64,000 bases of DNA from Candidatus Aminicenantes bacterium (GTDB lineage Bacteria > Acidobacteriota > Aminicenantia > Aminicenantales > JAFGBC01): assembly GCA_963702005.1 (NCBI GenBank), contig OY969696.1, forward strand, positions 1,056,001 to 1,120,000, given 5' to 3'. This document shows, piece by piece, positions 1-64,000 of this stretch. The notes beneath the pieces were generated by a model. The model saw only the letters and a program-made list of their open reading frames with translations, had not been told where the DNA came from and made no database searches. The position numbers were made by a program, and so were the translations under genes. Every line of letters begins with the position of its first letter. Positions within the stretch are counted from its first letter, which is position 1.

Positions 1-1
1 G

Positions 2-1294
2 GCATACTCCGTCGCCGTCGATAAGACCGGGGCCGCCTATGTCTTCGGCTATACCGAGAGCCTGGACTTTCCCCCGGTCAAAGTGACCAAGCCCCGGCAG
101 GATGTGTTCGTCACAAAGCTCGCGCCGGACGGGAAGAGCCTGGTCTATTCCGCTTTTTTCCCGAGTACGATTGATCAGGCCCGACTGCCCAAGCTGGCCG
201 TGGACGGGGCCGGAGCGGTCTATCTGGCCGGCATCGCCACCAGCCGCAATTTTCCGATCAAGAACGCGTTCCAAAAAACGTTCAAGGGCGACTGGGCGGA
301 CGCCTTCTTCCTGAAGCTGGCCCCTTCCGGAAAAAGCCTGGTCTTTTCCTCTTTTCTAGGGGGCAAGTCTTATGACAGCGGACTCTCCATCGCGGTCGAC
401 GCCGCGGGCTATATTTATGTCAGCGGCCAGACGGAGAGCGGGGATTTTCCCATCAAGAACGCGTTCCAGAGCAAACTGGGCGGCTTTTCGGATGTTTTCA
501 TCACCAAGTTCAAACCGGACGGCCGAACCCTCGTCTTCTCGACCTATCTAGGTTCGTTGGGCTTTGATACTTTCGGAGGCCTGGCCGTCGACAGCCAGGG
601 CGCGGTATTCGTCGCCGGCGGCACTAGCGGACCCGGCTTGCCCCTCAAGAATCCCTTCCAGAAAAAGTACGGGGGAGGCTATGATGACGCCTTTATTTCC
701 AAGCTGGCCCCTTCCGGCGACAAGCTCGTCTATTCCAGCTATCTGGGAGGGCCTCGGACCGATCGGGCTTGGGGCTTGGCCGTCGACGGCGCCGGCGCGG
801 CCTACCTCGTAGGGGGAACCAACAGCGGATTCCCGGTTAAGAACGCTTTCCAAAAAACCTACAGGGGATCCGATGAAGCCTTTGTTGCTAAAGTCAGCCC
901 CGACGGCACCAAGCTGGTTTATGCGAGCTATCTAGGCGGGTCGGGATCGGAAGCGGCCTTCGATGTCGTCGCGGACGGGACCGGCGCCGCCTATGTCGTC
1001 GGCTCAACCGAGAGCCGCGATTTCCCGCTCAAGAATCCCTACATGAACCGCCTGAAGGGAAGCTCGGACTGCTTCCTGACCGCCGTCGCGCCGAACGGCC
1101 AGAGCCTCATGCTGTCAACCTACCTGGGCGGCGAGTATCGAGACGAATGGGGCGGCGTGGCCATGGATTCCGCCGGAAATCTCTACTTCGTCTGCACGAC
1201 GAACAGCCCCGATCTGCCCGTTTACAAGGCCTATCAGAAGTCTTTTGCGGGTCTCGAAGACGGCTGCGTCCTGAAGCTCAAGATCGGCGATTAG
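2..1294 (+). CDS. SBBP (beta-propeller) repeat protein, 5'-truncated by window edge
   Basis: The frame is open from position 2 (AYSVAVDKTGAAYVFGYTES...). It has repeated YS(S/T)YLGG..D....AVD..GAAY..G.T.S.DFP units and closely resembles the C-terminal part of 1435..3501. Confidence 0.9.
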   Translation, partial: AYSVAVDKTGAAYVFGYTESLDFPPVKVTKPRQDVFVTKLAPDGKSLVYSAFFPSTIDQARLPKLAVDGAGAVYLAGIATSRNFPIKNAFQKTFKGDWADAFFLKLAPSGKSLVFSSFLGGKSYDSGLSIAVDAAGYIYVSGQTESGDFPIKNAFQSKLGGFSDVFITKFKPDGRTLVFSTYLGSLGFDTFGGLAVDSQGAVFVAGGTSGPGLPLKNPFQKKYGGGYDDAFISKLAPSGDKLVYSSYLGGPRTDRAWGLAVDGAGAAYLVGGTNSGFPVKNAFQKTYRGSDEAFVAKVSPDGTKLVYASYLGGSGSEAAFDVVADGTGAAYVVGSTESRDFPLKNPYMNRLKGSSDCFLTAVAPNGQSLMLSTYLGGEYRDEWGGVAMDSAGNLYFVCTTNSPDLPVYKAYQKSFAGLEDGCVLKLKIGD

Positions 1295-1369
1295 GTTGAG
1301 CCGGCGCCCCACAGCGGAGAACGGCGCGTCAAACGGCCTCGCTCCGTCAGGGCGGAGGATCCGGCCATA

Positions 1370-1399
1370 TTGACAGGGAGAACGCCCGACTCCTACAAT
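1370..1399 (+). promoter_or_regulatory. sigma70-like promoter
   Basis: TTGACA-N18-TACAAT, then AGGAGG RBS before ATG 1435. Confidence 0.65.
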
Positions 1400-1434
1400 G
1401 AGGCCATAGCCGATCGCGGCCAGGAGGGAAGCCC

Positions 1435-3501
1435 ATGAAGGGAAAAAGAGCCCAATTCTTTCTTTTTATCGGTCTGTCCGTCGTTCTGGGCGTATCGACC
1501 TCAGTATCGATGCCGTCCGCTCGGCTTGTGCCGGCTGGCGCCGGAGCCGACGCGCCGCTTTATTTCGTCCCCAACCGAGGACAGACCTCGCCGGAAGTCC
1601 TTTTCTACGCGCAGAAGCCCGGACTGACGTTGTGGCTGACTACGAAGGGCCTGGCTATTGATCGGTCGGACCCAGCCGGCGGACGGAGCTCGAAACGCGC
1701 CGTCTCGAGGCTGCTATTCCTCGGTGCCCGTAAAGACGCCCAAGCCTCGGCTCTCGATACGGCCGGATACGGCGTCAGCTACTTCTATGGCAGCGACGAG
1801 GCCGAATGGCGAACCGATATACCCACATCCAGGGCCGTCATTTACCGAGACGTTTACGACGGCATCGACCTTAAGGTCTACGGCAACGAGCGCGAAGTCG
1901 AATACGACTGGATCGTCCGGCCGGGCGCGGACCCCGCCCGGATCCGGTTCGCGATTGAAGGCGAAGAACGGGCGGCCCTGGATCGCGATGGGAACCTCGT
2001 CGTCGGGACTTCGCAGAGCGGGCTCAGAATCCTCAGGCCGGCGAGCTACCAGGTCCTCGACGGCCGGAAGGTGAAAGTCGCCTCGTCCTTCCGCGGAAGG
2101 GACGGCGCTTTCGGCTTCGAAATCGGTCCCTACGACCGGCGGTCCGCGCTCATCATCGATCCCCTCGTCCTTGCTTATTCAACCTATCTCGGCGGCAGGG
2201 GCGAGGAATGGGGCTACTCTATCGCCGTCGACGCGAGCGGGGCCGCCTACGTCGCCGGCTTCACCGATAGCCTGAACTTTCCTCCGGTCACCGTGACCAA
2301 GCCCCGGAAGGACGTGTTCGTATCCAAGCTCGCGTCGGACGGAAAGAGCCTACTCTATTCCGCCTTCTTCCCGAGCGACACCGATCAAGCCCGCCTGCCC
2401 AAGCTTATCGTGGATGGGACGGGCGCGGTCTATCTCGCCGGCGTCGCCGTGAGCCGTCAATTTCCAGTCAAGAACGCGTTCCAAAAAACGTTCAAGGGCG
2501 GCTGGTCGGACGCCTATTTCCTGAAGCTGGCTCCCTCCGGCAAGAGCCTGGTTTTTTCTTCCTACCTGGGGGGCAAGGGCTATGACAGCGGAATCGCCAT
2601 CGCGGTCGACGCCGCGGGATATGTCTTCGTCGGCGGCCAGACGGACAGCCGGGACTTTCCGGTTAAAAACGCCATCCAAAGTTCATCGGCCGGGCGCCGG
2701 GACGTCTTCATCGCCAAGTTCACGCCGGACGGCAAAAGCCTCGTCTTCGCGACCTATCTCGGTTCCTCGGGCGATGATGCGCTTGGGGGGCTGATCATCG
2801 ATGGTCAAGGGGCCGTCTACGTCACGGGCGGAGCCGGAGCCGGTTTTCCTTTGAAAAATCCCTTTCAGAAAACGTGGGGAGGCGGGGGTGAAGATGCTTT
2901 CATCTCCAAATTGGCCGCCTCCGGAGACAAGCTCGTCTATTCCAGCTATCTGGGCGGGCCGCAGTCCGAACGGGCTCAGGCGTTGGCGGTCGACGGCTCC
3001 GGCGCGGCATATATTACGGGCTATACGAACGGAGGTTTCCCGATAAAAAACGCCTTCCAGAAGTCCCGAAAGGGCTCGGAGGAGGGCTTCGTGACCAAAG
3101 TGGCTTCGGACGGGTCCGGCCTCGCCTATTCGACCTACCTGGGCGGATCGGGTTGGGACATGACCTTCGACATTGCCGTGGATGGGAAGGGCGCGGCCTA
3201 CGTCTTCGGGTCGACGGGGAGCCGCGATTTTCCCCTGAAAAATCCTTATCAAAGCGCGCTCAAGGGGAGACAGGACGCCTTCCTGATCGTCTTCGCGCCG
3301 AGCGGCAAGAGCCTTATCTCCTCGACGTTTCTGGGCGGCTTGTATCGAGAAGATTGGGGTGGGTTAGCCTTGGACTCAACGGGCGGGATTTATGTCGTCG
3401 GCACGACGAACAGCCCCGACTTCCCCGTGCTGAAAGCCTATCAAAAAGCGCTCGCCGGAGATTACGACGCGTTTGTCCTCAAGTTCGAGATGACGAAATA
3501 A
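1435..3501 (+). CDS. Secreted SBBP repeat protein with conserved N-terminal domain (FVPNRGQ...VEYDWIVRPGADP)
   Basis: Signal peptide, typical SBBP-associated N-terminal domain ending in IIDP, then about seven SBBP repeats. Confidence 0.9.
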   Translation: MKGKRAQFFLFIGLSVVLGVSTSVSMPSARLVPAGAGADAPLYFVPNRGQTSPEVLFYAQKPGLTLWLTTKGLAIDRSDPAGGRSSKRAVSRLLFLGARKDAQASALDTAGYGVSYFYGSDEAEWRTDIPTSRAVIYRDVYDGIDLKVYGNEREVEYDWIVRPGADPARIRFAIEGEERAALDRDGNLVVGTSQSGLRILRPASYQVLDGRKVKVASSFRGRDGAFGFEIGPYDRRSALIIDPLVLAYSTYLGGRGEEWGYSIAVDASGAAYVAGFTDSLNFPPVTVTKPRKDVFVSKLASDGKSLLYSAFFPSDTDQARLPKLIVDGTGAVYLAGVAVSRQFPVKNAFQKTFKGGWSDAYFLKLAPSGKSLVFSSYLGGKGYDSGIAIAVDAAGYVFVGGQTDSRDFPVKNAIQSSSAGRRDVFIAKFTPDGKSLVFATYLGSSGDDALGGLIIDGQGAVYVTGGAGAGFPLKNPFQKTWGGGGEDAFISKLAASGDKLVYSSYLGGPQSERAQALAVDGSGAAYITGYTNGGFPIKNAFQKSRKGSEEGFVTKVASDGSGLAYSTYLGGSGWDMTFDIAVDGKGAAYVFGSTGSRDFPLKNPYQSALKGRQDAFLIVFAPSGKSLISSTFLGGLYREDWGGLALDSTGGIYVVGTTNSPDFPVLKAYQKALAGDYDAFVLKFEMTK

Positions 3502-3540
3502 ACAGAAAAACCGCCGTCCAACGGCCTATTCCCCCGGTCT

Positions 3541-4605
3541 CTATTTGAACGCGAACCGTCTGGACACGAAAAGATCAACGCAGGACGCCACGGCCGCCGT
3601 ATCGTAGCAGACTCCCTGTTTCCGGGTAATTTCCCCCAGGATATCGTCGAGGGGATAGGCCGGCCGGTAAGGCCGGTGGGAGGACATCGCCTCGACGACG
3701 TCGGCGACCCGGATGATCCGGGCTTCGGGCAGAATATCCCTCCCGGACAAGCCGAGAGGATAGCCCGAACCGTCCATCTGCTCATGGTGTTGATAAACGA
3801 TATCCGCGACTCTCCAGGGGAATTGGATCGTTTTCAAGAGGTCATAGCCGATCTTGGGATGGGCCTTGACCAAGTCGTACTCGAAGCAGGTCAACCGCCC
3901 GGGCTTGCAGAGAATATCGGCTGGGATGGAGATCTTCCCGATGTCGTGGATGGCGCCCGCGATTCGAATCCCTTCAATCTGTTCCTTGGGCAAACCCATG
4001 TTCGTGGCCATGGACCGGGCCAGATCGGCGACCCGCCGCTGATGCCCGGCCGTGCAGGGATCCCGGAACTCGACGACGGATTCGGAAAGCTCGATGACCC
4101 CGCCCAAGGCGACCCTGAGATTTTTCAGGGTTTGTTTAAGCTCCTCCTCCGTCCGCCGGACGGCGCCGCGCGTGCGCAGGGCCATGACGCCGAACGACAC
4201 GAGATCGGCCAGCTCGGTCAGGATCGCGACTTCCTCGTCGGGGATGGCGCCGCGCCCGGGAGGGAAAATCTCCAATACGCCGATGGAAATATCCATCGTC
4301 TTCAAGGGGAGCTTCAGCGGAGAGGGGGCCATCAGCGGGCGGCCGACATCCTCCTCGGCCCGCGCGACGGCCCGATAGGTAATGCCGTCGTCGTCCACTC
4401 TGCCGACCCGGGCCAGGCCGTAGCCGCCGCTCTCGACCAGGATCCGGCAGACCTCGTTCAGGAGCGCCGATTCATCGGTCGCCCCGACGAGGGCCTTGTT
4501 ACAGCGGAAGAAGGTCCGGCAGAACCTTTCGCTCTCCCGGAGTCGATCTTCCGACCGCCTGAGTTCTTCCCGCAGAGATGTCCGCTTTTGTTTTTTTATA
4601 GACAT
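3541..4605 (-). CDS. GAF-like + HD-GYP domain protein (cyclic di-nucleotide phosphodiesterase)
   Basis: HDIGKISIP and HHEQMDGSGYP motifs, RPYRPA. Start taken as MSIKKQ at 4605 because the longer ORF overlaps the hppA leader. Confidence 0.85.
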   Translation of the reverse strand: MSIKKQKRTSLREELRRSEDRLRESERFCRTFFRCNKALVGATDESALLNEVCRILVESGGYGLARVGRVDDDGITYRAVARAEEDVGRPLMAPSPLKLPLKTMDISIGVLEIFPPGRGAIPDEEVAILTELADLVSFGVMALRTRGAVRRTEEELKQTLKNLRVALGGVIELSESVVEFRDPCTAGHQRRVADLARSMATNMGLPKEQIEGIRIAGAIHDIGKISIPADILCKPGRLTCFEYDLVKAHPKIGYDLLKTIQFPWRVADIVYQHHEQMDGSGYPLGLSGRDILPEARIIRVADVVEAMSSHRPYRPAYPLDDILGEITRKQGVCYDTAAVASCVDLFVSRRFAFK

Positions 4606-4813
4606 ATTTTGCCCCGCATTTATTTTGTCGTCCCGGAACTCGAAAAATTGAAAAATCGCCGAAAATGGTTGATTTTTCCGCCGGCTTATGTAAAATAGGC
4701 CCTCGAAATCTCGAGAGTCCTTGGCGTCCCCGCCCAGAGCCGAGTGCGTTCGACCTCTCAGGGGAGATGCGACGGCATTGACGGCGGGATGAGGTCGGGG
4801 CGGGGAGTCGAAC

Positions 4814-7183
4814 ATGAATATTCTGGGTCTGGCCCGGCACGGGCTGAACTCGTTCGAACAGATCGCGATCCTGGGCGTCCTTTTCACGGCTTTCTTCAGC
4901 CTCTTTTACGCCTGGATGCTGCGCAAGGCCGTCCTCAAGAAGGATAAGGGCACGGCCAAGATGCAGGAGGTCTGGAACGCCATCCGCATCGGCGCGGACA
5001 GCTACCTCAACCGCCAGCTCCGTAGGATCCTCCCCATAATCGGGATCCTCACGGTCGCCCTGTTCCTCAGCGTCTATATCGTTCCGGCCAGCCGTGAAGC
5101 CGTCCGCGAATTCGGCGAGCACAACGCCCAGATCATCGTGGCCATCGGCCGGACGATCGCCTTCATCATGGGCGCCTCGTTCTCCCTCCTGGTCGGGCAG
5201 CTCGGCATGCGGATGGCCATCCAGGCCAATGTCCGGGCCGCTTCGGCCGCCCGCCGGGGCTTCAACGAGGCCCTCTCCATCGCCTACTACGCGGGCACGA
5301 TAACGGGCATGCTGACGGACGGCCTGGGGCTGTTCGGCGGCACGATCATCTTCATCGTCTTCGGGACGGCCGCGCCGGACGCCCTGCTCGGCTTCGGCTT
5401 CGGCGGGACGCTCCTCGCCCTGTTCATGCGGGTCGGCGGCGGCATTTACACCAAGGCGGCCGACGTCGGCGCCGACCTCGTCGGCAAGGTCGAGAAAGAC
5501 ATCCCCGAGGACGATCCGCGGAACGCGGCGGTCATCGCCGACCTCGTCGGCGACAACGTCGGCGACTGCGCCGGAATGGCCGCGGACATCTTCGAATCCT
5601 ATGAGGTGACCATCGTCTCCGGGCTGATCCTGGGGCTGGCCCTCATGGCCATCGATCCCAGCCATTCCCTGAAGTGGATCGTCTATCCTCTCATCATCCG
5701 GGCCATCGGCGTCATCTCCTCCATCCTGGGCACGTTCACGGTCCCGATCTGGGAACGTTTCCCGCTCAAGTTCCTCCGGGCCAAGGACGCCAAGGAAGCC
5801 ATGTTCCGGTCGTATGAGGTCTCGAGCGTCAACACGATTTTCTGGTCTTTCCTCGTGGCCATCAACTACGCCCACGACTGGCGGCTGGCCATGCTGACCT
5901 CGGTCGGCGTCGGGTTGGCCGTGGCCTTCAACCCGCTGACCTCCTACTTCACCTCGACCCGAAAGAATCCGGTCAAGGAGATCGTCCGTTCGACCAAGAC
6001 CGGGCCGGCGACCACCATCCTCTCCGGTCTGTCCGTGGGGATGGAGTCGAGCGTCTGGGCCGTCGTGGCCATCGCCGTGAGCTTCATCATCGCCCTGGTC
6101 CTCTACAGCGGCACCGGCGCGACCTACGTCCTCTACGCCGTGGCCATGGTCGGCATCGGGATGCTCAGCCATACGGGCAACAACGTGGCCATGGATTCCT
6201 ACGGCCCGATCTCCGACAACGCCAACGGCATCGGCGAAATGGCCTGGCACGACTTGAACGATGAAGAGACAAAGAAAGCCCGTCAGATCATGGCCGACCT
6301 CGACGCCGTAGGGAACACGACCAAGGCCATCACCAAGGGGGTGGCTATCGCCTCGGCGGTCATCGCGGCCGTGAGCCTCTTCGCCTCCTATATCACGGAC
6401 GTCGGCCGCGTCCAGCTCCAACTCGGCATGGCCAAGGTCATGGACTCAATCCGCGTCTCCGACACCAAGGTCTTCGTCGGCCTGCTCCTGGGCGGCGCCC
6501 TGCCCTGGCTGTTCAGCTCTCTGTCGATCAAGGCCGTCTCGCGCGCGGCCGGCCTCATCGTCGAGGAAGTCCGGCGCCAGTTCCGGATCCCGGGCATGAT
6601 GGAAGGCAAGGTCAAGCCGGACTACGCCCGGGCCGTCGGGATCTCCACGGTCGCTGCCCAGAAGGAGCTCATCCCGCTGGCCATGATCTCGGTCCTGATG
6701 CCGATCGCGGTCGGCCTCATCCTCCAGGTCGAGGCCCTGGGCGGGTTCCTCGCGGGCATCATCCTGAGCGGCCAGCTCCTGGCGGTCTTCATGGCCAACG
6801 CGGGCGGCGCCTGGGATAACGCCAAGAAATCGATCGAGGACGAGCCCCGGGATATCAAGGCCAACACCGGGAAGGGCTCCGAGCGGCACAAGGCGGGCGT
6901 CGTCGGCGACACGGTCGGCGATCCCCTTAAGGACACGGCCGGGCCCGCCCTCAACCCGATGATCAAGGTCACGAACATCGTCAGCCTGATCATGGCGCCG
7001 GTGATCGTCAAGTACAGCCACATGAGCCTCGGCCTCGTCCTGGTCGTCGCGGTCCTGCTCGCCGGCGTCGTCTGGGCCATCCTGAAGAGCAAGAGGGAGG
7101 CCCCGTCGCTGTTCGCCGAGGAGAAGAAGTCCCCCGAAACTCCCGCGGCCGTTGCTCCGGCCGTCAAGAAAAAACGCCGCTGA
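4814..7183 (+). CDS. hppA: Membrane H+-translocating pyrophosphatase, K+-independent type
   Basis: GGGIYTKAADVGADLVGKVE, DNVGDCAGMAAD and GDTVGDPLKD motifs. GNTTKA (Lys) is the K+-independent signature. Confidence 0.93.
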   Translation: MNILGLARHGLNSFEQIAILGVLFTAFFSLFYAWMLRKAVLKKDKGTAKMQEVWNAIRIGADSYLNRQLRRILPIIGILTVALFLSVYIVPASREAVREFGEHNAQIIVAIGRTIAFIMGASFSLLVGQLGMRMAIQANVRAASAARRGFNEALSIAYYAGTITGMLTDGLGLFGGTIIFIVFGTAAPDALLGFGFGGTLLALFMRVGGGIYTKAADVGADLVGKVEKDIPEDDPRNAAVIADLVGDNVGDCAGMAADIFESYEVTIVSGLILGLALMAIDPSHSLKWIVYPLIIRAIGVISSILGTFTVPIWERFPLKFLRAKDAKEAMFRSYEVSSVNTIFWSFLVAINYAHDWRLAMLTSVGVGLAVAFNPLTSYFTSTRKNPVKEIVRSTKTGPATTILSGLSVGMESSVWAVVAIAVSFIIALVLYSGTGATYVLYAVAMVGIGMLSHTGNNVAMDSYGPISDNANGIGEMAWHDLNDEETKKARQIMADLDAVGNTTKAITKGVAIASAVIAAVSLFASYITDVGRVQLQLGMAKVMDSIRVSDTKVFVGLLLGGALPWLFSSLSIKAVSRAAGLIVEEVRRQFRIPGMMEGKVKPDYARAVGISTVAAQKELIPLAMISVLMPIAVGLILQVEALGGFLAGIILSGQLLAVFMANAGGAWDNAKKSIEDEPRDIKANTGKGSERHKAGVVGDTVGDPLKDTAGPALNPMIKVTNIVSLIMAPVIVKYSHMSLGLVLVVAVLLAGVVWAILKSKREAPSLFAEEKKSPETPAAVAPAVKKKRR

Positions 7184-7189
7184 TATTCG

Positions 7190-7244
7190 GAATTCTGGGG
7201 ACATGAACCGAACTTCTTAGTTCGGTATCGTGTCCCCAGAATTC
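7190..7244 (+). repeat. REP-like palindrome family A, copy 1
   Basis: GAATTCTGGGGACA-TGA-ACCGAACT-TCTT-AGTTCGGT-ATCG-TGTCCCCAGAATTC between the convergent stops of hppA and the GH gene. Confidence 0.9.
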
Positions 7245-7247
7245 ATT

Positions 7248-9617
7248 TCACTGCGCGCTGCGGATCGTCCGGATCCCGAAAACGGGACCGGCCATGTTTC
7301 CGGGCTGCGCCTGGAATTTGACCGTCAGCGACGATTTCCCGTTCGTCAACTCGCGCGGGATCTCGTAGCGGACGTCGAGGAAGCTCCCCTCTTTTTTATT
7401 CGAGATATTCTCGCTGGCGATGACCCGGCCGTTGATGAGGATGTCGAACGTCTTCTTTCCCGGAAAGCCTCCCCAGTATTCCACGACCAGGGCGCAGGGC
7501 AGATCGGGATTGACCTTGATCCGGTAAGAGAACCAGCCGTCCCGCGCCTCCCGGCTGGGCCTGTCCTTGAAGCGGTCGGGGTTCGTTTTCTCACCCTGGA
7601 ACTCGTGGTCGCGCTCGGGCTGCATCTCGCCCGGCTGGACGAAGTCGATCGTGGCCGCCTCGAGCGCTTTTTTCCTCTCGACCTCGGCCCGGTACTCCGC
7701 CTGGCGGGACTGCCAGCCCTCCTCGCTGAACAGGTCCCAGTAGATCGAATAGCGCCGATCGTGCGTCGCGTAGAACGGCTTGAGGACGACGTCGCGCGGC
7801 CGGCCGACGCCCTTGGTGCGGAACGTGTTAGGCGACCCCGCCACGGGCTCGGTCCAGTCGGCGGGCGAGCGGTCCGCCGTCATGAACACGGGAACGTACA
7901 TCGCGTCCCGCGCCGCGGGGTCCTGCTCGGGCCCGAGGTCGCCGGCCAGGACGAGGGGGCCGTACATGACGGCGGCCCGGTCGGGGTCGTCGGGCATGGA
8001 TTCGAGGCGGAGCGTGAAGGGGAGCTTGACCTCGACCCGGTCCCCCGTCTTCCAGGTCCCGCGGACGGCCACGAAGCGGCCCGCCGGCGGATCGACCCGC
8101 CGGCTCTCGCCGTTGACGAGAATCTCCATCCCCTTCTCGGCCCAGCGCGGGTAGCGGATGTTGAGCGTCAGGGCAACGGGCTTGTCGCAGCGGAATTCGA
8201 GGGTCGTTCCCTGCTCGTCGGGATAGGCGGTCTTCTGAGTGATGACCATGCCTTTTTCGCGCCAGGTCAGCTCGGCGGCGATGAACTGGCTGACGAACAA
8301 CTCCTCGTTGTTGTGATAAAAGATCGCTCCGCCGTATTTGGAGTGGTTCTCCATCCCGGTCCCGATGCAGCAGGTGAACCATTCCGGATCCTGGTAGGCC
8401 TTGAAGCCCCCCATCTCCAAAGACAGGTTGTAAACGACGCGGCCGTCCCCCGGATGCTGGGAGGACAGGATATGGTTGAAGAGGGCCCGCTCGTAAAAAT
8501 CGGCGACGTCGGCCGACGCTTCCCAACTGAAGAGGTGTTCGGAGAGCTTGAGCATATTATAGACGTTGCAGGTCTCGGTCGTGCTTTCGTCCAATCGGTC
8601 CCGCAGCTTGTCGGGCTCGCCGAAATATTCGTTGTCTCCGTGGCCGCCCGTGACGTAGGAGTGGTGATGGACGACCCGGTCCCAGAAGAACTCGGCCGCC
8701 TTCCGGTCCGTCGCGTCCCCGCTGAGCTCGTAGCGGCGGGCCAGCCCGATGAGCTTGGGGATATTCGTGTTGCCGTGCTTGCCGGGCAGAATGTCGACGC
8801 CGGCGGCCAGCGGATCGAGGATGGCCTTGTGCTGGAAGGTTCGAGACAAACGGAGCCAGCGCTCGTCGCCCGTATCGGCGTAGAGGTCGGCCAGGACTTC
8901 GTTGATGCCGCCGTGCTCGCAGGCCAACATGGTCTGGATTTGGTCTGGCGTCAATCCCTTCACGACGCCCTCGATCCAGCCGGCCAGCTTCAGGGCGATC
9001 TCGAGGGCCGTTTTGTTTCCGCAGAGCCGATAGGCGTCCCTGAGTCCGGCCAGGACTTTATGATGGACGTAGAACGGCACCCACAGCCCGTTGAGGTCGA
9101 ACCCCTTGGAGCGGATGTTCCCCTTGGCGACTTCATCCATGAGGATCCGTTTGCCGTTCGGGATGGCCCCGACATACCCGTCGGGGTCCGCGTCCTGGCA
9201 GATCTTAAGCTGCCCGACGATATAATCGACTCGTTCCAGGAACTGCTTATCGCCCGTCGCCCGGTACATGATGGCGCAGGCGCTCAGATAATGGCCCAGG
9301 CTGTGGCCCGCGATCGTGTCGCGTTCCCAGCCGCCGTAGGGCTCGGCCTTGGGCTTGAGTCCCGCCTCGCTGAAGAACTTCGAGAGCAGACGGTCGGGCT
9401 GATAACGAAGCAGGGAGGCGCGATTGAGCTCGAGGGCGTGCTTGAACGGCCCGTCAAGGAGCTTGACGTCCTTCAGGTCGAAAGCGAGCGCCCGGAACGG
9501 CACGACTTCGCGTCCGTCGGTCTTGATGGTGGGCGTGCCCCGCTCTTGACAGGCGGCGAGAAGGGATAGAAGGAAGAGAGCCTGTAACGAGAAAATAGTC
9601 CTGGCCGTCTTCGGCAT
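7248..9617 (-). CDS. Beta-L-arabinofuranosidase-like glycoside hydrolase lipoprotein (GH127/GH146 clan, probably GH146)
   Basis: EHGGINE, HGNTNIPK, ETCNVYNMLK and FTCCIGTG motifs, LAAC lipobox. Start MPKTART at 9617 has a GGAGAGG RBS. Confidence 0.88.
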   Translation of the reverse strand: MPKTARTIFSLQALFLLSLLAACQERGTPTIKTDGREVVPFRALAFDLKDVKLLDGPFKHALELNRASLLRYQPDRLLSKFFSEAGLKPKAEPYGGWERDTIAGHSLGHYLSACAIMYRATGDKQFLERVDYIVGQLKICQDADPDGYVGAIPNGKRILMDEVAKGNIRSKGFDLNGLWVPFYVHHKVLAGLRDAYRLCGNKTALEIALKLAGWIEGVVKGLTPDQIQTMLACEHGGINEVLADLYADTGDERWLRLSRTFQHKAILDPLAAGVDILPGKHGNTNIPKLIGLARRYELSGDATDRKAAEFFWDRVVHHHSYVTGGHGDNEYFGEPDKLRDRLDESTTETCNVYNMLKLSEHLFSWEASADVADFYERALFNHILSSQHPGDGRVVYNLSLEMGGFKAYQDPEWFTCCIGTGMENHSKYGGAIFYHNNEELFVSQFIAAELTWREKGMVITQKTAYPDEQGTTLEFRCDKPVALTLNIRYPRWAEKGMEILVNGESRRVDPPAGRFVAVRGTWKTGDRVEVKLPFTLRLESMPDDPDRAAVMYGPLVLAGDLGPEQDPAARDAMYVPVFMTADRSPADWTEPVAGSPNTFRTKGVGRPRDVVLKPFYATHDRRYSIYWDLFSEEGWQSRQAEYRAEVERKKALEAATIDFVQPGEMQPERDHEFQGEKTNPDRFKDRPSREARDGWFSYRIKVNPDLPCALVVEYWGGFPGKKTFDILINGRVIASENISNKKEGSFLDVRYEIPRELTNGKSSLTVKFQAQPGNMAGPVFGIRTIRSAQ

Positions 9618-9702
9618 GATCACCTCTCCTGGCGCGTGACTGGGGCCGGCCGAATCCGGTGGCCTCCCTACGGGAAGCCATCGGAAGCGGCGGCCTTGGA
9701 CT

Positions 9703-9731
9703 AGGATAGCCATACGCGCCGTGTACGTCAA
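9703..9731 (-). promoter_or_regulatory. sigma70-like promoter of the GH gene
   Basis: TTGACG-N17-TATCCT on the minus strand. Confidence 0.55.
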
Positions 9732-9746
9732 CGCAAAAGACAACTG

Positions 9747-9801
9747 GAATTCTGGGGACATGAACCGAATCTCTTGATTCGGTATCGTGTCCCCAGAATT
9801 C
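9747..9801 (+). repeat. REP-like palindrome family A, copy 2
   Basis: Identical to copy 1 except for the inner stem, ACCGAATC-TCTT-GATTCGGT. Confidence 0.9.
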
Positions 9802-9889
9802 TGTGTCCCAGGTCGTTTAAATTTTCTGAAGCTAGGGCGAGGGATAGTCGATGAAGAAGGCCGTATGAGAGGCGGAGCGGGCATAGTCT

Positions 9890-9940
9890 GATTTGGGGAC
9901 ACGTTACCGATTTAAGAAAATCGGCACATGTCCCCAAATC
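9890..9940 (-). repeat. REP-like palindrome family A, copy 3 (inverted)
   Basis: Minus strand reads GATTTGGGGACATGTG-CCGATTT-TCTT-AAATCGG-TAACGTGTCCCCAAATC. Confidence 0.85.
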
Positions 9941-9943
9941 TCA

Positions 9944-12664
9944 TCAGAGCCTGAAACAATAGCTGAACTTGACCAGGAAGACGTTTCCGGGGTGGACGTC
10001 GAAGAGGTCGCGGAAGCCGTCCCCGAAGGCGAACTGGCCGGTATGGTCAAAACCCGTCCGGTCCTGCGACCAGACCAGATAGAGGACCGAGCCGGGGAGG
10101 TATTCCCAGCGGATGACCAGGTTCGACCGGAACTGAAAGAAGTTGAAGTTCGGGTTGGGGAATGAATAGTCGGCCAGGCCGTCGCCGTTTTCGTCGATGT
10201 TATAAACCCCTTCGACCGGGTCGGAGGAGATTTCTCCGGGCCCGAAGAGATGAAAGCGACCTTCGAGGGTGGCCGCGCGAGAGTCCGTGATGCGCTTGAA
10301 TTTCGAGTAGGTCCCCGCCGATATATAGGGCATGCCGTAGTACTGGATCGAGAGCTCGGGCGTCAGGCTCCAGTTGAGCCGGACGGTCAGCCCGACCGTT
10401 TTCTGGCCGAGGGCGGCCATGATATAGCGGGGCTCGTCGCCGCGCGCGCATTGAGTGACCCACTGGAGCATGGGCTTATAGACTTCGAACTGGGGGCTCA
10501 GGGTTAAAGTCAGGGCGTTCGAAGCCTGGTAGGTGACGCCGACCGAGAGACTCCGGTCCGACATATAGCCCCGGTCGCCTTGGTAGCTCGATCCCATGAA
10601 GTTGTATTGAAATTTTCGCCGCGTATCGGAACTGAGCTGGCCCCACATGTTCCAGCCGCCCTGGGTGCGGAGGGACGGGCCGCCCCTCAGGGCCGTGGCC
10701 GACAAGCCGGGGAACTGGCGGTTGATTCCAAGCCCGAACTGCCAGTAATTCTTGAACCGTCCCCAGAAATTGACGTTCCCGCCCATGAAGATCCGCTCGC
10801 CCCCGAAATTCAGGCCGACCCATTGGTTAAAGTTGACCTGGACTTCGCGGAAGACGCTGAAGGGCTTCCACCACCGGTAGCCGGCCCAGAAGTACTGCAT
10901 GGCGGCGTCGGCGTAGCGGGTGTAGCCCATGTCGTTGACCTCGAACCCGGGCGAGCGCCAAGTGACGCCCGTCGAAAAACTGAGATGGCCGCTCCCGGAT
11001 TTATTGAAGGTCAATGTCCCGCCGTGTCCGCTCAGCGAACGCCGCGCCGGGTCGAGCTTGAGATAATCGGCGTCGGGGCGCTGGAAATAGCGAAGCGAGG
11101 AGAGCTGCGTCCGGAGCAGGGCCTCCTCGCTCCCGCGGACCAGGCTGAAGGCGGTCATGAATTGAATCGAATAGGTCCGGTTCTTCCAGGTGTGGTTGAT
11201 GTCGAACCCGCCGGCGTAGGCGGCGCTGTGGAGGAAATCCAGCTCGTCGCCCTTGAGGTTCCGGTTCACGGCCGTGATGATTCCCCCTACAACGGTGTCG
11301 CCGTGGTGATAATCCTTCTGAAACCGGAGGCCAAGGTAGTTCGTAGCCGGCTCGACCGGCTCCTGACGCGTCAGGCCGGAGAAGCTCAAGTCGGCATACT
11401 CGGCCGCGGTCACGGCGTCGATGACGCCGATCGAGACGCCCGAGCGGGTTTTGCCGGTCAGCTTGAAAGCGCCGATAATATTGGTGCTGCTGGGCATGTC
11501 GACGTATTCGCCCTGGCCGACCTCGACTTCGCGCTGGGGATAGCGCCCGATCCGGCGCGAGTAGAAGAGGTTGTCCTGGGAGAAGTCGCCGTCTCCGCCC
11601 AGCATATCGAAGCTGATGATGTTCCGGCCCTCGATGAAGAAAGGCCGCTTTTCCTCGTAGTAGGTCTCAAAGGCCGTCAAGTTGACGACCGAGGGGTCGG
11701 CCTCGACCTGGCCGAAGTCGGGGTAGATCGTGAAGTCGAGGGTCAGGTCGCTGGTGACGCCGACCTTGCCGTCCAGGCCGCCGAACAGGCTCGAGCGGCT
11801 TCCGGTGGCGAACGGATTGCCCGGTTCGGCCCGGAAAGCCCGGGTGCGGCCGACCGAATAGGGGGTGAGCTCGACCTGACGTTGCGGCCTGAGGCCGTCG
11901 AGTCCGCGCAGCTCGCCGAAGCAGTGGACTAAGCCCGAGGCGTCGCGAGGGATGAACTGCCAGAAGGAGGTCTCCTGGCTGCGGAAGAATTTGCGATTGA
12001 CCTGGACACCCCAGCTGCTTTGGGCGCCGCCGGCGTAGCGGAGCTGGGACAAGGGGATCCTCATCTCGGCCGTCCAGCCCTCCCCGTCCACGGCCGTCTC
12101 GGCGTCCCAGATCGGGTTCCAGTCCGGGTCTTCGACCTGGCCGTCGCCGGACAGGAACAAATCGGACTTGACACCGGCCGCGTTGACCATGAAGCAGAAG
12201 GCGGAGAGGTGGTCGTAGTAGCTGTCGAGCTGGATCTCGACCCAATCGCCGTCGACGGTGTCGCGCCGGGCCAGGCGCCGCACGATCTTCCCCGGCTCAT
12301 TGTCATGGGCTCGGATCGCGACATACAGGTTTTTCTCGTCGTAGAGAATCTTGAAGGATGTCTGCTGGGTCGGGGCCTTTCCCTCGTTGGGTTCGCGCTG
12401 GACGAAATCGCCGGCCCACTCGACCTTGGCCCAGGCCGGATCGTCGAGGCGGGCGTCGATAACCGGGGCGTGGGGGTTGACGGCGTGCGTCGTATAGACT
12501 TTTTTGACGGGGGGCTCGGCCGCTTTCAGATAGGCCGGGAGGCCTAAGCCAAAAATGAGCGCCGCCCCTATCAGCAGGCCCGTCGGAGACGCTAAAGGCC
12601 TGATAGAGCCCGTTTTTCCGGTTTTCGCCGCCATCTCGAACCTCTTTCCGTCCCGAGTGACCAT
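9944..12664 (-). CDS. CBM9-like sugar-binding + DUF5916 outer-membrane protein
   Basis: PVIDARLDDPAW, WTAEMRIPLSQLRY and PDFGQVEADPSVVNLTAFETYYEEKRPFF motifs. C-terminal beta-strand pattern. Start may be ATG 12634. Confidence 0.8.
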   Translation of the reverse strand: MVTRDGKRFEMAAKTGKTGSIRPLASPTGLLIGAALIFGLGLPAYLKAAEPPVKKVYTTHAVNPHAPVIDARLDDPAWAKVEWAGDFVQREPNEGKAPTQQTSFKILYDEKNLYVAIRAHDNEPGKIVRRLARRDTVDGDWVEIQLDSYYDHLSAFCFMVNAAGVKSDLFLSGDGQVEDPDWNPIWDAETAVDGEGWTAEMRIPLSQLRYAGGAQSSWGVQVNRKFFRSQETSFWQFIPRDASGLVHCFGELRGLDGLRPQRQVELTPYSVGRTRAFRAEPGNPFATGSRSSLFGGLDGKVGVTSDLTLDFTIYPDFGQVEADPSVVNLTAFETYYEEKRPFFIEGRNIISFDMLGGDGDFSQDNLFYSRRIGRYPQREVEVGQGEYVDMPSSTNIIGAFKLTGKTRSGVSIGVIDAVTAAEYADLSFSGLTRQEPVEPATNYLGLRFQKDYHHGDTVVGGIITAVNRNLKGDELDFLHSAAYAGGFDINHTWKNRTYSIQFMTAFSLVRGSEEALLRTQLSSLRYFQRPDADYLKLDPARRSLSGHGGTLTFNKSGSGHLSFSTGVTWRSPGFEVNDMGYTRYADAAMQYFWAGYRWWKPFSVFREVQVNFNQWVGLNFGGERIFMGGNVNFWGRFKNYWQFGLGINRQFPGLSATALRGGPSLRTQGGWNMWGQLSSDTRRKFQYNFMGSSYQGDRGYMSDRSLSVGVTYQASNALTLTLSPQFEVYKPMLQWVTQCARGDEPRYIMAALGQKTVGLTVRLNWSLTPELSIQYYGMPYISAGTYSKFKRITDSRAATLEGRFHLFGPGEISSDPVEGVYNIDENGDGLADYSFPNPNFNFFQFRSNLVIRWEYLPGSVLYLVWSQDRTGFDHTGQFAFGDGFRDLFDVHPGNVFLVKFSYCFRL

Positions 12665-12804
12665 TCAGAGGTATATACTCGGATAGGCCCGAAAAGGTTG
12701 ACAGGCTATCCCATTTTAGATTCGGCGGGCCGGGGCGATAGGATTGACTTCCCCCCCGGAAAACCATAATCTAAAGACATCCTCGGAGGGGAGATCAGGG
12801 GCGC

Positions 12805-15800
12805 ATGAAGTGCCCGATATGTAACACCGATAATCCTTCCGGCTCGAAGTTCTGCCGGGAGTGTGCCACTCCCATCCCGGCCGAAGCATCGGGGAGGGGG
12901 GTCCGCGCCTCCTTCACCCGAACGCTTGAAACGCCGTCCGAGGAGCTCGCGCGGGGGACGCTGTTCGCCGGCCGCTACGAGATCATCGAGGAGCTGGGCC
13001 ACGGCGGTATGGGCCGGGTCTACAAGGTCTTCGACGCCGACATCAAGGAGAAAATCGCCCTCAAGGTCCTGCGGCCCGAAATCGCCCTGGACAAGGAGAC
13101 CGTTGAGCGCTTCTCGAACGAACTGAAGCTCGCGCGGAAGATCAGCCACCGGAACGTCTGCCGCATGTTCGACCTGGGCAAGGCCGAGAGTACGACCTTC
13201 ATCACGATGGAGTTCGTGCCCGGCGAGGACCTGAAGAAGCTCATCCGCAAAACAGGCCAGCTCGGGGCGGGCCGGGCCGTATCGATCGCCAAGCAGGTCT
13301 GCGAAGGCTTAGCGGAGGCCCACGGCCTGGGCATCGTCCACCGCGACCTGAAGCCCCAGAATATCATGGTGGACGAGGACGGAAACGCCCGGATCATGGA
13401 CTTCGGCATCGCCCGCTCGATCAAAGCCAAAGGCATCACGGGCGCCGGGGTGATGATCGGGACGCCGGAGTACATGTCGCCGGAGCAGGTGGAGGGCAAG
13501 GAGGTCGATCAACGCTCGGATATCTATTCCCTGGGCATCATCCTCTACGAGATGCTGACCGGCCATGTGCCGTTCGAGGGCGACACGCCGTTCACGATCG
13601 GGGTCAAGCACAAAAGCGAAACCCCGCGCGACCCCCGCGACCTGAACACCCAGATCCCCCAGGACCTCGACCGCCTGGTCCTCAGATGCTTGGAAAAAGA
13701 AAAGGCGAAGCGCTACCAAAGCGCCATTGATCTCCACGCCGACCTGGAGAAGGTCGAGCAGGGCCTGCCGACGACCGAGCGCGTCGTCTCAAAGCGGAAG
13801 CCGTTCACCTCGCGGGAGATCACCGTCAAGTTCAACCTCAAAAAGCTCGTCCTGCCGTTGTCGGCCGTTATCGTGCTGGCCGCCGCGGCCGTCTTTCTCT
13901 GGAAATTCATCCCTCACAAGAAGGCGCCTGCCGCGCCCAAGATCGAGAACTCGATCGCCGTGATCAGCTTCGAAAATCAGACCGGTGACAAAAGCTATGA
14001 CTACCTCCAAAAAGCCATCCCCAATCTTCTCATCACCAGCCTTGAGCAGAACGGCGGCGCCTATGTCGCCACCTGGGAGCGGCTGCGCGACCTTCTGAAA
14101 CAAATGGGACAAGGGGAAAAGGACACGATCGAGGCCGACGTCGGCTTCGAGCTCTGCCGCCGGGAAGGCATTCAGGCCCTCGTCCTGGGAAGCTACGTGA
14201 AAGCCGGCGATATGTTCGCCCTGGATGTCAAGGTGCTGGACGTTGAGACGAAAAAGCTTCTCAAGAGCTCCGGTTCAAAGGGCAAGGGGGTGGATAGTAT
14301 CCTTGAGAGCCAAATCGACGAACTATCGCGGGAGATATGGCAGGGAATCGGATTGTCGGCCGTGGGATTTGAATTCGCCCCAACAAAAGTGGCAAATGTC
14401 ACGACCACCTCCATGGAGGCTTACAACTATTTTCTGAAGGGTGACGAAGAGCTCAACAGACTGCATTGGGAACGTGGCCGTCAATTTCTTGCCAAGGCGG
14501 TTGAGCTCGATCCGACTTTTGCCCTAGCCCATCTTTGGCTCTCCGACACCTTCCTCGCTTCGGGCGATCACAGGGCTTGGCGTGAAGAACTCGAGTTAGC
14601 AAAAAAATACTCAGAGAAAGCCACGGAAAAAGAAAAGCTCTACATCGAAGCCAATTATGCCCGCGATATAAAAAAGGACTCCCTCGCCTATTTAAACCTG
14701 ATGGAGCAATTGGTACAAAAATACCCCAAAGAAAAACAATTCCATTTTGATCTTGGCGCTATTCTCCTGAATACGGACTTGCCCAGGGCGATTGAGGAAA
14801 TCACCAAAGCCTTGGAACTTGATCCCCAATTTGGACCCGCTTCAAATGAACTAGCCATAATTTACAGAGGAACAGGGGATTACGAGAAATCACTTGAATT
14901 GTTCAGAAGATCTGCCGCCCTTTATCCCGGCGATGCCGATCCGCTCGATTCCATGGCCTGGACGTATCTCCGGATGGGCGATCTCGACCAGGCCCGAGCG
15001 AAATTCAAAGAAGCTCTTGAGGCCGAACCTGATTTTTTTTGGTCGCTCAAGGGAATATTCTATGTTTCTGCTCTAAGCCAGGATTATCCCGAAGCGAAGA
15101 AATGGGCCGACCATCTCATTTCCATGGTCAAATCCCCGGGACTGATCATGGAGGGATATTGGCACCGGGCATTGTTGGAGTTTTGGCTGGGTCAGATCAA
15201 AAGGGCCTCGGAGACGCTTCGGGAAGCCGGCGACCTGGCCGATAAGATATCCAACAAGAACGCCCGGATTTTCGCGGATTATATCAAAAGTTGCATCCAC
15301 TTTGAGAGAGGCGAGTTCGAGCTCGGCCGGAAATACCTTCAAGCCTGCTGGGACTATGAGACCCGGACATATCCGGACACACGGGCATTCAACAAGATCA
15401 TCTACGCTTACGAGCTGGGCCTCATTGAGCTCGAACTCGGGCGAATCGATTCGGTCAGATCGAGAGTGGCGAATATCAAAGCCTACCTCACGAAGCCCAG
15501 GGCTGAGTTCACCTGGGACCTTTCCCATTATTATGATCTTCTATCCGCGGAGATATTGTTGCGGGAGGGCGCGGCCAAGGCGGCCATAGGCCTCCTTGCC
15601 AAGATGCCGCCTCAAAGACCGCCCGTATCTTACGGACAAATCTCTCTAATCGCCTATAACCTGCCTTCCTTTAAAGATACGCTGGCTCGGGCTTACCAAC
15701 AGAATGGAGAAATCGACAAGGCCATTGCCGAGTATGAGCGCCTGATCACCATCGGCCCGCAAAATATCTCGCGCGCTCTTATCCATCCCCTCAATTATTA

Positions 15801-15948
15801 TCGCCTGGCCAAGCTCTATGATCAGAAAGGCGCGACGGCCAAAGCCACTGAAAACTATCGACGTTTCCTCGACCTCTGGAAGGACGCCGATGCGGGATTG
15901 CCGGAGGTCGCGGAGGCGAAGAAGCGACTGGCAAGGCTTGGAGCATGA
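12805..15948 (+). CDS. Receptor-type Ser/Thr protein kinase (zinc ribbon - Hanks kinase - TM - TolB_N/FlgO-like - TPR)
   Basis: CxxC...CxxC N-terminus, GxGGMG, HRDLKPQN, DFG, GTPEYMSPEQ, a TM helix, then SIAVISFEN and TPR repeats. Confidence 0.92.
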   Translation: MKCPICNTDNPSGSKFCRECATPIPAEASGRGVRASFTRTLETPSEELARGTLFAGRYEIIEELGHGGMGRVYKVFDADIKEKIALKVLRPEIALDKETVERFSNELKLARKISHRNVCRMFDLGKAESTTFITMEFVPGEDLKKLIRKTGQLGAGRAVSIAKQVCEGLAEAHGLGIVHRDLKPQNIMVDEDGNARIMDFGIARSIKAKGITGAGVMIGTPEYMSPEQVEGKEVDQRSDIYSLGIILYEMLTGHVPFEGDTPFTIGVKHKSETPRDPRDLNTQIPQDLDRLVLRCLEKEKAKRYQSAIDLHADLEKVEQGLPTTERVVSKRKPFTSREITVKFNLKKLVLPLSAVIVLAAAAVFLWKFIPHKKAPAAPKIENSIAVISFENQTGDKSYDYLQKAIPNLLITSLEQNGGAYVATWERLRDLLKQMGQGEKDTIEADVGFELCRREGIQALVLGSYVKAGDMFALDVKVLDVETKKLLKSSGSKGKGVDSILESQIDELSREIWQGIGLSAVGFEFAPTKVANVTTTSMEAYNYFLKGDEELNRLHWERGRQFLAKAVELDPTFALAHLWLSDTFLASGDHRAWREELELAKKYSEKATEKEKLYIEANYARDIKKDSLAYLNLMEQLVQKYPKEKQFHFDLGAILLNTDLPRAIEEITKALELDPQFGPASNELAIIYRGTGDYEKSLELFRRSAALYPGDADPLDSMAWTYLRMGDLDQARAKFKEALEAEPDFFWSLKGIFYVSALSQDYPEAKKWADHLISMVKSPGLIMEGYWHRALLEFWLGQIKRASETLREAGDLADKISNKNARIFADYIKSCIHFERGEFELGRKYLQACWDYETRTYPDTRAFNKIIYAYELGLIELELGRIDSVRSRVANIKAYLTKPRAEFTWDLSHYYDLLSAEILLREGAAKAAIGLLAKMPPQRPPVSYGQISLIAYNLPSFKDTLARAYQQNGEIDKAIAEYERLITIGPQNISRALIHPLNYYRLAKLYDQKGATAKATENYRRFLDLWKDADAGLPEVAEAKKRLARLGA

Positions 15949-16023
15949 GTGAGCGAGCTTGCGCTGCTCTGAGCCATGAGATCAACAGTCGCGCGACAGA
16001 AAAATGGATAGCATCGCACAGTC

Positions 16024-16049
16024 TTGACATTTACTCAATATTGAGTAAA
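16024..16049 (+). promoter_or_regulatory. -35 box with an abutting perfect 20-bp palindrome (putative autoregulatory operator)
   Basis: TTGACA at 16024-16029, then TTTACTCAAT|ATTGAGTAAA at 16030-16049, upstream of the wHTH-MNT gene. Confidence 0.7.
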
Positions 16050-16073
16050 CATTTATTCAAAACGGGATAGACG

Positions 16074-16652
16074 ATGCTGGGTATTCTCACCAAGTCGGCG
16101 ATTCGGAGAAAGATCATCATCCTGTTCGTCTATAATCAGCGGAAGGAATTCTATTTGAGCGAGATCGCCCGTTTGGTGAAAACGACGCCCGGCACGGCCC
16201 AGCGGGAGCTGAACAGGCTTCTGACCCAAGATTTCATCGCCTTCAGGAAAAAAGGCAACCTGAGCCTCTACAAGCTTAACCCCGGCTATGGCCTTCTCAA
16301 GGAAATCGAGGTGATTGTCCGGAAGACGTTTGGGGCCGAGGTGGAGCTCAAGAAGGAGCTGGGCAAGGTCAAAGGCATTTCCTTCGCTTTTCTCTTCGGA
16401 TCGTATGCGAAAGACTCCCTGAAGTCGCGTTCGGACATCGATCTCTTTATCGTCGGCGACCCCGTCGATGACGACGTCTACCGCGCCGTGCGGCGGGTCG
16501 AGGAAATCGTCGGCAGGGAAATCAACTATCATCTCGCGGGAGAGGCCGAGTTCGCCCAAAAATCCAAGACGCGTTCCTTTTTAAAAGACATCGTCGCCAA
16601 GCCTCTGATGATTCTGGGAAAGGAAAATGAACTCCGACAGCGTCTTATCTAA
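16074..16652 (+). CDS. wHTH + minimal nucleotidyltransferase (MNT antitoxin)
   Basis: N-terminal HTH (LSEIARLV...GTAQRELNRL) and LFGSYA...SDIDL polymerase-beta superfamily motif. Confidence 0.88.
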   Translation: MLGILTKSAIRRKIIILFVYNQRKEFYLSEIARLVKTTPGTAQRELNRLLTQDFIAFRKKGNLSLYKLNPGYGLLKEIEVIVRKTFGAEVELKKELGKVKGISFAFLFGSYAKDSLKSRSDIDLFIVGDPVDDDVYRAVRRVEEIVGREINYHLAGEAEFAQKSKTRSFLKDIVAKPLMILGKENELRQRLI

Positions 16653-16878
16653 GCTTGCGCGCGAAGGGAAGCTCAAGCGACAGAAGGCCGACCTCGACTA
16701 TCTCAATAAAATCCAGAGATTCCGGGTCAAAAGGAACGAATGTCTTTACGATCCCAGAGGATTGATCGGGAAAAACGAAGCCGAGGCGATCCATCAAACT
16801 GCGAAAGAATTTTGGGGCAAAGTCCGAACCTATCTTGAAAAGGAAAATCCCCAACTGAAGCTTTTCAGGGAGGTCTAG
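16627..16878 (+). pseudogene. HEPN-family toxin, apparently internally deleted
   Basis: Overlaps the MNT stop and keeps RVKRNECLYD plus the terminal EAEAI helix. At 83 aa it lacks the central helices of a HEPN domain. Confidence 0.6.
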
Positions 16879-16886
16879 GGACTGAA

Positions 16887-19800
16887 ATGAAGTGCCCGCA
16901 ATGTCATACAGAAAACTCCCGGGATTCCAAGTTCTGTAAATCCTGCGCCACGCCGCTCCCCTCGCCCAAAGACCATACGCCGGCCATGACCGAAACCTTT
17001 CAAACACCCATCAAGGAACTGACCACCGGCGCAACATTCGCCGGCCGCTACCAGATCATCGAGGAGCTCGGCCAGGGCGGGATGGGGCGAGTTTACAAGG
17101 TTTATGACACTAAAATCAAGGAAAAGATCGCCCTCAAGCTGATCCGGCCCGAGATCGCGGCGGACGAGGAGGCCCTGGAGCGGTTCGGCAACGAACTGCG
17201 CCTCGCCCGGAAGATCCGGCATAAGAACATCTGCGGGATGTTCGACCTGGGCGAGGCCGCAGCTGTCCACTTCATCACCATGGAATACGTCTCCGGCGAG
17301 GATTTGAAGGGCATGATGCGCATGTCGGGCAGCCTGAGCCTGGGCATGTTGCTGAGCGTCGGAAAGCAGGTCTGCGACGGCCTGGCCGAAGCCCACCGCC
17401 TGGGCATCGTCCACCGCGACCTGAAGCCGCAGAACATCATGATCGACCGGGGCGGGAGCGCCAAGATCATGGATTTCGGGATCGCCCGCTCGCTCAAGCA
17501 GAAGGGGATCACCGGGGCGAGCACGATGATCGGCACTCCGGAATATATGTCTCCGGAGCAGGCCGAGGCTAAAGAAGTGGACGCCCGGTCCGACCTCTAT
17601 TCCCTGGGGATCATCCTTTACGAAATGGCGACCGGACAGGTGCCGTTTGAAGGCGATACGGCGCTCAGCGTCGCCATGAAGCACAAGGCTGAAATTCCTA
17701 AAAACCCCAAGCTGCTCAACCCGAATATCCCCGCGGACCTGGCCTCGGTCATTCTCAAATGCCTGGCCAAAGATAAAGAGAAAAGGTACCAGAGCGCCGC
17801 GGAGCTGCACGCCGACCTAGACAAGATCGAAAAGGGCCTGCCCACGACCGAGCGCATCGTCCCGGAGAAGAAGCCCGTCACCTCGCGGGAGATCACTCTG
17901 AAGCTCACTCCAAAGAAGTTCCTTGTGCCCGGTCTCGCCTTCATGGCCGTCGCCGCCGTCGCCATCATTCTCTGGCGCGTTCTCCCGTCCCAGAGCGTGC
18001 CCTCCGCGCCGAAGATCGAAAACTCGGTCGCGGTCATAGACTTTGAAAATCAGACGGGCGATAAAAGCTATGATTACCTCCGGAAAGCGATCCCCAATCT
18101 GATAATCACCAACCTCGAGCAAACGGGAAACCTCTATGTCCCGACCTGGGAACGGCTGCGCGATCTTCTCAAGCAATTGAACCGAGAGAACGCGGAGATC
18201 ATAAGCGGAGAGCTGGGTTTCGAGCTCTGCCGCCTGGAAGGGATCAGGACCATCGTCCTGGGAAGCTTTACCAGGGCCGGGAACGTGTTCGCCACGGACG
18301 TCAAGCTCCTGGACGCGGAAACCAAGCGGACGATTAAGAGCGCCAGCTCCAGGGGAGAAGGCGTCGACAGCATCCTTAAAACTCAGATCGACGAACTGAG
18401 CGGGGAAATATCGAAAGGCATCGGACTTCCGGCCGGAGCAGAGGGGGCCGCCCCGCTGCCCGTCGCCGAAATCACGACGTCTTCGATGGAAGCCTATCAC
18501 TATTTTTTGAAAGGAAACGAAGAGAGGGAAAAATTCTATTATCCGGAATCCCTCGAGTCTTATAAAAGGGCCGTGGCCATCGACCCGACCTTCGCCGCCG
18601 CCTATCAGGGTCTCTCCTGGGCCTGCGACTTGATGTTCGAGTCCAGAGCCAGTCGCGGGGCCCTCGATAAAGCCCGGTTCTACGCCCGGAAAGCGACGGA
18701 AAAAGAGAGGCTCTACATCGAGGCGGATTATGCGGCCTTTATCGAGAGGGATGGACCGAAATCCATCCGGCTCTTGAAACAAATTGTCGGCAAGTATCCC
18801 AAAGAAAAGCGCGCTCATTTGGCTCTGGCCAACTCGTACGGCTATCATAATATGCTTGAAGCCATTGAAGAATTGAAAAAGGCCTTGGAGATCGACCCCA
18901 ATTATGCCGACGCCTACAATTCGCTGGGATTGTATTATCGCTATCATGGCGATTTTGACGAGGCCCTTGAGGTGTTCAATAAATACGCCTCCGTTTCCCC
19001 CGATCAAGCCAACCCCATAGACAACCTGGCCAACCTCTATTTCCGGCAGGGACGGGTTGATGACGCCATAGCGAAATTCAAGGAGGCTTTGAGCATCAGG
19101 CCGGACTTTATTTGGTCGACGTTGGCCCTCAGCTACATCTCGGCTCTCAAACAGGATTATTCCGATGCCTTCCGGTTGCTGGATCAATTGATTACCGGGA
19201 TGAAGGGCGGTGGTGGCGAGTTCTTTGCCCGTTTGCCGAAGGCGTTTTTATGGGCCTGGCTGGGCAACCTGGAAAAGGCGTCGCGCGAATTCGCCATGAT
19301 TACCGATACGGCCGAACGGTTGGGGAACGAGGACATGAAGGGTATGGTCGATGAGATCAAGGCCTGGGCCTATTATGATCGAGGAGACCTCGAGCTCTGC
19401 CGGGATGGCTTTCATCAATATGAAACGTCCTACGCCCAAATCTACTCCGCATCCGCCAAAAACATGCCCGTGGGCGGACCGCCTAATTTCATCGTCAGTT
19501 TTAACAATGGATTCCTGGACTTGAAACTCGGCCGATTGGACTCCGCGAAGTCCAGATGGACGGAGGTGAAGGCTCTTTCATCCGAATCCGATAACGACCA
19601 AGTTTTTCACATCAACTATCTCCGGGGAGAGATTCTGCTCGCAGAGGGGAGACCTCTTGAGGCCATTTCTCTTCTTGAGAAGGCTCCCCCCAGGATCTTA
19701 ATCTCGCTTTCCTATAGCCCTTATCTGATCGCTTACAACTTTCCTTTCCTCAAGGACGCGCTGGCCCGGGCCTACGAACAGAACGGCGAGATCGATAAGG

Positions 19801-20027
19801 CCATTTCCGAATATGTGCGGCTGACAACCTATAACACCAGGAACAGGGAGCCATATCTCATTCACCCGAAGTATTACTATCGACTGGCGAAGCTCTATGA
19901 GAAAAAGGGTCTGGCCCTAAAGGCCCGGGAGAATTTCAAGCGCTTCCTCGACCTCTGGAAGGATGCCGACCCGGGCCAGCCGGAAGTTGAGGACGCGAAG
20001 AAGCGGCTCAACAGCCTGCAGAATTAG
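16887..20027 (+). CDS. Receptor-type Ser/Thr protein kinase with TPR ectodomain (paralogue of 12805..15948)
   Basis: Same architecture and motifs, shared C-terminal RFLDLWKDAD...EV..AKKRL. Confidence 0.92.
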   Translation: MKCPQCHTENSRDSKFCKSCATPLPSPKDHTPAMTETFQTPIKELTTGATFAGRYQIIEELGQGGMGRVYKVYDTKIKEKIALKLIRPEIAADEEALERFGNELRLARKIRHKNICGMFDLGEAAAVHFITMEYVSGEDLKGMMRMSGSLSLGMLLSVGKQVCDGLAEAHRLGIVHRDLKPQNIMIDRGGSAKIMDFGIARSLKQKGITGASTMIGTPEYMSPEQAEAKEVDARSDLYSLGIILYEMATGQVPFEGDTALSVAMKHKAEIPKNPKLLNPNIPADLASVILKCLAKDKEKRYQSAAELHADLDKIEKGLPTTERIVPEKKPVTSREITLKLTPKKFLVPGLAFMAVAAVAIILWRVLPSQSVPSAPKIENSVAVIDFENQTGDKSYDYLRKAIPNLIITNLEQTGNLYVPTWERLRDLLKQLNRENAEIISGELGFELCRLEGIRTIVLGSFTRAGNVFATDVKLLDAETKRTIKSASSRGEGVDSILKTQIDELSGEISKGIGLPAGAEGAAPLPVAEITTSSMEAYHYFLKGNEEREKFYYPESLESYKRAVAIDPTFAAAYQGLSWACDLMFESRASRGALDKARFYARKATEKERLYIEADYAAFIERDGPKSIRLLKQIVGKYPKEKRAHLALANSYGYHNMLEAIEELKKALEIDPNYADAYNSLGLYYRYHGDFDEALEVFNKYASVSPDQANPIDNLANLYFRQGRVDDAIAKFKEALSIRPDFIWSTLALSYISALKQDYSDAFRLLDQLITGMKGGGGEFFARLPKAFLWAWLGNLEKASREFAMITDTAERLGNEDMKGMVDEIKAWAYYDRGDLELCRDGFHQYETSYAQIYSASAKNMPVGGPPNFIVSFNNGFLDLKLGRLDSAKSRWTEVKALSSESDNDQVFHINYLRGEILLAEGRPLEAISLLEKAPPRILISLSYSPYLIAYNFPFLKDALARAYEQNGEIDKAISEYVRLTTYNTRNREPYLIHPKYYYRLAKLYEKKGLALKARENFKRFLDLWKDADPGQPEVEDAKKRLNSLQN

Positions 20028-20299
20028 CCTGACAACTCAGAATAGACTTCCCGTCGATGACCCACCCTAACGACAAGGATGATAAGTCGGGCTTCGTCCT
20101 TCTTGAAGATCACCCGATAGGCCCCGATGCGGAGTCGATAAAGGGCTTCTTCCGGACCGCTGAGCCTTCGGATGTTGTTCTTGAGCGCAGCCGGGTTCCC
20201 GGCCAGGATCAGAAGCTTGGCCCTAATAATTTTCTGCCTGGCCCGGTCGATCCGTTTGAACTCGTCCAGCGCCCTGTCCAGAAACACAAGTCTATACAA
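20024..20299 (-). CDS. RelE/ParE-family type II toxin
   Basis: 91 aa basic protein with YRLRIGAYRVIF and VRVGHRREVY. TTG start directly after the antitoxin stop. Confidence 0.88.
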   Translation of the reverse strand: MYRLVFLDRALDEFKRIDRARQKIIRAKLLILAGNPAALKNNIRRLSGPEEALYRLRIGAYRVIFKKDEARLIILVVRVGHRREVYSELSG

Positions 20300-20524
20300 T
20301 CAGATTCCCAGGTCCTTCCAGACATCGTCGGCGTCGATGAGCTTGGCCTTTCCCTTTTCGAGGTCCTTCAGACGCTTCCGTGCAACCTTCAGGTCCAGGA
20401 GGTCGAAATAGACCTCCAAGGCCTTCTCGATCAGAGAGCTCTTTTTTTCGCCGAGCTCTTTGGCCAGACTCTCCAGCTCCCGCGAAACCTCCGCGTCGAT
20501 CGTGATGTTATGCCGCACCTGCAT
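20300..20524 (-). CDS. Ribbon-helix-helix antitoxin (RelB/DUF6290-like)
   Basis: RHNITID strand followed by helices and DADDVWKDLGI tail. GAGGAGG RBS before ATG 20524. Confidence 0.82.
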   Translation of the reverse strand: MQVRHNITIDAEVSRELESLAKELGEKKSSLIEKALEVYFDLLDLKVARKRLKDLEKGKAKLIDADDVWKDLGI

Positions 20525-20542
20525 ATTCTCGGCCTCCTCGGC

Positions 20543-20579
20543 TATACACAAATTATACACAATTATTGTGTATAATCAA
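20543..20579 (-). promoter_or_regulatory. TA promoter with operator palindrome
   Basis: ATTATACACAAT-T-ATTGTGTATAAT (20552-20576) plus an extra TATACACAA half-site. Overlaps TTGATT-N16-TATAAT on the minus strand. Confidence 0.75.
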
Positions 20580-20666
20580 GGGGGCATCGATAAAAACGGC
20601 CATCCTTATTTCTTGACGCTGGACCCGACAAGGCATTCTCATCGAGCAGTATGATAAAATAGTCCG

Positions 20667-22112
20667 GTGAAGATGATGTTTCGCCGGCATCCAGCCTCGT
20701 CTGCATGTCTTGCGGCGGCATTCTTAGCGCTGTTCGTTTCCCTGGCGGCGCCGCTCGCCGCCGACGAGACGACCGATAAAGTTGACAGGCTCTTCGCCCC
20801 CTGGGATAAGACGACTTCCCCCGGCGCGACCCTGGCCGTCATCCGCGACGGCCGCATTATTTATGAGCGCGGCTACGGCATGGCCAAGCTCGAGGACGGG
20901 ATCGTCATGACCCCGGACAAGATCTTCGATATCGGGTCGGTCTCCAAGCAGTTCACGGCGGCCTGCGTCGTCCTGCTCGTCCGCGACGGCAAGCTCTCGC
21001 TCGACGACAACGTCCGCAAGTTCATCCCCGAGCTTCCCGACTACGGGACGCCCATCACCGTCCGCCACCTCCTCCATCACACGAGCGGGCTGCGCGACTA
21101 CAACTCCCTGCTCGAAATGGCCGGCTTCCGCGACGACTCCGACTGCCCGACAGTCGAGGAATCCCTGGACGTTATCTGCCGCCAAAAGAAGCTCAACTAT
21201 ACGCCGGGCGCCGAATATTCCTACACCAACTCCGGCTATTTCCTGCTCGGCCAGATCGTCGAGCGCGTCAGCGGCCGGTCGCTCAACGGCTTCGCCCAGG
21301 AGCGCATCTTCAAGCCCCTGGGCATGGCGCACACCCTCTTCCAGGACGACCACACCCAAATCATCCCCAATCGGGCCAGCGGCTACGAGGCGGCGGGGCC
21401 AGGCTTCCGGCTGGACATGAGCAACTGGGACGAGACGGGCGACGGCAACGTCTACACCTCGGTCGAGGACCTTGCCCTCTGGGACCAGGCGTTCTATAAC
21501 GGCAAGCTCGGCCGGGAGGTCACGGACATGCTCCAGACGACGGGGACGCTGACGAACGGAAAGCCGATCGATTACGCTTTCGGCCTCCGCCTGAACGAAT
21601 ATAGAGGTCTAAGAACGGTTTCTCACTCCGGCTCCTGGGCCGGGTTCCGGGCGGCTCTCATCCGCTTCCCGGACGAGCGGTTCTCGGTCATCTGCCTGGC
21701 CAACCTGGGCACGATAGAGCCCTACATCTTAGCGTTCCAGGTGGCCGATATCTACCTGGCCGGAAAACTCAAGGGGCCGGAGATCATGGAAGAACAGAAG
21801 GCCGAAGCGGCGGTCAAAGCGCCGGCGCCCTTCGGGCCTCTCGGCGCGGCCCGGCTGGCCGAATATACGGGGACGTACCTGAGCCCGGAGCTCCTGGACG
21901 CCAGGTATCAGGTCAGCATGGACAAAGGCGCGCTCCTTCTCAAGATGCGGGCATTCCCGAAGCTCGAGCTGAAAGCGACAGCGCCCGATCAATTTGCCCA
22001 ACCGGAACTGGACGCCACTTACGAATTCGTCCGCGGCCGCGGCGGCAAGGTCACGGGCTTCAAGCTCAACGTCGAGGGGGCCAACGGCATCGAGTTCTTC
22101 AAGAAATCTTAA
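20667..22112 (+). CDS. Serine hydrolase, beta-lactamase class C / D-aminopeptidase-like family
   Basis: Signal peptide and SVSK (SxxK), YTN, HSG and LLHHTSGL motifs. Confidence 0.88.
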   Translation: MKMMFRRHPASSACLAAAFLALFVSLAAPLAADETTDKVDRLFAPWDKTTSPGATLAVIRDGRIIYERGYGMAKLEDGIVMTPDKIFDIGSVSKQFTAACVVLLVRDGKLSLDDNVRKFIPELPDYGTPITVRHLLHHTSGLRDYNSLLEMAGFRDDSDCPTVEESLDVICRQKKLNYTPGAEYSYTNSGYFLLGQIVERVSGRSLNGFAQERIFKPLGMAHTLFQDDHTQIIPNRASGYEAAGPGFRLDMSNWDETGDGNVYTSVEDLALWDQAFYNGKLGREVTDMLQTTGTLTNGKPIDYAFGLRLNEYRGLRTVSHSGSWAGFRAALIRFPDERFSVICLANLGTIEPYILAFQVADIYLAGKLKGPEIMEEQKAEAAVKAPAPFGPLGAARLAEYTGTYLSPELLDARYQVSMDKGALLLKMRAFPKLELKATAPDQFAQPELDATYEFVRGRGGKVTGFKLNVEGANGIEFFKKS

Positions 22113-22302
22113 GGACGATTGTCCTTATCCGACCGAACGCCCGGCCGCGATCAAGTTGAGCCCCCAAGCCGTCGGCCGGATTCTTCGATCCATTTTTCGC
22201 GGTCATCACGCCGGAGTTCCAGGTTCTCAGGAAGAACCCGGAATTCCGGGCCCTGTTCAAACTGGGCATCTAAGCCTATAATATTTAAGGAGGGAGGGGA
22301 CT

Positions 22303-24966
22303 ATGAAAAAGTATCTTCTTGCGCTTCCTATCGCGGCGCTGGCCTCCGCCTTGGCCATCGGCCCGCGAACGATCCAGCCGAAGTCCGCTCGGATTATCCC
22401 CAGCGCGACTCCGACGGCGTTTAAGATCGATCCCGACTTCGGAACGCAGTGCGCGGCTTTCATCCCCAACCGGGGACAGACGCAGGCACAAGCTCTCTAC
22501 TACGCCAAGATGTCTTCGTCCACCCTCTGGCTGACCAAGACGGCGCTTGTTCTCGATTCCAAGTCCGGCGCCGATCCTGAGGGAGGCGCCCCGTCCCGCG
22601 ACGTGGTCCGGATCGAGTTCGAGGGCGCCAACCCCGCGCCCGAAGTGATCGCTCAAGATCCCGGCACCCAGGTCGTCAACTATCTCATCGGCAACGACCC
22701 GGCGAAGTGGCGGCAGGAGCTTGCGACCTTTCGGAGCGTCCTCTATCGGAACCTCTACAAGAACATCGACCTCAAGGTCTACGGCCGAGGGGGCGAGTTC
22801 GAATACGACTGGATCGTAAAGCCCGGAGGCGACGCCGGGAAGATCCGGGTCAGAATCGAGGGAGAAGCCCGGCCGGTCCTCGAGAAGGACGGATCTCTTG
22901 TCCTTTCGACCCGGCACGGCGAGTGGACCCTGCATAGACCGCAAGCATATCAAGTCCTTAACGGTAAGCCCATCGATGTCCAAGCTGCGTTTAAAGCCAT
23001 GGGGCAAAACACGTTCGGCCTGACCGTCGGCGGCTACGATAAGACCCAAATCCTGATGATCGACCCCGTCCTAGGCCTTAAATTCTCTTCCTTCCTGAGA
23101 GGGAGCAAGGACGAGGCGGGCCGAGGATTGGCGGTTTCGGCCAAGGGATTTATCTATATCGCGGGTTATACGGATTCCTCCGACTTTCCGACAAAGGCCG
23201 GCTACAACCAAGTCCTGGCCGGCGGTTACGACGTTTTCGTGACCAAGCTCCCCGCCTCGGGCCAGGGGCTCATCTATTCGACCTACATCGGAGGAAAGGG
23301 TTCGGACCTCGCTTATGGCCTCGCGGTCGACGCCACAGGCGCGGCCTATGTTACCGGCTCGACCGAGTCGGCCGACTTCCCGGTCAAGAACGCCTTCAAA
23401 TCAACTCCCGCGGGAAACGAGGATGCTTTCGTCCTCAAGCTCAGCCCAACGGGCGGAGTCCTCGTCTATTCGACCTATCTGGGCGGCCAGGGTTCGGACG
23501 CCGGCTTGGCGATCGGGGTGGACGGCCAAGGTTGTGCCTGCGTGACGGGAAAAACAGCTTCTTCAAATTTTCCATTAGTCTCGGCGCTGGACTCGAAAAT
23601 CGAGGGCCAGGAAGCCTTTGTCGCCAAATTATCGCCGTCCGGAACGTCGCTGATCTATTCGACGTTTCTCGGCGGGAAAGGAACAGACGCGGGCCGGGGG
23701 ATCGCCCTGGACAGCGGGGGCGGAGCCTACGTCACCGGTTCGACGGATTCCACGGATTTCCCGGTCGCGAACGCCTTTAGCACATCCGCGCACGGCGGCC
23801 TGGACGCGTTTGTCGCCCGGATTTCGCCGACGGGCCGGTCCTTAATCTTTTCCACTTACCTCGGCGGCGCCTCGGACGATGTCGGCTACGGGATCGCCCT
23901 GGACTCGGCGCGAAACGTTTACGTCACCGGGCAGACGGCATCTCCGGATTTTCCGCTTAAGAACGCCTACGACATCACCCTGGGCGGCCGGGACGCCTTC
24001 GTTGCCAAGCTTGATGCCTTGGGGAAAAATCTCGTCTATTCGACCTTCTTGGGAGGGCTTAAAGAGGACGCCGGATACGCGATCGTCGTGGCGGCGGATC
24101 ATACGGCCTGGGTGACGGGCTTCACGAAGTCGTCCGATTTTCCGACCGCGGCCAGCGTTTACGAGACCTACACAGCCGGCCGCGACGCGTTCCTGACCCA
24201 ACTTTCAGCGGACGGCGCGAAGCTCGTCTCCTCAGCCTGCTTCGGGGGGAGCGGGAACGAGACGGCCTATGCGCTTGCTCTTTCCGCGGATGGATTCCCC
24301 TGTCTGACGGGCGCGACGTCCTCGGCGGATTTTCCGACCGTTTCAACCGCGGACAAGGCCGCGGGCGGCGGCGAGGATGTCTTTAGCGTCAAGTTCGCCG
24401 CTGTCATCGTCGAGGTGCGGATCGATGATGTCGATCTAGTCTACGGATGGGGGGCTAAGCCCGTCGTCGCAGTGGACGTCTGGGGCCAGAACTTCGGGAG
24501 CCAGGGCCAAAAACAGCTTGTCTGCGACGGCGTCCTGATCCCCCGCGAGAAGGTCCAGTCCTGGTCAAGTTCTCATATCAGGCTCTCATCGGCCGGTTGG
24601 CTCGATGACCTGATCTATGTGGATCATAATTACAGCTTCGCTATCGAAGAATACGGCGCGGTTATCTCCAACACGCATCTCCAGCGATTTTTAATGCATA
24701 TCTTTGATATCTGGGATTATGGAGATTTTGGCTATCACGAAGTCGCGATCGAGGGATATAATTTCGGAACCGAGCAGGGTTCAAATGTCGTGCGGATGGA
24801 CTCTGATTCGGGCTCCTGGATCGTGGATGTTCATGGCTGGGGTCCTTATTCCGTATTGATCGGCGATTGGAGCTTCGCCACTCCTCCGGCCGGGGATTAT
24901 GACGTCTATATCCAGAGGGATTCTCAAATCATCTCCGAAGTTTATCGCTTTCATAAATGGTGGTGA
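22303..24966 (+). CDS. Secreted SBBP repeat protein with C-terminal IPT/TIG-like domains
   Basis: Same N-terminal domain and SBBP repeats as 1435..3501. The tail has two G.NFG...W units. Confidence 0.85.
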   Translation: MKKYLLALPIAALASALAIGPRTIQPKSARIIPSATPTAFKIDPDFGTQCAAFIPNRGQTQAQALYYAKMSSSTLWLTKTALVLDSKSGADPEGGAPSRDVVRIEFEGANPAPEVIAQDPGTQVVNYLIGNDPAKWRQELATFRSVLYRNLYKNIDLKVYGRGGEFEYDWIVKPGGDAGKIRVRIEGEARPVLEKDGSLVLSTRHGEWTLHRPQAYQVLNGKPIDVQAAFKAMGQNTFGLTVGGYDKTQILMIDPVLGLKFSSFLRGSKDEAGRGLAVSAKGFIYIAGYTDSSDFPTKAGYNQVLAGGYDVFVTKLPASGQGLIYSTYIGGKGSDLAYGLAVDATGAAYVTGSTESADFPVKNAFKSTPAGNEDAFVLKLSPTGGVLVYSTYLGGQGSDAGLAIGVDGQGCACVTGKTASSNFPLVSALDSKIEGQEAFVAKLSPSGTSLIYSTFLGGKGTDAGRGIALDSGGGAYVTGSTDSTDFPVANAFSTSAHGGLDAFVARISPTGRSLIFSTYLGGASDDVGYGIALDSARNVYVTGQTASPDFPLKNAYDITLGGRDAFVAKLDALGKNLVYSTFLGGLKEDAGYAIVVAADHTAWVTGFTKSSDFPTAASVYETYTAGRDAFLTQLSADGAKLVSSACFGGSGNETAYALALSADGFPCLTGATSSADFPTVSTADKAAGGGEDVFSVKFAAVIVEVRIDDVDLVYGWGAKPVVAVDVWGQNFGSQGQKQLVCDGVLIPREKVQSWSSSHIRLSSAGWLDDLIYVDHNYSFAIEEYGAVISNTHLQRFLMHIFDIWDYGDFGYHEVAIEGYNFGTEQGSNVVRMDSDSGSWIVDVHGWGPYSVLIGDWSFATPPAGDYDVYIQRDSQIISEVYRFHKWW

Positions 24967-24969
24967 TGA

Positions 24970-25181
24970 ATCGCGGCCGCGGCGACGGTCAGAAACAGCG
25001 CTTTCTTCATTTCGCTTCTCCTTTTTGGGCCGCCGCCGCTCAGGGCAGCGTCAGCGTTTCGGGGGCGACGATGAGCTTCCCCTGAATCGGGACGCCGCGC
25101 GGGCAGGCGGATTCGCAGGCGCCGCAGGCGAAGCGGCAGGTCGCGCCGCCGGCGGTTCGTTCGGGTCAGGTCGTTTGGCAT
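24970..25181 (-). pseudogene. Collapsed remnant of an Fe-S oxidoreductase gene and of the start of a following secreted-protein gene
   Basis: GGAGG-ATG (25181) MPNDLTRTNRR, then out-of-frame CRFACGACESACPRGVPIQ...TLTLP* (25138-25040), then GGAG-ATG (25010) MKKALFLTVAAAAI cut off at the SBBP stop. Confidence 0.6.
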
Positions 25182-25402
25182 ATCGTGTTTCCTCCAGCGG
25201 ATATACAGCAAGGCCCGTGCCATCGTTCTTGCCTGTCAATCGTCCATGGCACGTAAACATACTTACTAAGCCGGGCAGAAAATACCTGACTCCCTATTTC
25301 TTTGTCGCCCGGCTAGTACTCGGGGAGCAGCAAGGATTATGCAAAATATATACTGCTCCCCGTAGTAACAGGACCCGTTTCTACGGCGAGGCTCGGGCGC
25401 GC

Positions 25403-25431
25403 TTGACAGGGCCTTGGGCCGGACGTATTCT
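25403..25431 (+). promoter_or_regulatory. sigma70-like promoter
   Basis: TTGACA-N17-TATTCT. Confidence 0.6.
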
Positions 25432-25445
25432 CGATTTTTAAGAGC

Positions 25446-26054
25446 ATGATCACGAGACGTGAACGGAGCGCCGGGGCGGCCTTATTCGCCTGCGCCGTCG
25501 TGTACGCTTCCGGGATCGCCGTCGGCCGCGGCTCGGGGCAAGAGCTCCTCGGTCCCCTGACCAAGGAGCAGATTTTGAACGTCCTGCCCGAATGCGGGTT
25601 CGAAAAGGATTCTTACGCTCCGTCTACCGCGGCCCTGGACAGGATCCGCGCGGCCGGAGGCTCGATCCGGATCGAAGCATACTTCGCGCCCTCGGACCTG
25701 GAGCAAGTCAAACAGATCGGCCGTCTGATGAAAGTCCAGGAGGCCGCGTCCGATGCGAACATCGCAATCGACTTCATCGGCCTGTCCAGAGCGAACGATC
25801 CCAGGGCGGCCGGGAAGGCCATCGAGAAGCTTCCTACTTACATCGTCTTTATCGACGGCAGCGAGGGCGGTCGCATCGCCGGAGTCGCCGGCCGGGCTCC
25901 GGAAGAATTCCTCGTATCGCTCCTGCTCCGGCCCGCCGACGATGTCCCCGCGCCGGAGACGGAGGATTCCATCTACGCCGACCGGGATTATTTCCGCGGG
26001 ATTCCCCACGCCCATTTGCCGCTCGATTGCACGCGTTGCCACCTCCCGCGCTGA
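25446..26054 (+). CDS. Exported thioredoxin-fold-like protein lacking CxxC, with C-terminal CxxCH
   Basis: Signal-like N-terminus, IEKLPTYIVF..G.EGGRI (cis-Pro loop pattern of thioredoxin folds), terminal LDCTRCH. Confidence 0.55.
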   Translation: MITRRERSAGAALFACAVVYASGIAVGRGSGQELLGPLTKEQILNVLPECGFEKDSYAPSTAALDRIRAAGGSIRIEAYFAPSDLEQVKQIGRLMKVQEAASDANIAIDFIGLSRANDPRAAGKAIEKLPTYIVFIDGSEGGRIAGVAGRAPEEFLVSLLLRPADDVPAPETEDSIYADRDYFRGIPHAHLPLDCTRCHLPR

Positions 26055-26062
26055 GACGACAC

Positions 26063-27016
26063 ATGACCCGTTCGCCGACGCCGAACCGCGCTTCTCAAGG
26101 CGGGGGTGATCCGCGAGGCTCAGGGTCGATCCTGAACAAGACCCCGCCTTCAGGCCGGGGTGTCGAGGATCTGACGATCCGGACGATGCGCAAGGCGGAC
26201 CTCGATTTCGCGGCCGCGTCGACCGTAATCGAGAACTGGCCGAGCGAAACACGCGAGGCATTCGAAGGCTTCCTCGCCCACGATCCGGACGGCTGCTTCG
26301 TCGCCGAACGGGACGGGCGCCCGGCCGGAATCTGCGTTGCCACCGCCTATGAGAGCTCCGGTTTCATAGGCGAGCTCATCGTCCGCAAGGAAGCGCGGGG
26401 ACGGGGTATCGGACCGCGGCTCTTAGACCATGCCGTCCGCTATTTAAAGGACCGGGGCGCCGCGGCCATCGGCCTCGACGCTGTCGAAAGGGCCGTTCCC
26501 TTCTACGAGAACTCCGGCTTCCGCAAGGTCTGCCGTTCCCTCAGGTTCCTGGGAAAAATCAAAGGCCGGCCGCATCCCGCCTTGAGATCGATGCGCCGGG
26601 AAGACCTGGATGAGATCCGCCGCCTCGACCGGGACGCTTTCGGTGACGACCGGAGCTTTTTCCTGGAGCGCCGACTGATTCTCTATCCTCGATTCGCGAA
26701 GGTCATGGAGCAGGCCGGCCGGATCGAGGGCTTCATCCTGGGCATCCGGGGCCGGGGCCTCGTAGCCGCGGGACCTTGGGTCGTGCGCGCTAATGTCGAA
26801 ACCCCCTTAGCGCTCCTCGAAGGACTGGCTCTCGAGACCGAAGGCCTTCCGATCCGGATAGGACTCCTCGAGACGAACGCGCGTGCGGCCGCGGCGCTGA
26901 ACCTCCTCCCGGGTCTTCAAAGCAGGCAGCCGAGCTGGCGCATGGTCCTGGGAAGCGGCGAACATCTCGGGGACACCCCTCTGTGCTGGGCCGTCGGCTC
27001 TCCGGCCAAGGGCTGA
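26063..27016 (+). CDS. Tandem GNAT acetyltransferase (YitH-like) with an in-frame repeat insertion after Met-Thr
   Basis: ARGRGIG acetyl-CoA motif, FYENSGF and DRDAFGDDRS, C-terminal SPAKG. The ORF-track extension to 25592 is a shadow of the upstream gene. Confidence 0.82.
   Translation: MTRSPTPNRASQGGGDPRGSGSILNKTPPSGRGVEDLTIRTMRKADLDFAAASTVIENWPSETREAFEGFLAHDPDGCFVAERDGRPAGICVATAYESSGFIGELIVRKEARGRGIGPRLLDHAVRYLKDRGAAAIGLDAVERAVPFYENSGFRKVCRSLRFLGKIKGRPHPALRSMRREDLDEIRRLDRDAFGDDRSFFLERRLILYPRFAKVMEQAGRIEGFILGIRGRGLVAAGPWVVRANVETPLALLEGLALETEGLPIRIGLLETNARAAAALNLLPGLQSRQPSWRMVLGSGEHLGDTPLCWAVGSPAKG
26064..26175 (+). mobile_element. TGAC-bounded palindromic element family B, copy 1
   Basis: TGAC-CCGTTCGCCGACGCC...GGCTCAGGGT...GAACAAGACCCCG...CGGGGTGTCGAGGATC-TGAC, with TGAC direct repeats 108 bp apart. 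Confidence 0.8.
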
Positions 27017-27046
27017 GCGAAGGGCCGGCCGACGCTCCGGCTCCTA

Positions 27047-29365
27047 TTACTTTTTCTTTTGGAGCGAGGATTCCAGCTCCCGGCCTTTCCGGGCGCATTC
27101 CTCGGACAGGGCGTCGTTGCCGGTCCGGTTATAGAGGTCCGCGAGCAGAAAATAGCCGAGAGGGAGGTCCGGCTTGTCCGGCTTGAGCTCCAATCCCTTC
27201 TTGACGAGGGCGATCGCTTCTTCATAGTTCTGCCCCCGGTTGAGGTCGATCCGGGCCAGATATAAATAGCTCAGCGGAAATTCCGGATTGGCCTCGACCG
27301 TCTTCTTGAGCGTCTGAAGCTCGTCCTCCTCCCGGTCCATGGTCCGGTAGAGGCGGGACAGGTTGAAAAGCGCTTTGTAGCTTTTCGGCGCGTCCCGGAT
27401 CTCCTGGAGGTAGTAATCGACGGCCTCGGGAAGCCGGTTCTGCTTTTCCCGGAGCTGGGCCATGTTGTAGCGAAGGCTCATCAGCCGGGGGTTGATGGCC
27501 AGGGCGGCCTGGAGGTGTTCCTCGGCCCGGGCGAGGTCGTCCCGGTTGAGATAGATCGCGGCCAGGGCGTTGTGGGCCGAGGCCGATTGGGGATTCTGGG
27601 ACAGGCATTGATCGAAATAGACGATGGCCTTGTCGTAGGCTCTGCGGTGGACGTTGAGGTTGCCCAGCAAGAGGGTCAGCTGGGGATCGCCGAACCCCTT
27701 CTTGATGTGGTCGAGGACGAAGCCCTCGGCCTCGTCGTAGCGACCCATGGCTTGGTAGCTGTTGGCGATGTTGATGACGGCGAAGGAATCGTCCGGCTTG
27801 AGGTCGAGGGCCTTGCCGAAGGCCGCGACGGCCTCCTGGAACCTCCGTTCCTTGTAGAGGATGTTGCCCAGGGCGAAGTGGGCGTCGCTGATGTCAGGGT
27901 CCGCGGCGATGATCTTCTGGATCATCGGAATCGCCTCCGCGGCGTTCCCGCTCAGCCCCATCTCCCGGGCCTTGGAGAGGTCGTTAAAGACGCCGATTTT
28001 ATCCCGCGGATTGGCGAGCCTCTTTCCCTTGAGCTTGGCCGAATCCGAGAAAGAGCCGATGTAGCCGAGGGCGGCCAGCTTCTGACGGGTCTCCTCGTCG
28101 ATCGTGCGGACGTCGACCTCGAAGGCGTTCCGGCCGGCCGCCTCGAGGAAGGCGCCGGCCCGGGCGTTGAGGTCTTCGAAGATGCGCTTCTGGAGGTAGA
28201 CGAGATTTTTGGCTTCGCCGGGGTCCCGGTCGAGGTCGTAAAGCTCGGGGACGGGGGCGATGATGAGCTTGAAACGATTGTCCTGTACGCTTCTAAGCTC
28301 CGACCAGCCGTAATGGTAGCGGGGGTAGAATGTCTCGGAGTAGGCGAGACGGTCTCCGCCGGCCCGGGGGCTGAAGAACGAAGGGACGAGGCTCGTCCCC
28401 TGGACCTCGGGCGGAACCGCGGTCCCGGTCATCTCGCAGACGGTCGGCAGGATATCGGCCAGGCTGACCATGGCCGGAGACACGACCCCCCGGAGCCGCC
28501 GGAACGGCGTGACGATAATGAGCGGGACATGGATCGCGCCCTGATAGACGAAAAAGCCGTGAGTGCCCTCGTCGTGTTCGCCCAGGCTCTCGCCGTGGTC
28601 GGAGGCAAAGACGAGGAACAGGTCATCGAGGAGGGCGGACTGGCCGAGATACGCCCAGAGGCGGGCCAACTGGCTGTCGGCGAAAGCGATCTCGCCGAGG
28701 TAGGGATGGTGGGCGTATTCCGTTTTATAAGGTTCGGGCGGCTCATAGGGCGTGTGGGGGTCGTAGAGGTGGATCCAGGCGAAAAACCGGCCGCCCTTGT
28801 TCGCCTTGAGCCAGGTCAGGGCTTCGTCCATGGTCTCGTTGCCCGGCCTCTGAACCTCGCCCAGGGAGATTTTCTCGAAACGGCTGAGGTCGAACTTGTC
28901 GAAGTAATAATCGAAGCCCTGGTTGAGCCCCCACTTGGAATCGAGGACGTAAGCGGAGACGAAGGCCGCCGTCGCGTAGCCCTTGGCCTTGAAGAGCTCG
29001 GCCAGGGTCGTGAGCTCCGCCGGGACGATGAAGCCGCCGTTGTCGCGGACGCCGTGCCGGGTGGGCAAGGTGCCCGTCATGATCGTCGTGTGGGAGGGAA
29101 GGGTCAAGGGCGTCTGGGACATGCAGCGTTCGAAACGGATGCCGCGGCGAGCCCAGAGGTCCATGGTCGGGGTCTCGACCCGGCTCTTCCCGTAGCAGCC
29201 GACCTTGTCCGCCCGCAGGGTATCAACGGTGATGAGGATGACGTTGAAGTCCTTGCCCGCCCGGAGGCGGCGGAAGTCGGCCCGGCGGAGGAACAGAAAA
29301 GCGCCGACGGCGGCGACGATCAAGGCCGCGGCCAGCGCGGCCGGGAGAACGAAACGGCGTTTCAT
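27047..29365 (-). CDS. Sulfatase-fold (alkaline phosphatase superfamily) hydrolase with C-terminal TPR repeats
   Basis: ITVDTLRAD, TPLTLPSH, HLYDPH, SDHGE, LAALGY, then multiple TPRs. N-terminal membrane anchor. Confidence 0.88.
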   Translation of the reverse strand: MKRRFVLPAALAAALIVAAVGAFLFLRRADFRRLRAGKDFNVILITVDTLRADKVGCYGKSRVETPTMDLWARRGIRFERCMSQTPLTLPSHTTIMTGTLPTRHGVRDNGGFIVPAELTTLAELFKAKGYATAAFVSAYVLDSKWGLNQGFDYYFDKFDLSRFEKISLGEVQRPGNETMDEALTWLKANKGGRFFAWIHLYDPHTPYEPPEPYKTEYAHHPYLGEIAFADSQLARLWAYLGQSALLDDLFLVFASDHGESLGEHDEGTHGFFVYQGAIHVPLIIVTPFRRLRGVVSPAMVSLADILPTVCEMTGTAVPPEVQGTSLVPSFFSPRAGGDRLAYSETFYPRYHYGWSELRSVQDNRFKLIIAPVPELYDLDRDPGEAKNLVYLQKRIFEDLNARAGAFLEAAGRNAFEVDVRTIDEETRQKLAALGYIGSFSDSAKLKGKRLANPRDKIGVFNDLSKAREMGLSGNAAEAIPMIQKIIAADPDISDAHFALGNILYKERRFQEAVAAFGKALDLKPDDSFAVINIANSYQAMGRYDEAEGFVLDHIKKGFGDPQLTLLLGNLNVHRRAYDKAIVYFDQCLSQNPQSASAHNALAAIYLNRDDLARAEEHLQAALAINPRLMSLRYNMAQLREKQNRLPEAVDYYLQEIRDAPKSYKALFNLSRLYRTMDREEDELQTLKKTVEANPEFPLSYLYLARIDLNRGQNYEEAIALVKKGLELKPDKPDLPLGYFLLADLYNRTGNDALSEECARKGRELESSLQKKK

Positions 29366-29396
29366 CGGAACCTATTTTACCACAGCCTTCGCGGAC

Positions 29397-29428
29397 AAAA
29401 AAAAGGGCGGCGGGCCGTCCCGCCGCCC
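29397..29428 (-). terminator. Intrinsic terminator after the TonB-dependent receptor
   Basis: 10-bp GC stem (GGGCGGCGGG/CCCGCCGCCC) followed by T8 on the minus strand. Confidence 0.85.
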
Positions 29429-29454
29429 CGTGAGAATCCGCGTTCGCGCGGCCC

Positions 29455-32220
29455 TCAGAACATCAGCCGGAGGCCGAGCCGGGCTCGTCTGGGGAGGTCG
29501 ATCCCGTAGAGCTCGTGCCCGTTGGTGGAGGTGTCGCTGCCGTCAAAATAATAGTCGTAGCCCGCCCGCGTTCCCCAGCTGTAGATCGAGTCGGCGTTGA
29601 ACACGTTGAAAACGTCGAGGATGATCCCCAGCCGGTATTTGGAGGCCAGGGTGAACGTCTTTTCCAGCCTCACATCGAGCTGCTTGTCCATCGGGTAGTG
29701 GTTGGATCCGCGCTGCTCGGCGAAGAAGGTGACCCGGCCTTGGGCCAGCCGGCTCGACCGGACCCGCGTCGTCCAAGCGTCGCCGGAGATGGCGTGGAAG
29801 TAGGCGTTGAAGGAGATGTCGAAGGGCAGGACGTAGGTTCCCTGGATCTTGATCATGTGGGTCGGATCGTTCGTCGAGTGGCCCTCGCCGTTGATGAAGA
29901 AGTTGGGGTTGTAGATGTAGTTGTCGCTCGACAGGGCGCCGTAGCCGATGTCGTCCGAGGAGCCGTTGTCCAGAGTCCCGAAGGCCCGCGAATAGACGTA
30001 GGAGGCGAGGAGCTGCCAGCGGTTCGAGAAGCGTTTGTTGAAGAGGATCTCCAGGCCCCGGTAGTTGCGGTAGACATCCACCGGAATTCCGTTCCGGCCC
30101 TTATAGATGTTTCCGATCCAGAAGTCGTGGGTGTCTCCCGAGGTCAGTTCGTAGATCGTGAAGTTCTTGTCGAGGGCCTTGTTGTAGATATCGACGGGCT
30201 CCCAGGTGGCCAGATTGTCCCACGATCCGACCGGATTTTTCCAGCGGCGGTCGATGTAGGTCACCGAGAGCGAGGTGTCCTTGAAGAGTTCTCGCTCGAC
30301 GCCGAGCGTGAATTGGCTCAGGTAGGGATGCTTGATATTGGCGTCGATCTGCCAGGTTCCGTGGGTGATCCGGTTGTACTCGACCCACTCCGAAGACCCG
30401 AGGTCCCAGTAGTAAGAGATTTTGTCGGAGAATCCGGGGTTGATGCGGTCGAAGAAATACGCGTACATGGCCTCGGTGAACTGGCCGTAGTGGGCCTTGA
30501 GGACCGTGGATTTGTCGCCGAAGACGTCAAAGGTCAATCCGAGGCGGGGCGCGATCCGGTTCGTGTTCCAGGGAGTCCCGGACACACCCGCGACGGTCCC
30601 CCAGTTCTGGCTGAAGCGGGCGCCGATGTTGAGGTTGAGCCGCTGGCTGACCTGCCAGGAATCCTGGGCGAACGCCTCGAGCCGGACGAACCGCGTATCC
30701 AAGTTATAGCCCGCATACTGGGTGGCCAGGTAGTTGCCGGTATAACCATAGTACCAGTAGTCGGTGTAGTACCAGTGATTGGCCCCGGTATAGCCGTAGA
30801 CGTCGCGGACGATCGAGCGCTCGAACTCGGCCCCGAACTTGAATTCGTGGTTGCCCTGGATGAAGTTTTCCGCATAGTGGGTCAGGCTGGCGTTAATCTG
30901 GTAGCGGGTCCGGGGATGGTCGGCGTAGTATCCGGAGCTGAAGTGCCGCTTGTTGCCGCTTCCCGGCAGGCCGGGCGCGTCGCTCTGGAAGAAGTGGCCG
31001 GCGACATCCCGGCCGGACCGCGGCTCCAGGGTGTAGGTGCCGTCGAAGTAAGCGCCCTTGACGTCGAAGAACGTCTGCGGGTTGAAGATGTGGGTCAGGT
31101 TGAAGTTGAGGACCCACTCGGGCCCGGTCTGGTCGACGGTAGCCTCGGGAAGGACCGTGGAGCTTCCGCCGCGGTGGGTGCCGCGATAGTCGTCCCGTTC
31201 GACCGAAAAGGTCAGGTTCGTTTTGGCGGTGAGCTGAGAGGTCAGCTTCAGGAATCCGCGGGGTTGCTTGTAGTCAATGGCTACGGGGAAGCCGGTCGGG
31301 TAGTCCCAGGACCGGTACCACTGCGCCCCGCCATAGAACCAAAGCTTGTCCCGCAGGATGGGTCCGCCCAGCTGGGCATTGCCGTCCATGAGCTTCTCGA
31401 GCGGGGCGGTGATCGCCGGGAAGTCCGTGCTGTAAGTGCTGTTGTTGGTCGTCTGCCACAGCCCCTTCGGGCTGTCGTTTTGTTTGCCCTGGAAGAGGAA
31501 TTCAATATGGCCGGAAAATTCGTTCCCCCCGGACTTCGTGATGAGGTTGAAGATGACGCCCGTGAAACCCCCGTACTCGGCGGGCAAGCCGACGCCCATG
31601 ACCTTGGCTTCCTCGATGATGTTGTGATCGAGGAAGACCCAGGCCGTCCCTCCGGCCGGGTCGCCGACGCCGACTCCATCCATTTGCCAGGAAACGCCCG
31701 TTCCCGAGGACGCTCCGTAGGCGACGTCGTTGTTGACGCCCGGCGCCAGGTTGACGATGTCCGAAGTGAACTGGCTGTAGGGAATATTCCGGAGAATTTC
31801 GTTGCTCAGGGTGACCGATGCCGTTTCCGTCGATTTGACATCGACCGTAGGCGAGGTGGCGATGACGGTGATCTGCTCCGCGACCGTCGCCAGGGTCATG
31901 ACGACATCTACGGTCAGGGTGACCGTCGTCGTCATTCGGATGTTTTCCTGGACGGATGTGGCGAACCCCTGAAGTTCGGCCTTAAGGCTGTAAACGCCCG
32001 GCGGAAGGGCGGGGAAGCGGAACTGCCCGCTTGGATCGCTGACGGTCGATCGCGCGCCCATCAGGTTGGGGCTGGTCAGGGTCAGGTTCACGCCCGGAAG
32101 CGGATTTCCCTGATCGTCGGCCACCCGGCCCTGGACGGCGCCGGTCTCCCGCGATTGGGCGAAGACGAGCGGAGACGCCAGGAGAGTCACAAGGACTGCG
32201 CAAATGAGCGTTTTTCTCAT
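29455..32220 (-). CDS. TonB-dependent receptor (carboxypeptidase-regulatory-like N-domain, Oar-like)
   Basis: Signal peptide, G.V.D..G.PLPGV, PAEYGGFTG...NLITKSGGN plug, APRLGLTFD, C-terminal RLGLRLMF. Confidence 0.9.
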   Translation of the reverse strand: MRKTLICAVLVTLLASPLVFAQSRETGAVQGRVADDQGNPLPGVNLTLTSPNLMGARSTVSDPSGQFRFPALPPGVYSLKAELQGFATSVQENIRMTTTVTLTVDVVMTLATVAEQITVIATSPTVDVKSTETASVTLSNEILRNIPYSQFTSDIVNLAPGVNNDVAYGASSGTGVSWQMDGVGVGDPAGGTAWVFLDHNIIEEAKVMGVGLPAEYGGFTGVIFNLITKSGGNEFSGHIEFLFQGKQNDSPKGLWQTTNNSTYSTDFPAITAPLEKLMDGNAQLGGPILRDKLWFYGGAQWYRSWDYPTGFPVAIDYKQPRGFLKLTSQLTAKTNLTFSVERDDYRGTHRGGSSTVLPEATVDQTGPEWVLNFNLTHIFNPQTFFDVKGAYFDGTYTLEPRSGRDVAGHFFQSDAPGLPGSGNKRHFSSGYYADHPRTRYQINASLTHYAENFIQGNHEFKFGAEFERSIVRDVYGYTGANHWYYTDYWYYGYTGNYLATQYAGYNLDTRFVRLEAFAQDSWQVSQRLNLNIGARFSQNWGTVAGVSGTPWNTNRIAPRLGLTFDVFGDKSTVLKAHYGQFTEAMYAYFFDRINPGFSDKISYYWDLGSSEWVEYNRITHGTWQIDANIKHPYLSQFTLGVERELFKDTSLSVTYIDRRWKNPVGSWDNLATWEPVDIYNKALDKNFTIYELTSGDTHDFWIGNIYKGRNGIPVDVYRNYRGLEILFNKRFSNRWQLLASYVYSRAFGTLDNGSSDDIGYGALSSDNYIYNPNFFINGEGHSTNDPTHMIKIQGTYVLPFDISFNAYFHAISGDAWTTRVRSSRLAQGRVTFFAEQRGSNHYPMDKQLDVRLEKTFTLASKYRLGIILDVFNVFNADSIYSWGTRAGYDYYFDGSDTSTNGHELYGIDLPRRARLGLRLMF

Positions 32221-32466
32221 TTATCCCTCCATTTGAGATTCCCAAAACCCGGTTGCCAAGGACTCCGCAATTTCGTTTTCTCCCAGGCTCACCTCCTTCA
32301 GAGAAAGAAGAAAGAGATATCGCGTCGCGGTTCTCCTGAATGGGGAAATGGCCTTTAGAGGCCGGGGTTTAGTACATAAGCCATCCTGCTTATCTGGCGA
32401 TGGCGGTCTCTCCGAATACTGGTGACCACTTTGGTGAGATTATTATCCGAAATACGGGAGGTCTTT

Positions 32467-32619
32467 GTCAACCCCTCGACTCCCCGGCATGAATGCCGGG
32501 GCTTGTTCGGGGTTAACCCTGAGCCGAGCTTCTCGTCCCCGCCTTTCAGGGGCGGCACACACGAACCGTTCCCGGTTCGTGCGTACTGCAAGGCTGGGTA
32601 GCGTCGGCGAACGGGTCAA
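32467..32619 (-). mobile_element. TGAC-bounded palindromic element family B, copy 2 (longest)
   Basis: Minus strand reads TTGAC-CCGTTCGCCGACGC...GGCTCAGGGTTAACCCCGAACAAGCCCCGGCATTCATGCCGGGGAGTCGAGGGG-TTGAC, with repeats 148 bp apart. Confidence 0.82.
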
Positions 32620-32627
32620 GTCGGCCG

Positions 32628-33776
32628 TCAGCGGAGGCGTTCCCAGCCGACAAGGTATTTCAGGAGACGGCCCGCGTCGACGGTCACGCCCAAGCCCGGG
32701 CCGGCCGGGACGGCGATGAATCCGTCGGAATCGAGCATGACCGGCGGGTCGGCGATATCTTCGCTGAAGTAGTTGCAGGTTTCCGACGTGTCGCCCGGGA
32801 GGTTGAACTCCTCCACCGTCTGGAGATGGATGTTGACGGCGCGCCCGATCCCGGTCTCGTCCATCCCGCCCGACCAGACGCCGAGACCGTGATCCGCGGC
32901 GAAGCGTGCGATCCGGATCGATTCCAGGAGCCCGCCGACGCGCCCCTGCTTGATGTTGATGATCCGGCAGGCGCCCAGGGCGACGGCCGCGGCCGCGTCG
33001 TCGAGGCCGTGTATGGATTCGTCGAGGCAGATCGGGGTGGCGATCTCCTTCTGGAGGATGGCGTGTTGATGGATGTCGTTATAGGACAGCGGTTGTTCGA
33101 TCATCATCAAGCCGAAGGCGTCCAGCCGCTTGAGGCGAGCGGCGTCCGCGAGCGTGTAGTCGCCGTTGGCGTCGACCATGAGCCGGAGGTCGGGAAAACG
33201 CTCCCGGACGGCGGCGACCCACTCGGCGTCCTGTCCTTTCTTGACCTTCATTTTGACCCGGTGGTATTTCTTGGCGACCGCCTCGGCGACGGCGCTTATC
33301 AGCTCGGCCTGCGTGTCTTTGAGCCCGATAGAGATGCCCGACATGATTTTGCGGGCCGGCCGGCCGAGAAGCTGATGGAGGGGGATTCCTTTTTTTAGCG
33401 CCGTCAGGATGGCCAGGCCGTTTTCAACCGTGGCCTTGGCCATTCCGTTGCCGCGGACGGGGCGGAACGCCAGGTCGAGGTCGCCGAAAGTCATCCCGGA
33501 CTCGATCGCGGGCAGCAGGAAATCCTTGATGATGGGACGGCAGGTCCCGGTCGTTTCCTGGAAATAATAGGGATCGGGGTCGGCGACGCACTCGCTCCAG
33601 GCGACGACGCCCTCCGATTCGAGGCGCATAAGGAGGGCTTCCTTGTGGGTCCAGACGTGGACGCTCGTCCCGAACGGAGTGACGAACGGCAGCCTGACCA
33701 CGACCAGGTCGATGTGGTCCGGGATCGCGACGGCCTGCTTCTCAAGAGACGGGATCGAGGACGGTACCCCGTTCAT
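32628..33776 (-). CDS. o-succinylbenzoate synthase / N-acylamino acid racemase family enolase
   Basis: KMK, DAN, EQP, LDES, INIK and GDTS motifs. AAGGAGG RBS before ATG 33776. No other men genes nearby. Confidence 0.85.
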   Translation of the reverse strand: MNGVPSSIPSLEKQAVAIPDHIDLVVVRLPFVTPFGTSVHVWTHKEALLMRLESEGVVAWSECVADPDPYYFQETTGTCRPIIKDFLLPAIESGMTFGDLDLAFRPVRGNGMAKATVENGLAILTALKKGIPLHQLLGRPARKIMSGISIGLKDTQAELISAVAEAVAKKYHRVKMKVKKGQDAEWVAAVRERFPDLRLMVDANGDYTLADAARLKRLDAFGLMMIEQPLSYNDIHQHAILQKEIATPICLDESIHGLDDAAAAVALGACRIINIKQGRVGGLLESIRIARFAADHGLGVWSGGMDETGIGRAVNIHLQTVEEFNLPGDTSETCNYFSEDIADPPVMLDSDGFIAVPAGPGLGVTVDAGRLLKYLVGWERLR

Positions 33777-33786
33777 GGGCTCCTCC

Positions 33787-35103
33787 TTAATAATAATACC
33801 CGCCCGGGCTGCCGGGGCCGCCGAATCCGCCGCCGAAGCGGGGGTTGACGACATTGCTATAGACGGACCCGAAGCTGTAGCTGAAGCCTACGGCCAGGAA
33901 ATAACTGTAGTCCGTGGCGAGCTCCTTGCGCCGCAGCAGGAGATCGTCGAGGCTGACCTCGCTCTTGCGGAGGGCCAGCTGGTCGTGGACGGCGGCGTAG
34001 CGTCCGTCCACGGTCAAGGCCAACCCCTTGAGAATCCTGAGCGACAGGCTGGCCGAGAGCCGAAGCCGGTTATAGCCGAAGTCGTGAAAATAGTGGGACC
34101 CCTCGGCCGAGATCTCGGCGTTCCCCCAGGGTTCGGTGAAGGACAGGGTCGCGGTCAGAATCTCGCTGAACACCGTTTGGGACAGCTTATCGTAGATGGT
34201 CTCCTCGAGATACTTGTTGTAGGAGACGGCGACGCGGTAGAGGAAGCGCAGCTGGCGCCGGGTCGCGTCGGAGTAGGGGAAGACGTCGTACTCAAGGGCC
34301 GGGGCGAGGCTGAACCCGGTCGCGATGTTGCTGTAGGTCGAATAGCTGAGGTTCGCGGTGCCGCCGGCCGACCAGTGATCGCCCAGGCTCCGGACGTAGA
34401 GCCCGTCCAACGACCGGGAGCGGGAGGAGCTTTCCTCTTTATAACCCTCGTAATCGAATTTGCTCTCGTCATAGCTCCCCGAGACTCCCAGGCGAAACTT
34501 GGAGGCGGGCGTCACCCGGCTGATGGAGACGTTGCCGTTGAGCGAGTTGTACTTGCGCGTCATTTCGCCGTTGAGCCGCCCGCGGGCGCTGAAGCTGAAC
34601 ACCCAAAAATCCCACTTGTCCACGACCGCCGTCGGCTTGAGGGTCCGTTCAGTGTTGAGGGACAGGATCCGGGAGATCGGCGTCCGGGCCGCGTAGGGGG
34701 CCAGCCCCAACTTCAGGATCTGGACCATGCCCTTCCGGATCTCGTCATCGGTTTCGGTGCGGTTCGAGTAGAACTTGAGCTCGTTGTTCAGGCTGGCGTA
34801 GCTTCCCAGCCCGATGAAGGCGATCGTGTATTCCCGGCCGCCGCCGCCGGTTCTCTGCTGGGTGATCAGGACGTGGACGTCGGCCTCGTTGCGGTCCCAG
34901 ACGTAGTTGACGAAGGTGATCTCGGTCCGGATATAGTCGATGTCGATGCGGCCGCCGTCGAGGAACACCTTGGGCGCGGCTTTCTTGAGGGCGTCCATTT
35001 CCTGGGCGTTGATTTCCTTCTTGACGTCGGTCGCGGCCGGAGAGGAGGTGGCCGCTGCTATGGAAAAAGCCGTAAGGAGGGCATAAACGGTTGCGCGCTT
35101 CAC
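33787..35103 (-). CDS. Putative outer-membrane beta-barrel protein
   Basis: Signal peptide from GTG 35103 (AAGGAG RBS), alternating amphipathic strands, C-terminal SYSFGSVYSNVVNPRF. Confidence 0.6.
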   Translation of the reverse strand: MKRATVYALLTAFSIAAATSSPAATDVKKEINAQEMDALKKAAPKVFLDGGRIDIDYIRTEITFVNYVWDRNEADVHVLITQQRTGGGGREYTIAFIGLGSYASLNNELKFYSNRTETDDEIRKGMVQILKLGLAPYAARTPISRILSLNTERTLKPTAVVDKWDFWVFSFSARGRLNGEMTRKYNSLNGNVSISRVTPASKFRLGVSGSYDESKFDYEGYKEESSSRSRSLDGLYVRSLGDHWSAGGTANLSYSTYSNIATGFSLAPALEYDVFPYSDATRRQLRFLYRVAVSYNKYLEETIYDKLSQTVFSEILTATLSFTEPWGNAEISAEGSHYFHDFGYNRLRLSASLSLRILKGLALTVDGRYAAVHDQLALRKSEVSLDDLLLRRKELATDYSYFLAVGFSYSFGSVYSNVVNPRFGGGFGGPGSPGGYYY

Positions 35104-35177
35104 TTTGTAACTCCTTGGAGTCATCCATTATAGACAGTTTCCCGCCGCCCGTCCATGCGCCGGAATTCAAAAAAAAC

Positions 35178-35206
35178 TTGAAATTATATGGGGGCTGTAA
35201 TATAAA
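35178..35206 (+). promoter_or_regulatory. Candidate sigma70 promoter for the polysaccharide locus
   Basis: TTGAAA-N17-TATAAA with an A-tract upstream. Confidence 0.45.
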
Positions 35207-35407
35207 GAAAAAGAGAAGGGAGAGGGAGAATTGTTGAAAGGTTCCAACGCGATAAGCTTTCCCGGACAACAAGCTGATTTTGGGGTATTGTCCGGCTTTT
35301 TTTGAGACTTTTTAGGGAACCGCAGCCTCCGACGGTAAACGGGCGTTGCAAGGCGCCCGATCGGGAGATCGTGTTTTTGTCGTTCGGGCCGATGTGTGCT
35401 TTTCTCT

Positions 35408-35423
35408 CCAAGGGCGGTAGCCT
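35408..35423 (+). promoter_or_regulatory. ops/JUMPstart-like element
   Basis: CCAAGGGCGGTAGCCT ending 6 nt before the wzx ATG, matching the GGCGGTAGnnT ops core. Confidence 0.55.
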
Positions 35424-35429
35424 ATCTTA

Positions 35430-36689
35430 ATGACAAAAAATCTATCTTTAAGAAACAATATATTTTGGGCATTGGTGGCGAACGGCATTAACGCCGCTTT
35501 CAGCTGGCTGATGCTCATGGCACTGACTAAGGCTGCAGATGTCAACGTCGTTGGGCTTTTCGCTTTAGCCCAAGCTGTAGCTTTGCCGATTCACACGTTT
35601 TTTACGTTCAAGCTTAGAGTTGTCCAATCAACGGACCATTTGGCCGAATTTTCTGATGATGAATATAGAAATTTCCGCATTTTTTCGGGAATTTTGAATT
35701 TCCTAGCAGCCGCTTTAATTACGCTGCTTCTTTATCGAGGAGGGACTCTCACGGTCATTTTAATTACGTCCCTTGGATACTCTTTCGTCATTTACAGGGA
35801 ATTTTATATATCGCTCCTACAAAAGCATGAAAGAAATGACTTGATTTCCTTCTCCAATTTAGTCCAAGGGTTGAGCGCCCTCGCTTTTTTACTCATCGGC
35901 TACTTAGTGACGAAAGATCTCAGGGGGGGGATAGTAGGTATTTTAGCGGCTCGAGCTTTTTTTACGATTACTGTCGACCGACGCCTCTCGGCTAAGTATG
36001 CTTCTTGGGGAAAAGTAACATGTTCCGACAGCGTTGGTAATCGGGAATATCGAAAAAGACTTTTAAAATTATTCCATGTGGGCCTTCCGATGGGAGGAGT
36101 AGCTCTGTTAGGAACCCTTTTTACCAGTATCCCGAGACTCGTTCTTGATAAAGCCGTGGATAGGTATAGTGTCGGTATCTATGCGGCGCTCGCTTCTTTG
36201 ATTGTCGTGATGAATCTTTTTGTCAATTCGCTTGGGCAATCAATAGCGCCGAGATTAGCGCGGATTTATCATGAAAACCGCAGCGATTTCCAAAAAAAAA
36301 TAATCGGCCTCTTATCGGCAAGTATAATCTTTATCATCGGTTGGATCGCCGTTTGTTCCCTTTTCGGGAGAACGTTGCTCTCCGTGATATTTAAGCCGGA
36401 ATACGCAGACTATAATCCGACTTTTATCAAATTGATGGTTGCCGGCGGTATACTTGCCCTTTTCTCAATTATGATCATCGCCGTTTCCGCTCAGCGATCT
36501 TTTAAAATCCAGTTTGGCATCTATCTCGTTAGCACAATAGTTTTGCTCATGACGTCGATTGTATTAATTCCTAGGTATAAAATCGACGGCGCGGTTTATT
36601 CCTTCGCTCTATGCAATCTATCCGGGCTTATCTTAAGTTCTGTCGTTTTTATTCGGAATATGAGACAAGAAGTCGTGGGTCATGTATAG
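35430..36689 (+). CDS. wzx: Polysaccharide flippase
   Basis: About 12 hydrophobic segments and MATE/Wzx-like motifs (VVGLFALAQA, IPRLVLD...VGIYAA). First gene of the locus. Confidence 0.85.
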   Translation: MTKNLSLRNNIFWALVANGINAAFSWLMLMALTKAADVNVVGLFALAQAVALPIHTFFTFKLRVVQSTDHLAEFSDDEYRNFRIFSGILNFLAAALITLLLYRGGTLTVILITSLGYSFVIYREFYISLLQKHERNDLISFSNLVQGLSALAFLLIGYLVTKDLRGGIVGILAARAFFTITVDRRLSAKYASWGKVTCSDSVGNREYRKRLLKLFHVGLPMGGVALLGTLFTSIPRLVLDKAVDRYSVGIYAALASLIVVMNLFVNSLGQSIAPRLARIYHENRSDFQKKIIGLLSASIIFIIGWIAVCSLFGRTLLSVIFKPEYADYNPTFIKLMVAGGILALFSIMIIAVSAQRSFKIQFGIYLVSTIVLLMTSIVLIPRYKIDGAVYSFALCNLSGLILSSVVFIRNMRQEVVGHV

Positions 36690-37230
36690 CGATATCTGCG
36701 AGGATTATCGGGCTTATTCAAAAAATAATGCTTCCTTTCTAAGAATTGTACTAGCTTTTCTACAAATTGCCGGCTTCCGAGCAAGCGTATTGTACCGACT
36801 TGGCCACCGGCATTGGGTGAAAAAGCACAGGCTGCGCGCGGCTGTTTATACGCGGATGATCCGTGGTTCATGCCACATGGATATCGAACTGGGTGCAAGG
36901 ATCGGTCCCGGTATCTGTTTCCCTCACACGTGGGGGATTGTCATCGGGGGCAAATGCATAGTCGGAAAAAATTGCCGAATCATGCAGGGAGTAACTTTGG
37001 GGGGAAGCCTGGGTAGAAAGAGACCAAGTGGACAAAGCCAGCCCGTCATAGGTGATCTTGTACACATCGGTCCGGGTGCTAAAGTGATGGGCCCGATTAA
37101 TGTGGGGGATAGGGCGAAAATTGGGCCAAATTCTGTCGTTCTAGAAAACGTTCCGCCGGGAATTTCAGTATTTGGGATTCCAGCGAAAAACATTTTTTCA
37201 TTATGTACAGAAATAGAGGAAGCTGAGTGA
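36682..37230 (+). CDS. CysE/WcaB-like hexapeptide O-acetyltransferase
   Basis: GARIGPGICFPH, IMQGVTLGG and IGPNSVV left-handed beta-helix repeats. Confidence 0.85.
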   Translation: MYSDICEDYRAYSKNNASFLRIVLAFLQIAGFRASVLYRLGHRHWVKKHRLRAAVYTRMIRGSCHMDIELGARIGPGICFPHTWGIVIGGKCIVGKNCRIMQGVTLGGSLGRKRPSGQSQPVIGDLVHIGPGAKVMGPINVGDRAKIGPNSVVLENVPPGISVFGIPAKNIFSLCTEIEEAE

Positions 37231-37374
37231 AGGGCGGATTTTATATGGCGGAGAAACGCATTTTTTTCATTTGCTGGGTTCGATTAAATCTCCCACGTTA
37301 GGCAACCTTAATAATTCAAGAGCATTGAAGAGCATGCTTAGGAAGGTGCATATCCTAGCTTCAGGAGAATCTGA

Positions 37375-38793
37375 TTGAGGAGATTGTTTTCAAGAAAAAT
37401 ATATCTTCCTCTCTGTTTTATAATAACTCTGCTTGGTTTCTTGTCTTATAAAGGTACATATATAGATGATGCGAGCTTGGCTATGCCGTTATTCTGTGCC
37501 ATGCTCCTTATTTTTTTCCTCTTAGGCGAAAAGCTCTTGATCGAACGCCAAGGAAGGGATTTTTTAGAACCGGATTTAGTTTTTTTCATAATATTCTTTA
37601 TTTTTCATTTCTCCTATATTGCTCTTCTTTACCTTGGGCTAGCTGCCTATGATAAAGAAGTATTTTATAATCCTGATATTGTGCCAAGAGCGCTCTATTT
37701 TTGTATATTTTGTCTAATTGGCTTTCTTGTCGGATATGGCCGACCCGTAGGTTTTCCCCGGAAGTTGGAGCCGAAAGATATACGATATTTCGTAGAAAAG
37801 GCCTTTTTCTTTTCGAAAATATTGCTAATTCTTTGTTTACTTTTCTTTTGGATCCCGCTCCTCATCACAGGGAATGAGGTGTTTTATGATTATAAGTTGC
37901 TCATCGCCGTTGGCGAAGCATCCAGCTTAGGAAAACTGTTTTGGCTCGGTCAATATCTTGGTGTCGCGGCTATCGCTCTCTTTTGTGTTTCCGGCGGGAT
38001 CTTATATAGAAAATGCATGAAGGGACCTTTTAAATATTTAGCAATATTTTATATAGGGAGCTTCTTGATCATCGGCGATAGGGGCGGTTTCGTTTATATG
38101 GCTATCACTCCTATGTTGGTCTTTAACCTTTTTCAGACGAAGCTTTCTGGCAAGAAACTCACAGCAATCTTACTTCTATTCTTATTGATAATTCCGATCA
38201 TAGCTTTTGCTAGAACTAAATCCATCTTCAATCCCATCCAAATGGTAAGAACCTATTCCGAGAACGACCCAGAATCTTTCGTGGTGAGTTCCTTAAGCGA
38301 GCTTGGTTCTACATTGAAAACTGTAGTCATTGCAATGTACTTAATACCGGAGAGGTATAATTATTGGAATGGAAGTTCCTATCTTTATTCTTTTTCTTTA
38401 ATTCTGCCTAAAATATCTGGAAAAAGATCCTCATCTGGATCGCCCGGAGCTTGGCTTACTGAGATGACGTTTGGTGACCTTAGTAAAACTCACGGGCGAG
38501 GTGGATCTATTGCTATGGAGGCTTATCAAAATTTTGGATTTATCGTAGGAATCCTATTTTTTCTCTTTTTGGGTTATACACTAAAAAAAACATATGTTTA
38601 CTTTCTGCGAAACACGACTATCTTAGCCGGCGTCCTCTATTTTTCGGCAATGGCATGCTTCGCTTTGTGGATACGGAATACCAGCGCTGTAACATTCCGG
38701 ACAATCGCATGGTCATTTCTAATAGTCTATTTTTTTCGGAAGATTGTTCTTATTGGATACAAGAGAACCACTTTACGTCGATCAGCAAAATGA
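37375..38793 (+). CDS. wzy: Polysaccharide polymerase
   Basis: Highly hydrophobic and AT-rich, with GDRGG, a large periplasmic loop and EAYQNFG. Position in the locus fits. Confidence 0.75.
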   Translation: MRRLFSRKIYLPLCFIITLLGFLSYKGTYIDDASLAMPLFCAMLLIFFLLGEKLLIERQGRDFLEPDLVFFIIFFIFHFSYIALLYLGLAAYDKEVFYNPDIVPRALYFCIFCLIGFLVGYGRPVGFPRKLEPKDIRYFVEKAFFFSKILLILCLLFFWIPLLITGNEVFYDYKLLIAVGEASSLGKLFWLGQYLGVAAIALFCVSGGILYRKCMKGPFKYLAIFYIGSFLIIGDRGGFVYMAITPMLVFNLFQTKLSGKKLTAILLLFLLIIPIIAFARTKSIFNPIQMVRTYSENDPESFVVSSLSELGSTLKTVVIAMYLIPERYNYWNGSSYLYSFSLILPKISGKRSSSGSPGAWLTEMTFGDLSKTHGRGGSIAMEAYQNFGFIVGILFFLFLGYTLKKTYVYFLRNTTILAGVLYFSAMACFALWIRNTSAVTFRTIAWSFLIVYFFRKIVLIGYKRTTLRRSAK

Positions 38794-39974
38794 AAGCTGC
38801 TTTTTTTGACTTCACGATCAATTTCGGGGGAGCTCCTCAGGGAACAGTATCGCTTGCCGGCCGGCTAGGGAGTTTCTCTGAAATTCATATAATTGATGTC
38901 TATGGATCCTGTGCCGAGTATATCCGTAAGATCAGGCAATCAAAACTGCTCCTCCATATCTTATACCCCGAAGGAAAAAGAGTTTTTATCGGCAACCAAG
39001 GCAAGCCGCTTAATAGGATTATTTCCATAATTGCGCAATTACATGATTTTTGGAAGATTCGAAAAAGACTGAAAAAAACTCTCAACGAAATACACCCAGA
39101 TCTTGTCTGGGTCAACAATGAAAAATCACTCGTCTTTCTATTGGGGCCGCTTCTTCTTTCAAAAATTCCAATAGTGCTTTATTATCGCGGGTGGGGGACG
39201 CGGGATCAAATTGGCTTCTTCTTCAGGTTCCTAATTAAATCCAGGGTGACTAGCGTCGCAGTTCATTCTAGAGAGACGGCAGCTAAGCTCATCTCTTACG
39301 GAATATCAGAGAGTAAAATATTTATTACGCCCAATGCGGTTAACATTTCAATAACTAGAGCAGAGGCGATTAAAAATCCTCCGGACATTCCCGGACTCGA
39401 TAAGCCCTTAAAAATATTGCTGCCCGCGGCTCGGCCGATTCTCGAAAAGGGACATCTTGTCGCCGTTAAGGCCCTAAGGAGGCTTCTCGATAAGGGTCTC
39501 GACCCCATTCTTTGGCTTCCTGGAATCATTCCGGTCGGCGTAAACGATGATTTTCTGGCTGGGCTTAAAGCTGAGATCTCGCACCTAGGGCTGGAGCCGT
39601 ATGTCCATTTTATTGGCTGGCGGGATGATATTCAGAAGATCATTGCCTGGTCTGATGTCGTTATCCTCCCGAGTCACACGGAAGGATTCCCTCGAGTGAT
39701 AATTGAAGCGATGCTTCTAGATGTTCCAGTCTGTGCGACGCCTGTCGGGGGAATTCCTGAAGCCATTACGGAAGGGAAGACAGGTTTTCTTATCGATATA
39801 GATGATGACAAGATGCTTGCAGATCGCATCGATCTCGTAACACGAGACAAAGACCTTAGAAAGCGTATTATTAGGGAGGCAAGAGCTATGGCCTCTGTCT
39901 TATTCAATCCCGATAAACAAGCGGAAGCAATCATGGATTATTTCAATAGGATTGCCTTTAGCAATGGCAGATGA
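38790..39974 (+). CDS. Glycosyltransferase family 4
   Basis: EKGH and PSHTEGFPRVIIEAM (EX7E) motifs. ATGA overlap with the wzy stop. Confidence 0.88.
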   Translation: MKAAFFDFTINFGGAPQGTVSLAGRLGSFSEIHIIDVYGSCAEYIRKIRQSKLLLHILYPEGKRVFIGNQGKPLNRIISIIAQLHDFWKIRKRLKKTLNEIHPDLVWVNNEKSLVFLLGPLLLSKIPIVLYYRGWGTRDQIGFFFRFLIKSRVTSVAVHSRETAAKLISYGISESKIFITPNAVNISITRAEAIKNPPDIPGLDKPLKILLPAARPILEKGHLVAVKALRRLLDKGLDPILWLPGIIPVGVNDDFLAGLKAEISHLGLEPYVHFIGWRDDIQKIIAWSDVVILPSHTEGFPRVIIEAMLLDVPVCATPVGGIPEAITEGKTGFLIDIDDDKMLADRIDLVTRDKDLRKRIIREARAMASVLFNPDKQAEAIMDYFNRIAFSNGR

Positions 39975-40869
39975 TAAGGCATCATCTCCACTTGTATCGA
40001 TTATGATGCCGGCGTATAATGCGCAGAAAACTATTGCTTTTGCCTTGGCTTCCCTGTTAGCGCAGACCTATCCAAACTGGGAATGCATCGTCGTTGATGA
40101 TGGTTCTATAGACGATACGATAAAGAAGGTTCAGTCTTTCCAAGATCCAAGAATTCATGTTGTAAAACTCGGCAAGAATCAGGGCAGGGGCGTTGCGCGG
40201 CAAAGGGCTCTCGAAGAGGTGCGAGGCGAGTTCATAGGAATGCTCGATGCTGATGATTGGATTTATCCAGACAAATTAGAGAAACAAGTAAGGGTGTTAT
40301 TAGATAATAAAGATGTTTCTCTTGTCAGTAGCGGCATGGCTATAATTGATTCTAGTAATAATCTTTGTGGCATTAGATGTTTAGGGAACGGGAAAAAACA
40401 GGTATATTCAAAACCGGGCAGAGTCCCGGTGGCTCATGCCCCTTCTATCTTTAGAAAAAAGGAGGTAGGGAGTATTTGTTATGATTTCCGCCTTAAGCTT
40501 TCTCAGGACGTTGATTTTTTACGGAACTACTTATTGGGACGGAAGTATTTGGTATTACCCTGCATAGGTTATGCTTACAGGGAAGTAGGACGTTCAAGAT
40601 TACAAAGGACGATAAAAGGATATTTTTTTAATATTTACGGCCTTACCAAATTTATTACTATGAGGCCGTTCTTGATTGGCATCGAGATAGTGAAAGAGTT
40701 ATGGAAAATATTGCTGACTGTTCTCATCAGCAGCCTTGGTCTTTTTAATTATCTTATTCAAAAGAGGTCTCGTCGGCCCTTCAATGTAGAAGAAAGTGAA
40801 TTCGGAATAGCAAGAAATAATATTGAAAAGCTAATTGAACGATATCATTTTGTAGATAACCAACGATAA
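39964..40869 (+). CDS. Glycosyltransferase family 2
   Basis: VSIMMPAYN, VDDGS and LDADD motifs. Confidence 0.88.
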   Translation: MADDKASSPLVSIMMPAYNAQKTIAFALASLLAQTYPNWECIVVDDGSIDDTIKKVQSFQDPRIHVVKLGKNQGRGVARQRALEEVRGEFIGMLDADDWIYPDKLEKQVRVLLDNKDVSLVSSGMAIIDSSNNLCGIRCLGNGKKQVYSKPGRVPVAHAPSIFRKKEVGSICYDFRLKLSQDVDFLRNYLLGRKYLVLPCIGYAYREVGRSRLQRTIKGYFFNIYGLTKFITMRPFLIGIEIVKELWKILLTVLISSLGLFNYLIQKRSRRPFNVEESEFGIARNNIEKLIERYHFVDNQR

Positions 40870-41004
40870 ATAAATTTCTGAATATTTCGTTATCGATACT
40901 TGATAAATGAAATTTTAGGTTGTTTTTAGAACGGTGATTATAATTAAACAAATAAAATATTCCGTTTTTTGAGCGGCAATTAATAAATAGTTGAAAAATG
41001 GGCC

Positions 41005-41853
41005 ATGAATAGACTAACTGCAAGACAACATTGGGATAAAATATGGAGCCGAAATGATATAAATAAAATATTAGCTGCTCAGAAAAGAAGATCAAGAATA
41101 AATAAAAAATGGCCTTTATTTTATTCATATTCGGATTATTTATTAGAAAATGTTGTTTTAGAAAAAATGTTACGTACTTTGAAAGGCGGCAGAGTATTGG
41201 AAGTGGGCAGTTCTCCTGGAACGTTTCTTGTGATGCTGAATAAGAGATTTTCATTAGTACCATACGGAGTCGAATATTCAGAGTCTGGTGTTACCCTAAA
41301 TAAAAAAATATTCTGTATCAATGGACTAAACCCAGAAAATATTATTTATGCGGATTTTTTTGCGGATGATTTTCATCTGAGATATAAAGAGAGTTTTGAT
41401 GTTGTAGTTTCTCGTGGTTTTATCGAGCATTTTACTAATACTAATCTTGTAATTGACATGCACCTTCATGTGCTTAAGGAAGGTGGAATTCTTATTGTGA
41501 GTATACCCAATTTGCATGTAAATAGCATTTACAGAAGATGGGCTAATCATTATGATCGTGAACGCCTAGTTACACATAATTTAGACATCATGTCTGAAGA
41601 TAAATTTTGCTGCATATTCAATAGGAGCGATTTGAAAATGTTGTTTTCTGGCTATTTTGGTACCTGCAGATTAAGTAACCTTGGAACAGCTAATTCAATA
41701 GGAACTAGAATAGTTATTTCTGCATGCCATAGAATCCAGAGATTTATTGATCCAATACTTCATTTGCTCTTTAGAAACAAAGGTTTTGAAGGGCCCAAAT
41801 TTAGCCCTATATTGCTATATGTTGGCCGTAAAAATAATAATATGGATAGATGA
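41005..41853 (+). CDS. Class I SAM-dependent methyltransferase
   Basis: VLEVGSSPG, FDVVVSRGFIEH and LKEGGILIVSIPN motifs. Very AT-rich. Confidence 0.82.
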   Translation: MNRLTARQHWDKIWSRNDINKILAAQKRRSRINKKWPLFYSYSDYLLENVVLEKMLRTLKGGRVLEVGSSPGTFLVMLNKRFSLVPYGVEYSESGVTLNKKIFCINGLNPENIIYADFFADDFHLRYKESFDVVVSRGFIEHFTNTNLVIDMHLHVLKEGGILIVSIPNLHVNSIYRRWANHYDRERLVTHNLDIMSEDKFCCIFNRSDLKMLFSGYFGTCRLSNLGTANSIGTRIVISACHRIQRFIDPILHLLFRNKGFEGPKFSPILLYVGRKNNNMDR

Positions 41854-41859
41854 TAAGCA

Positions 41860-42290
41860 TATTTTCTTGAAGAATTGGCTAATTTTAGGAGCTTTACATC
41901 CACCTGAACATGATGGCAAGGGACTTGCTTTGAATAAAGCTTATAAAGAGCCTTTAGAGTTTTAGGACGCGCGTTTCTCGGAAGAAGGCGCATGCAATTG
42001 CGAATGAGTACTCCTCGGACGCCACCGGTGGAGATTTTAATCTAATGATAACGGTCTAAGTACCAGGAGATTCGTTTCGGACCGATATGATAGTTTCTTC
42101 GAAGATAGAGGATCTTTTCCTCGATTGCTTGAGGGACTCTTCTTTTTAGATTTTGTGGGCATGGACTGGAATTAATGAGCGCCGTCTCTCCGAATGCTGC
42201 ATAAGCCCTTTTCCATTGATAATATATTTCCTTTGAGAATCCGAAGTATCTACAGGTTTTTGAGCAGTTTCTTTTGGCTATAGTCATCTT
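41860..42290 (-). mobile_element. IS481-family transposase relic
   Basis: SKTCRYFG...YYQWKR HTH and GPKRISWYL, then an in-frame TAG at 42042-42044. The same frame continues to VPCHHVQVDVK (first catalytic Asp) and then loses similarity. Confidence 0.75.
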
Positions 42291-42348
42291 AAGCTCCGAT
42301 TGATAAGGAAATGGCCATATCTGTCAACCGAAGTCAAGATTTTCAGAC

Positions 42349-43545
42349 ATGAGAGTCCTTCACGTAGTTAAAACAACGGACGGCGCCGCATGGGCTGCCG
42401 CTCAAGCCGCTGTGTTGTCGCATCTAGGAATCGAAGTGCATGTCGCATTACCTTTGGATAAGGGGATAGCAGTTGTTCGTTGGAAAGTTGCGGGCGCAAA
42501 GATTCATATTATTGATTGTAGCTTACCCGTTCTTTTTCCACAGCGCATTCCTTCTAGAGCAAAGACGATAAGGGAACTTATTTCGTCTGTCAAACCGGAT
42601 ATTATTCATAGTCATTTCGTTACGACGACAATTATGCTAAGGATTGCTTTGGGACGAAATCACTACATCCCTAGGATCTTTCAAGTCCCAGGCCCGCTAC
42701 ATTTAGAATATTTTATTCCTCGTTCTATAGAAATTAGTTTAGCCGGAACTGCTGACTGGTGGGTTCCCTCGAGCCGATTCGCTCTTCAACTTTATCGTAG
42801 CCACGGCGTTCCAAATGATCGTCTTTTCTTGTCTTATTATGGAGTGGATATTGACGCTTTAAAAAAATCTATTAGTAATAAGGAAATCAGGAAACACATC
42901 GATAGTTCACATAATATGGTTGTGGGAAATGTCAATTATATGTATCCGCCGAAATACTTATTAGGTCAGACTTTCGGGATCAAGCGACATGAGGATGTAA
43001 TAGATGCGCTAAGCATTGTTCTTAGTAAAAGAACTGACGTTATGGGCTTATTAGTTGGGGGGCAATGGGGAAAGGGCACGGCTTATGAAAAGGGGTTAAA
43101 ACAGCGAGCTATGCGAGTAGGTAACGGCCGGATTCTCATGCCAGGAAGGGTTAGCAACGATGAGGCTTTAGATTGGTGGAAGCAATTTACCTGCGTTGTA
43201 CACGTGCCGATATCAGAAAACTGTGGAGGGGTTGTGGAACCGTTGATATATGGGATTCCGGTAATAGCAAGCTATGTCGGCGGCTTGCCGGAAGTAATTA
43301 TTAATGGTGTCACTGGCTGGAGCGTTCCTCCGAAAAAGCCAGTTAAACTCGCAGAAACAATTTTATATGTCTTAGATAATTTATCTGAAGCTAGACATCG
43401 GGCAGACCGAGGGCGAGAACTTGTGAGCATCATGTTCGATGTCAATAGAACCGGCGAGGAAATAGCTAATTTATATTATCATATCTTATGCGGCTCATCC
43501 CTTCCAGAGATGTTAAATTCACACAATCAAATAAGGCATGTATAA
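42349..43545 (+). CDS. Glycosyltransferase family 4
   Basis: KPDIIHSH, KRHE and PVIASYVGGLPEVI..GVTG motifs. Confidence 0.85.
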   Translation: MRVLHVVKTTDGAAWAAAQAAVLSHLGIEVHVALPLDKGIAVVRWKVAGAKIHIIDCSLPVLFPQRIPSRAKTIRELISSVKPDIIHSHFVTTTIMLRIALGRNHYIPRIFQVPGPLHLEYFIPRSIEISLAGTADWWVPSSRFALQLYRSHGVPNDRLFLSYYGVDIDALKKSISNKEIRKHIDSSHNMVVGNVNYMYPPKYLLGQTFGIKRHEDVIDALSIVLSKRTDVMGLLVGGQWGKGTAYEKGLKQRAMRVGNGRILMPGRVSNDEALDWWKQFTCVVHVPISENCGGVVEPLIYGIPVIASYVGGLPEVIINGVTGWSVPPKKPVKLAETILYVLDNLSEARHRADRGRELVSIMFDVNRTGEEIANLYYHILCGSSLPEMLNSHNQIRHV

Positions 43546-44179
43546 TATTCTTATAAAAAAATGGATTGATAATTTCGTGTGTTTTTTGTGTTTTATTTTG
43601 TTCTCTCCACTATTCTACATAGCGGCCATTGTCGTTATTTTATTCATTGGCAGGCCGATCATTTTCACCCAGGACAGGCCGGGAAAAGGAGGAAAGCCGT
43701 TCAGATTGTATAAATTCCGTACCATGACCAATGAAAGAGATAAAAACGGGCGTTTATTACCTGACGAAAACCGGATTAATAAAATAGGCAAAGCGATTCG
43801 TTCGACTAGCCTCGATGAATTGCTGGAGCTGATCAACGTGATGAAGGGCGAGATGAGCCTAATCGGGCCGAGGCCGTTACTTATGGAATATCTCCCACTC
43901 TATACAAAAGAGCAATTCCGTCGGCATGAGGTTTTGCCGGGGATCACGGGATTGGCTCAAGTATCGGGGCGAAACGAGCTTTCCTGGGAGGAAAAGTTTA
44001 AGCTAGATGTCTGGTACGTCGATCATCAGAGCTTTTGGTTAGATATGAAGATTCTGTTCCGTAGTTTCGTCTATGTCATATCCAGAAAAGGCATTGGAGC
44101 TAATGGACACGCGACAATGCCGAAGTTCCAGGGAACAATTGAAGGAAGCCCATTTCCCAATAAATTTTCTGAGAGTTGA
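43538..44179 (+). CDS. pglC: Monotopic undecaprenyl-phosphate phosphoglycosyl transferase (PglC/EpsL-like)
   Basis: KFRTM, SLDEL, GEMSLIGPRP and PGITGLAQV.GRN motifs. Confidence 0.85.
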   Translation: MYNILIKKWIDNFVCFLCFILFSPLFYIAAIVVILFIGRPIIFTQDRPGKGGKPFRLYKFRTMTNERDKNGRLLPDENRINKIGKAIRSTSLDELLELINVMKGEMSLIGPRPLLMEYLPLYTKEQFRRHEVLPGITGLAQVSGRNELSWEEKFKLDVWYVDHQSFWLDMKILFRSFVYVISRKGIGANGHATMPKFQGTIEGSPFPNKFSES

Positions 44180-44183
44180 GATC

Positions 44184-44819
44184 ATGAAATCAAAATCAGT
44201 GGTGATTATCGGTGCCGGCGGGCATGCCAAGGTCGTAATAGATACCTTAACAAGCGCAGGATACAATGTTTCCGCAATCTATGATGATGATCCAAAGAAG
44301 CAGGGAACTCGTTTCCTCGACATTCCTATTCAAGGCCCAATTAATGAGGCATTCATAAAATCGAAAGGCTCAGAGCCTGCTGTAATCGGGATAGGTGATA
44401 ACTTAGTCCGCAAAAAAATCGCCGAGCGATTGCCGGGCATGAAATGGGCAACCGCCGTTCACCCGTATTCCTACGTGGCCTCCTCGGCAATAATAGGCCC
44501 CGGATCGGTGGTGTTTGCTGGGGCGATATTACAGCCCTATTGTGAAATTGGATCCCACTGCATCATCAATACGGGAGCCATGGTCGATCATGATTGCTTG
44601 ATCGGTGATTTCGTTCATATTGCGCCGGGGAACAGGATCGCCGGAAATGTTACTTTGGGCGCAGGTGTTTTTTTAGGAATCGGCTGTTCTGTAATTCCCG
44701 GCATTAAAGTAGGAGAGTGGACAGTGGTGGGGGCCGGGGCTGCGGTCGTCCGGGATATCCCTGCAAAAGTAACCGCGATTGGCGTTCCGGCCAGAGTAAC
44801 AAAGAGCCATGATAGATAA
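44184..44819 (+). CDS. pglD: UDP-amino-sugar N-acetyltransferase (PglD/NeuD family)
   Basis: IGAGGHAKV, GIGDN and NTGAMVDHDC motifs, hexapeptide repeats. Confidence 0.82.
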   Translation: MKSKSVVIIGAGGHAKVVIDTLTSAGYNVSAIYDDDPKKQGTRFLDIPIQGPINEAFIKSKGSEPAVIGIGDNLVRKKIAERLPGMKWATAVHPYSYVASSAIIGPGSVVFAGAILQPYCEIGSHCIINTGAMVDHDCLIGDFVHIAPGNRIAGNVTLGAGVFLGIGCSVIPGIKVGEWTVVGAGAAVVRDIPAKVTAIGVPARVTKSHDR

Positions 44820-45957
44820 GATAAAGCGGATCTATCTTTCTCCGCCTCACTTGGGGGGGCAAGAGGAGGACTTTGTCAAAGATGCCTTCGCGAGCAACTG
44901 GATCGCACCCTTGGGGCCTCAAGTGGACGCTTTCGAGAGGGAGGTTGCCCAAAAGGTGGGAGCCGCTGGAGCCCTCGCGCTGTCTTCTGGAACCGCGGCT
45001 ATGCACTTGGCGCTCAGGTATATCGGCATCGGGCCGGGGGACGTCGTTTTTTCTTCAAGCCTTACATTCATCGGGAGCTGCAACCCGGTCCTCTACCAGG
45101 GCGGAACCCTTGTCTTTATCGATTCGGAGCCAGGGACCTGGAACATGTCTCCGGCTGCACTGGCAAAAGCCGTTGCCGAGGCGGAGAAGACGAATAATCT
45201 TCCCAAAGCCGTTATAGTGACTAATCTTTACGGCCAGAGCGCGGATTATGACTCGATCAAGGCGGTCTGCGAACCAAAGGGCGTCCCGGTGATCGAGGAT
45301 GCGGCCGAATCGATTGGAGCGACCTATAGAGGGAAGAGTAGCGGGACGGCTGGAGATTTGGGAATATACTCCTTCAACGGGAATAAAATCCTGACGACCT
45401 CCGGGGGCGGGATGCTCGTGGCCCATGATGTTGAAGTCTTGGCCAAGGTCCGCTTTTGGGCCACCCAGGCGAGAGACCGCGCGCGGCATTATGAACACAG
45501 CGAGCTCGGTTACAACTACCGGATGAGCAATATCCTGGCCGCGATCGGCCGCGGGCAACTCCGGGTCCTGGAGGAAAGGATCAAGAGGAAAAAAGAGATC
45601 TATTCCTTCTATAAAAGCGCGCTTTCCGACATCGAGGAGATCTCGTTGATGCCGATCGCGGATTACGGCAAGCCGAATTATTGGCTCACGGTTATAACCA
45701 TCGCGGCTGGAAGCCGCATCCGGCCGGACGATATCATGAACTCTCTCGAGGCCGAGAATATAGAATCCCGGCCCGTCTGGAAGCCCATGCACCTTCAGCC
45801 GCTGTATAAAGAGAGTAAATACTTCGCCCACGATGGGAACGTGAGCGTGTCGGACGATATATTTTTCCGAGGTGTCTGCCTGCCGTCCGGGACGGCCTTG
45901 ACGGACCTCGAGCTTGGATATATCGTTGCTCTGATCAGGAAGGCCTTCGGGAAATAA
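44809..45957 (+). CDS. pglE: PLP-dependent UDP-4-keto-sugar aminotransferase (PglE/EpsN, DegT family)
   Basis: SNWIAPLGP, SSGTAAMH, EDAAES, SFNGNKILTTSGGG and GYNYRMSN motifs. Confidence 0.85.
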   Translation: MIDKIKRIYLSPPHLGGQEEDFVKDAFASNWIAPLGPQVDAFEREVAQKVGAAGALALSSGTAAMHLALRYIGIGPGDVVFSSSLTFIGSCNPVLYQGGTLVFIDSEPGTWNMSPAALAKAVAEAEKTNNLPKAVIVTNLYGQSADYDSIKAVCEPKGVPVIEDAAESIGATYRGKSSGTAGDLGIYSFNGNKILTTSGGGMLVAHDVEVLAKVRFWATQARDRARHYEHSELGYNYRMSNILAAIGRGQLRVLEERIKRKKEIYSFYKSALSDIEEISLMPIADYGKPNYWLTVITIAAGSRIRPDDIMNSLEAENIESRPVWKPMHLQPLYKESKYFAHDGNVSVSDDIFFRGVCLPSGTALTDLELGYIVALIRKAFGK

Positions 45958-45982
45958 TCAAAGGGGAGAGCAGGAGGGGGAG

Positions 45983-47860
45983 ATGAGGATCGACAAATAT
46001 TTGCTGACGAGAACCAATCAGCTCATCATCGATATCTTGATTTTCGGGATATCGTTCCTGGCGGCATTCCTGATTCGGTTCGAGGGATTTCCAAGTATTT
46101 ATCCGTTACATGGGCTGATCCTGATCTGTCCCTACGTCGTCCTGGCCAGGCTGATCCTTTTCGCCCTCTTCAGGGTCTATTCGATCACCTGGCGTTTTAT
46201 TTCCATCTACGACGCGCGCAAAATCGTCGGCGCCATCCTCCCCGGCACGGCTGCTATGCTTTTAGGCAGGATATTTATTCCGGGAAAAATCTCTTACCTG
46301 AAGCTTCCCTACGGCGTCATCACGATCGAATTCCTCCTTGTCGTCCTGGGGACTTTAGGCGTGAGGCTCCTTCGCCGGGTGACGCACGAGGCGTCGAGAC
46401 GTGAGCACTACGGGATGGAAAAAGGCCAGGGCTCAAAAGCGAGGGTGCTCCTGATCGGAGCGGGAGACGCCGGGAACATGGTGGCTAAAGAGCTGAACAC
46501 CCGGCTGGACCTGGGCTACAAGGTTGTCGGATTCGTGGACGACGATCCCGCCAAGTTCAACCAATCCATCCAGGGCGTCAAGGTCCTGGGCAGCACCTCC
46601 CGGCTTCCGGAATTGAGCCGGGAACACCAAGTCCAGGAAGCCATCATCACGATCGCCAACGCTACATCGAAGGACATCCGGCGGATCGTCGATATCTGCG
46701 GGGACACCGGGCTCAAGGTCAAGATTATTCCCGGCCTCTTCGAAATGCTGGACGACCGGATCCGGATCACCAAGATCAGGGAGATCGACATCAACGACCT
46801 TCTGGGCCGGAGCCAGGTGGATTTCAGCAATCATCAGGAGACGGTCCTGGAAAAGTATCGAGGGAAGCGCATCTTGATTACGGGCGCCGGGGGGTCGATC
46901 GGCTCCGAGCTCTGCCGCCAGCTCGTCAAGTTGTGGCCGCGCGAGCTCATTCTGGTCGATAAAGACGAAAACAGCATCTACGAGATCGACCGGGAGTTGG
47001 CCCTTCAGGAATCCGGGATCAGCGCCGCCCCCATCATCACCAACATCAAGAATTACGATAGGATGAAGCATCTCTTCAGCAAGTATCGTCCCGAGGTTGT
47101 CTTCCACGCGGCCGCCCACAAGCATGTGCCCCTGATGGAGCTGAACGTCAGCGAGGCCGTCCTCAACAATGTCGCGGGAACGAAGAACGTCGTCGAGCTG
47201 GCGATCGCCCATGGGGTGGAGAGGTTTGTCTACATCTCGACCGACAAGGCCATCAACCCGACGAGCGTCATGGGTGCGACCAAGCGGATCGGCGAGGTCC
47301 TGATCCAGGGGCTGGCCGCGGGCGGCGGGACCAAGTTCTCCTGCGTCCGGTTCGGAAACGTCATCGGGAGCCGGGGGAGTGTGGTGCCCCTCTTCCAGAA
47401 GCAGATCGACAGGGGCGGGCCGGTCACGATCACCCACCCGGACATCCGCCGCTATTTCATGTCCATCGCCGAGGCCGTCCAGCTCATCATCCAGGCCGGT
47501 ACGCTCGGGGACAAGGGCGAGATCTTCGTCCTCGACATGGGGAAGCCGATTAGGATCCTGGACCTGGCCAAGGACCTGATTCGCTTGTCCGGGTATTCCG
47601 AGAGCGACATCGAGATCAAGTTCGTGGGGCTCCGGCCGGGCGAAAAACTCTACGAGGAGACGCTCGTGGACGAGGAAAGGGACAAGGCGACCGAGTTCAG
47701 GAAAATATTCATTGCACCGCCGGCCGGACAAACCCCCGAGAAATTCGAGAGCCGGGTTGCGGAGCTATTCGCGGCCGCACAAGGTGGAAAAGACGAGGAA
47801 GTCATCCGCCGTTTGAAGGCGATGGACTTGGGCTACAATGGTGAAGCTCGGCCCCATTAG
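45983..47860 (+). CDS. pglF: Membrane-bound UDP-GlcNAc 4,6-dehydratase (PglF/CapD/WbpM)
   Basis: Four N-terminal TMs, GAGGSIGSE, HAAAHKHVP, STDKA, MGATK, RFGNV.GSRGSV and RPGEKLYEE motifs. Confidence 0.88.
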   Translation: MRIDKYLLTRTNQLIIDILIFGISFLAAFLIRFEGFPSIYPLHGLILICPYVVLARLILFALFRVYSITWRFISIYDARKIVGAILPGTAAMLLGRIFIPGKISYLKLPYGVITIEFLLVVLGTLGVRLLRRVTHEASRREHYGMEKGQGSKARVLLIGAGDAGNMVAKELNTRLDLGYKVVGFVDDDPAKFNQSIQGVKVLGSTSRLPELSREHQVQEAIITIANATSKDIRRIVDICGDTGLKVKIIPGLFEMLDDRIRITKIREIDINDLLGRSQVDFSNHQETVLEKYRGKRILITGAGGSIGSELCRQLVKLWPRELILVDKDENSIYEIDRELALQESGISAAPIITNIKNYDRMKHLFSKYRPEVVFHAAAHKHVPLMELNVSEAVLNNVAGTKNVVELAIAHGVERFVYISTDKAINPTSVMGATKRIGEVLIQGLAAGGGTKFSCVRFGNVIGSRGSVVPLFQKQIDRGGPVTITHPDIRRYFMSIAEAVQLIIQAGTLGDKGEIFVLDMGKPIRILDLAKDLIRLSGYSESDIEIKFVGLRPGEKLYEETLVDEERDKATEFRKIFIAPPAGQTPEKFESRVAELFAAAQGGKDEEVIRRLKAMDLGYNGEARPH

Positions 47861-47880
47861 CGGGTCGGTATCGGACTCAA

Positions 47881-49122
47881 ATGCGCAAGAAAAGAGCCGG
47901 ACTCATGCTTGTTGTCCTGGGCTTCGCCCTGCTTCCGGGCCGGCTTTATCCGATCACCTGGAAGGGCCTCGTGTTGAGGCAGCAGGCGCAGGCGGCTTCC
48001 TGGCGCTTCGGCCCGTTCCATATCCAACCCTCGCTCGTCATCAGGAACGCCGGCTACGATTCGAACGTCTATTACCGTCCGGACGCCGTGGCCGATTATT
48101 GGCTGACGGCCGGCCCCGCGTTCGATATTTTTCTTCCCGTTAAGAAGAAGATCCTATTCCAGGTCTATGCCTCGCCCCAGTACGTCTATTTCAAGGAGAC
48201 GGTCCGGGAGAGGACCTGGAATTACTATACGAACGGATGGGTCCATTTGCTGCTCAACAAGTTCCTGGTCTCGGCCGGGGCAGGCTGGAGCGATGCCCGC
48301 GAGCGGTTCAGCACCGAGATCGATATCCGCCCCAGGCGCCGGGTCGAGGATTTCCAGGCCTCCATTCTCTGGCAGAAATCCCGGAAATTCTCCTTCGCCC
48401 TGGCCGGTCGGAGCTCAACCCACCGCTACGAGAGCGTCGAGTATTCCGGCTTCAATATCAGCCAGCGTCTGGACAGGACCGAGCAAACGGCGAGCGCATT
48501 CATCTATTACCAGGCGACCTCGAAAATCAGGGCGTTCGCCGAGGGCGAGTACGGAACCTACGATTTCAGGGATCCGGCGAGTGGGCGGGATTCGGAAAGC
48601 CGGGCCGTCTACGGCGGCTTCGAGCTGTCGTCTTGGAGCCGGCTCCGGGGAACGGTGCGGTTCGGCTATAAGAAGTTCAGGACGCGGGACGCGGGCCTGC
48701 CGGACTTCGAGGGGTTTGTCGGAGAGGCGAGCCTCACCCTCAGAGTCCTTCGTGTGCTGAATGTTCGGTGCTCCTACCGCCGGGACGTAAGCTTTTCCAT
48801 CTGGTTCGAGAACCCGTTCTATATCGAGAAAAGTGCGGGGGGCGGCGCCTCGTTCTATATCATGAAGCGCAAAGTCCGCCTGGACTACGATTACAGCAAG
48901 GGACACAATAGCTATCCTCTCCCGGAGGGGATGACCGCGCCGGGCGCCGGGGTTTCTAAAAGGCTGGACGACATGACGGTCCATTCCGTCGGCCTTTATA
49001 TCAGGGTCCAGGAGGGCGTGGGCCTCGGGGTCACGGCCGGGCGGCTGAAGCGTTCGATCAATGTCCTTGGATGGACGGCGGACCGGGATTTCGTCGGGCT
49101 TAACCTGACATATGATTTTTGA
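47881..49122 (+). CDS. Polysaccharide-export-associated outer-membrane beta-barrel
   Basis: Signal peptide, GYDSNV motif, amphipathic strands and C-terminal LTYDF. Directly upstream of the OPX gene. Confidence 0.72.
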   Translation: MRKKRAGLMLVVLGFALLPGRLYPITWKGLVLRQQAQAASWRFGPFHIQPSLVIRNAGYDSNVYYRPDAVADYWLTAGPAFDIFLPVKKKILFQVYASPQYVYFKETVRERTWNYYTNGWVHLLLNKFLVSAGAGWSDARERFSTEIDIRPRRRVEDFQASILWQKSRKFSFALAGRSSTHRYESVEYSGFNISQRLDRTEQTASAFIYYQATSKIRAFAEGEYGTYDFRDPASGRDSESRAVYGGFELSSWSRLRGTVRFGYKKFRTRDAGLPDFEGFVGEASLTLRVLRVLNVRCSYRRDVSFSIWFENPFYIEKSAGGGASFYIMKRKVRLDYDYSKGHNSYPLPEGMTAPGAGVSKRLDDMTVHSVGLYIRVQEGVGLGVTAGRLKRSINVLGWTADRDFVGLNLTYDF

Positions 49123-49143
49123 CCCTAAATACATGCAAGGCAG

Positions 49144-50046
49144 GTGGTCATGAGAGGTTTTAAAGGACGGATTATCATCGGAATTGCGGCATTCTTCCTC
49201 GCGTCCGGGCTCGCTTCGGCTCTCGCGGCCTCCCAGCAGGCCGAACCTCCGGCCCCAACCGGACAGGAGCGGGATTTCTTCATCCGGGAATACATCATCG
49301 GCCCCGGGGACCTGCTCGAGCTCAAGGTCTTCGAATTGCCCGACCTCAACCAGAAAGTCCGCGTCTCCCAGGACGGGTCCATCACCCTGCCCCTCTTGGG
49401 GAGCGTCAAGGTCGGAGGGATGACCAAGGACGGGGTCGAGGCCCAGTTGGCCAAGCTTCTTGAAGCGCGATTCCTCAAGAACGCCCAGGTCTCGGTCTTC
49501 ATCCTCGAATACCAGAGCAACCGGATCGCCGTCATCGGCGCCGTCGAGAAGCCGGGGATGTACGAAATCGTCGGACGCAAGTCGCTGATCCAGATGCTTT
49601 CCCAGGCCGGCGGGCTCAAGGACAGCGCGGCCAACGATATTTATGTCCTCCGGGAAGGCAAGGACGGGGTCACCGCCTCCCTGGCCATCGACCTCGAGGA
49701 CCTGATCATCAACGGCAACCAGCAGCTCAACATTCCGCTCCAGCCCAACGACGTCGTCAACGTCCCCGTCGACCGGATGATCACGGTCTACGTCTTCGGC
49801 GAGGTCAAGCAGCCGGGCGCCATCCAGGTCAAGATGTCGAGAAAGATCACCCTCCTCCAGGCCATCGCCCAAGCCGGGGGGACGACCGAGGACGCCGCCC
49901 GGGGGAGCATCATCGTCACCCGCAAGGACAAGTCCGGGAAGGAGACCAAGATCAAGGCCAACCTCAAGGACATCATCAAGGGGAAAAAGCCCAATATTCC
50001 CCTGCTCGAGGGCGACGTCGTCTATGTGCCCACCAGCATTTTCTGA
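49144..50046 (+). CDS. wza: OPX/Wza-family polysaccharide export protein (Poly_export + 2 SLBB)
   Basis: YIIGPGDLL, DGSITLPLLG, GAVEKPG and GEVKQPG motifs. Ends at EGDVVYVPTSIF. Confidence 0.88.
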   Translation: MVMRGFKGRIIIGIAAFFLASGLASALAASQQAEPPAPTGQERDFFIREYIIGPGDLLELKVFELPDLNQKVRVSQDGSITLPLLGSVKVGGMTKDGVEAQLAKLLEARFLKNAQVSVFILEYQSNRIAVIGAVEKPGMYEIVGRKSLIQMLSQAGGLKDSAANDIYVLREGKDGVTASLAIDLEDLIINGNQQLNIPLQPNDVVNVPVDRMITVYVFGEVKQPGAIQVKMSRKITLLQAIAQAGGTTEDAARGSIIVTRKDKSGKETKIKANLKDIIKGKKPNIPLLEGDVVYVPTSIF

Positions 50047-50058
50047 GAGAGGATCGCG

Positions 50059-52296
50059 ATGAACGGAACGAGCGCCAACAACAACGAGTTCGTGGACCTT
50101 CCCCCTCAGCAGGAGATCAACCTCCGCGAATACTGGGACATTCTCTGGCGGCGGCGCTGGCTGATCGGCGCCTTCGCCCTAGCCTTGATTTTCATCGTCG
50201 GCGTCTGGACGTTCACGGCCCGTCCGACCTACACGGCCAAAGGCACCCTCCTCATCGAGAAGGAGGCCAACATCCTGACCTTCGAGGAGATCTTCCAGAT
50301 CGAAAGCTTCCGCGACGATTACTACCAGACCCAGTACAAGCTCCTCCAAAGCCGGGCTCTGGCCGCGGAAACGGTGAACCGCCTCAATCTCTTCGAGAAC
50401 AAGGAGTTCGTCGGGAACGGCCGGAACGGGGCTAAATCCGGCAAGGATGATCCGGTCCTGAGGCAAAAACTCATAAACGAATTCCTGAGCCGGCTCCAGA
50501 TCAAGCCCCTCCGTCTGACGCGCCTGGTCGAGGTCTCGTTCAGCTCCCGGAGCCCCAAGCTGGCCGCCGACGGCGTCAACACGCTTTTCGACGCCTTCAT
50601 TGATATGAACGTCAACGCCAAGTACGAGGCGACCGAGCAGGCCACCGAGTTCCTGACCCAGCAGATCAACGGACTGCGGACCGAAATCGCAGCCAAGGAG
50701 CGCGAGCTCCAATCGTACGGCGCCGAGAAGAACATCATCGCCCTGAGCGACACCGAAACGACGATCGTCGACAAGCTGGGAGAGCTCAACAAAGCGCTGA
50801 CCGAAGCCCAGATCGACCGGCTCCGCAAGGAGGCGAACTACAACGAAATCCGGAACGCCTCGGCCGACTATATCCCCGAGGCCGTCAACAATCCCCTGAT
50901 CCAAAGGCTTCGCGAGGACTACGTCCGGATGAGCCGCGAGTACTCCAAGAAGTCCGAGACCTTCCGGCCCGAATACCCGGAAATGGTCCGCCTCAAGGCC
51001 GAGCTCGACAGCGCCCGCGAGCTCTTGGCCAACGAGACCAACAACTTGATCAAAGCGGCCTACTCGGAATTCCAGGGCGCGCAAAAGAGAGAGATGTCCT
51101 TGCAGAGCGTGTTCGACAACCAGAAGAAGGAGGCCCTTCAGCTGAATTCGAACGCCATCCTCTATAACGGGCTGAAAATCGAGCTCGACAACAAGAAGAG
51201 CCTCATCGAAACGCTCCTCAAACGGGAGAGCGAGACGGGAGTCTCGGCCCGCCTGCGCGGGCTGAGGACGTCCAACATCCGGATCGTGGACCGCGCCGAC
51301 AAGCCGCTCCAGCCCTCGAGCCCGAAAAAGAGGATGAATATGGTCCTGGCTCTCCTGTTCGGGCTTTTCGGGGGCGTCGGCCTGGCCCTGCTCCTCGATC
51401 ACCTGGACGATACGATCAAGGGAGCCCAGGATATCGAAAAGAACGCCCAGCTGCCCACGCTCGGGATCGTGCCTACGTTCAGCCTCGATGAAGGAAAATC
51501 CGGGTACGGGTACGGACGGAAGAAAAAAATAAAGGAAGGTCGCGGCGTTGAGGACGATCGGGGAGCGAAGGAGAAGTCCGCCGAGCCGCCGGTCAAGTCC
51601 ATCGAGCTCATCACTCACCTCGCGCCCAAGTCCAATTTTTCCGAGAGCTATCGCTCCATCCGGACGTCGCTCTTGCTCTCGGGCTCCGCGCCCGACCTGC
51701 GGGCCATAATCGTGACCTCGCCCCTGCCGTCGGAGGGCAAGACCGTGACCGTCTCCAACCTGGCCGTGACGCTGGCCCAGACCGGGAAGCGCGTCCTCGT
51801 CATCGACGCCGACCTCCGCAAGCCGCGCATGCACCGGATCTTCCGGATGAGAAACCTGACCGGCCTGACGAATTTTCTGACGACCGGGGTCGAGCTCAAG
51901 GAGCTCGTCAAGGCCACCGAGATCCCCAACCTTTATCTCATCACCTCGGGGCCGGTGCCGCCCAACCCGGCCGAGCTTCTGGGCTCGGACAAGATGTTCA
52001 AGCTCCTCGAAACCCTGAAGGGGAATTTCGCCTACATCTTGATCGATACGCCTCCCATCCTGGCCGTGACCGACGCCCTCGTCCTCGGGCCGGCCATCGA
52101 CGGCTTCGTCATCATCGTTTGGGGGGATAAGACTCCGCGTGACGCCCTTAAGCAGGCCCGAGACACCTTGGAAATGACCAAGATCAAAACCCTGGGCGTC
52201 ATCATCAACAACCTCAACGTTCACAAGCACGGGTCATATTACAAGAGCTATTACTACAAGTACCAGCATTACTACGAGGAGGGTCAGAAGTCTTGA
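50059..52296 (+). CDS. wzc: Polysaccharide co-polymerase / BY-kinase
   Basis: Two TMs flanking a coiled coil, Walker A PSEGKT, IDADLRKP, IDTPP and Tyr-cluster tail YYKSYYYKYQHYY. Confidence 0.92.
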   Translation: MNGTSANNNEFVDLPPQQEINLREYWDILWRRRWLIGAFALALIFIVGVWTFTARPTYTAKGTLLIEKEANILTFEEIFQIESFRDDYYQTQYKLLQSRALAAETVNRLNLFENKEFVGNGRNGAKSGKDDPVLRQKLINEFLSRLQIKPLRLTRLVEVSFSSRSPKLAADGVNTLFDAFIDMNVNAKYEATEQATEFLTQQINGLRTEIAAKERELQSYGAEKNIIALSDTETTIVDKLGELNKALTEAQIDRLRKEANYNEIRNASADYIPEAVNNPLIQRLREDYVRMSREYSKKSETFRPEYPEMVRLKAELDSARELLANETNNLIKAAYSEFQGAQKREMSLQSVFDNQKKEALQLNSNAILYNGLKIELDNKKSLIETLLKRESETGVSARLRGLRTSNIRIVDRADKPLQPSSPKKRMNMVLALLFGLFGGVGLALLLDHLDDTIKGAQDIEKNAQLPTLGIVPTFSLDEGKSGYGYGRKKKIKEGRGVEDDRGAKEKSAEPPVKSIELITHLAPKSNFSESYRSIRTSLLLSGSAPDLRAIIVTSPLPSEGKTVTVSNLAVTLAQTGKRVLVIDADLRKPRMHRIFRMRNLTGLTNFLTTGVELKELVKATEIPNLYLITSGPVPPNPAELLGSDKMFKLLETLKGNFAYILIDTPPILAVTDALVLGPAIDGFVIIVWGDKTPRDALKQARDTLEMTKIKTLGVIINNLNVHKHGSYYKSYYYKYQHYYEEGQKS

Positions 52297-53072
52297 TCGA
52301 CCTTCATACCCATCTCCTGCCGGACTGGGATGACGGGGCCGGAAGCTGGGAGGAATTCCGGGCCATGGCCGGGATCGCGCACGCCGACGGGATCGGCACG
52401 ATCGTCCTGACGCCGCACGTCTTCCGGCTCAGCAAACACGCCGACGATTTGAATGTTCTCGAGAGCCGGTTCGCCGAGGTCGCCGCGGTAGAGTCGAAAA
52501 CGGCCGTGGCTTTCCTGCGCGGGGCCGAGATCTTCCTCCATCCCGGCGTCGCCGAGACCGCGAAAACATGGAACTTGACGATCAACGCTTCGAACTATTT
52601 CTTTCTCGAATTTCCGGAGGATGCCGTTCCCCCCGGCGTTCGGGAGTTCTTTTTCGAGATCATGCTCGGCGGCTTGACGCCGATCATCAGCCATCCCGAG
52701 CGGAACGACGTCTTCCGGGAGCGGCCGGACCTGCTCTATGATCTCATCCGGACGGGCGCCCTGGCCCAGGTCACGGCTAAGAGCATCACGGGCGGATTCG
52801 GCGCGGAGACGAAGAAAACGGCGCGGCTCTTCCTGAAACACAACCTGGTTCAGGTCATCGCCTCGGACGCGCACGACCCGGAGCGCCGGCCGCCCCGGTT
52901 GGCCGCGGCGGTCGAGGAAGCGGGCGCGATCGTCGGCCGGGAGAAAGCGCTGGCCATGGTGACCGATATTCCGCGGGCCATCCTGGACAATGCTCCCATC
53001 CCGGACTGGGGCGTGCCCGAGAATCCGGCCCGGAAGAGGAAATGGACCCTTCGTCTTCCGAAATTCGCATGA
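52293..53072 (+). CDS. PHP-family tyrosine phosphatase (CpsB/CapC/YwqE)
   Basis: IDLHTHLLP..DDG, TPH, SHPERN and ASDAH motifs. Confidence 0.9.
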   Translation: MIDLHTHLLPDWDDGAGSWEEFRAMAGIAHADGIGTIVLTPHVFRLSKHADDLNVLESRFAEVAAVESKTAVAFLRGAEIFLHPGVAETAKTWNLTINASNYFFLEFPEDAVPPGVREFFFEIMLGGLTPIISHPERNDVFRERPDLLYDLIRTGALAQVTAKSITGGFGAETKKTARLFLKHNLVQVIASDAHDPERRPPRLAAAVEEAGAIVGREKALAMVTDIPRAILDNAPIPDWGVPENPARKRKWTLRLPKFA

Positions 53073-54508
53073 GAAAATTCGTTTTTTGGGGAGTTTGCGC
53101 CGTCGCGGCCTTCCTGCCCATTCCCTTCGGCTCCATGGAGGAATGGGCCGTATTCGCCTTCGAGGCCGCGGTCGCGCTCCTTTTCGCCGCGTTTTGGCTG
53201 GGCGTGAAGGGCGGCGAATGCGGCGGGGAGAGCGGCGCCAAGGTTCTTCCCTGTTTCCTGAAAGCGTTTCTGGCCGCGTTTTTCGTTCTATCGGCGATTT
53301 CGATCATCCCCCTTCCGGCTGCCGTCGTCGGCGCGATCTCTCCCCGGGCGGCGGCTTTAAGGTCCGGCCTGGCCTCGCTCGGCTTGGGAGCCTCCGGGGG
53401 CGGCGGCTGGATGACTCTTTCGCTGGCGCCGACGGTTTCTCTGTACACTCTGGTCCGATACGCGGCCTACGGGATGTTCGCTTTCCTGGTCTTTCGCTCC
53501 GTGAAGACGCGGAAAGAGGTCGAGATCTTCCTTTGGGTCCTGGCGGCGACGGCGGTCTTCGAGGCAACCTACGGCATCGCCCAGGTTTTCGGCGGCACGG
53601 AAAGGATTTTTTCCTACCAGAAAAAATGGGACCTCGGCTCGGTGACCGGAACCTACATCAACCGGAACCACCTGGCCGGCTTCCTGGAAATGGTCTTTCC
53701 GCTCGTCCTCGGCCTCCTGCTGGCCAAGGCGGATTTCTTCGCCATGGGCCGGCGGGCGACGTTCAAGGAGAGGATCCTGTGGTTCGGCCAGGAGAAGCTC
53801 CAGAAAACATTCATGGTCGGGTTGGTCGCGGCCGTCCTCGGCTTGGGGCTCATTTTCACCAAATCCCGTTCCGGCGTCCTCATCTTCCTCATCACGGTCT
53901 TCTTGATGATGATCGCGATCTCGGCCGCGGGGGACACCGCCAGAGGCGGTGCGGGGCGGCGCGGCCATCGACTGATCCGGATGATCGGGCTGGCCGTCGT
54001 TTTCGCGGCCGTCCTCATCGGCGTCCGTCCCGTCATCGAACGATTCACCAGGGAGAAAGTGACGTTCGAGGCGGGCCGGCCCGTCTACTTCCGGAACGCG
54101 GCGAGGATCATCCGGGACTACCCTCTGGCCGGGACGGGCTCCGGGACGTTCGTTTACGCCTACCAGAGGTACGAGGAAAAGGACAGCCGGGTCATCGTCG
54201 ATCACGCCCACAACGATTATCTGGAGATCATGGCCGAGAACGGGATTCCGGCGGGATCGGCGTTCTGGGCGTTTATGTTCGGAGTCTTCGGCCTCGGGCT
54301 TGCACGTTGGCTTAAGCGGCGGGATCCCTTCGTCAAGGGGGTCGGGCTGGGCTGCCTGGGCGGCTTGGCGGCCATCTTCATCCACAGCCTGGCCGATTTC
54401 AACCTCCAGATCACCGCGAATGGGGCCGTCTTCTGTGCCCTTGCCGCGCTACTCCTACGCGTGACGGGCCTCGAAAGCCGACGGTCCGGGAGGGATTATG
54501 TCCGCTGA
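53069..54508 (+). CDS. O-antigen ligase / O-oligosaccharyltransferase family (Wzy_C) membrane protein
   Basis: GTYINRNHLAG, TKSRSG, G.G.GTF, HAHNDYLE and HSLADFNL motifs. ATGA overlap with the phosphatase stop. Confidence 0.82.
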   Translation: MRKFVFWGVCAVAAFLPIPFGSMEEWAVFAFEAAVALLFAAFWLGVKGGECGGESGAKVLPCFLKAFLAAFFVLSAISIIPLPAAVVGAISPRAAALRSGLASLGLGASGGGGWMTLSLAPTVSLYTLVRYAAYGMFAFLVFRSVKTRKEVEIFLWVLAATAVFEATYGIAQVFGGTERIFSYQKKWDLGSVTGTYINRNHLAGFLEMVFPLVLGLLLAKADFFAMGRRATFKERILWFGQEKLQKTFMVGLVAAVLGLGLIFTKSRSGVLIFLITVFLMMIAISAAGDTARGGAGRRGHRLIRMIGLAVVFAAVLIGVRPVIERFTREKVTFEAGRPVYFRNAARIIRDYPLAGTGSGTFVYAYQRYEEKDSRVIVDHAHNDYLEIMAENGIPAGSAFWAFMFGVFGLGLARWLKRRDPFVKGVGLGCLGGLAAIFIHSLADFNLQITANGAVFCALAALLLRVTGLESRRSGRDYVR

Positions 54509-55217
54509 GGAGGGACGAGACGTGACCGCGATGAAGAAGATCGCGGGGGTAATGCTCGCGGCGGCCGTGCTCGTCGAAGGCGGCCGCGCTTATCTCGGCC
54601 ATCGACACTATGCGCTGTATGAGCAAGCGAGGTCCGAGGCGCGGAGTATCGAAAGCGCGTTCGACGGACTCTCCGCCGAGCTCGCGGCCGCGGTCCGTTG
54701 CTTCGGGCTGCCCTCTTTTTATCAGGAGGCGGGACGCCTTTGCCTGGAGCGGGCCCTGGCCGAGAACGAGTTCGGCTCTCCCGAGAAGCGGGATGTATTC
54801 GCGGCCGGGGCGCGAGACCTCTTGGCGGAGGCGATCCGGCGCGCGCCGGCCGAATCCTCGGCCTATTTCGAGCTGGGGAAGGTCTATCTTCTCGCCAACT
54901 CTCCCTTTCTGACGTATGCCGAGAAGAGCCGGCTCTTCTTTCGGAAGGCGGTCGAGCTCAAGCCCGCCGACGAATTCATCAACCGGAACGTTCTGTTCGT
55001 TTTCTTGAGCCAATGGGAGATGCTGACGCCGGACGAACGGGCTTTCGCCCTGGACAGGTTCCGGGCCGCGACGGGGATGAGGCCTTCCGTTCTCGCCCAG
55101 CTCCGGGCTCTCTGGAAAAAGGAATACGGGAACGAGGAGGGATTGACGGCGTTGGCGAGGGCCGCCGGCGTCGAGCTGCCGGCCAAGGCGGCAAAAAAAA
55201 GGGCTCCGCCTCCCTGA
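54498..55217 (+). CDS. Hypothetical TPR-like helical protein
   Basis: N-terminal hydrophobic segment and TPR-like AIRRAP...YFELG and FRKAVELKP. Overlaps the ligase stop. Start may be ATG 54531. Confidence 0.6.
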   Translation: MSAEEGRDVTAMKKIAGVMLAAAVLVEGGRAYLGHRHYALYEQARSEARSIESAFDGLSAELAAAVRCFGLPSFYQEAGRLCLERALAENEFGSPEKRDVFAAGARDLLAEAIRRAPAESSAYFELGKVYLLANSPFLTYAEKSRLFFRKAVELKPADEFINRNVLFVFLSQWEMLTPDERAFALDRFRAATGMRPSVLAQLRALWKKEYGNEEGLTALARAAGVELPAKAAKKRAPPP

Positions 55218-55262
55218 AATCGATAGGAAAGAAATCCTCCGCCGATCCGTCATCGAATTTTC

Positions 55263-55291
55263 TTGACAAAGACCGTTTTTTTTAATAAAAT
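55263..55291 (+). promoter_or_regulatory. sigma70-like promoter
   Basis: TTGACA-N17-TAAAAT, then GGAGG RBS before ATG 55321. Confidence 0.7.
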
Positions 55292-55320
55292 ATGTATTTA
55301 CTTGGGAAAGGGAGGTAAAC

Positions 55321-55881
55321 ATGTTAGGACATCGTGTTTTTAGGTCCCAAACCATGGCGGCTGCCGTTTTGGGCTCGTTCTTCTTAATGCTCGTTTCTTT
55401 CGGAGCGGTGCCGGCTCGAGCCCAGGCGAACGGTCAACTCACGGGATTCATTTACGCGAATGACCAGAAAACGCCCGTTGAGAACGCCATCGTCGAGTTG
55501 AGAAACATCAAGGACGGAAGCGTATTTTCGAGCACTCCGACCACGACGAGCGGCCTGTATAAGCTCACCAATCTTCCGCCGGGCCAGTATGTCATCGGAG
55601 TCAAGGCCGGGGACAGCGGATACAACTGCGAGTATGTCGTGTCCATTATGGGCGGCGAGATGGGGAAGCTGTCGCTGGCTTTGAAACCCGGAAAGACGGC
55701 CGAGATCAAACAGCCGGTTTATAAGACTCCGGCCGGGCTGGCCGAAAAGATCGCCGGCAAGAAGCCGTTCTTTTTAACGCCCGCCGGGATCGCCGTGATC
55801 GTCGTGGCCGCCGGCGGCGCCGGCTTCGGCATCTATAGCCTGGCTAAGGGCGAGGAAGAAACGTCTCCGGTCAAGAAGTAA
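55321..55881 (+). CDS. Exported carboxypeptidase-regulatory-like (transthyretin-like) domain protein with C-terminal TM anchor
   Basis: Signal peptide (ARA|Q), G.I...D..TPV.NA.V...G.Y....LPPGQY fold pattern, C-terminal hydrophobic helix. Confidence 0.7.
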   Translation: MLGHRVFRSQTMAAAVLGSFFLMLVSFGAVPARAQANGQLTGFIYANDQKTPVENAIVELRNIKDGSVFSSTPTTTSGLYKLTNLPPGQYVIGVKAGDSGYNCEYVVSIMGGEMGKLSLALKPGKTAEIKQPVYKTPAGLAEKIAGKKPFFLTPAGIAVIVVAAGGAGFGIYSLAKGEEETSPVKK

Positions 55882-55916
55882 CAGGCACGCTAACTTTTTC
55901 TAGTTGATGCGACTTT

Positions 55917-55942
55917 AAGGCGGGAGCGGACTCCCGCCTTTT
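55917..55942. terminator. Intrinsic terminator between convergent genes
   Basis: AAGGCGGGAG-CGGA-CTCCCGCCTT-TT. Confidence 0.8.
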
Positions 55943-57277
55943 CTATTTGACTTTGGCGGCGCACTCGGACAGCAGCCGCGACGCGTCCCTGTAGGCGGGG
56001 TCCTGGATGATGACGGTCCGGAATTCTTCGGCGGCTTCCCTATACTTCTTGGCTCCCATGTACGCCCTTCCGAGGAGATAGCGGATCGCCATATCGATTC
56101 CGAAAATTTCCTTGGCCGAAGTTAAGAGAGCGATAGCCTTGTCATAGTCCTTATTCATCAGATAGATCTCGCCCAGCTTCTCGGTTCCCCGTTTGTCCTG
56201 GGGGTTGGACTTGAGGACTGCTTGAAGGACTTGGACCGCGTCCTTCCATTTTTTTTGCGCCGTGTAGACATCCGCTAATTCGTAGTAGATGTCTAAGTTA
56301 GAAGAATTCCGTTTGAGCGCGGCCCGATAGTACTCGACTTTTTTCTTGAAATTGGTTTCGCGGCGGGCAAGGGCCAGGGGGTCGGCGGACGCCGCCGGCG
56401 TTTCGAGCCGGGCGATACGCTCCAAGTAAAGGGCCGTGTCCTTATAGGCGGGCTCGCGGGCCTGGACCATCAGGAAATCCGCTTTGGCTTCCGCGGTTTT
56501 TTTGGCCTCCCAAAAGGCTCGTCCCCTTGTGTAGAGGAACTCGATGTCCCTCTCGAGAGTCCGGCCGATTTTCTGGAGGTATTTGAGGGCGTCCTTGGGC
56601 TTTTGCTCATCGAGTCGGATCTTGGCCATTTCGATCAGGGCCGTCGCGTCGGACGGTTGGACATCCAGCCAGTCCTCCAGGACGGACTTCGCTTCTTTTA
56701 TTTTTTTGCGGTTGAGATAGAGATAAAACAGGCTGAGACGGGCCTCCGTGTCGCGCGGATTTTTCCGGATGGCCTCCCCGAGCCTGGAGATTTCGTTCGG
56801 CTCCGAAGGGCCGGTCCGGGGCGGAGCGATGGGGACGACCGGGGCGATCGGGCCGGGCCGGGAGCGGAGCGCCGCCCGATCGAAGGCGGCCGCCATCTCC
56901 AGATAAGCGTCCTGGATGTCCTTGGGGAGAGCCAAGCTCGCGAGCTTGTCGGAGGCGTTCATCCGGACGATCTTTCCGTAGCAATCCTGGGCGGCCGCGG
57001 CCGCCCGGTTCTTATAGTATCCCGTCGAGAGGTAGATATAGCATTCCAGGAGGCGGTCCCGGTCGTCGATCAAGCCGAACGAGGCGACCTTGAGCGCTTC
57101 CACGGCCTCTTGGAACCGACCTTGGCGGTACAAGGACTTTCCATCCTCAAAAAGCTTCATGTAAAAAGGGTCGATGGCCGTCGCCTCTTGGGCTTGGCCG
57201 ATTCGATCCGTCCGGGGGAAAAGAGCCAGGGCGCCGGCGGCCCAGAAGATCAAGAGCGCGATCGCGGCTCTCTTCAT
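55943..57277 (-). CDS. Exported tetratricopeptide-repeat protein
   Basis: Signal peptide, multiple TPR helices and a Pro-rich linker. Confidence 0.8.
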   Translation of the reverse strand: MKRAAIALLIFWAAGALALFPRTDRIGQAQEATAIDPFYMKLFEDGKSLYRQGRFQEAVEALKVASFGLIDDRDRLLECYIYLSTGYYKNRAAAAAQDCYGKIVRMNASDKLASLALPKDIQDAYLEMAAAFDRAALRSRPGPIAPVVPIAPPRTGPSEPNEISRLGEAIRKNPRDTEARLSLFYLYLNRKKIKEAKSVLEDWLDVQPSDATALIEMAKIRLDEQKPKDALKYLQKIGRTLERDIEFLYTRGRAFWEAKKTAEAKADFLMVQAREPAYKDTALYLERIARLETPAASADPLALARRETNFKKKVEYYRAALKRNSSNLDIYYELADVYTAQKKWKDAVQVLQAVLKSNPQDKRGTEKLGEIYLMNKDYDKAIALLTSAKEIFGIDMAIRYLLGRAYMGAKKYREAAEEFRTVIIQDPAYRDASRLLSECAAKVK

Positions 57278-57375
57278 TGTTCCCGTTGATCCCTTTACGA
57301 AAGAAAAATCATTTTATGCCCATTAGCCGGAAATATCAAGGTTCGGTAGACGGCCGGGGCCGCCGCGGGACGCGC

Positions 57376-58851
57376 TCATCGTCCCTGGAACAGGGCCCAG
57401 GGATGAGCCGGCATGTCCTTTAGATAAGGAAGCTGCCAGGCCCATTCTGAATGAGCCCCGGCGAAGGCCGCGGCGTCGAAGTCCCGTCCGCAGGGATGGC
57501 CCATCCGGGCCCAGATCTTGAATTCGCGGGCCAGGGCGGCCGAAGTCGCCTTTCCTTGGACGGCCCCTCCGGGATAGAAGGGAGCCCAGGAAAATTCGGG
57601 AAGGCCCTTGGAATCGGAGTCGCTATGGCCGCAGAGGGTATTGGCGTTGTCGGCCGGCGCGCCGGTCGCGGCGTCGATGTGGTCGCCCAGGAAGGCCATG
57701 GCTTTCGTGACGTCGATCGTTCCCTTGTTGGCCTCCATCAGGGATTTCCAGCGGGCCTTCCGGACCAGGACCGACTGGCGCGTGTTCTTGGGGTCGAAGG
57801 TCGTCTCCTCGGCGATAACCTTCTCGTCGAGCGGAAAGTTGGCGCCGATAAAATACCCGTCCTTCGTCCTCCAGACCCGCTGATTCTTAAGGCCGAGCTC
57901 GAGCCGGGCGATCTCGCCGGCGTTGAGGTCGGCGACGAGCCAGTCGTTGGCGTAGGCGCCGTTGTTGTCGGCCGTCATGATCCGGACGAAATCGTCGATC
58001 GAGGCTCCATATTGGGCGGCCCGACGGGCGCGGACGAACTCGGGGGTGCCGTCCTCCCGGAAACCCTTGTACTGGGACATGGTCGTCTCGGAGTAGAGGA
58101 GGCCGGCGCCGTTGACGACGAAATCGTCTCCGCTGTGGATGAAGCCGGGCATGGCGTCCATCAGGATGCGCCGCCCCCGCTCGGGGACGATGTCCAAGAT
58201 CGCGTTCCAGCGCTCGCCCAGGATGTATTCGGTCCAGTTGTTATGGGCGATGACCGCGCCTCCGTCTTTTGTGTAGCTGCCGACGGCGACAAAGGCGCTG
58301 CAGTAGGCGGGGGCCTTGTTGTCGCCCGCGCCCGATTTGGCCTTGGCCTCGAGATAGGGAACGTAATACCAGGCCAGTTCGATCCAGCCGTTGAGGGCGG
58401 CGATGTCGATCCGGTCGTAAGTCAGCTCGGGACAGCGGGCGCGGACGCCCTCGGCGATGCCCTCGATCTCATCCCTGTATTCGGGGTCGAGCTTGGGCCA
58501 GAACATCCGCTCGGCGGCCTCGCGGAAGAAAGCCCAGTCGTGCTTGACCGAAATCGGGAAATAAAAGGCCATCGTCTTGATGATGTCGTCGATCTCCGAG
58601 GCCAGGTACCAGCCGTGCTGGAAGCCGATTTCGCCCGGAGCGCCCTCCAGGTGAACGAAAGCCCAGCCGTCGCGGTCCTCCCGGAAGGAGCCTTTAAGGC
58701 GCGGATCGGATCCGGCGGACGCTGCGGTCGCGGCCGATGAAGGGGACGATTCCTTCTTCTCGGCGCAGGCGGCGATCAGGAATAGCGTCGCGATGAGGGC
58801 AAAAAAGGATGCGACTCGAAAGACGGGGCGGCGGCGGATAAAATCGATCAT
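57376..58851 (-). CDS. Ntn-hydrolase lipoprotein (peptidase C45 / phospholipase B-like)
   Basis: LIAAC lipobox, GFQHG, CSAF (putative N-terminal nucleophile), AHNNW and NNGAYANDW motifs. GGAGGAG RBS before ATG 58851. Confidence 0.8.
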   Translation of the reverse strand: MIDFIRRRPVFRVASFFALIATLFLIAACAEKKESSPSSAATAASAGSDPRLKGSFREDRDGWAFVHLEGAPGEIGFQHGWYLASEIDDIIKTMAFYFPISVKHDWAFFREAAERMFWPKLDPEYRDEIEGIAEGVRARCPELTYDRIDIAALNGWIELAWYYVPYLEAKAKSGAGDNKAPAYCSAFVAVGSYTKDGGAVIAHNNWTEYILGERWNAILDIVPERGRRILMDAMPGFIHSGDDFVVNGAGLLYSETTMSQYKGFREDGTPEFVRARRAAQYGASIDDFVRIMTADNNGAYANDWLVADLNAGEIARLELGLKNQRVWRTKDGYFIGANFPLDEKVIAEETTFDPKNTRQSVLVRKARWKSLMEANKGTIDVTKAMAFLGDHIDAATGAPADNANTLCGHSDSDSKGLPEFSWAPFYPGGAVQGKATSAALAREFKIWARMGHPCGRDFDAAAFAGAHSEWAWQLPYLKDMPAHPWALFQGR

Positions 58852-58946
58852 GGCTCCTCCTCGACGAGGGATGGAAAGACAGTAAAACACATCCGGCGCG
58901 GCTGTCAAGGTCGAAGTCCCGCGTCCTTGCTTCGCTCGGGCACGCC

Positions 58947-59029
58947 TTGACCCGTTCGCCGACGCCACCCAGCCTTGCAGTACTCAGACTAAGCCGAAAA
59001 CGGCTTAGTCTGGGTGTCGATGATTTGAC
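58947..59029 (+). mobile_element. TGAC-bounded palindromic element family B, copy 3 (short variant)
   Basis: TTGAC-CCGTTCGCCGACGCCACCCAGCCTTGCAGTAC-hairpin-GTGTCGATGAT-TTGAC, with repeats 78 bp apart. Confidence 0.8.
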
Positions 59030-59054
59030 AAGCCGGCTCGCGCCGCGGTATTCT
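59025..59054 (+). promoter_or_regulatory. sigma70-like promoter whose -35 box is the right junction of element B copy 3
   Basis: TTGACA-N18-TATTCT. Confidence 0.6.
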
Positions 59055-59148
59055 CAACCGATATTGGATGTATGGATGTTTCAGGAGCGCCTACGGCCGG
59101 AGCGCAACGCGGCCCGGGGATGAGCGAGGAGCGTTAAGGGAGGTCATC

Positions 59149-61413
59149 ATGGATCAACACCGAAAGCGGTTTCTTGGATTGTTTCTGATCGGATTCATTC
59201 TTTCCGCAGCCGTCGCTCGGCCAGACCAGGCCCTGACCTGGAGCCGGATCGGCAAAGGCGGCCTGGACGGACCGTATAACCCGCTTCAGGAGGATCTGAA
59301 CGCCGCCTGCCTGTTCGGCGGCAAGCTCTGCGTCGGAACCTGGGGCGGCCAGATTTGGAGCTATGACGGAAGCGAGTGGGTTCTGATCCACAAGCCCAAG
59401 CCGGGCAAGAACCTCATCCGGGAAGTGCAATCCCTGGCCGTCCTCGGGGATTACCTCTATGCCGGCATGTACCTGAGCAATCAAACCTGCCAGGTTTGGC
59501 GGACCAGCGGCACGGGGAAGCTTCCCTATCGATGGACGAAAGTCAGCGGCGCCGCGAATATCGAAAATTCCGAGGCTCATGAAGCGCCTTCAATGGCTGT
59601 CGTCAAAGGGGTTCTTTATGTCGGTACAGAGGGCTATTACGGCTGCCAGGTCTGGTCGTACAACGGCAGCGCTTGGACCGAGGTTGTCGGGCAAGGTTCC
59701 GCCGGCTCGGCCACCGGTCCCGGCTTCGGCGACAAAGCGAATTACGTGGCGAGCTCCATGACTTCATCCGCGTCGGGCGATCTTTATGTCGGCACGGGCC
59801 GGCATGACGGAGGCGAGGTCTGGCGGCTGAACAGCTCGGGCTGGGCCATGGTCAACAAGCCCGGCTTCGGGGTCTCTTCTAATTTCCGTATCCAAACCCT
59901 GGCCTTCTTCAACGACAGCCTCTATGGGGGCACCATCAATGATGAGAAGGGCGCCCAGGTCTGGAAATACGTCGGGCCCGGCCCGTCGAATTGGAAGGCG
60001 GTCGGGCTCAACGGAATGGGCGATGTCAAGAACAGGCTCGTCGCCTCCGCGGCCGTCTTCGGGGACCCCGCCCGACTGTATGTGATTACGGATAACGGAG
60101 AACGAGGCTGTCAGGTTTTGAGGACGAACGGGAAGACCTGGGAGAAGGCCAACGCGAACGGATTTGGAGAGGGTCCGACCAATTGCATAGGCGGGTTCCT
60201 GGCCGTCTTCAGGGGGAAACTCACCGCCGGCTTGGACAGCGATTTCGGCGGCCGGGTCTACGCGACGGCCGGCGGCGCCAAGGTCCCCTTCGCCTGGACG
60301 CAGGTGAACGACTCCGGTTTCACCCGGAACGACAACGAACTGTTCGGGGCCGCGGCCTTCTTTGGCGGAAAGCTTTATGTCGGGACCCATAACTCCCTGG
60401 GCTGCGAAGTCTGGCGTTACGAAGGGAACGGCTGGACCCAGGTCGCGACGGGCGGGTTCGGCGATCCCTACAACGATAGCGTGTGGTCCATGGCCGTCGC
60501 CAACGGCTATCTCTACGCCGGCGCCGAGAATTGGGAGACGGGGGCCGAGATCTGGCGCTACGACGGGTCGAAATGGACCCAGGCCAACAAGAGCGGGTTC
60601 GGGGACGCCTCGTCGGGAATGGCCAGCGCCATGGCCGTCCACCAGAACAAGCTCTACGTGGGGACGCGGAACTATGACCACGGTGCTACGATTTGGCGTT
60701 GCGACGGTCTCAAAACATCCCAATGGACGAAGGTCAACACGAACGGCTTCGGCGTTTTGGCGACGATCGGAATCCAGTCCTTGGCCGTCTTCAGTAATAA
60801 GCTCTATGCCGGGACCCTGGACGAGAGCGGCCGCTGCCGGGTCTGGAGGTACGACGGCCCCGGGCCGTCCGGGTGGACGGCGGCGAACGAGGCGGGGTTC
60901 GGCGTCGATAGCAACTATGCCGCGTCCGGCCTGGCCGTTTATACGGGGGCGCTCTATGCGGAGACTTGGACCGAGGGCAACGGCGGTTGCGAGGTGTGGC
61001 GCTACTCCGGCGCCGGTACGGCCTGGAGCCAGGTCAACGTCGGCGGCTTCGGGAAAGCCGCCAATGAATATGCGGATTCCATGATCGTCTTCAAAAATCT
61101 CATGTATGTCGGCACCTGGAACGAGTCGAACGGGGGCGAGATCTGGTCTTACGACGGCAGCGTCTGGAGCCAGGTCAATAAATCCGGATTCGGGGCCAAC
61201 ACCAACATCGGGATCGAATCGATCGCCAGCGATGGGACCGATCTTTACGCCGGGACCGAGAATGACTTCACCGGCGGCGAGGTCTGGACGACCGGGACCG
61301 GGAGCGCGAGCCCCCCGATCTTCCGGGCGGCTCCGTTCCCGTCGATCCCGCGAGTGCATCGGAGGCATCCGAGAGAAGCCTCCCAGCCGAGGCTTCATTC
61401 CCGGACGCGGTAG
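59149..61413 (+). CDS. Secreted beta-propeller repeat protein
   Basis: Signal peptide and about 14 repeats of W.QVN..GFG...N....MAVF..KLYVGT.N...G.EVWRYDG. GGGAGG RBS. Confidence 0.8.
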   Translation: MDQHRKRFLGLFLIGFILSAAVARPDQALTWSRIGKGGLDGPYNPLQEDLNAACLFGGKLCVGTWGGQIWSYDGSEWVLIHKPKPGKNLIREVQSLAVLGDYLYAGMYLSNQTCQVWRTSGTGKLPYRWTKVSGAANIENSEAHEAPSMAVVKGVLYVGTEGYYGCQVWSYNGSAWTEVVGQGSAGSATGPGFGDKANYVASSMTSSASGDLYVGTGRHDGGEVWRLNSSGWAMVNKPGFGVSSNFRIQTLAFFNDSLYGGTINDEKGAQVWKYVGPGPSNWKAVGLNGMGDVKNRLVASAAVFGDPARLYVITDNGERGCQVLRTNGKTWEKANANGFGEGPTNCIGGFLAVFRGKLTAGLDSDFGGRVYATAGGAKVPFAWTQVNDSGFTRNDNELFGAAAFFGGKLYVGTHNSLGCEVWRYEGNGWTQVATGGFGDPYNDSVWSMAVANGYLYAGAENWETGAEIWRYDGSKWTQANKSGFGDASSGMASAMAVHQNKLYVGTRNYDHGATIWRCDGLKTSQWTKVNTNGFGVLATIGIQSLAVFSNKLYAGTLDESGRCRVWRYDGPGPSGWTAANEAGFGVDSNYAASGLAVYTGALYAETWTEGNGGCEVWRYSGAGTAWSQVNVGGFGKAANEYADSMIVFKNLMYVGTWNESNGGEIWSYDGSVWSQVNKSGFGANTNIGIESIASDGTDLYAGTENDFTGGEVWTTGTGSASPPIFRAAPFPSIPRVHRRHPREASQPRLHSRTR

Positions 61414-61498
61414 CCCGGACTTTCCGAGGGCGCCTGACAGCCGGGGCGGCGTCCGCCAAGCCGGCCGCCGGAGCGCCGCGCCGTCTGTGAGGGTCGCC

Positions 61499-61528
61499 TT
61501 GACAAGTCGCCGGACATGGCGTTATCTT
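61499..61528 (+). promoter_or_regulatory. sigma70-like promoter (element-free counterpart of 59025..59054)
   Basis: cgccTTGACAag-N-TATCTT with an 18-bp spacer. Confidence 0.6.
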
Positions 61529-61618
61529 CGGCGTATAGAATTATCATAATCCCCGGATAGGCGCCGAGATCCGCGAATTTTTGTCGTGGCCCGGGCAAGG
61601 GGGAGGAAGGGAGATTTC

Positions 61619-63898
61619 GTGAACAAGCATGGCAAGGCGTTATTGGCGTCTTTGTTTGTCGCGGCGATTTTGACCGCGGCGGCCTTCGCCGACGAGGCCC
61701 TGACCTGGAGCCGGATCGGTAAAGGCGGCCTGGACGGGCCGTATAATTATCTCCAGTATGGCCTCAACGCCCCCTGCGTTTTCAAGGGGGCTCTTTATGT
61801 CGGCACCGGCGGCGGCATGTCGTTCGGCGGCCAAATCTGGCGCTATGACGGGCACGAGTGGGTCATGGTCCATAAGCCCAAGCCGGGCCATACGCGAATT
61901 GACGCGGTGACGACTCTGGCCGTCCTCGGCGATTATCTCTATGGGGGCATGTCTGTCAACGACGGGACCTGCGAGGTCTGGCGTACCGACGGGACGGGGA
62001 AGCCCCCCTATCGCTGGACCAAGATCAGCGCGCCGGCGAACATCAGCCAGCAATATACGTACATGGTGAGTTCGATGACCGTCGTCAACGGATATCTGTA
62101 CTGCGGCACCTGGAACAACGTGAAGGCTTGTCAGGTCTGGAAATACAGCGGAAGCGCCTGGACCCAGGTCGTCGGGCAAGGCCCCTCGGGATCGCCCACC
62201 GGCCCGGGCTTCGGCAATAAGAATAACTACGTGGCGCGGTCCATGACCTCTTCGGCCTCGGGAGATCTTTATGTCGGGACGGGCAACAGCGGGGGCGGCG
62301 AGGTCTGGCGGCTGACGAGCTCCGGCTGGACCAAGCTCAACAAGCCCGGATTCGGCGCGTCCAAGAACTCCTACATCAGCGTCCTTATCTTCTTCAAGAA
62401 CAGCCTCTATGCGGGCACCCAGAATTACACTAAGGGCGCCCAGGTCTGGAAATATTTGGGGCCGGGCCCCGCGAACTGGAAGGCGATCGGGCTCAACGGG
62501 ATGGGCGACGCCAACAATTATAATATCGGCGCGGCGGCGGTCTTCGGAAACCCGGGCTGGCTGTATATCATCACCGCGAACTATGAAAACGGCTGCCAGG
62601 TCCTGAGGACCAACGGAACGAAATGGGAGAAGGCCAACGCAAACGGGTTCGGGGAGGGGAAGACCAACGGGGATGGCGGCGCCCTGGCTGTCTTTGACGG
62701 CAAGCTCTATGCCGGATTGAACGGCGATTTCGGCAGCCGGGTCTACGCGACCGCGGGCGGCGCCAAGGTGCCGTTCGCCTGGACGCTGACGAATGATTCC
62801 GGATTCAGCCTGAACGACAACGAAAGGATCGGCTGCTCGGCGTTCTTCGGCGGAAAGCTCTACGTCGGGACCTATAACGGCCTGGGCTGCGAAATCTGGC
62901 GCTATGAGGGGAACGCCTGGACCCAGGTCGTCTCGGGCGGGTTTGGAGATCCTAATAATTATGAAGCCGAGTCCATGGCCGTCGCGGACGGCTATCTTTA
63001 CGTCGGGACCGGCAACTGGCTGACCGGCGCCGAGGTCTGGCGCTATGACGGGTCGAAGTGGACCCAGGCCAACAAGGACGGATTCGGAGACGCGACATCG
63101 GGTGAAGCCGCGGCAATGATCGTTCACCAGGACAAACTCTACGTTGGCACGCAGAGCTATAACACCAAGGCCAAGGTTTGGAGATGCGACGGCCTCAAGA
63201 CGACCCAATGGACGAAGGTCAACACCAACGGCTTCGGCATGGCCACCACGGTGGGCGCGATATCGTTCGCCGTCTTAAACAACAAGCTTTACGCCGGGAC
63301 CTACGATATGAACGATCCCTGCCACGCTTGGAGGTATGACGGCCCCGGGCCGTCGAACTGGACGCTGGTCAGCGCGGAGGGGTTCGGAAACAAGGCAAAC
63401 CACGGAGTGGACGCGCTGGCCGTCTATAAGGACGCCCTCTACGCGAGCGTCTACTCCGCCGATCAGACAGGCTGCCAAATCTGGCGCTATTCGGGCAACG
63501 GAACGAGCTGGAGCCGGGTCAACGTCAGCGGTTTCGGCAAGGCCAACAACGGTATGGCGGACGCCATGATCGTCTTTAAAAATCTTCTGTACGTCGGCAC
63601 CTGGAACGGGGTGAACGGGGGAGAAATCTGGTCCTACGACGGCGGCGTCTGGAGCCAGGCCAATAAGAGCGGCTTCGGGACCAATAATAATTACGGAGTC
63701 CTCACTCTGGCGGGCGACGGCGCCGATCTTTACGCCGGCACCGTGAACGACATGACCGGCGGCGAGGTCTGGACGACCGGGGCGGGGAGCGACAGCCCCC
63801 TGATCCTCCGGGCCAACCCATTCCCGTCGTTCCCGAAAGCTCATCGGAAGTACCCGAAGGAAGCCTACCAGTCGAGATTTCATTCCCGGACGCGATAG
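61619..63898 (+). CDS. Secreted beta-propeller repeat protein (tandem paralogue of 59149..61413)
   Basis: Colinear with the upstream paralogue from ALTWSRIGKGGLDGPYN to HSRTR. GTG start after GGGAG. Confidence 0.8.
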   Translation: MNKHGKALLASLFVAAILTAAAFADEALTWSRIGKGGLDGPYNYLQYGLNAPCVFKGALYVGTGGGMSFGGQIWRYDGHEWVMVHKPKPGHTRIDAVTTLAVLGDYLYGGMSVNDGTCEVWRTDGTGKPPYRWTKISAPANISQQYTYMVSSMTVVNGYLYCGTWNNVKACQVWKYSGSAWTQVVGQGPSGSPTGPGFGNKNNYVARSMTSSASGDLYVGTGNSGGGEVWRLTSSGWTKLNKPGFGASKNSYISVLIFFKNSLYAGTQNYTKGAQVWKYLGPGPANWKAIGLNGMGDANNYNIGAAAVFGNPGWLYIITANYENGCQVLRTNGTKWEKANANGFGEGKTNGDGGALAVFDGKLYAGLNGDFGSRVYATAGGAKVPFAWTLTNDSGFSLNDNERIGCSAFFGGKLYVGTYNGLGCEIWRYEGNAWTQVVSGGFGDPNNYEAESMAVADGYLYVGTGNWLTGAEVWRYDGSKWTQANKDGFGDATSGEAAAMIVHQDKLYVGTQSYNTKAKVWRCDGLKTTQWTKVNTNGFGMATTVGAISFAVLNNKLYAGTYDMNDPCHAWRYDGPGPSNWTLVSAEGFGNKANHGVDALAVYKDALYASVYSADQTGCQIWRYSGNGTSWSRVNVSGFGKANNGMADAMIVFKNLLYVGTWNGVNGGEIWSYDGGVWSQANKSGFGTNNNYGVLTLAGDGADLYAGTVNDMTGGEVWTTGAGSDSPLILRANPFPSFPKAHRKYPKEAYQSRFHSRTR

Positions 63899-63918
63899 CC
63901 CGGCCTCTTCGGAAGCCC

Positions 63919-64000
63919 TTGACCCGTTCGCCGACGCCAAGCCCCGCCTTTCAAGGCGGGGATGAGAGCGAGGCTCAGGGTTAATCATGAACAAGCCCCG
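63919..64000 (+). mobile_element. TGAC-bounded palindromic element family B, copy 4 (truncated by window end)
   Basis: TTGAC-CCGTTCGCCGACGCCAAGCCCCGCCTTTCAAGGCGGGG...GGCTCAGGGTTAATCATGAACAAGCCCCG. Confidence 0.8.

Follow-up and report, generated by a model that had tools for sequence, protein, structure and literature searches.

A TTGAC-flanked family of gene-less hairpin repeats in Aminicenantes-type bacteria, probably related to IS200/IS605 elements

Four similar noncoding segments are scattered across the window (the whole 64,000-nucleotide stretch of DNA analyzed here) and raise the question of what kind of repeat they are and how they came to lie where they do. A preliminary description had recognized them as a family bounded by TGAC, and the repeat proved to be real. 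The copies start with TGAC at 26064 (+), 32618 (−), 58948 (+), and 63920 (+), the last being truncated by the end of the window. An 18-mer, TGACCCGTTCGCCGACGC, is present exactly 4 times in the window, and still 4 times with up to 3 mismatches; its mean in shuffled sequence is 0.10, and none of 100 shuffles reached 4 occurrences. Three copies share the core GGCTCAGGGT-N7-GAACAAG, a number reached by 0/100 shuffles. As first described, all three complete window copies end in GTCGA-N5-TGAC, the TGAC-to-TGAC distances are 108, 148, and 78 nt, and CCCCG..CGGGG hairpins are found in window copies. The link to a −35 promoter box, the two-unit build, and the spread across Aminicenantes-type MAGs are additions to that description. 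The copies and their parts are located as follows.

26063..26175, plus strand: copy 1, complete but degenerate, 113 nt, placed by gapless alignment to the canonical copy
26064..26067, plus strand: left TGAC of copy 1 (flank motif), ATGAC in context
26082..26085, plus strand: guide 1 of copy 1, CGAA, the 4 nt 5′ of the first hairpin, predicted to pair with the middle CGAT under the IS608 code
26086-26105, plus strand: first hairpin of copy 1
26126..26130, plus strand: middle motif of copy 1, TCGAT (canonical, TTAAC), with three compensatory double changes relative to TAAG/TAAC
26137..26140, plus strand: guide 2 of copy 1, CAAG, 5′ of the second hairpin
26141-26161, plus strand: second hairpin of copy 1
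26171..26175, plus strand: right-end motif of copy 1, CTGAC
32467..32619, minus strand: copy 2, a 153-nt element
32619-32615, minus strand: left TTGAC of copy 2
32556..32595, minus strand: REP-like hairpin module of copy 2, made up of AGCCTTGCAGTAC and a perfect hairpin and lying nested within the first hairpin, in its 5′ half
32516-32512, minus strand: middle TTAAC of copy 2
32505-32502, minus strand: guide 2 of copy 2, CAAG
32501-32482, minus strand: second hairpin of copy 2 (guide 2 and hairpin together, 32482..32505)
58947..59029, plus strand: copy 3, an 83-nt deletion form between divergent genes
63919..64000, plus strand: copy 4, incomplete at the window end
63919-63923, plus strand: left TTGAC of copy 4
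63938-63941, plus strand: guide 1 of copy 4, CAAG
63942-63961, plus strand: first hairpin of copy 4
63981-63985, plus strand: middle motif of copy 4, TTAAT
63992-63995, plus strand: guide 2 of copy 4, CAAG

Copy 1 is flanked by a 202-aa ORF, with its stop at 26054, and by a gene for a GNAT acetyltransferase, with its ATG at 26186; the copy differs from the canonical copy at 27/94 positions in a gapless alignment that leaves out the searched left end. The neighbors of copy 2 are an enolase-superfamily gene (32628-33854, −) and an outer-membrane β-barrel gene (29455-32220, −). Copy 3 retains the left arm and the right tail GTCGATGATTTGAC, together with a nested REP-like hairpin.

A genome scan returned at least 60 further copies in 10 Aminicenantes-type MAGs. 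Together with the 4 window copies, 64 copies are listed, 50 of which are complete. The search key was the left 18 nt; left-end constancy outside the window is thus given by construction, and variant left ends lie outside the sample. The family has spread within and between genomes. Identical 113-nt copies occupy unrelated loci of one genome (L035 = L083; L021 = L096), and copies from different species differ at as few as 1-3 of 94 positions, with flanks that cannot be aligned. Species-diagnostic substitutions and decayed copies occur, as do internal deletion forms (58, 72, and 83 nt), nested insertions, and, in many loci and in copy 3, REP-like modules with different, still complementary stems. 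A Pfam scan of the flank ORFs identified unrelated housekeeping genes.

A DNA and translated comparison of all loci with the window, and of the left flanks with each other, revealed no orthologous site with or without the element, so that insertion as such is something we only infer. The promoter of a neighboring, paralogous Kelch-repeat gene (TTGACA at 61499) was considered as an empty site for copy 3 and rejected. The joined-flank query of copy 3 scores best at another promoter (25301-25500, score 31), and its top local match near 61499 is 15 nt; the likeness to the Kelch-gene promoter is therefore one of promoter consensus only. The canonical copy has no match in plasmid or phage collections, and literature searches on Aminicenantes repeats and transposases, on TTGAC as a TnpB TAM, and on MITEs at TTGACA yielded no description of the family. 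Several short contigs end within or beside a copy, and in Aminicenantes-type MAGs entire intergenic regions can be taken up by these repeats and by further ones nested within them.

The canonical 113-nt unit consists of TTGAC, followed by an arm, TAAG, a hairpin, a tail, and TTAAC, and then by a second arm, CAAG, a hairpin, a tail, and TTGAC. The two main hairpins resemble each other (AAG-CCCCGCC-TTTCAA-GGCGGGG-AC and AAG-CCCCGGC-ATTCAT-GCCGGGG-AC) and stand in direct orientation on the same strand. The hairpin feet lie 18 nt past the left TTGAC, beyond a constant left arm of 14 nt, and 11 nt ahead of the right TGAC, compared with 19 and 10 nt in IS608 according to PMC3201880. The base 3′ of both feet is an A, matching both IS608 ends. 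The TGAC first named as the left junction motif stands, but it belongs to a wider motif, TTGAC, in 3/4 window copies and 58/64 family copies, whereas the preceding T is present in 9/51 chance hits from other taxa. Otherwise, the left flank lacks conservation. Tabulation of the junctions gave TTGAC at the right end of 48/50 complete copies and TGAC at both junctions in 49/50; an A or T opens the right flank in 45/50.

The element folds strongly (z −5.41, equaled by 0/200 shuffles). Copies 2 (150/153 nt) and 3 have z values of −4.62 and −4.42, and the single-stranded DNA fold of copy 1 is no better than that of shuffles (z −0.76). Because both strands fold nearly equally (z −5.41 and −4.79) and decayed stems show C.A as well as T.G mismatches by eye, strand asymmetry is not demonstrated; a strand test based on G.T versus A.C mismatches in these stems was discarded, as both kinds are present. 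Four copies on one 1.95-Mb contig are oriented −, −, +, and +, which are too few and confounded with gene direction.

A short tetranucleotide precedes the hairpins and, as judged from base complementarity, would in many copies pair with the motif that closes the respective unit. In the excerpted account of the published IS608 code, guide position g1 pairs with c-3 and g2 with c-4, and c-2 is unpaired; the pair g4:c-1 is our deduction from two IS608 guide/site pairs rather than a published one. This code predicts CAAG for TGAC and TAAG for TAAC. By hand count, CAAG stands 0-1 nt from the last hairpin in 33/50 complete copies and TAAG in 3/50, and TAAG, predicted by the middle TAAC, is the commonest left guide (23/64). 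In copy 1, CGAA is matched by CGAT, with T:A replaced by C:G, A:T by G:C, and G:C by A:T, and with the unpaired A kept. A nested relative that sits in the loop of the first hairpin and follows TTCAA combines GATT with TCAA in one locus (L088) and GATC with TCAG in four others (L061, L106, L090, and L045). Independent events behind the compensatory evidence are few, namely copy 1, the comparison of units 1 and 2, and the two forms of the nested element. As in IS608, the putative 4-nt guide is 5′ of the hairpin foot, but the left guide misfits in ∼28/64 copies, mostly from one MAG, that carry GCTA instead of NAAG before the first hairpin. Under the code GCTA fits neither TGAC nor TAAC, yet this form is multicopy. 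In addition, CAAG combined with a middle TAAT or TAAC gives a g1 mismatch in window copy 4 and two other copies.

The junctions could also have been produced by a DDE transposase with a strong TGAC/TTGAC preference, which would make the family an ordinary MITE with a 4-bp duplication. We regard this as very unlikely. It would account for TGAC at both junctions, and other MITE-like repeats, with TA junctions, do live in the same genomes. However, a real terminal inverted repeat is missing, as the preliminary description had noted; the ends show a weak inverted match (CCGTTCGCC versus the complement of GTCGAGGGG, 6/9, read by eye), and the hairpins are direct rather than inverted. Guide/motif pairing with compensatory changes plays no part in DDE transposition, and where the nested relative stands alone, in one copy, it is bordered by AATCAA on the left and TTCAG on the right. 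Moreover, the fifth base of the left and right motifs is discordant in 5/5 complete copies whose left fifth base is not T (in copy 1, a left ATGAC contrasts with a right CTGAC), which disfavors a 5-bp duplication. Of the two origins initially offered for the flanking repeat, the one with the same cleavage motif at left and right is thus favored over a 5-bp duplication, whereas a 4-bp duplication is compatible with the junctions.

Instead, the family most likely represents a non-autonomous element of IS200/IS605-like (PATE/REP-like) type, mobilized in trans by an HUH/Y1 transposase, a reading to which we assign a probability of about 0.72. The enzyme, which cuts single-stranded DNA, would be encoded at another place in the genome and would act on a pair of homologous hairpin units, both on one strand and both with a 4-nt guide immediately 5′ of the hairpin. 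The guides would pair with the unit-closing tetranucleotides (TAAG:TAAC in the middle and CAAG:TGAC at the right end), and the element, which itself ends in TTGAC, would insert 3′ of a host TTGAC and so come to have TTGAC on both sides. We infer the enzyme, a single-strand circle intermediate, and insertion 3′ of TTGAC rather than a 4-bp duplication. The anatomy supports the non-autonomous, hairpin-guided, TGAC-specific element with a putative trans-acting HUH/Y1 enzyme that was initially proposed. In agreement with the absence of an encoded transposase noted then, Pfam identified no Y1/HUH, TnpB, or other transposase in the 70 long ORFs of the window, and none among the 79 ORFs scanned of 103 listed in the copy flanks. 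An IS481-like sequence in the right end of one copy (L060) was considered as a partner; by eye, it is a separate insertion into the element.

The IS200/IS605 ends and PATEs (e.g. Geobacillus stearothermophilus PATE-like elements), as far as the excerpts of PMC3201880, PMC5934647, and PMC10055086 describe them, likewise lack terminal inverted repeats and have direct, similar subterminal hairpins, a 4-5-nt left-flank motif, and, at the very end of the element, a motif that resembles it; PATEs are also gene-less multicopy forms that depend on an enzyme in trans. Flank and end motifs of the IS200/IS605 type differ slightly and covary with the guides (PMC10055086, excerpt), whereas both are TTGAC in the Aminicenantes-type element. 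Further differences are the identity of this motif with the −35 core, by which promoters would be rebuilt upon insertion, the presence of TTAAC as a third, internal motif that has a matching guide of its own, and the large subfamily with a left guide outside the code; the family is known here without a cognate tnpA/tnpB. On our best reading, IS200/IS605-like gene-less elements are already known, and the TTGAC-flanked, TTGAC-ending family of Aminicenantes-type bacteria is new within them.

The similar build of the two units, each with its own guide and downstream motif, would also suit a REP/RAYT-type system, in which a single hairpin with its 5′ guide is the substrate, amplified by a single-copy, possibly domesticated Y1, and the 113-nt element is a BIME-like composite. 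The enzyme could then be a RAYT or a class 3 TnpA-Y1, reported mainly from Planctomycetes, Acidobacteria, and Proteobacteria. Single-hairpin 58-nt forms (L041, L055, and L081) fit this arrangement, as do the many other REP-like hairpins nested within copies and, in one MAG, a left end with an inverted guide-plus-hairpin beside the direct one, reminiscent of a REP doublet. According to PMC6006769, class 3 Y1 genes are flanked by atypical hairpins, with up to ∼600 copies in an acidobacterial genome, and REP/BIME (REPIN) and class 3 systems share with our family the many intergenic copies, mosaic or nested clusters, and an enzyme encoded elsewhere. We nevertheless consider this explanation unlikely. 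REPs are described with GT[AG]G feet and hairpins in inverted pairs, whereas the feet here are NAAG and the main hairpins direct, and the 5′ tetranucleotide foot of class 3 is given as CnGA (PMC6006769, excerpt). Nor are REPs described with a constant left arm or with fixed outer boundaries such as the TTGAC on either side here, and no RAYT gene, which such a system would have as a single copy between REPs, was seen in the window ORFs or scanned flanks.

The right TTGAC probably serves as the −35 box of a predicted downstream promoter. The −10-like pattern TAnnnT follows it at a spacer of 17 nt in 10/49 copies and of 18 nt in 8/49 (18/49 together), compared with 19 matches summed over 44 other offsets. 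All 14 Pfam-supported right-flank ORFs (14/14) are co-oriented with the element, which directly follows a co-oriented gene in 7/15 cases with a Pfam-supported upstream gene. Promoter scans placed two candidate sites at window copies.

32442..32471, minus strand: promoter-like site at copy 2, 11/12 matches, the best site in 25000-33000; −35 TTGACA (32471-32466) formed by the right TTGAC and one flank base, 18-nt spacer, −10 GATAAT
59025..59054, plus strand: promoter-like site at copy 3, ahead of a Kelch-repeat gene, 10/12 matches; −35 TTGACA from the right TTGAC, 18-nt spacer, −10 TATTCT

Among TTGAC sites of the window, a −10-like box accompanies 5/12 free intergenic ones, a rate like that of the element copies, and 5/118 in coding sequence. 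The left TTGAC was also considered as a −35 box from which transcription would enter the element; this was rejected, since the four window copies have no −10 box at the proper distance.

The position of the copies could alternatively reflect a presently immobile, structured cis-element or RNA under selection, acting as a 3′-end stabilizer or insulator in the space between two genes, or as a platform for binding ahead of promoters. This is the least probable of the explanations considered, although it would agree with the strong fold, the co-oriented genes on either side, and the near-identity of cross-species copies despite unalignable flanks. An element upstream of the −35 box lies outside the downstream transcript, the copies decay, lose parts, and take up nested insertions, and selection for structure leaves both the TTGAC on either side and the guide code unexplained. 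Nor does the family match an already described RNA: Rfam gave 0 matches at gathering level in the whole window, and at E ≤ 1 six loci gave chance matches far below the cut-offs (miRNA models, HgcC, and a CRISPR repeat model). A U-tract after the hairpins is absent, and an intrinsic terminator was rejected for the three complete window copies. Integron attC sites have an inverse core RYYYAAC, a core GTTRRRY at the other end, and inverted repeats, and follow cassette ORFs. Such a site was likewise rejected, as the ends here are direct TTGAC repeats, GTTGAC misfits GTTRRRY, and the flanks are ordinary housekeeping genes.

Because TTGAC is the σ70 −35 core, insertion into a −35 box would rebuild the box at the right end, and because it contains the stop codon TGA, an overlapping stop codon would be kept at the left end. 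Both together would explain why surviving copies are massed just upstream of co-oriented genes. Correia elements of Neisseria and similar promoter-affecting MITEs are also small gene-less repeats beside genes that can supply promoter parts, but their terminal inverted repeats are long, they carry TA duplications, and the promoters that they create arise by chance. In the Aminicenantes-type element, the sharing of one motif by target and end would restore the −35 box. Tentatively, the family may be an HUH/Y1 mini-transposon whose target and own end are both the −35 core and which repairs the promoters and stop codons that it interrupts, possibly as a string of hairpin units that are complete in themselves, with a separate guide and cut motif for each (TTGAC and TTAAC; TTCAA in the nested relative). 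If so, harmlessness would be built in, with copies concentrated right at promoters, and the element would be intermediate between REPs and the ends of IS200/IS605 elements, with the little-known class 3 Y1 enzymes of Acidobacteria as its possible transposases.

With compensatory changes that can be read from the genome itself, the family lets the guide/cleavage code of IS608 be tested cleanly under natural conditions in a distant lineage of uncultured bacteria. If a cognate Y1 enzyme, or a TnpB with TTGAC as its adjacent motif, were found, the family would form a defined substrate set. A target motif equal to the −35 core would allow a mobile element to accumulate at promoters and leave them functional, which bears on promoter evolution and on the annotation of intergenic DNA in Aminicenantes-type MAGs.

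The window holds four copies of the gene-less, TTGAC-bounded element, at the positions that the preliminary description had read from the sequence alone.

Copy 1: 26063..26175, plus strand
Copy 2: 32467..32619, minus strand
Copy 3: 58947..59029, plus strand
Copy 4: 63919..64000, plus strand, cut by the window end

With up to three mismatches allowed, the 18-mer TGACCCGTTCGCCGACGC still has exactly four occurrences in the window, against a mean of 0.10 in shuffled sequences (0/100 reach four). The shared stretch GGCTCAGGGT-N7-GAACAAG recurs in three copies, as described (0/100 shuffles reach three), and GTCGA-N5-TGAC terminates all three complete copies, with TGAC-to-TGAC distances of 108, 148, and 78 nt. 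The reported absence of terminal inverted repeats and of an encoded transposase also held: the best end-to-end match, read by eye, is 6/9, and the window's 70 long ORFs include no match to a transposase family. Rfam returned no match at gathering level. Copy 1 is an old copy that aligns without gaps, differs at 27 of 94 positions, and folds no better than shuffles.

We scanned a species-representative genome collection once with the 18-mer, which returned at least 110 loci. By their downstream signature, at least 60 matches in at least 59 loci and at least 10 assemblies belong to the family; the remaining 51 matches listed are isolated within unrelated GC-rich sequence. Among the matches listed, eight assemblies with family members are titled Candidatus Aminicenantes or Aminicenantia and two “uncultured Eubacteriales.” Together with the window, the family comprises at least 64 copies, 50 of them with both ends available; 30 loci carry flanks of only 300 nt. 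The left 18 nt served as search key, so their constancy outside the window is by construction. Literature searches returned no description of the TTGAC family or of any TTGAC-targeting element.

Among the matches listed and the window, a length of 113 nt is found in 15 of the 50 complete copies, and the others range from 58 to 326 nt. The canonical copy (locus L035:600-712, 113 nt) is organized as follows.

Positions 1-5: left TTGAC
Positions 6-19: constant arm CCGTTCGCCGACGC
Positions 20-23: guide TAAG
Positions 24-43: first hairpin, CCCCGCC-TTTCAA-GGCGGGG
Up to position 68: tail of unit 1, with last bases GGGTTAAC
Positions 69-74: short arm CCCGAA
Positions 75-78: guide CAAG
Positions 79-98: second hairpin, CCCCGGC-ATTCAT-GCCGGGG
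Up to position 113: tail ACTCGAGGGG, then right TTGAC (109-113)

The two halves appear visibly homologous, sharing NAAG, a CCCCGSC hairpin, AC, and then CGAGG, GGGTT, and RAC. The element, modelled as single-stranded DNA, is predicted to fold into two extended imperfect hairpins (-32.1 kcal/mol, z -5.41) closed by the stems ACCC(4-7):GGGT(61-64) and AACCCC(66-71):GGGGTT(105-110), and the opposite strand is predicted to fold almost as well (z -4.79). In copy 1, the second closing stem has changed in sequence with its pairing kept (GATCC with GGATC). The middle AATCAT of copy 4 is complementary to the right tail ATGATT of copy 3, an indirect match because it spans two different copies.

Both junctions carry the same motif. 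Among the matches listed and the window, 48 of 50 complete copies terminate in TTGAC on the right (TTGAT and CTGAC being the exceptions), and a T precedes the left TGAC in 58/64 family copies versus 9/51 chance matches; positions further to the left are not conserved in the family copies. Immediately beyond the right end, 20 of the 50 have A and 25 have T. Five complete copies listed (L032, L042, L066, L077, and window copy 1) have A or G in place of the left T, and in all five the right motif differs at that base. This discordance makes a 5-bp duplication, part of the 4-5 bp duplication first proposed, unlikely, whereas the 4-bp form is compatible with the junctions. Most likely, the flank target and the last bases of the element are the same motif.

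Longer copies contain extra small hairpin modules nested within, often in a hairpin loop or its 5' half, and shorter copies are internal deletions: L029 (72 nt), window copy 3 (83 nt), and the 58-nt forms L041, L055, and L081, in which the left arm is fused to the last hairpin. One insert recurs in several metagenome-assembled genomes (MAGs).

First-hairpin loop of L007, L013, L014, L061, L088, L090, and L106: nested relative of the main element

Its ends, TCCCCTTCGCGGGA ... GTGGAGCTTCAR, are similar to those of the main element; it is preceded by TTCAA, hosts further nested inserts itself, and stands alone once, after AATCAA in the flank of L045, ~200 nt left of the main copy. Identical 113-nt copies occupy unrelated loci within one genome (L035 and L083; L021 and L096), and substitutions can be diagnostic of a genome, as in the PFL55 113-nt copies listed, with G at position 46 in 4/5 and at position 100 in 5/5. 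Among the matches listed, copies from different species show as few as 1-3 differences in 94 positions, with flanks that cannot be aligned. Identical copies, diagnostic substitutions, and decayed, deleted, and nested forms together display the pattern expected of a repeat spreading within its host genomes. We consider a purely structural cis-element or RNA very improbable, as it would leave the motif on both sides, the decay, and the nesting all unexplained. Comparison of locus DNA and window flanks revealed no empty site (the window flanks match none of the listed loci); one candidate paralogous empty site failed its control.

Several other repeats accompany the family. REP-like modules, in which a hairpin follows a constant head AGCCTTGCAGTAC, lie in the 5' half of CCCCGSC stems at many loci and in the window (32556-32595, minus strand; 58972-59015, plus strand); their stems vary in sequence with complementarity kept, and the tip is CCG-GNAA-CGG. 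Another repeat, ~107 nt long, resembles a TA-targeting MITE; its ends are CTAAGCCGGGC and CTCCCCGTAG, and each junction carries TA. It is solitary in the window (25263-25369), just upstream of a promoter-like site at 25403, and at L014:340-446, L061:347-453, and L088:408-461 (87-93% identity to the window copy) it is inserted in the GGGTTA|ACCCC middle of a TTGAC element. At L060, from ~655, an insertion with an inverted-repeat-like start TGTGTGGGGTCAGAC splits the right end (GGGG|TTGAC) of a copy of the 58-nt type, and its ORF reads, by eye, like the N terminus of an IS481/IS3-type transposase. Short tandem repeats of the right end directly follow the element at L083:400-450 (GGGGTTGACTTA twice, then TGGTTGACA) and L084:400-460 (TTTGACCCCGAAGA twice). 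A stretch of 227 nt common to the left flanks of L035 (221-447) and L106 (62-288), two unrelated loci of one MAG, is 96.9% identical in opposite orientation and probably represents yet another repeat. Near-perfect palindromes of ~56 nt (GGAATTCTGGGGACA...) at window 7189-7244 and 9746-9801, after an H+-pyrophosphatase gene and after a GH127 gene, with a related third at 9890-9935 and an 89% match in another MAG (L025:1013-1067), are another dispersed hairpin family. The window also contains paralogous pairs of large genes for Ser/Thr kinases with TPR repeats (12805-15948, 16887-20027) and for Kelch-repeat proteins (59150-61413, 61586-63898), and a large polysaccharide biosynthesis and export cluster (~35430-54508).

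We compared guides and motifs with IS608, as described in PMC3201880 and PMC5934647. There, cleavage occurs 3' of two tetranucleotides: TTAC, located 19 nt 5' of the foot of the left hairpin, and TCAA, located 10 nt 3' of that of the right hairpin. The 4 nt on the 5' side of each foot form the guide, AAAG on the left and GAAT on the right. A+16 pairs with T-3 and A+17 with T-4 on the left, C-3 with G-35 and T-4 with A-34 on the right; A-2 has no partner, and triplets are added by the two bases on the 3' side of the foot. With guide bases g1-g4 and motif bases c-4 to c-1, these published pairs give the code g1:c-3 and g2:c-4, to which g4:c-1 can be added by deduction from the two guide/site pairs. 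The element resembles IS608 in having A as the base 3' of both hairpin feet. The code predicts CAAG for TGAC, and among the 50 complete copies (listed and window, counted by hand) 33 carry CAAG 0-1 nt ahead of the last hairpin; TAAG replaces it in 3, and nested modules or deletions replace the region in 14. For the middle TAAC it predicts TAAG, the commonest first guide (23/64, listed and window), which is compatible with the left-flank TGAC too, given one T.G pair. Copy 1, with first guide CGAA and middle motif CGAT, has paired changes at 20/66 (T:A to C:G), 21/65 (A:T to G:C), and 23/68 (G:C to A:T), whereas 22 and 67 remain A; these columns would have no link in a plain antiparallel helix. 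In the nested relative, the short form (guide GATT, end TCAA; L088) and the long form (guide GATC, end TCAG; L061, L106, L090, and L045) again differ by a two-sided change at g4:c-1.

Not all guides fit. In about 28 of the 64 copies (listed and window), most of them from one MAG but window copies 2 and 3 among them, the first hairpin is immediately preceded by GCTA (or GCCA), a tetranucleotide that fits neither motif. In this MAG the left end often has a guide-plus-hairpin in inverted orientation ahead of a direct one; the simple GCTA form resembles the product of a deletion between these two, yet it is multi-copy. In copy 4 and two QNF170220 copies, CAAG is mismatched at g1 to the middle TAAT or TAAC, but fits the left-flank TGAC perfectly. 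Decayed stems of family copies showed no strand bias, with C.A mismatches beside T.G. A DDE-type MITE with a 4-bp duplication would account for the junctions, but neither the hairpin layout nor the guide pairing fits such an element, and we regard it as improbable.

The right TTGAC plus one base frequently resembles a -35 hexamer. In the 49 copies (listed and window) whose right flank extends for 60 nt or more, TAnnnT follows at 17 nt in 10 and at 18 nt in 8, compared with 19 occurrences summed over 44 other offsets outside 16-19. A match of at least 4/6 to TATAAT at spacer 16-18 was found in 25 of 50 copies (listed and window), one being too short to judge. The promoter scanner independently predicted two such sites in the window.

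32471-32442, minus strand: predicted promoter TTGACA-18-GATAAT, score 11/12
59025-59054, plus strand: predicted promoter TTGACA-18-TATTCT, score 10/12

Pfam was run on 79 of the 103 flank ORFs listed, those from loci with 600-nt flanks; they share no common theme. Twenty-five of the 34 right-flank ORFs are co-oriented with the element and 9 opposed, and all 14 with a Pfam match are co-oriented; on the left, 7 Pfam-matched ORFs point toward the element and 8 away (one of the 8 below its cut-off). For TTGAC outside the element in the window, TAnnnT at spacer 17-18 accompanies 5/12 intergenic versus 5/118 coding sites, so about half of the tolerated TTGAC sites would be -35 boxes anyway. TTGAC targeting and loss of intragenic insertions thus suffice for the promoter association.

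At the left end, the TGA within TTGAC is an in-frame stop in 8 of 20 copies (listed and window) with an upstream flank that stays open in the direction of the element, among them L015, L042, L050, and L061; L053 is similar with a shorter open frame. The upstream genes of these five are all Pfam-supported, and in four (L015, L050, L053, and L061) the target motif also overlapped the -35 box of the next gene. In such cases, the left motif copy would preserve the stop codon and the right copy the -35 box.

Most likely, the family is a gene-less element whose ends are of the IS200/IS605 type and which a putative HUH/Y1 enzyme moves in trans. A REP/RAYT-like system, a variant of the same chemistry, is a less probable reading, though the likeliest of the alternatives; PMC6006769 describes REP systems and rare class 3 Y1 genes, which have atypical multi-copy hairpins and occur mainly in Planctomycetes, Acidobacteria, and Proteobacteria. 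PMC10055086 reports Geobacillus elements whose flank and end motifs differ only slightly and covary with the guides, as well as gene-less PATE-like copies, so a gene-less element of this IS200/IS605 kind is already known. The TTGAC family stands apart in its motif, with what that entails for promoters and stop codons, in having a third motif inside the element that comes with a guide of its own, and in how deep its nesting goes.

Follow-up and report, generated by a model that had tools for sequence, protein, structure and literature searches.

How can a mobile element land inside the −35 box of a promoter and leave that promoter looking intact, and does its frequent presence at such sites mean that promoters are what it recognises? 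The question is raised by a 64,000-nt stretch of the genome of a Candidatus Aminicenantes bacterium (hereafter the window), in which a short repeat, element B, lies upstream of the first of two paralogous beta-propeller genes. The answer probably lies in the ends of the repeat: element B, which resembles the PATEs, would be a non-autonomous mini-element of the IS200/IS605 type whose own target and terminus are the same word, TTGAC, and its excess at promoters would arise from sequence preference combined with selection. The features on which the question turns are as follows.

57376..58908, minus strand: divergent gene matching Phospholip_B (57376-58851); the TTGACA belonging to it (58908-58903) lies some 40 nt to the left of where copy 3 is inserted
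58947..58951, plus strand: TTGAC, the pentamer targeted by copy 3 and lying to its left; core of the original −35 box (TGAC at 58948-58951)
58952..59029, plus strand: copy 3 of element B (78 nt), which carries an internal deletion and has a left end, half a left hairpin, a nested palindrome and a degenerate right end closing in TTGAC
58982..59015, no strand assigned: the palindrome nested in copy 3, of a type found inside many other copies
59025..59054, plus strand: predicted regenerated sigma70-type promoter-like site TTGACA-N18-TATTCT (TTGACA 59025-59030, TATTCT 59049-59054)
59149..61413, plus strand: paralogue 1, a beta-propeller protein of 754 aa that matches Kelch weakly
61495..61528, plus strand: uninterrupted promoter-like site of paralogue 2, the empty-site homologue of copy 3 (TTGACA 61499-61504, N18, TATCTT 61523-61528)
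61619..63898, plus strand: paralogue 2, a beta-propeller protein of 759 aa sharing 67% identity with paralogue 1

The initial annotation had located copy 3 within the −35 hexamer ahead of the first propeller gene and had proposed that the paralogous promoter keeps the empty site; both statements hold, and all coordinates and motifs that it gave are present in the sequence. The promoter-like site at copy 3 takes its first five bases from the element and the remainder from the host. Ahead of paralogue 2, CGCCTTGACAAG stands at 61495-61506 with no element, a 12-mer found once in the 59 sequences examined. When copy 3 is deleted in silico, its flanks find their best match among 678 TTGAC sites at the paralogue-2 site (26/50 flanking bases), which is alone among the 678 in having exact runs of four bases on the left and three on the right. 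The upstream regions of the two paralogues, with copy 3 removed from the first, align with a score of 84 against 53±6 for 500 base shuffles, none of which scored as high. The further idea that insertion replaces the upstream region does not fit copy 3, where the upstream DNA has been displaced by 78 nt and is still there.

The other copies in the window widen the range of sites.

26064..26175, plus strand: TGAC within the start codon of a GNAT gene (ATG 26063) plus the 108-nt copy 1, which extends the gene by 36 in-frame codons
32467..32619, minus strand: copy 2, 148 nt (32614-32467), after target TTGAC (32619-32615)
32442..32471, minus strand: right junction of copy 2, promoter-like TTGACA-N18-GATAAT, facing a TonB-receptor-like gene with its 5' end at 32220
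61435..61438, plus strand: unoccupied TGAC, preceded by C (CTGAC) and 16 nt past TAGCCCGG; by position it is homologous to the site of copy 4, and it is not a −35 box
63919..64000, plus strand: closely following the stop of paralogue 2, target TTGAC (63919-63923) and then copy 4, which starts at 63924 and is truncated where the window ends

Copy 2 ends as had been described, pointing at the TonB-receptor-like gene 246 nt ahead of it. The second filled/empty pair that had been put forward stands in part: copy 4, whose right junction is cut off by the window end, and the TGAC at 61435 each lie 16 nt past TAGCCCGG (spacer identity 8/16 bases, by eye), but the latter reads CTGAC, is followed by no −10 box and is not a promoter site. 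The site of copy 1 is a start codon and not a −35 box, and the window's GNAT protein measures 317 aa against a modal 281 aa in homologues.

Element B is non-coding and carries no transposase gene; its complete copies span 53-321 nt, with a mode of 108 nt (15 of 52). Sixty further copies were found in 10 other genomes, eight of them labelled Aminicenantes or Aminicenantia, after about 51 of 117 pattern matches had been discarded as chance because neither hairpin nor right end was present. Subterminal hairpins of the IS200/IS605 type, with an 8-bp stem and a TTCA loop, occur at both ends; the hairpin columns are paired in 89% of cells, and their pairing and covariation were equalled by 12-14 of 500 shuffles, a weak result given the relatedness of the sequences. 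Three copies of 53 nt have a single hairpin. The length range would come from other small palindromic elements entering the hairpins of element B, copies of which decay and are invaded by other elements; in one, an IS481-like HTH/integrase gene is nested in the right end. Rfam gave no match in the window at the gathering threshold; at an E-value threshold it gave nothing useful for copy 3 and, at locus L064, only sub-threshold matches, the best being anti-hemB, where what matches are hairpins of a generic kind (E 0.0003), and HgcC (E 0.0012), a family that includes an IS605 RE-like UUCA tetraloop (PMC4615843). A role as intrinsic terminator was also looked for, and no terminator-like site was called at copy 3 or copy 4.

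What does the element aim at, and what does it bring along? The proposal that its target is the core of the −35 hexamer is borne out, T occupying position −5 in 58/64 copies against 77/206 intergenic TGAC sites. TGAC was part of the search pattern, and the five copies found free of this bias have the left sites TTGAC (twice), TCGAC, TTAAC and TTGGT. At the other side, the element's own right end is TTGAC in 49/52 complete copies, and because this end supplies the pentamer, a −35 box is regenerated, as sequence, upon insertion, as had been suggested from the window alone. A 5-bp target duplication was rejected, as the left and right −5 bases covary in none of five cases. The direct repeat of TGAC at both ends (50/52 complete copies) is harder to read, since a 4-bp duplication of TGAC would look identical to an element-encoded end, which counts against the IS200/IS605-type reading.

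The hairpins connect element B with known families. Both end hairpins of a TnpB element (L112), and one end hairpin of an IscB element (L113), have exactly the sequence of its 20-nt right hairpin, and the ends of IS605/IS1341 (TnpB) and ISC (IscB) elements at L112, L113, L115 and L117 share an identical or near-identical 20-nt hairpin and a guide/terminus rule. For each of these four right ends, the terminal tetramer can be predicted from the one at the foot of the hairpin (foot/terminus GAAT/TCAA, CAAG/TGAC and, twice, GAAG/TCAC). Among the 46 element B copies with a recognisable right hairpin, the right guide is CAAG in 31, TAAG in 5 and something else in 10; the combination of CAAG foot and TGAC terminus, seen also in L113, thus fits the right-end guide rule in 31/46. 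Two further observations count against the IS200/IS605-type reading: the right hairpin stands 15 nt from the end (41/46 copies) as opposed to 8-10 nt in the four reference ends, and the left guide in 64 copies is CAAG in only 5 and TAAG in 22 (requiring a T-G wobble), while about 28 have no AG and still come after TTGAC. The reference elements differ further in that their target is distinct from their terminus, whereas in element B the two are the same, and element B encodes nothing.

A full-length parent was not found in the 3-kb flanks or in plasmid and phage records, which also counts against the IS200/IS605-type reading. In the plasmid and phage records, blastn hits were confined to the 20-25-nt hairpin and had weak E-values; when the element loci were searched by tblastn, with one TnpB and one IscB as queries, no TnpA, TnpB or IscB turned up in the 3-kb flanks, Pfam found no Y1, RAYT or GIY-YIG domain in 144 of about 164 short flanking ORFs, and no transposase gene lies near H12, H81 or H93. 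Its hairpins, its insertion 3' of TTGAC and its TTGAC terminus make element B most likely a PATE-like derivative that a TnpA acting in trans mobilises. It would consist of a left and a right end fused together, each with its 8-bp-stem, TTCA-loop hairpin, and would be transferred as single-stranded DNA by a Y1 TnpA. Insertion occurs 3' of TTGAC with the target kept on the left, the last bases of the element being visibly TTGAC again. As target and terminus are one word, every insertion recreates TTGAC before the right flank, and as TTGAC is also the −35 core, a promoter that is hit would retain its −35 box, spacer and −10 box. The same property lets copies persist at other kinds of site: they are found after TGA stops, in start codons, inside genes without loss of frame (108 nt being 36 codons) and, in tandem, at the ends of earlier copies. 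Ten of 52 complete copies lie in coding sequence or stop codons; all five coding copies have a length divisible by three (25/52 overall), and one in-gene copy (L021) corresponds to an exact 36-residue gap in 96/120 homologue alignments.

Do promoters then attract the element as such? A −10 box, defined as TAnnnT 16-18 nt past the right junction, follows 20/51 right junctions against 48/1866 TGAC sites, and spacer lengths peak sharply at 17-18, so the enrichment over random TGAC sites that the initial annotation had anticipated is there, and about half of the non-coding copies occupy promoter-like sites. Relative to intergenic TTGAC as a whole, there is but a small excess (25/56 vs 25/75, p=0.21), whereas a graded −10 score with coding and stop copies set aside is higher (32/46 vs 33/75, p=0.008). 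The base at +1 is A or T in 45/46 intergenic copies against 43/75 free intergenic TTGAC sites (p=2e-7) and in 2/5 coding copies; pure sequence preference would lead one to expect 82% (p=0.04), a bias that hints at more than sequence preference. Once the +1 base is matched, the excess is gone, both for the box (25/51 vs 21/43, p=1.0) and for the graded score (32/46 vs 28/43, p=0.82). Only surviving insertions are visible in all of these counts, which leave some room for a promoter bias beyond sequence preference. The earlier suggestion of a low-cost insertion strategy survives in the sense that the copies show no depletion of promoter sites, consistent with low cost, but not in the sense that promoters are targeted as such.

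It is nevertheless conceivable, if unlikely, that the transposase truly prefers TTGAC in working −35 boxes, through contact with RNA polymerase or sigma or because the DNA there is locally unwound, much as TnGBS and ISLre2 prefer promoters by a different route. The +1 bias and its apparent lack in coding copies, the graded score before matching, the tendency of the next gene to lie on the same strand (27/30 copies vs 55/75 free sites, p=0.07) and the occupation of one orthologous promoter in two diverged genomes (L066 and L072, 52-69% protein identity) all speak for it. Against it stand the loss of the excess after +1 matching, the fact that A/T at +1 is enriched even where no TAnnnT box follows the junction (26/31 vs 22/50), the copies in coding sequence or stop codons and the dependence on survivors. 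The twice-occupied promoter and the share of non-coding copies at promoter-like sites would also suit a domesticated regulatory cassette, the form taken here by the initial annotation's idea of rewired regulation, kept by its hosts because the hairpins replace upstream control or insulate promoters. This is very improbable: neighbouring genes have no common function, copies decay and are invaded, promoter-like sites with an insertion do not differ in upstream A+T from free ones (0.38 vs 0.36, p=0.45, offering no sign of an UP element), and none of five insertions at non-TTGAC targets created a promoter-like junction. No empty orthologous site was found by blastn among the loci compared, and the flanks of the homologue pairs L041/L051, L073/window and L054/L088 are unalignable.

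Other affiliations of the element have to be weighed as well. An alternative fold, with two long tandem hairpins bounded by TTGAC/TTAAC/TTGAC (TTRAC), suggests a REP-like base, so that element B might be a REP/REPIN-like doublet spread by RAYT or another HUH enzyme, with the IS605-type hairpins placed secondarily in its loops. A second copy at L066 without the left hairpin module fits this, as do the in-frame intragenic copies, which REPs and RPEs are described as forming too (PMC3733652), and the REP-like class 3 enzymes of Acidobacteria (PMC6006769). This origin appears rather improbable, since the hairpin feet lack a GTAG, GTGG or CGTC tag (they are CAAG, TAAG or AG-less), orientation is fixed at one target, the right guide and terminus obey the IS605 rule, and RAYT is not among the 144 flanking ORFs examined. 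Less probable still is a MITE or an IS110/IS1111-type derivative, in which the two TGACs would be a target duplication or recombination core. The direct repeat and a weak likeness of the left end to the reverse complement of the right end favour it; terminal inverted repeats are absent, the ends not being complementary, the −5 bases do not covary, both ends have IS605-type hairpins, and the deviant left sites TTGGT and TTAAC go with a TTGAC terminus, which later mutation could mimic.

The preferred reading, a PATE-like element of the IS200/IS605 type, finds its closest parallels in the PATEs as far as the cited accounts describe them (PMC3119063, PMC4810608, PMC10055086): both are short and non-coding, with subterminal hairpins, no terminal inverted repeats and oriented insertion after a fixed 4-5-nt motif. 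In PMC3119063, a 52-bp terminal-only PATE parallels the 53-nt single-hairpin copies, and attack by SMR-A on PATE palindromes parallels the nesting. Unlike these PATEs, element B uses the −35 core as its motif, resides in Aminicenantes and often has an imperfect or missing left guide; its TAM and TEM are both TTGAC, whereas those of ISGst differ. Promoter-sparing insertion is already known from DDE elements landing upstream of promoters. TnGBS, ISLre2 and ISKra4, according to PMC3942029, also insert in an oriented manner that spares sigma-A/70 promoters, proposed to limit fitness cost; they are DDE Mutator-like, have inverted repeats and insert 15-17 bp upstream of the −35. The junction of element B instead lies inside the −35, the box is rebuilt, inverted repeats are absent, and promoter recognition is not needed. 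According to PMC9330008, the TA/TATA target repeats of Correia (CREE) MITEs resemble a promoter hexamer (−10-like), as those of element B do the −35, and in IS fusion promoters an IS end gives the −35 to a host −10; element B differs in restoring an existing −35 without new hybrids (0/5) and in its probable transposition chemistry. REP/REPIN and RPE sequences, according to PMC3733652 and PMC6006769, are likewise small palindromic repeats, mostly intergenic and sometimes translated in frame; element B has no GTAG/CGTC tag, a fixed target and orientation, and an IS605-type right-end guide. A limited literature search found no description of an element landing in a −35 and rebuilding it.

What, then, does element B mean for this lineage? 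Sequence-specific insertion together with purifying selection explains the promoter pattern; the excess would follow from a TTGAC(A/T) preference and the loss of harmful coding insertions, without promoter recognition. It is doubtful that target and terminus both converged on the sigma70 −35 core with working promoters actively favoured and upstream DNA swapped repeatedly across the lineage via nested palindromic modules. If such an active preference were true, the element would have reached dozens of promoters in each genome and left them unbroken, and the often missing left guide would imply a non-canonical target capture, for instance by the right-end guide. With pairs of a filled and an empty promoter, such as 59025 and 61499, one can test directly what displacing the upstream DNA costs or changes. 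In this uncultured lineage, copies of element B point to promoters and to the true start codons and account for spurious protein inserts of 36 residues, and the element itself is a clean example from nature of mobile DNA that sequence alone renders nearly harmless, its target, its terminus and the −35 core being one and the same.

The window holds four copies of element B, a short non-coding repeat that inserts 3' of TTGAC and itself ends in TTGAC:

26064, + strand: start of copy 1, TGAC-CCGTTCGCCGACGC
32618, − strand: start of copy 2, TGAC-CCGTTCGCCGACGC
58948, + strand: start of copy 3, TGAC-CCGTTCGCCGACGC
58952-59029, + strand: element B copy 3, its final 5 bases being the TTGAC of a TTGACA-N18-TATTCT site
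63920, + strand: start of copy 4, TGAC-CCGTTCGCCGACGC, cut by the window end

Two of the four, copies 2 and 3, occupy promoter-like sites; copy 1 lies within a GNAT start codon (gene at 26063-27016). The GNAT product has 317 aa vs a modal 281 aa in homologues beginning MTIRTM; its 36-residue N-terminal extension is copy 1. Those GNAT homologues that bear a taxon name are Aminicenantes too. A possible fifth, very degenerate B-like unit (25372-25431) ends in a TTGACA that belongs to a TTGACA-N17-TATTCT site upstream of the gene at 25446. Directly 5' of it lies a TA-flanked composite palindromic element (25264-25367), stand-alone in the window and presumably resembling a TA-duplicating MITE; at three element loci from other genomes (L014, L061, L088) the central TA of element B carries an insertion of this composite or of its inner part.

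A search of a genome collection for the 18-nt left end, TGAC included in the pattern, returned at least 110 loci. Among the matches listed there were 117 pattern matches, window included (66 with a hairpin or right end), and 64 distinct copies, 52 of them with both ends; lengths ranged from 53 to 321 nt, with a mode of 108 (15/52). Outside the window, at least 60 copies are spread over 10 genomes, of which 8 are titled Aminicenantes or Aminicenantia and two Eubacteriales; since 30 of these copies share one genome, copies are not independent samples. The flanks of the copies in the two genomes titled uncultured Eubacteriales (L015, L020, L029, L032, L062) seem G+C-rich, resembling Aminicenantes loci; either mislabelling or transfer may lie behind this. 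The initial annotation had taken the −35 core as the target and proposed that insertion regenerates it, and both ideas held: among the matches listed, T precedes TGAC in 58/64 copies vs 77/206 intergenic TGAC sites, and the element's own terminus is TTGAC in 49 of the 52 complete copies. At 46/51 of the listed right junctions the first base beyond (+1) is A or T. Five copies recovered by blast without TGAC in the query had the left sites TTGAC (twice), TCGAC, TTAAC and TTGGT.

Does the window preserve an empty counterpart of a filled site? When copy 3 was excised in silico and its flanks were compared with 678 TTGAC sites (window plus element loci), the best match was, as had been claimed, the element-free promoter-like site ahead of paralogue 2 (TTGACA 61499, TATCTT 61523-61528), with 26/50 bases against 23 for the runner-up; no other of the 678 had exact runs of 4 bases on the left and 3 on the right. 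The excised upstream region aligned to its counterpart with a score of 84 vs 53±6 for 500 shuffles; the region with copy 3 in place scored 81, so that general homology between the two accounts for most of this score. The propeller paralogues themselves are 67% identical. They form one of several tandem pairs in the window (1-3501, 12805-20027 and 59149-63898: SBBP-repeat, Ser/Thr kinase-TPR and Kelch-like propeller proteins), and the upstream region was duplicated together with the gene in at least the last. Copy 2 indeed ends in TTGACA-N18-GATAAT facing a TonB-receptor-like gene. The second pair proposed, copy 4 and the TGAC at 61435, stands only in part: both sites lie 16 nt 3' of TAGCCCGG, but 61435 has a CTGAC context and no −10 box.

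For gene calling we trained a codon-usage caller of our own on 21 ORFs of the window, masking 35100-44850; a polysaccharide biosynthesis/export cluster spans 35400-54500, with atypical codon usage in its first part (~35-45 kb). The comparison of −10 boxes proposed at the outset gave a strong excess over random TGAC sites: TAnnnT at spacer 16-18 followed 20/51 right junctions (copies among the matches listed; spacer peak at 17, n=11, and 18, n=8) vs 48/1866 TGAC, 33/533 TTGAC and 6/456 coding TTGAC sites. Against intergenic TTGAC the junctions did not differ (27/77, p=0.71), 'intergenic' being approximate because the caller is home-made; any gene it overlooked would dilute this background. With five junctions added and two sites taken out of the background, the counts were 25/56 vs 25/75 (p=0.21), and 25/51 vs 21/43 (p=1.0) when +1 was A/T. 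A graded −10 score, leaving out 10 coding or stop-codon copies, gave 32/46 vs 33/75 (p=0.008), and 32/46 vs 28/43 at +1-matched sites (p=0.82). Judged from these sequence patterns, likely −35 boxes hold between about a half and two-thirds of the non-coding copies. The promoter fraction at free intergenic TTGAC(A/T) sites is the same, with neither purging nor a clear excess. The +1 bias may reflect either a sequence preference of the enzyme or promoter selection: it persists at junctions without TAnnnT (26/31 vs 22/50), in line with the former, yet +1 is A/T in only 2/5 coding copies (p=0.04), in line with the latter.

Element B is a real feature, and its ends point to a mobile origin. Both carry a hairpin with an 8-bp stem and a TTCA loop, and the right hairpin is identical to end hairpins of the plasmid Rms149 TnpB element and an Acidithiobacillus caldus IscB element, the blast matches being individually weak (E 0.06-2). 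In IS200/IS605 elements the tetramer at the foot of the hairpin acts as a guide and pairs with the terminal tetramer, a rule obeyed by all four reference TnpB/IscB right ends examined (GAAT/TCAA, CAAG/TGAC, GAAG/TCAC twice); CAAG, predicting a TGAC terminus, is present in 31/46 element B right hairpins. This guide sets the cleavage site (PMC6006769, PMC10055086). The HgcC model, which contains an RE-like UUCA tetraloop (PMC4615843), matches element B below threshold. Like the PATEs of Haloquadratum, non-autonomous IS200/IS605 derivatives described in PMC3119063, element B has single-hairpin 53-nt copies and hairpins invaded by other palindromic elements. Against this, the left guide is poor (among the matches listed, CAAG 5/64, TAAG 22/64, AG absent in ~28/64), and tblastn and Pfam searches of flanks and flanking ORFs of the element loci found neither the transposase TnpA nor a parent element. 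We therefore call element B PATE-like, its membership of the IS200/IS605 type being probable but unproven. A 5-bp target duplication was ruled out (0/5 covary); the two TGAC copies of B could still represent a 4-bp one. A TnpB-bearing element with terminus and target identical would presumably cleave the right junction it forms, so that such identity would be easier for a gene-less derivative. TTGAC has been proposed as a TnpB motif (PMC12415229).

Other small units accompany the family. One, which follows TTCA/TCA and ends in TTCA, occupies the left-hairpin loop of B at L106, L088, L061, L013 and L007, stands free at L008, L045 and L062, and is possibly another mini-element whose target equals its terminus. 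At L060 (3053-4150), an IS481-like element (HTH and integrase core, TGT...ACA ends) lies inside the B right end, and the promoter-like junction persists beyond it. An 18-nt TTGAC-bounded unit beside B at two loci of one genome (L051:2983-3004 and the L057 right flank) and a tandem series of short pieces ending in TTGAC in the L083 right flank may be remnants or mini-units.

TnGBS/ISLre2/ISKra4 are known to spare promoters, inserting 15-17 bp upstream of −35 (PMC3942029), and PMC9330008 reviews Correia elements with −10-like target repeats as well as fusion promoters made by IS; ISC target rules and REP families are treated in PMC4810608 and PMC3733652. A literature search covering few subscription journals showed no description of element B and no strategy in which target, terminus and −35 coincide. 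Its insertion displaces upstream DNA and removes nothing: at copy 3, the TTGACA of the divergent gene (58908-58903) has shifted from ~40 to ~120 nt from the predicted active −35. Rewiring of regulation, as put forward in the initial annotation, would be a possible consequence. Inserted and free promoter-like sites did not differ in upstream A+T content, and insertion at the five non-TTGAC targets created no promoter-like junction. The same orthologous response-regulator promoter carries B in two diverged genomes (L066:3511-3670, L072:3001-3133), both copies with the rarer TTTGAC right end and that of L066 without the left hairpin module, reflecting either old retention or repeated hits.

In-frame copies inside or at the start of genes (L021, L017, L064, L073) affect a glycoside-hydrolase-like protein, a large envelope protein, a small hypothetical protein and a glycosyltransferase. 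Among the matches listed, the 52 complete copies comprise 42 intergenic, 5 lying after a TGA stop and 5 coding, the last all divisible by three in length (one weakly supported); 56/101 free TTGAC(A/T) sites are coding. In 96/120 homologue alignments the L021 insert shows as a gap of exactly 36 residues, most copies of the 108-nt form remain open in the two top-strand frames where TGA is not a stop, and at L054 and L083 copies lie directly 3' of earlier right ends. Such a distribution is what sequence-specific insertion followed by a selective filter leaves.
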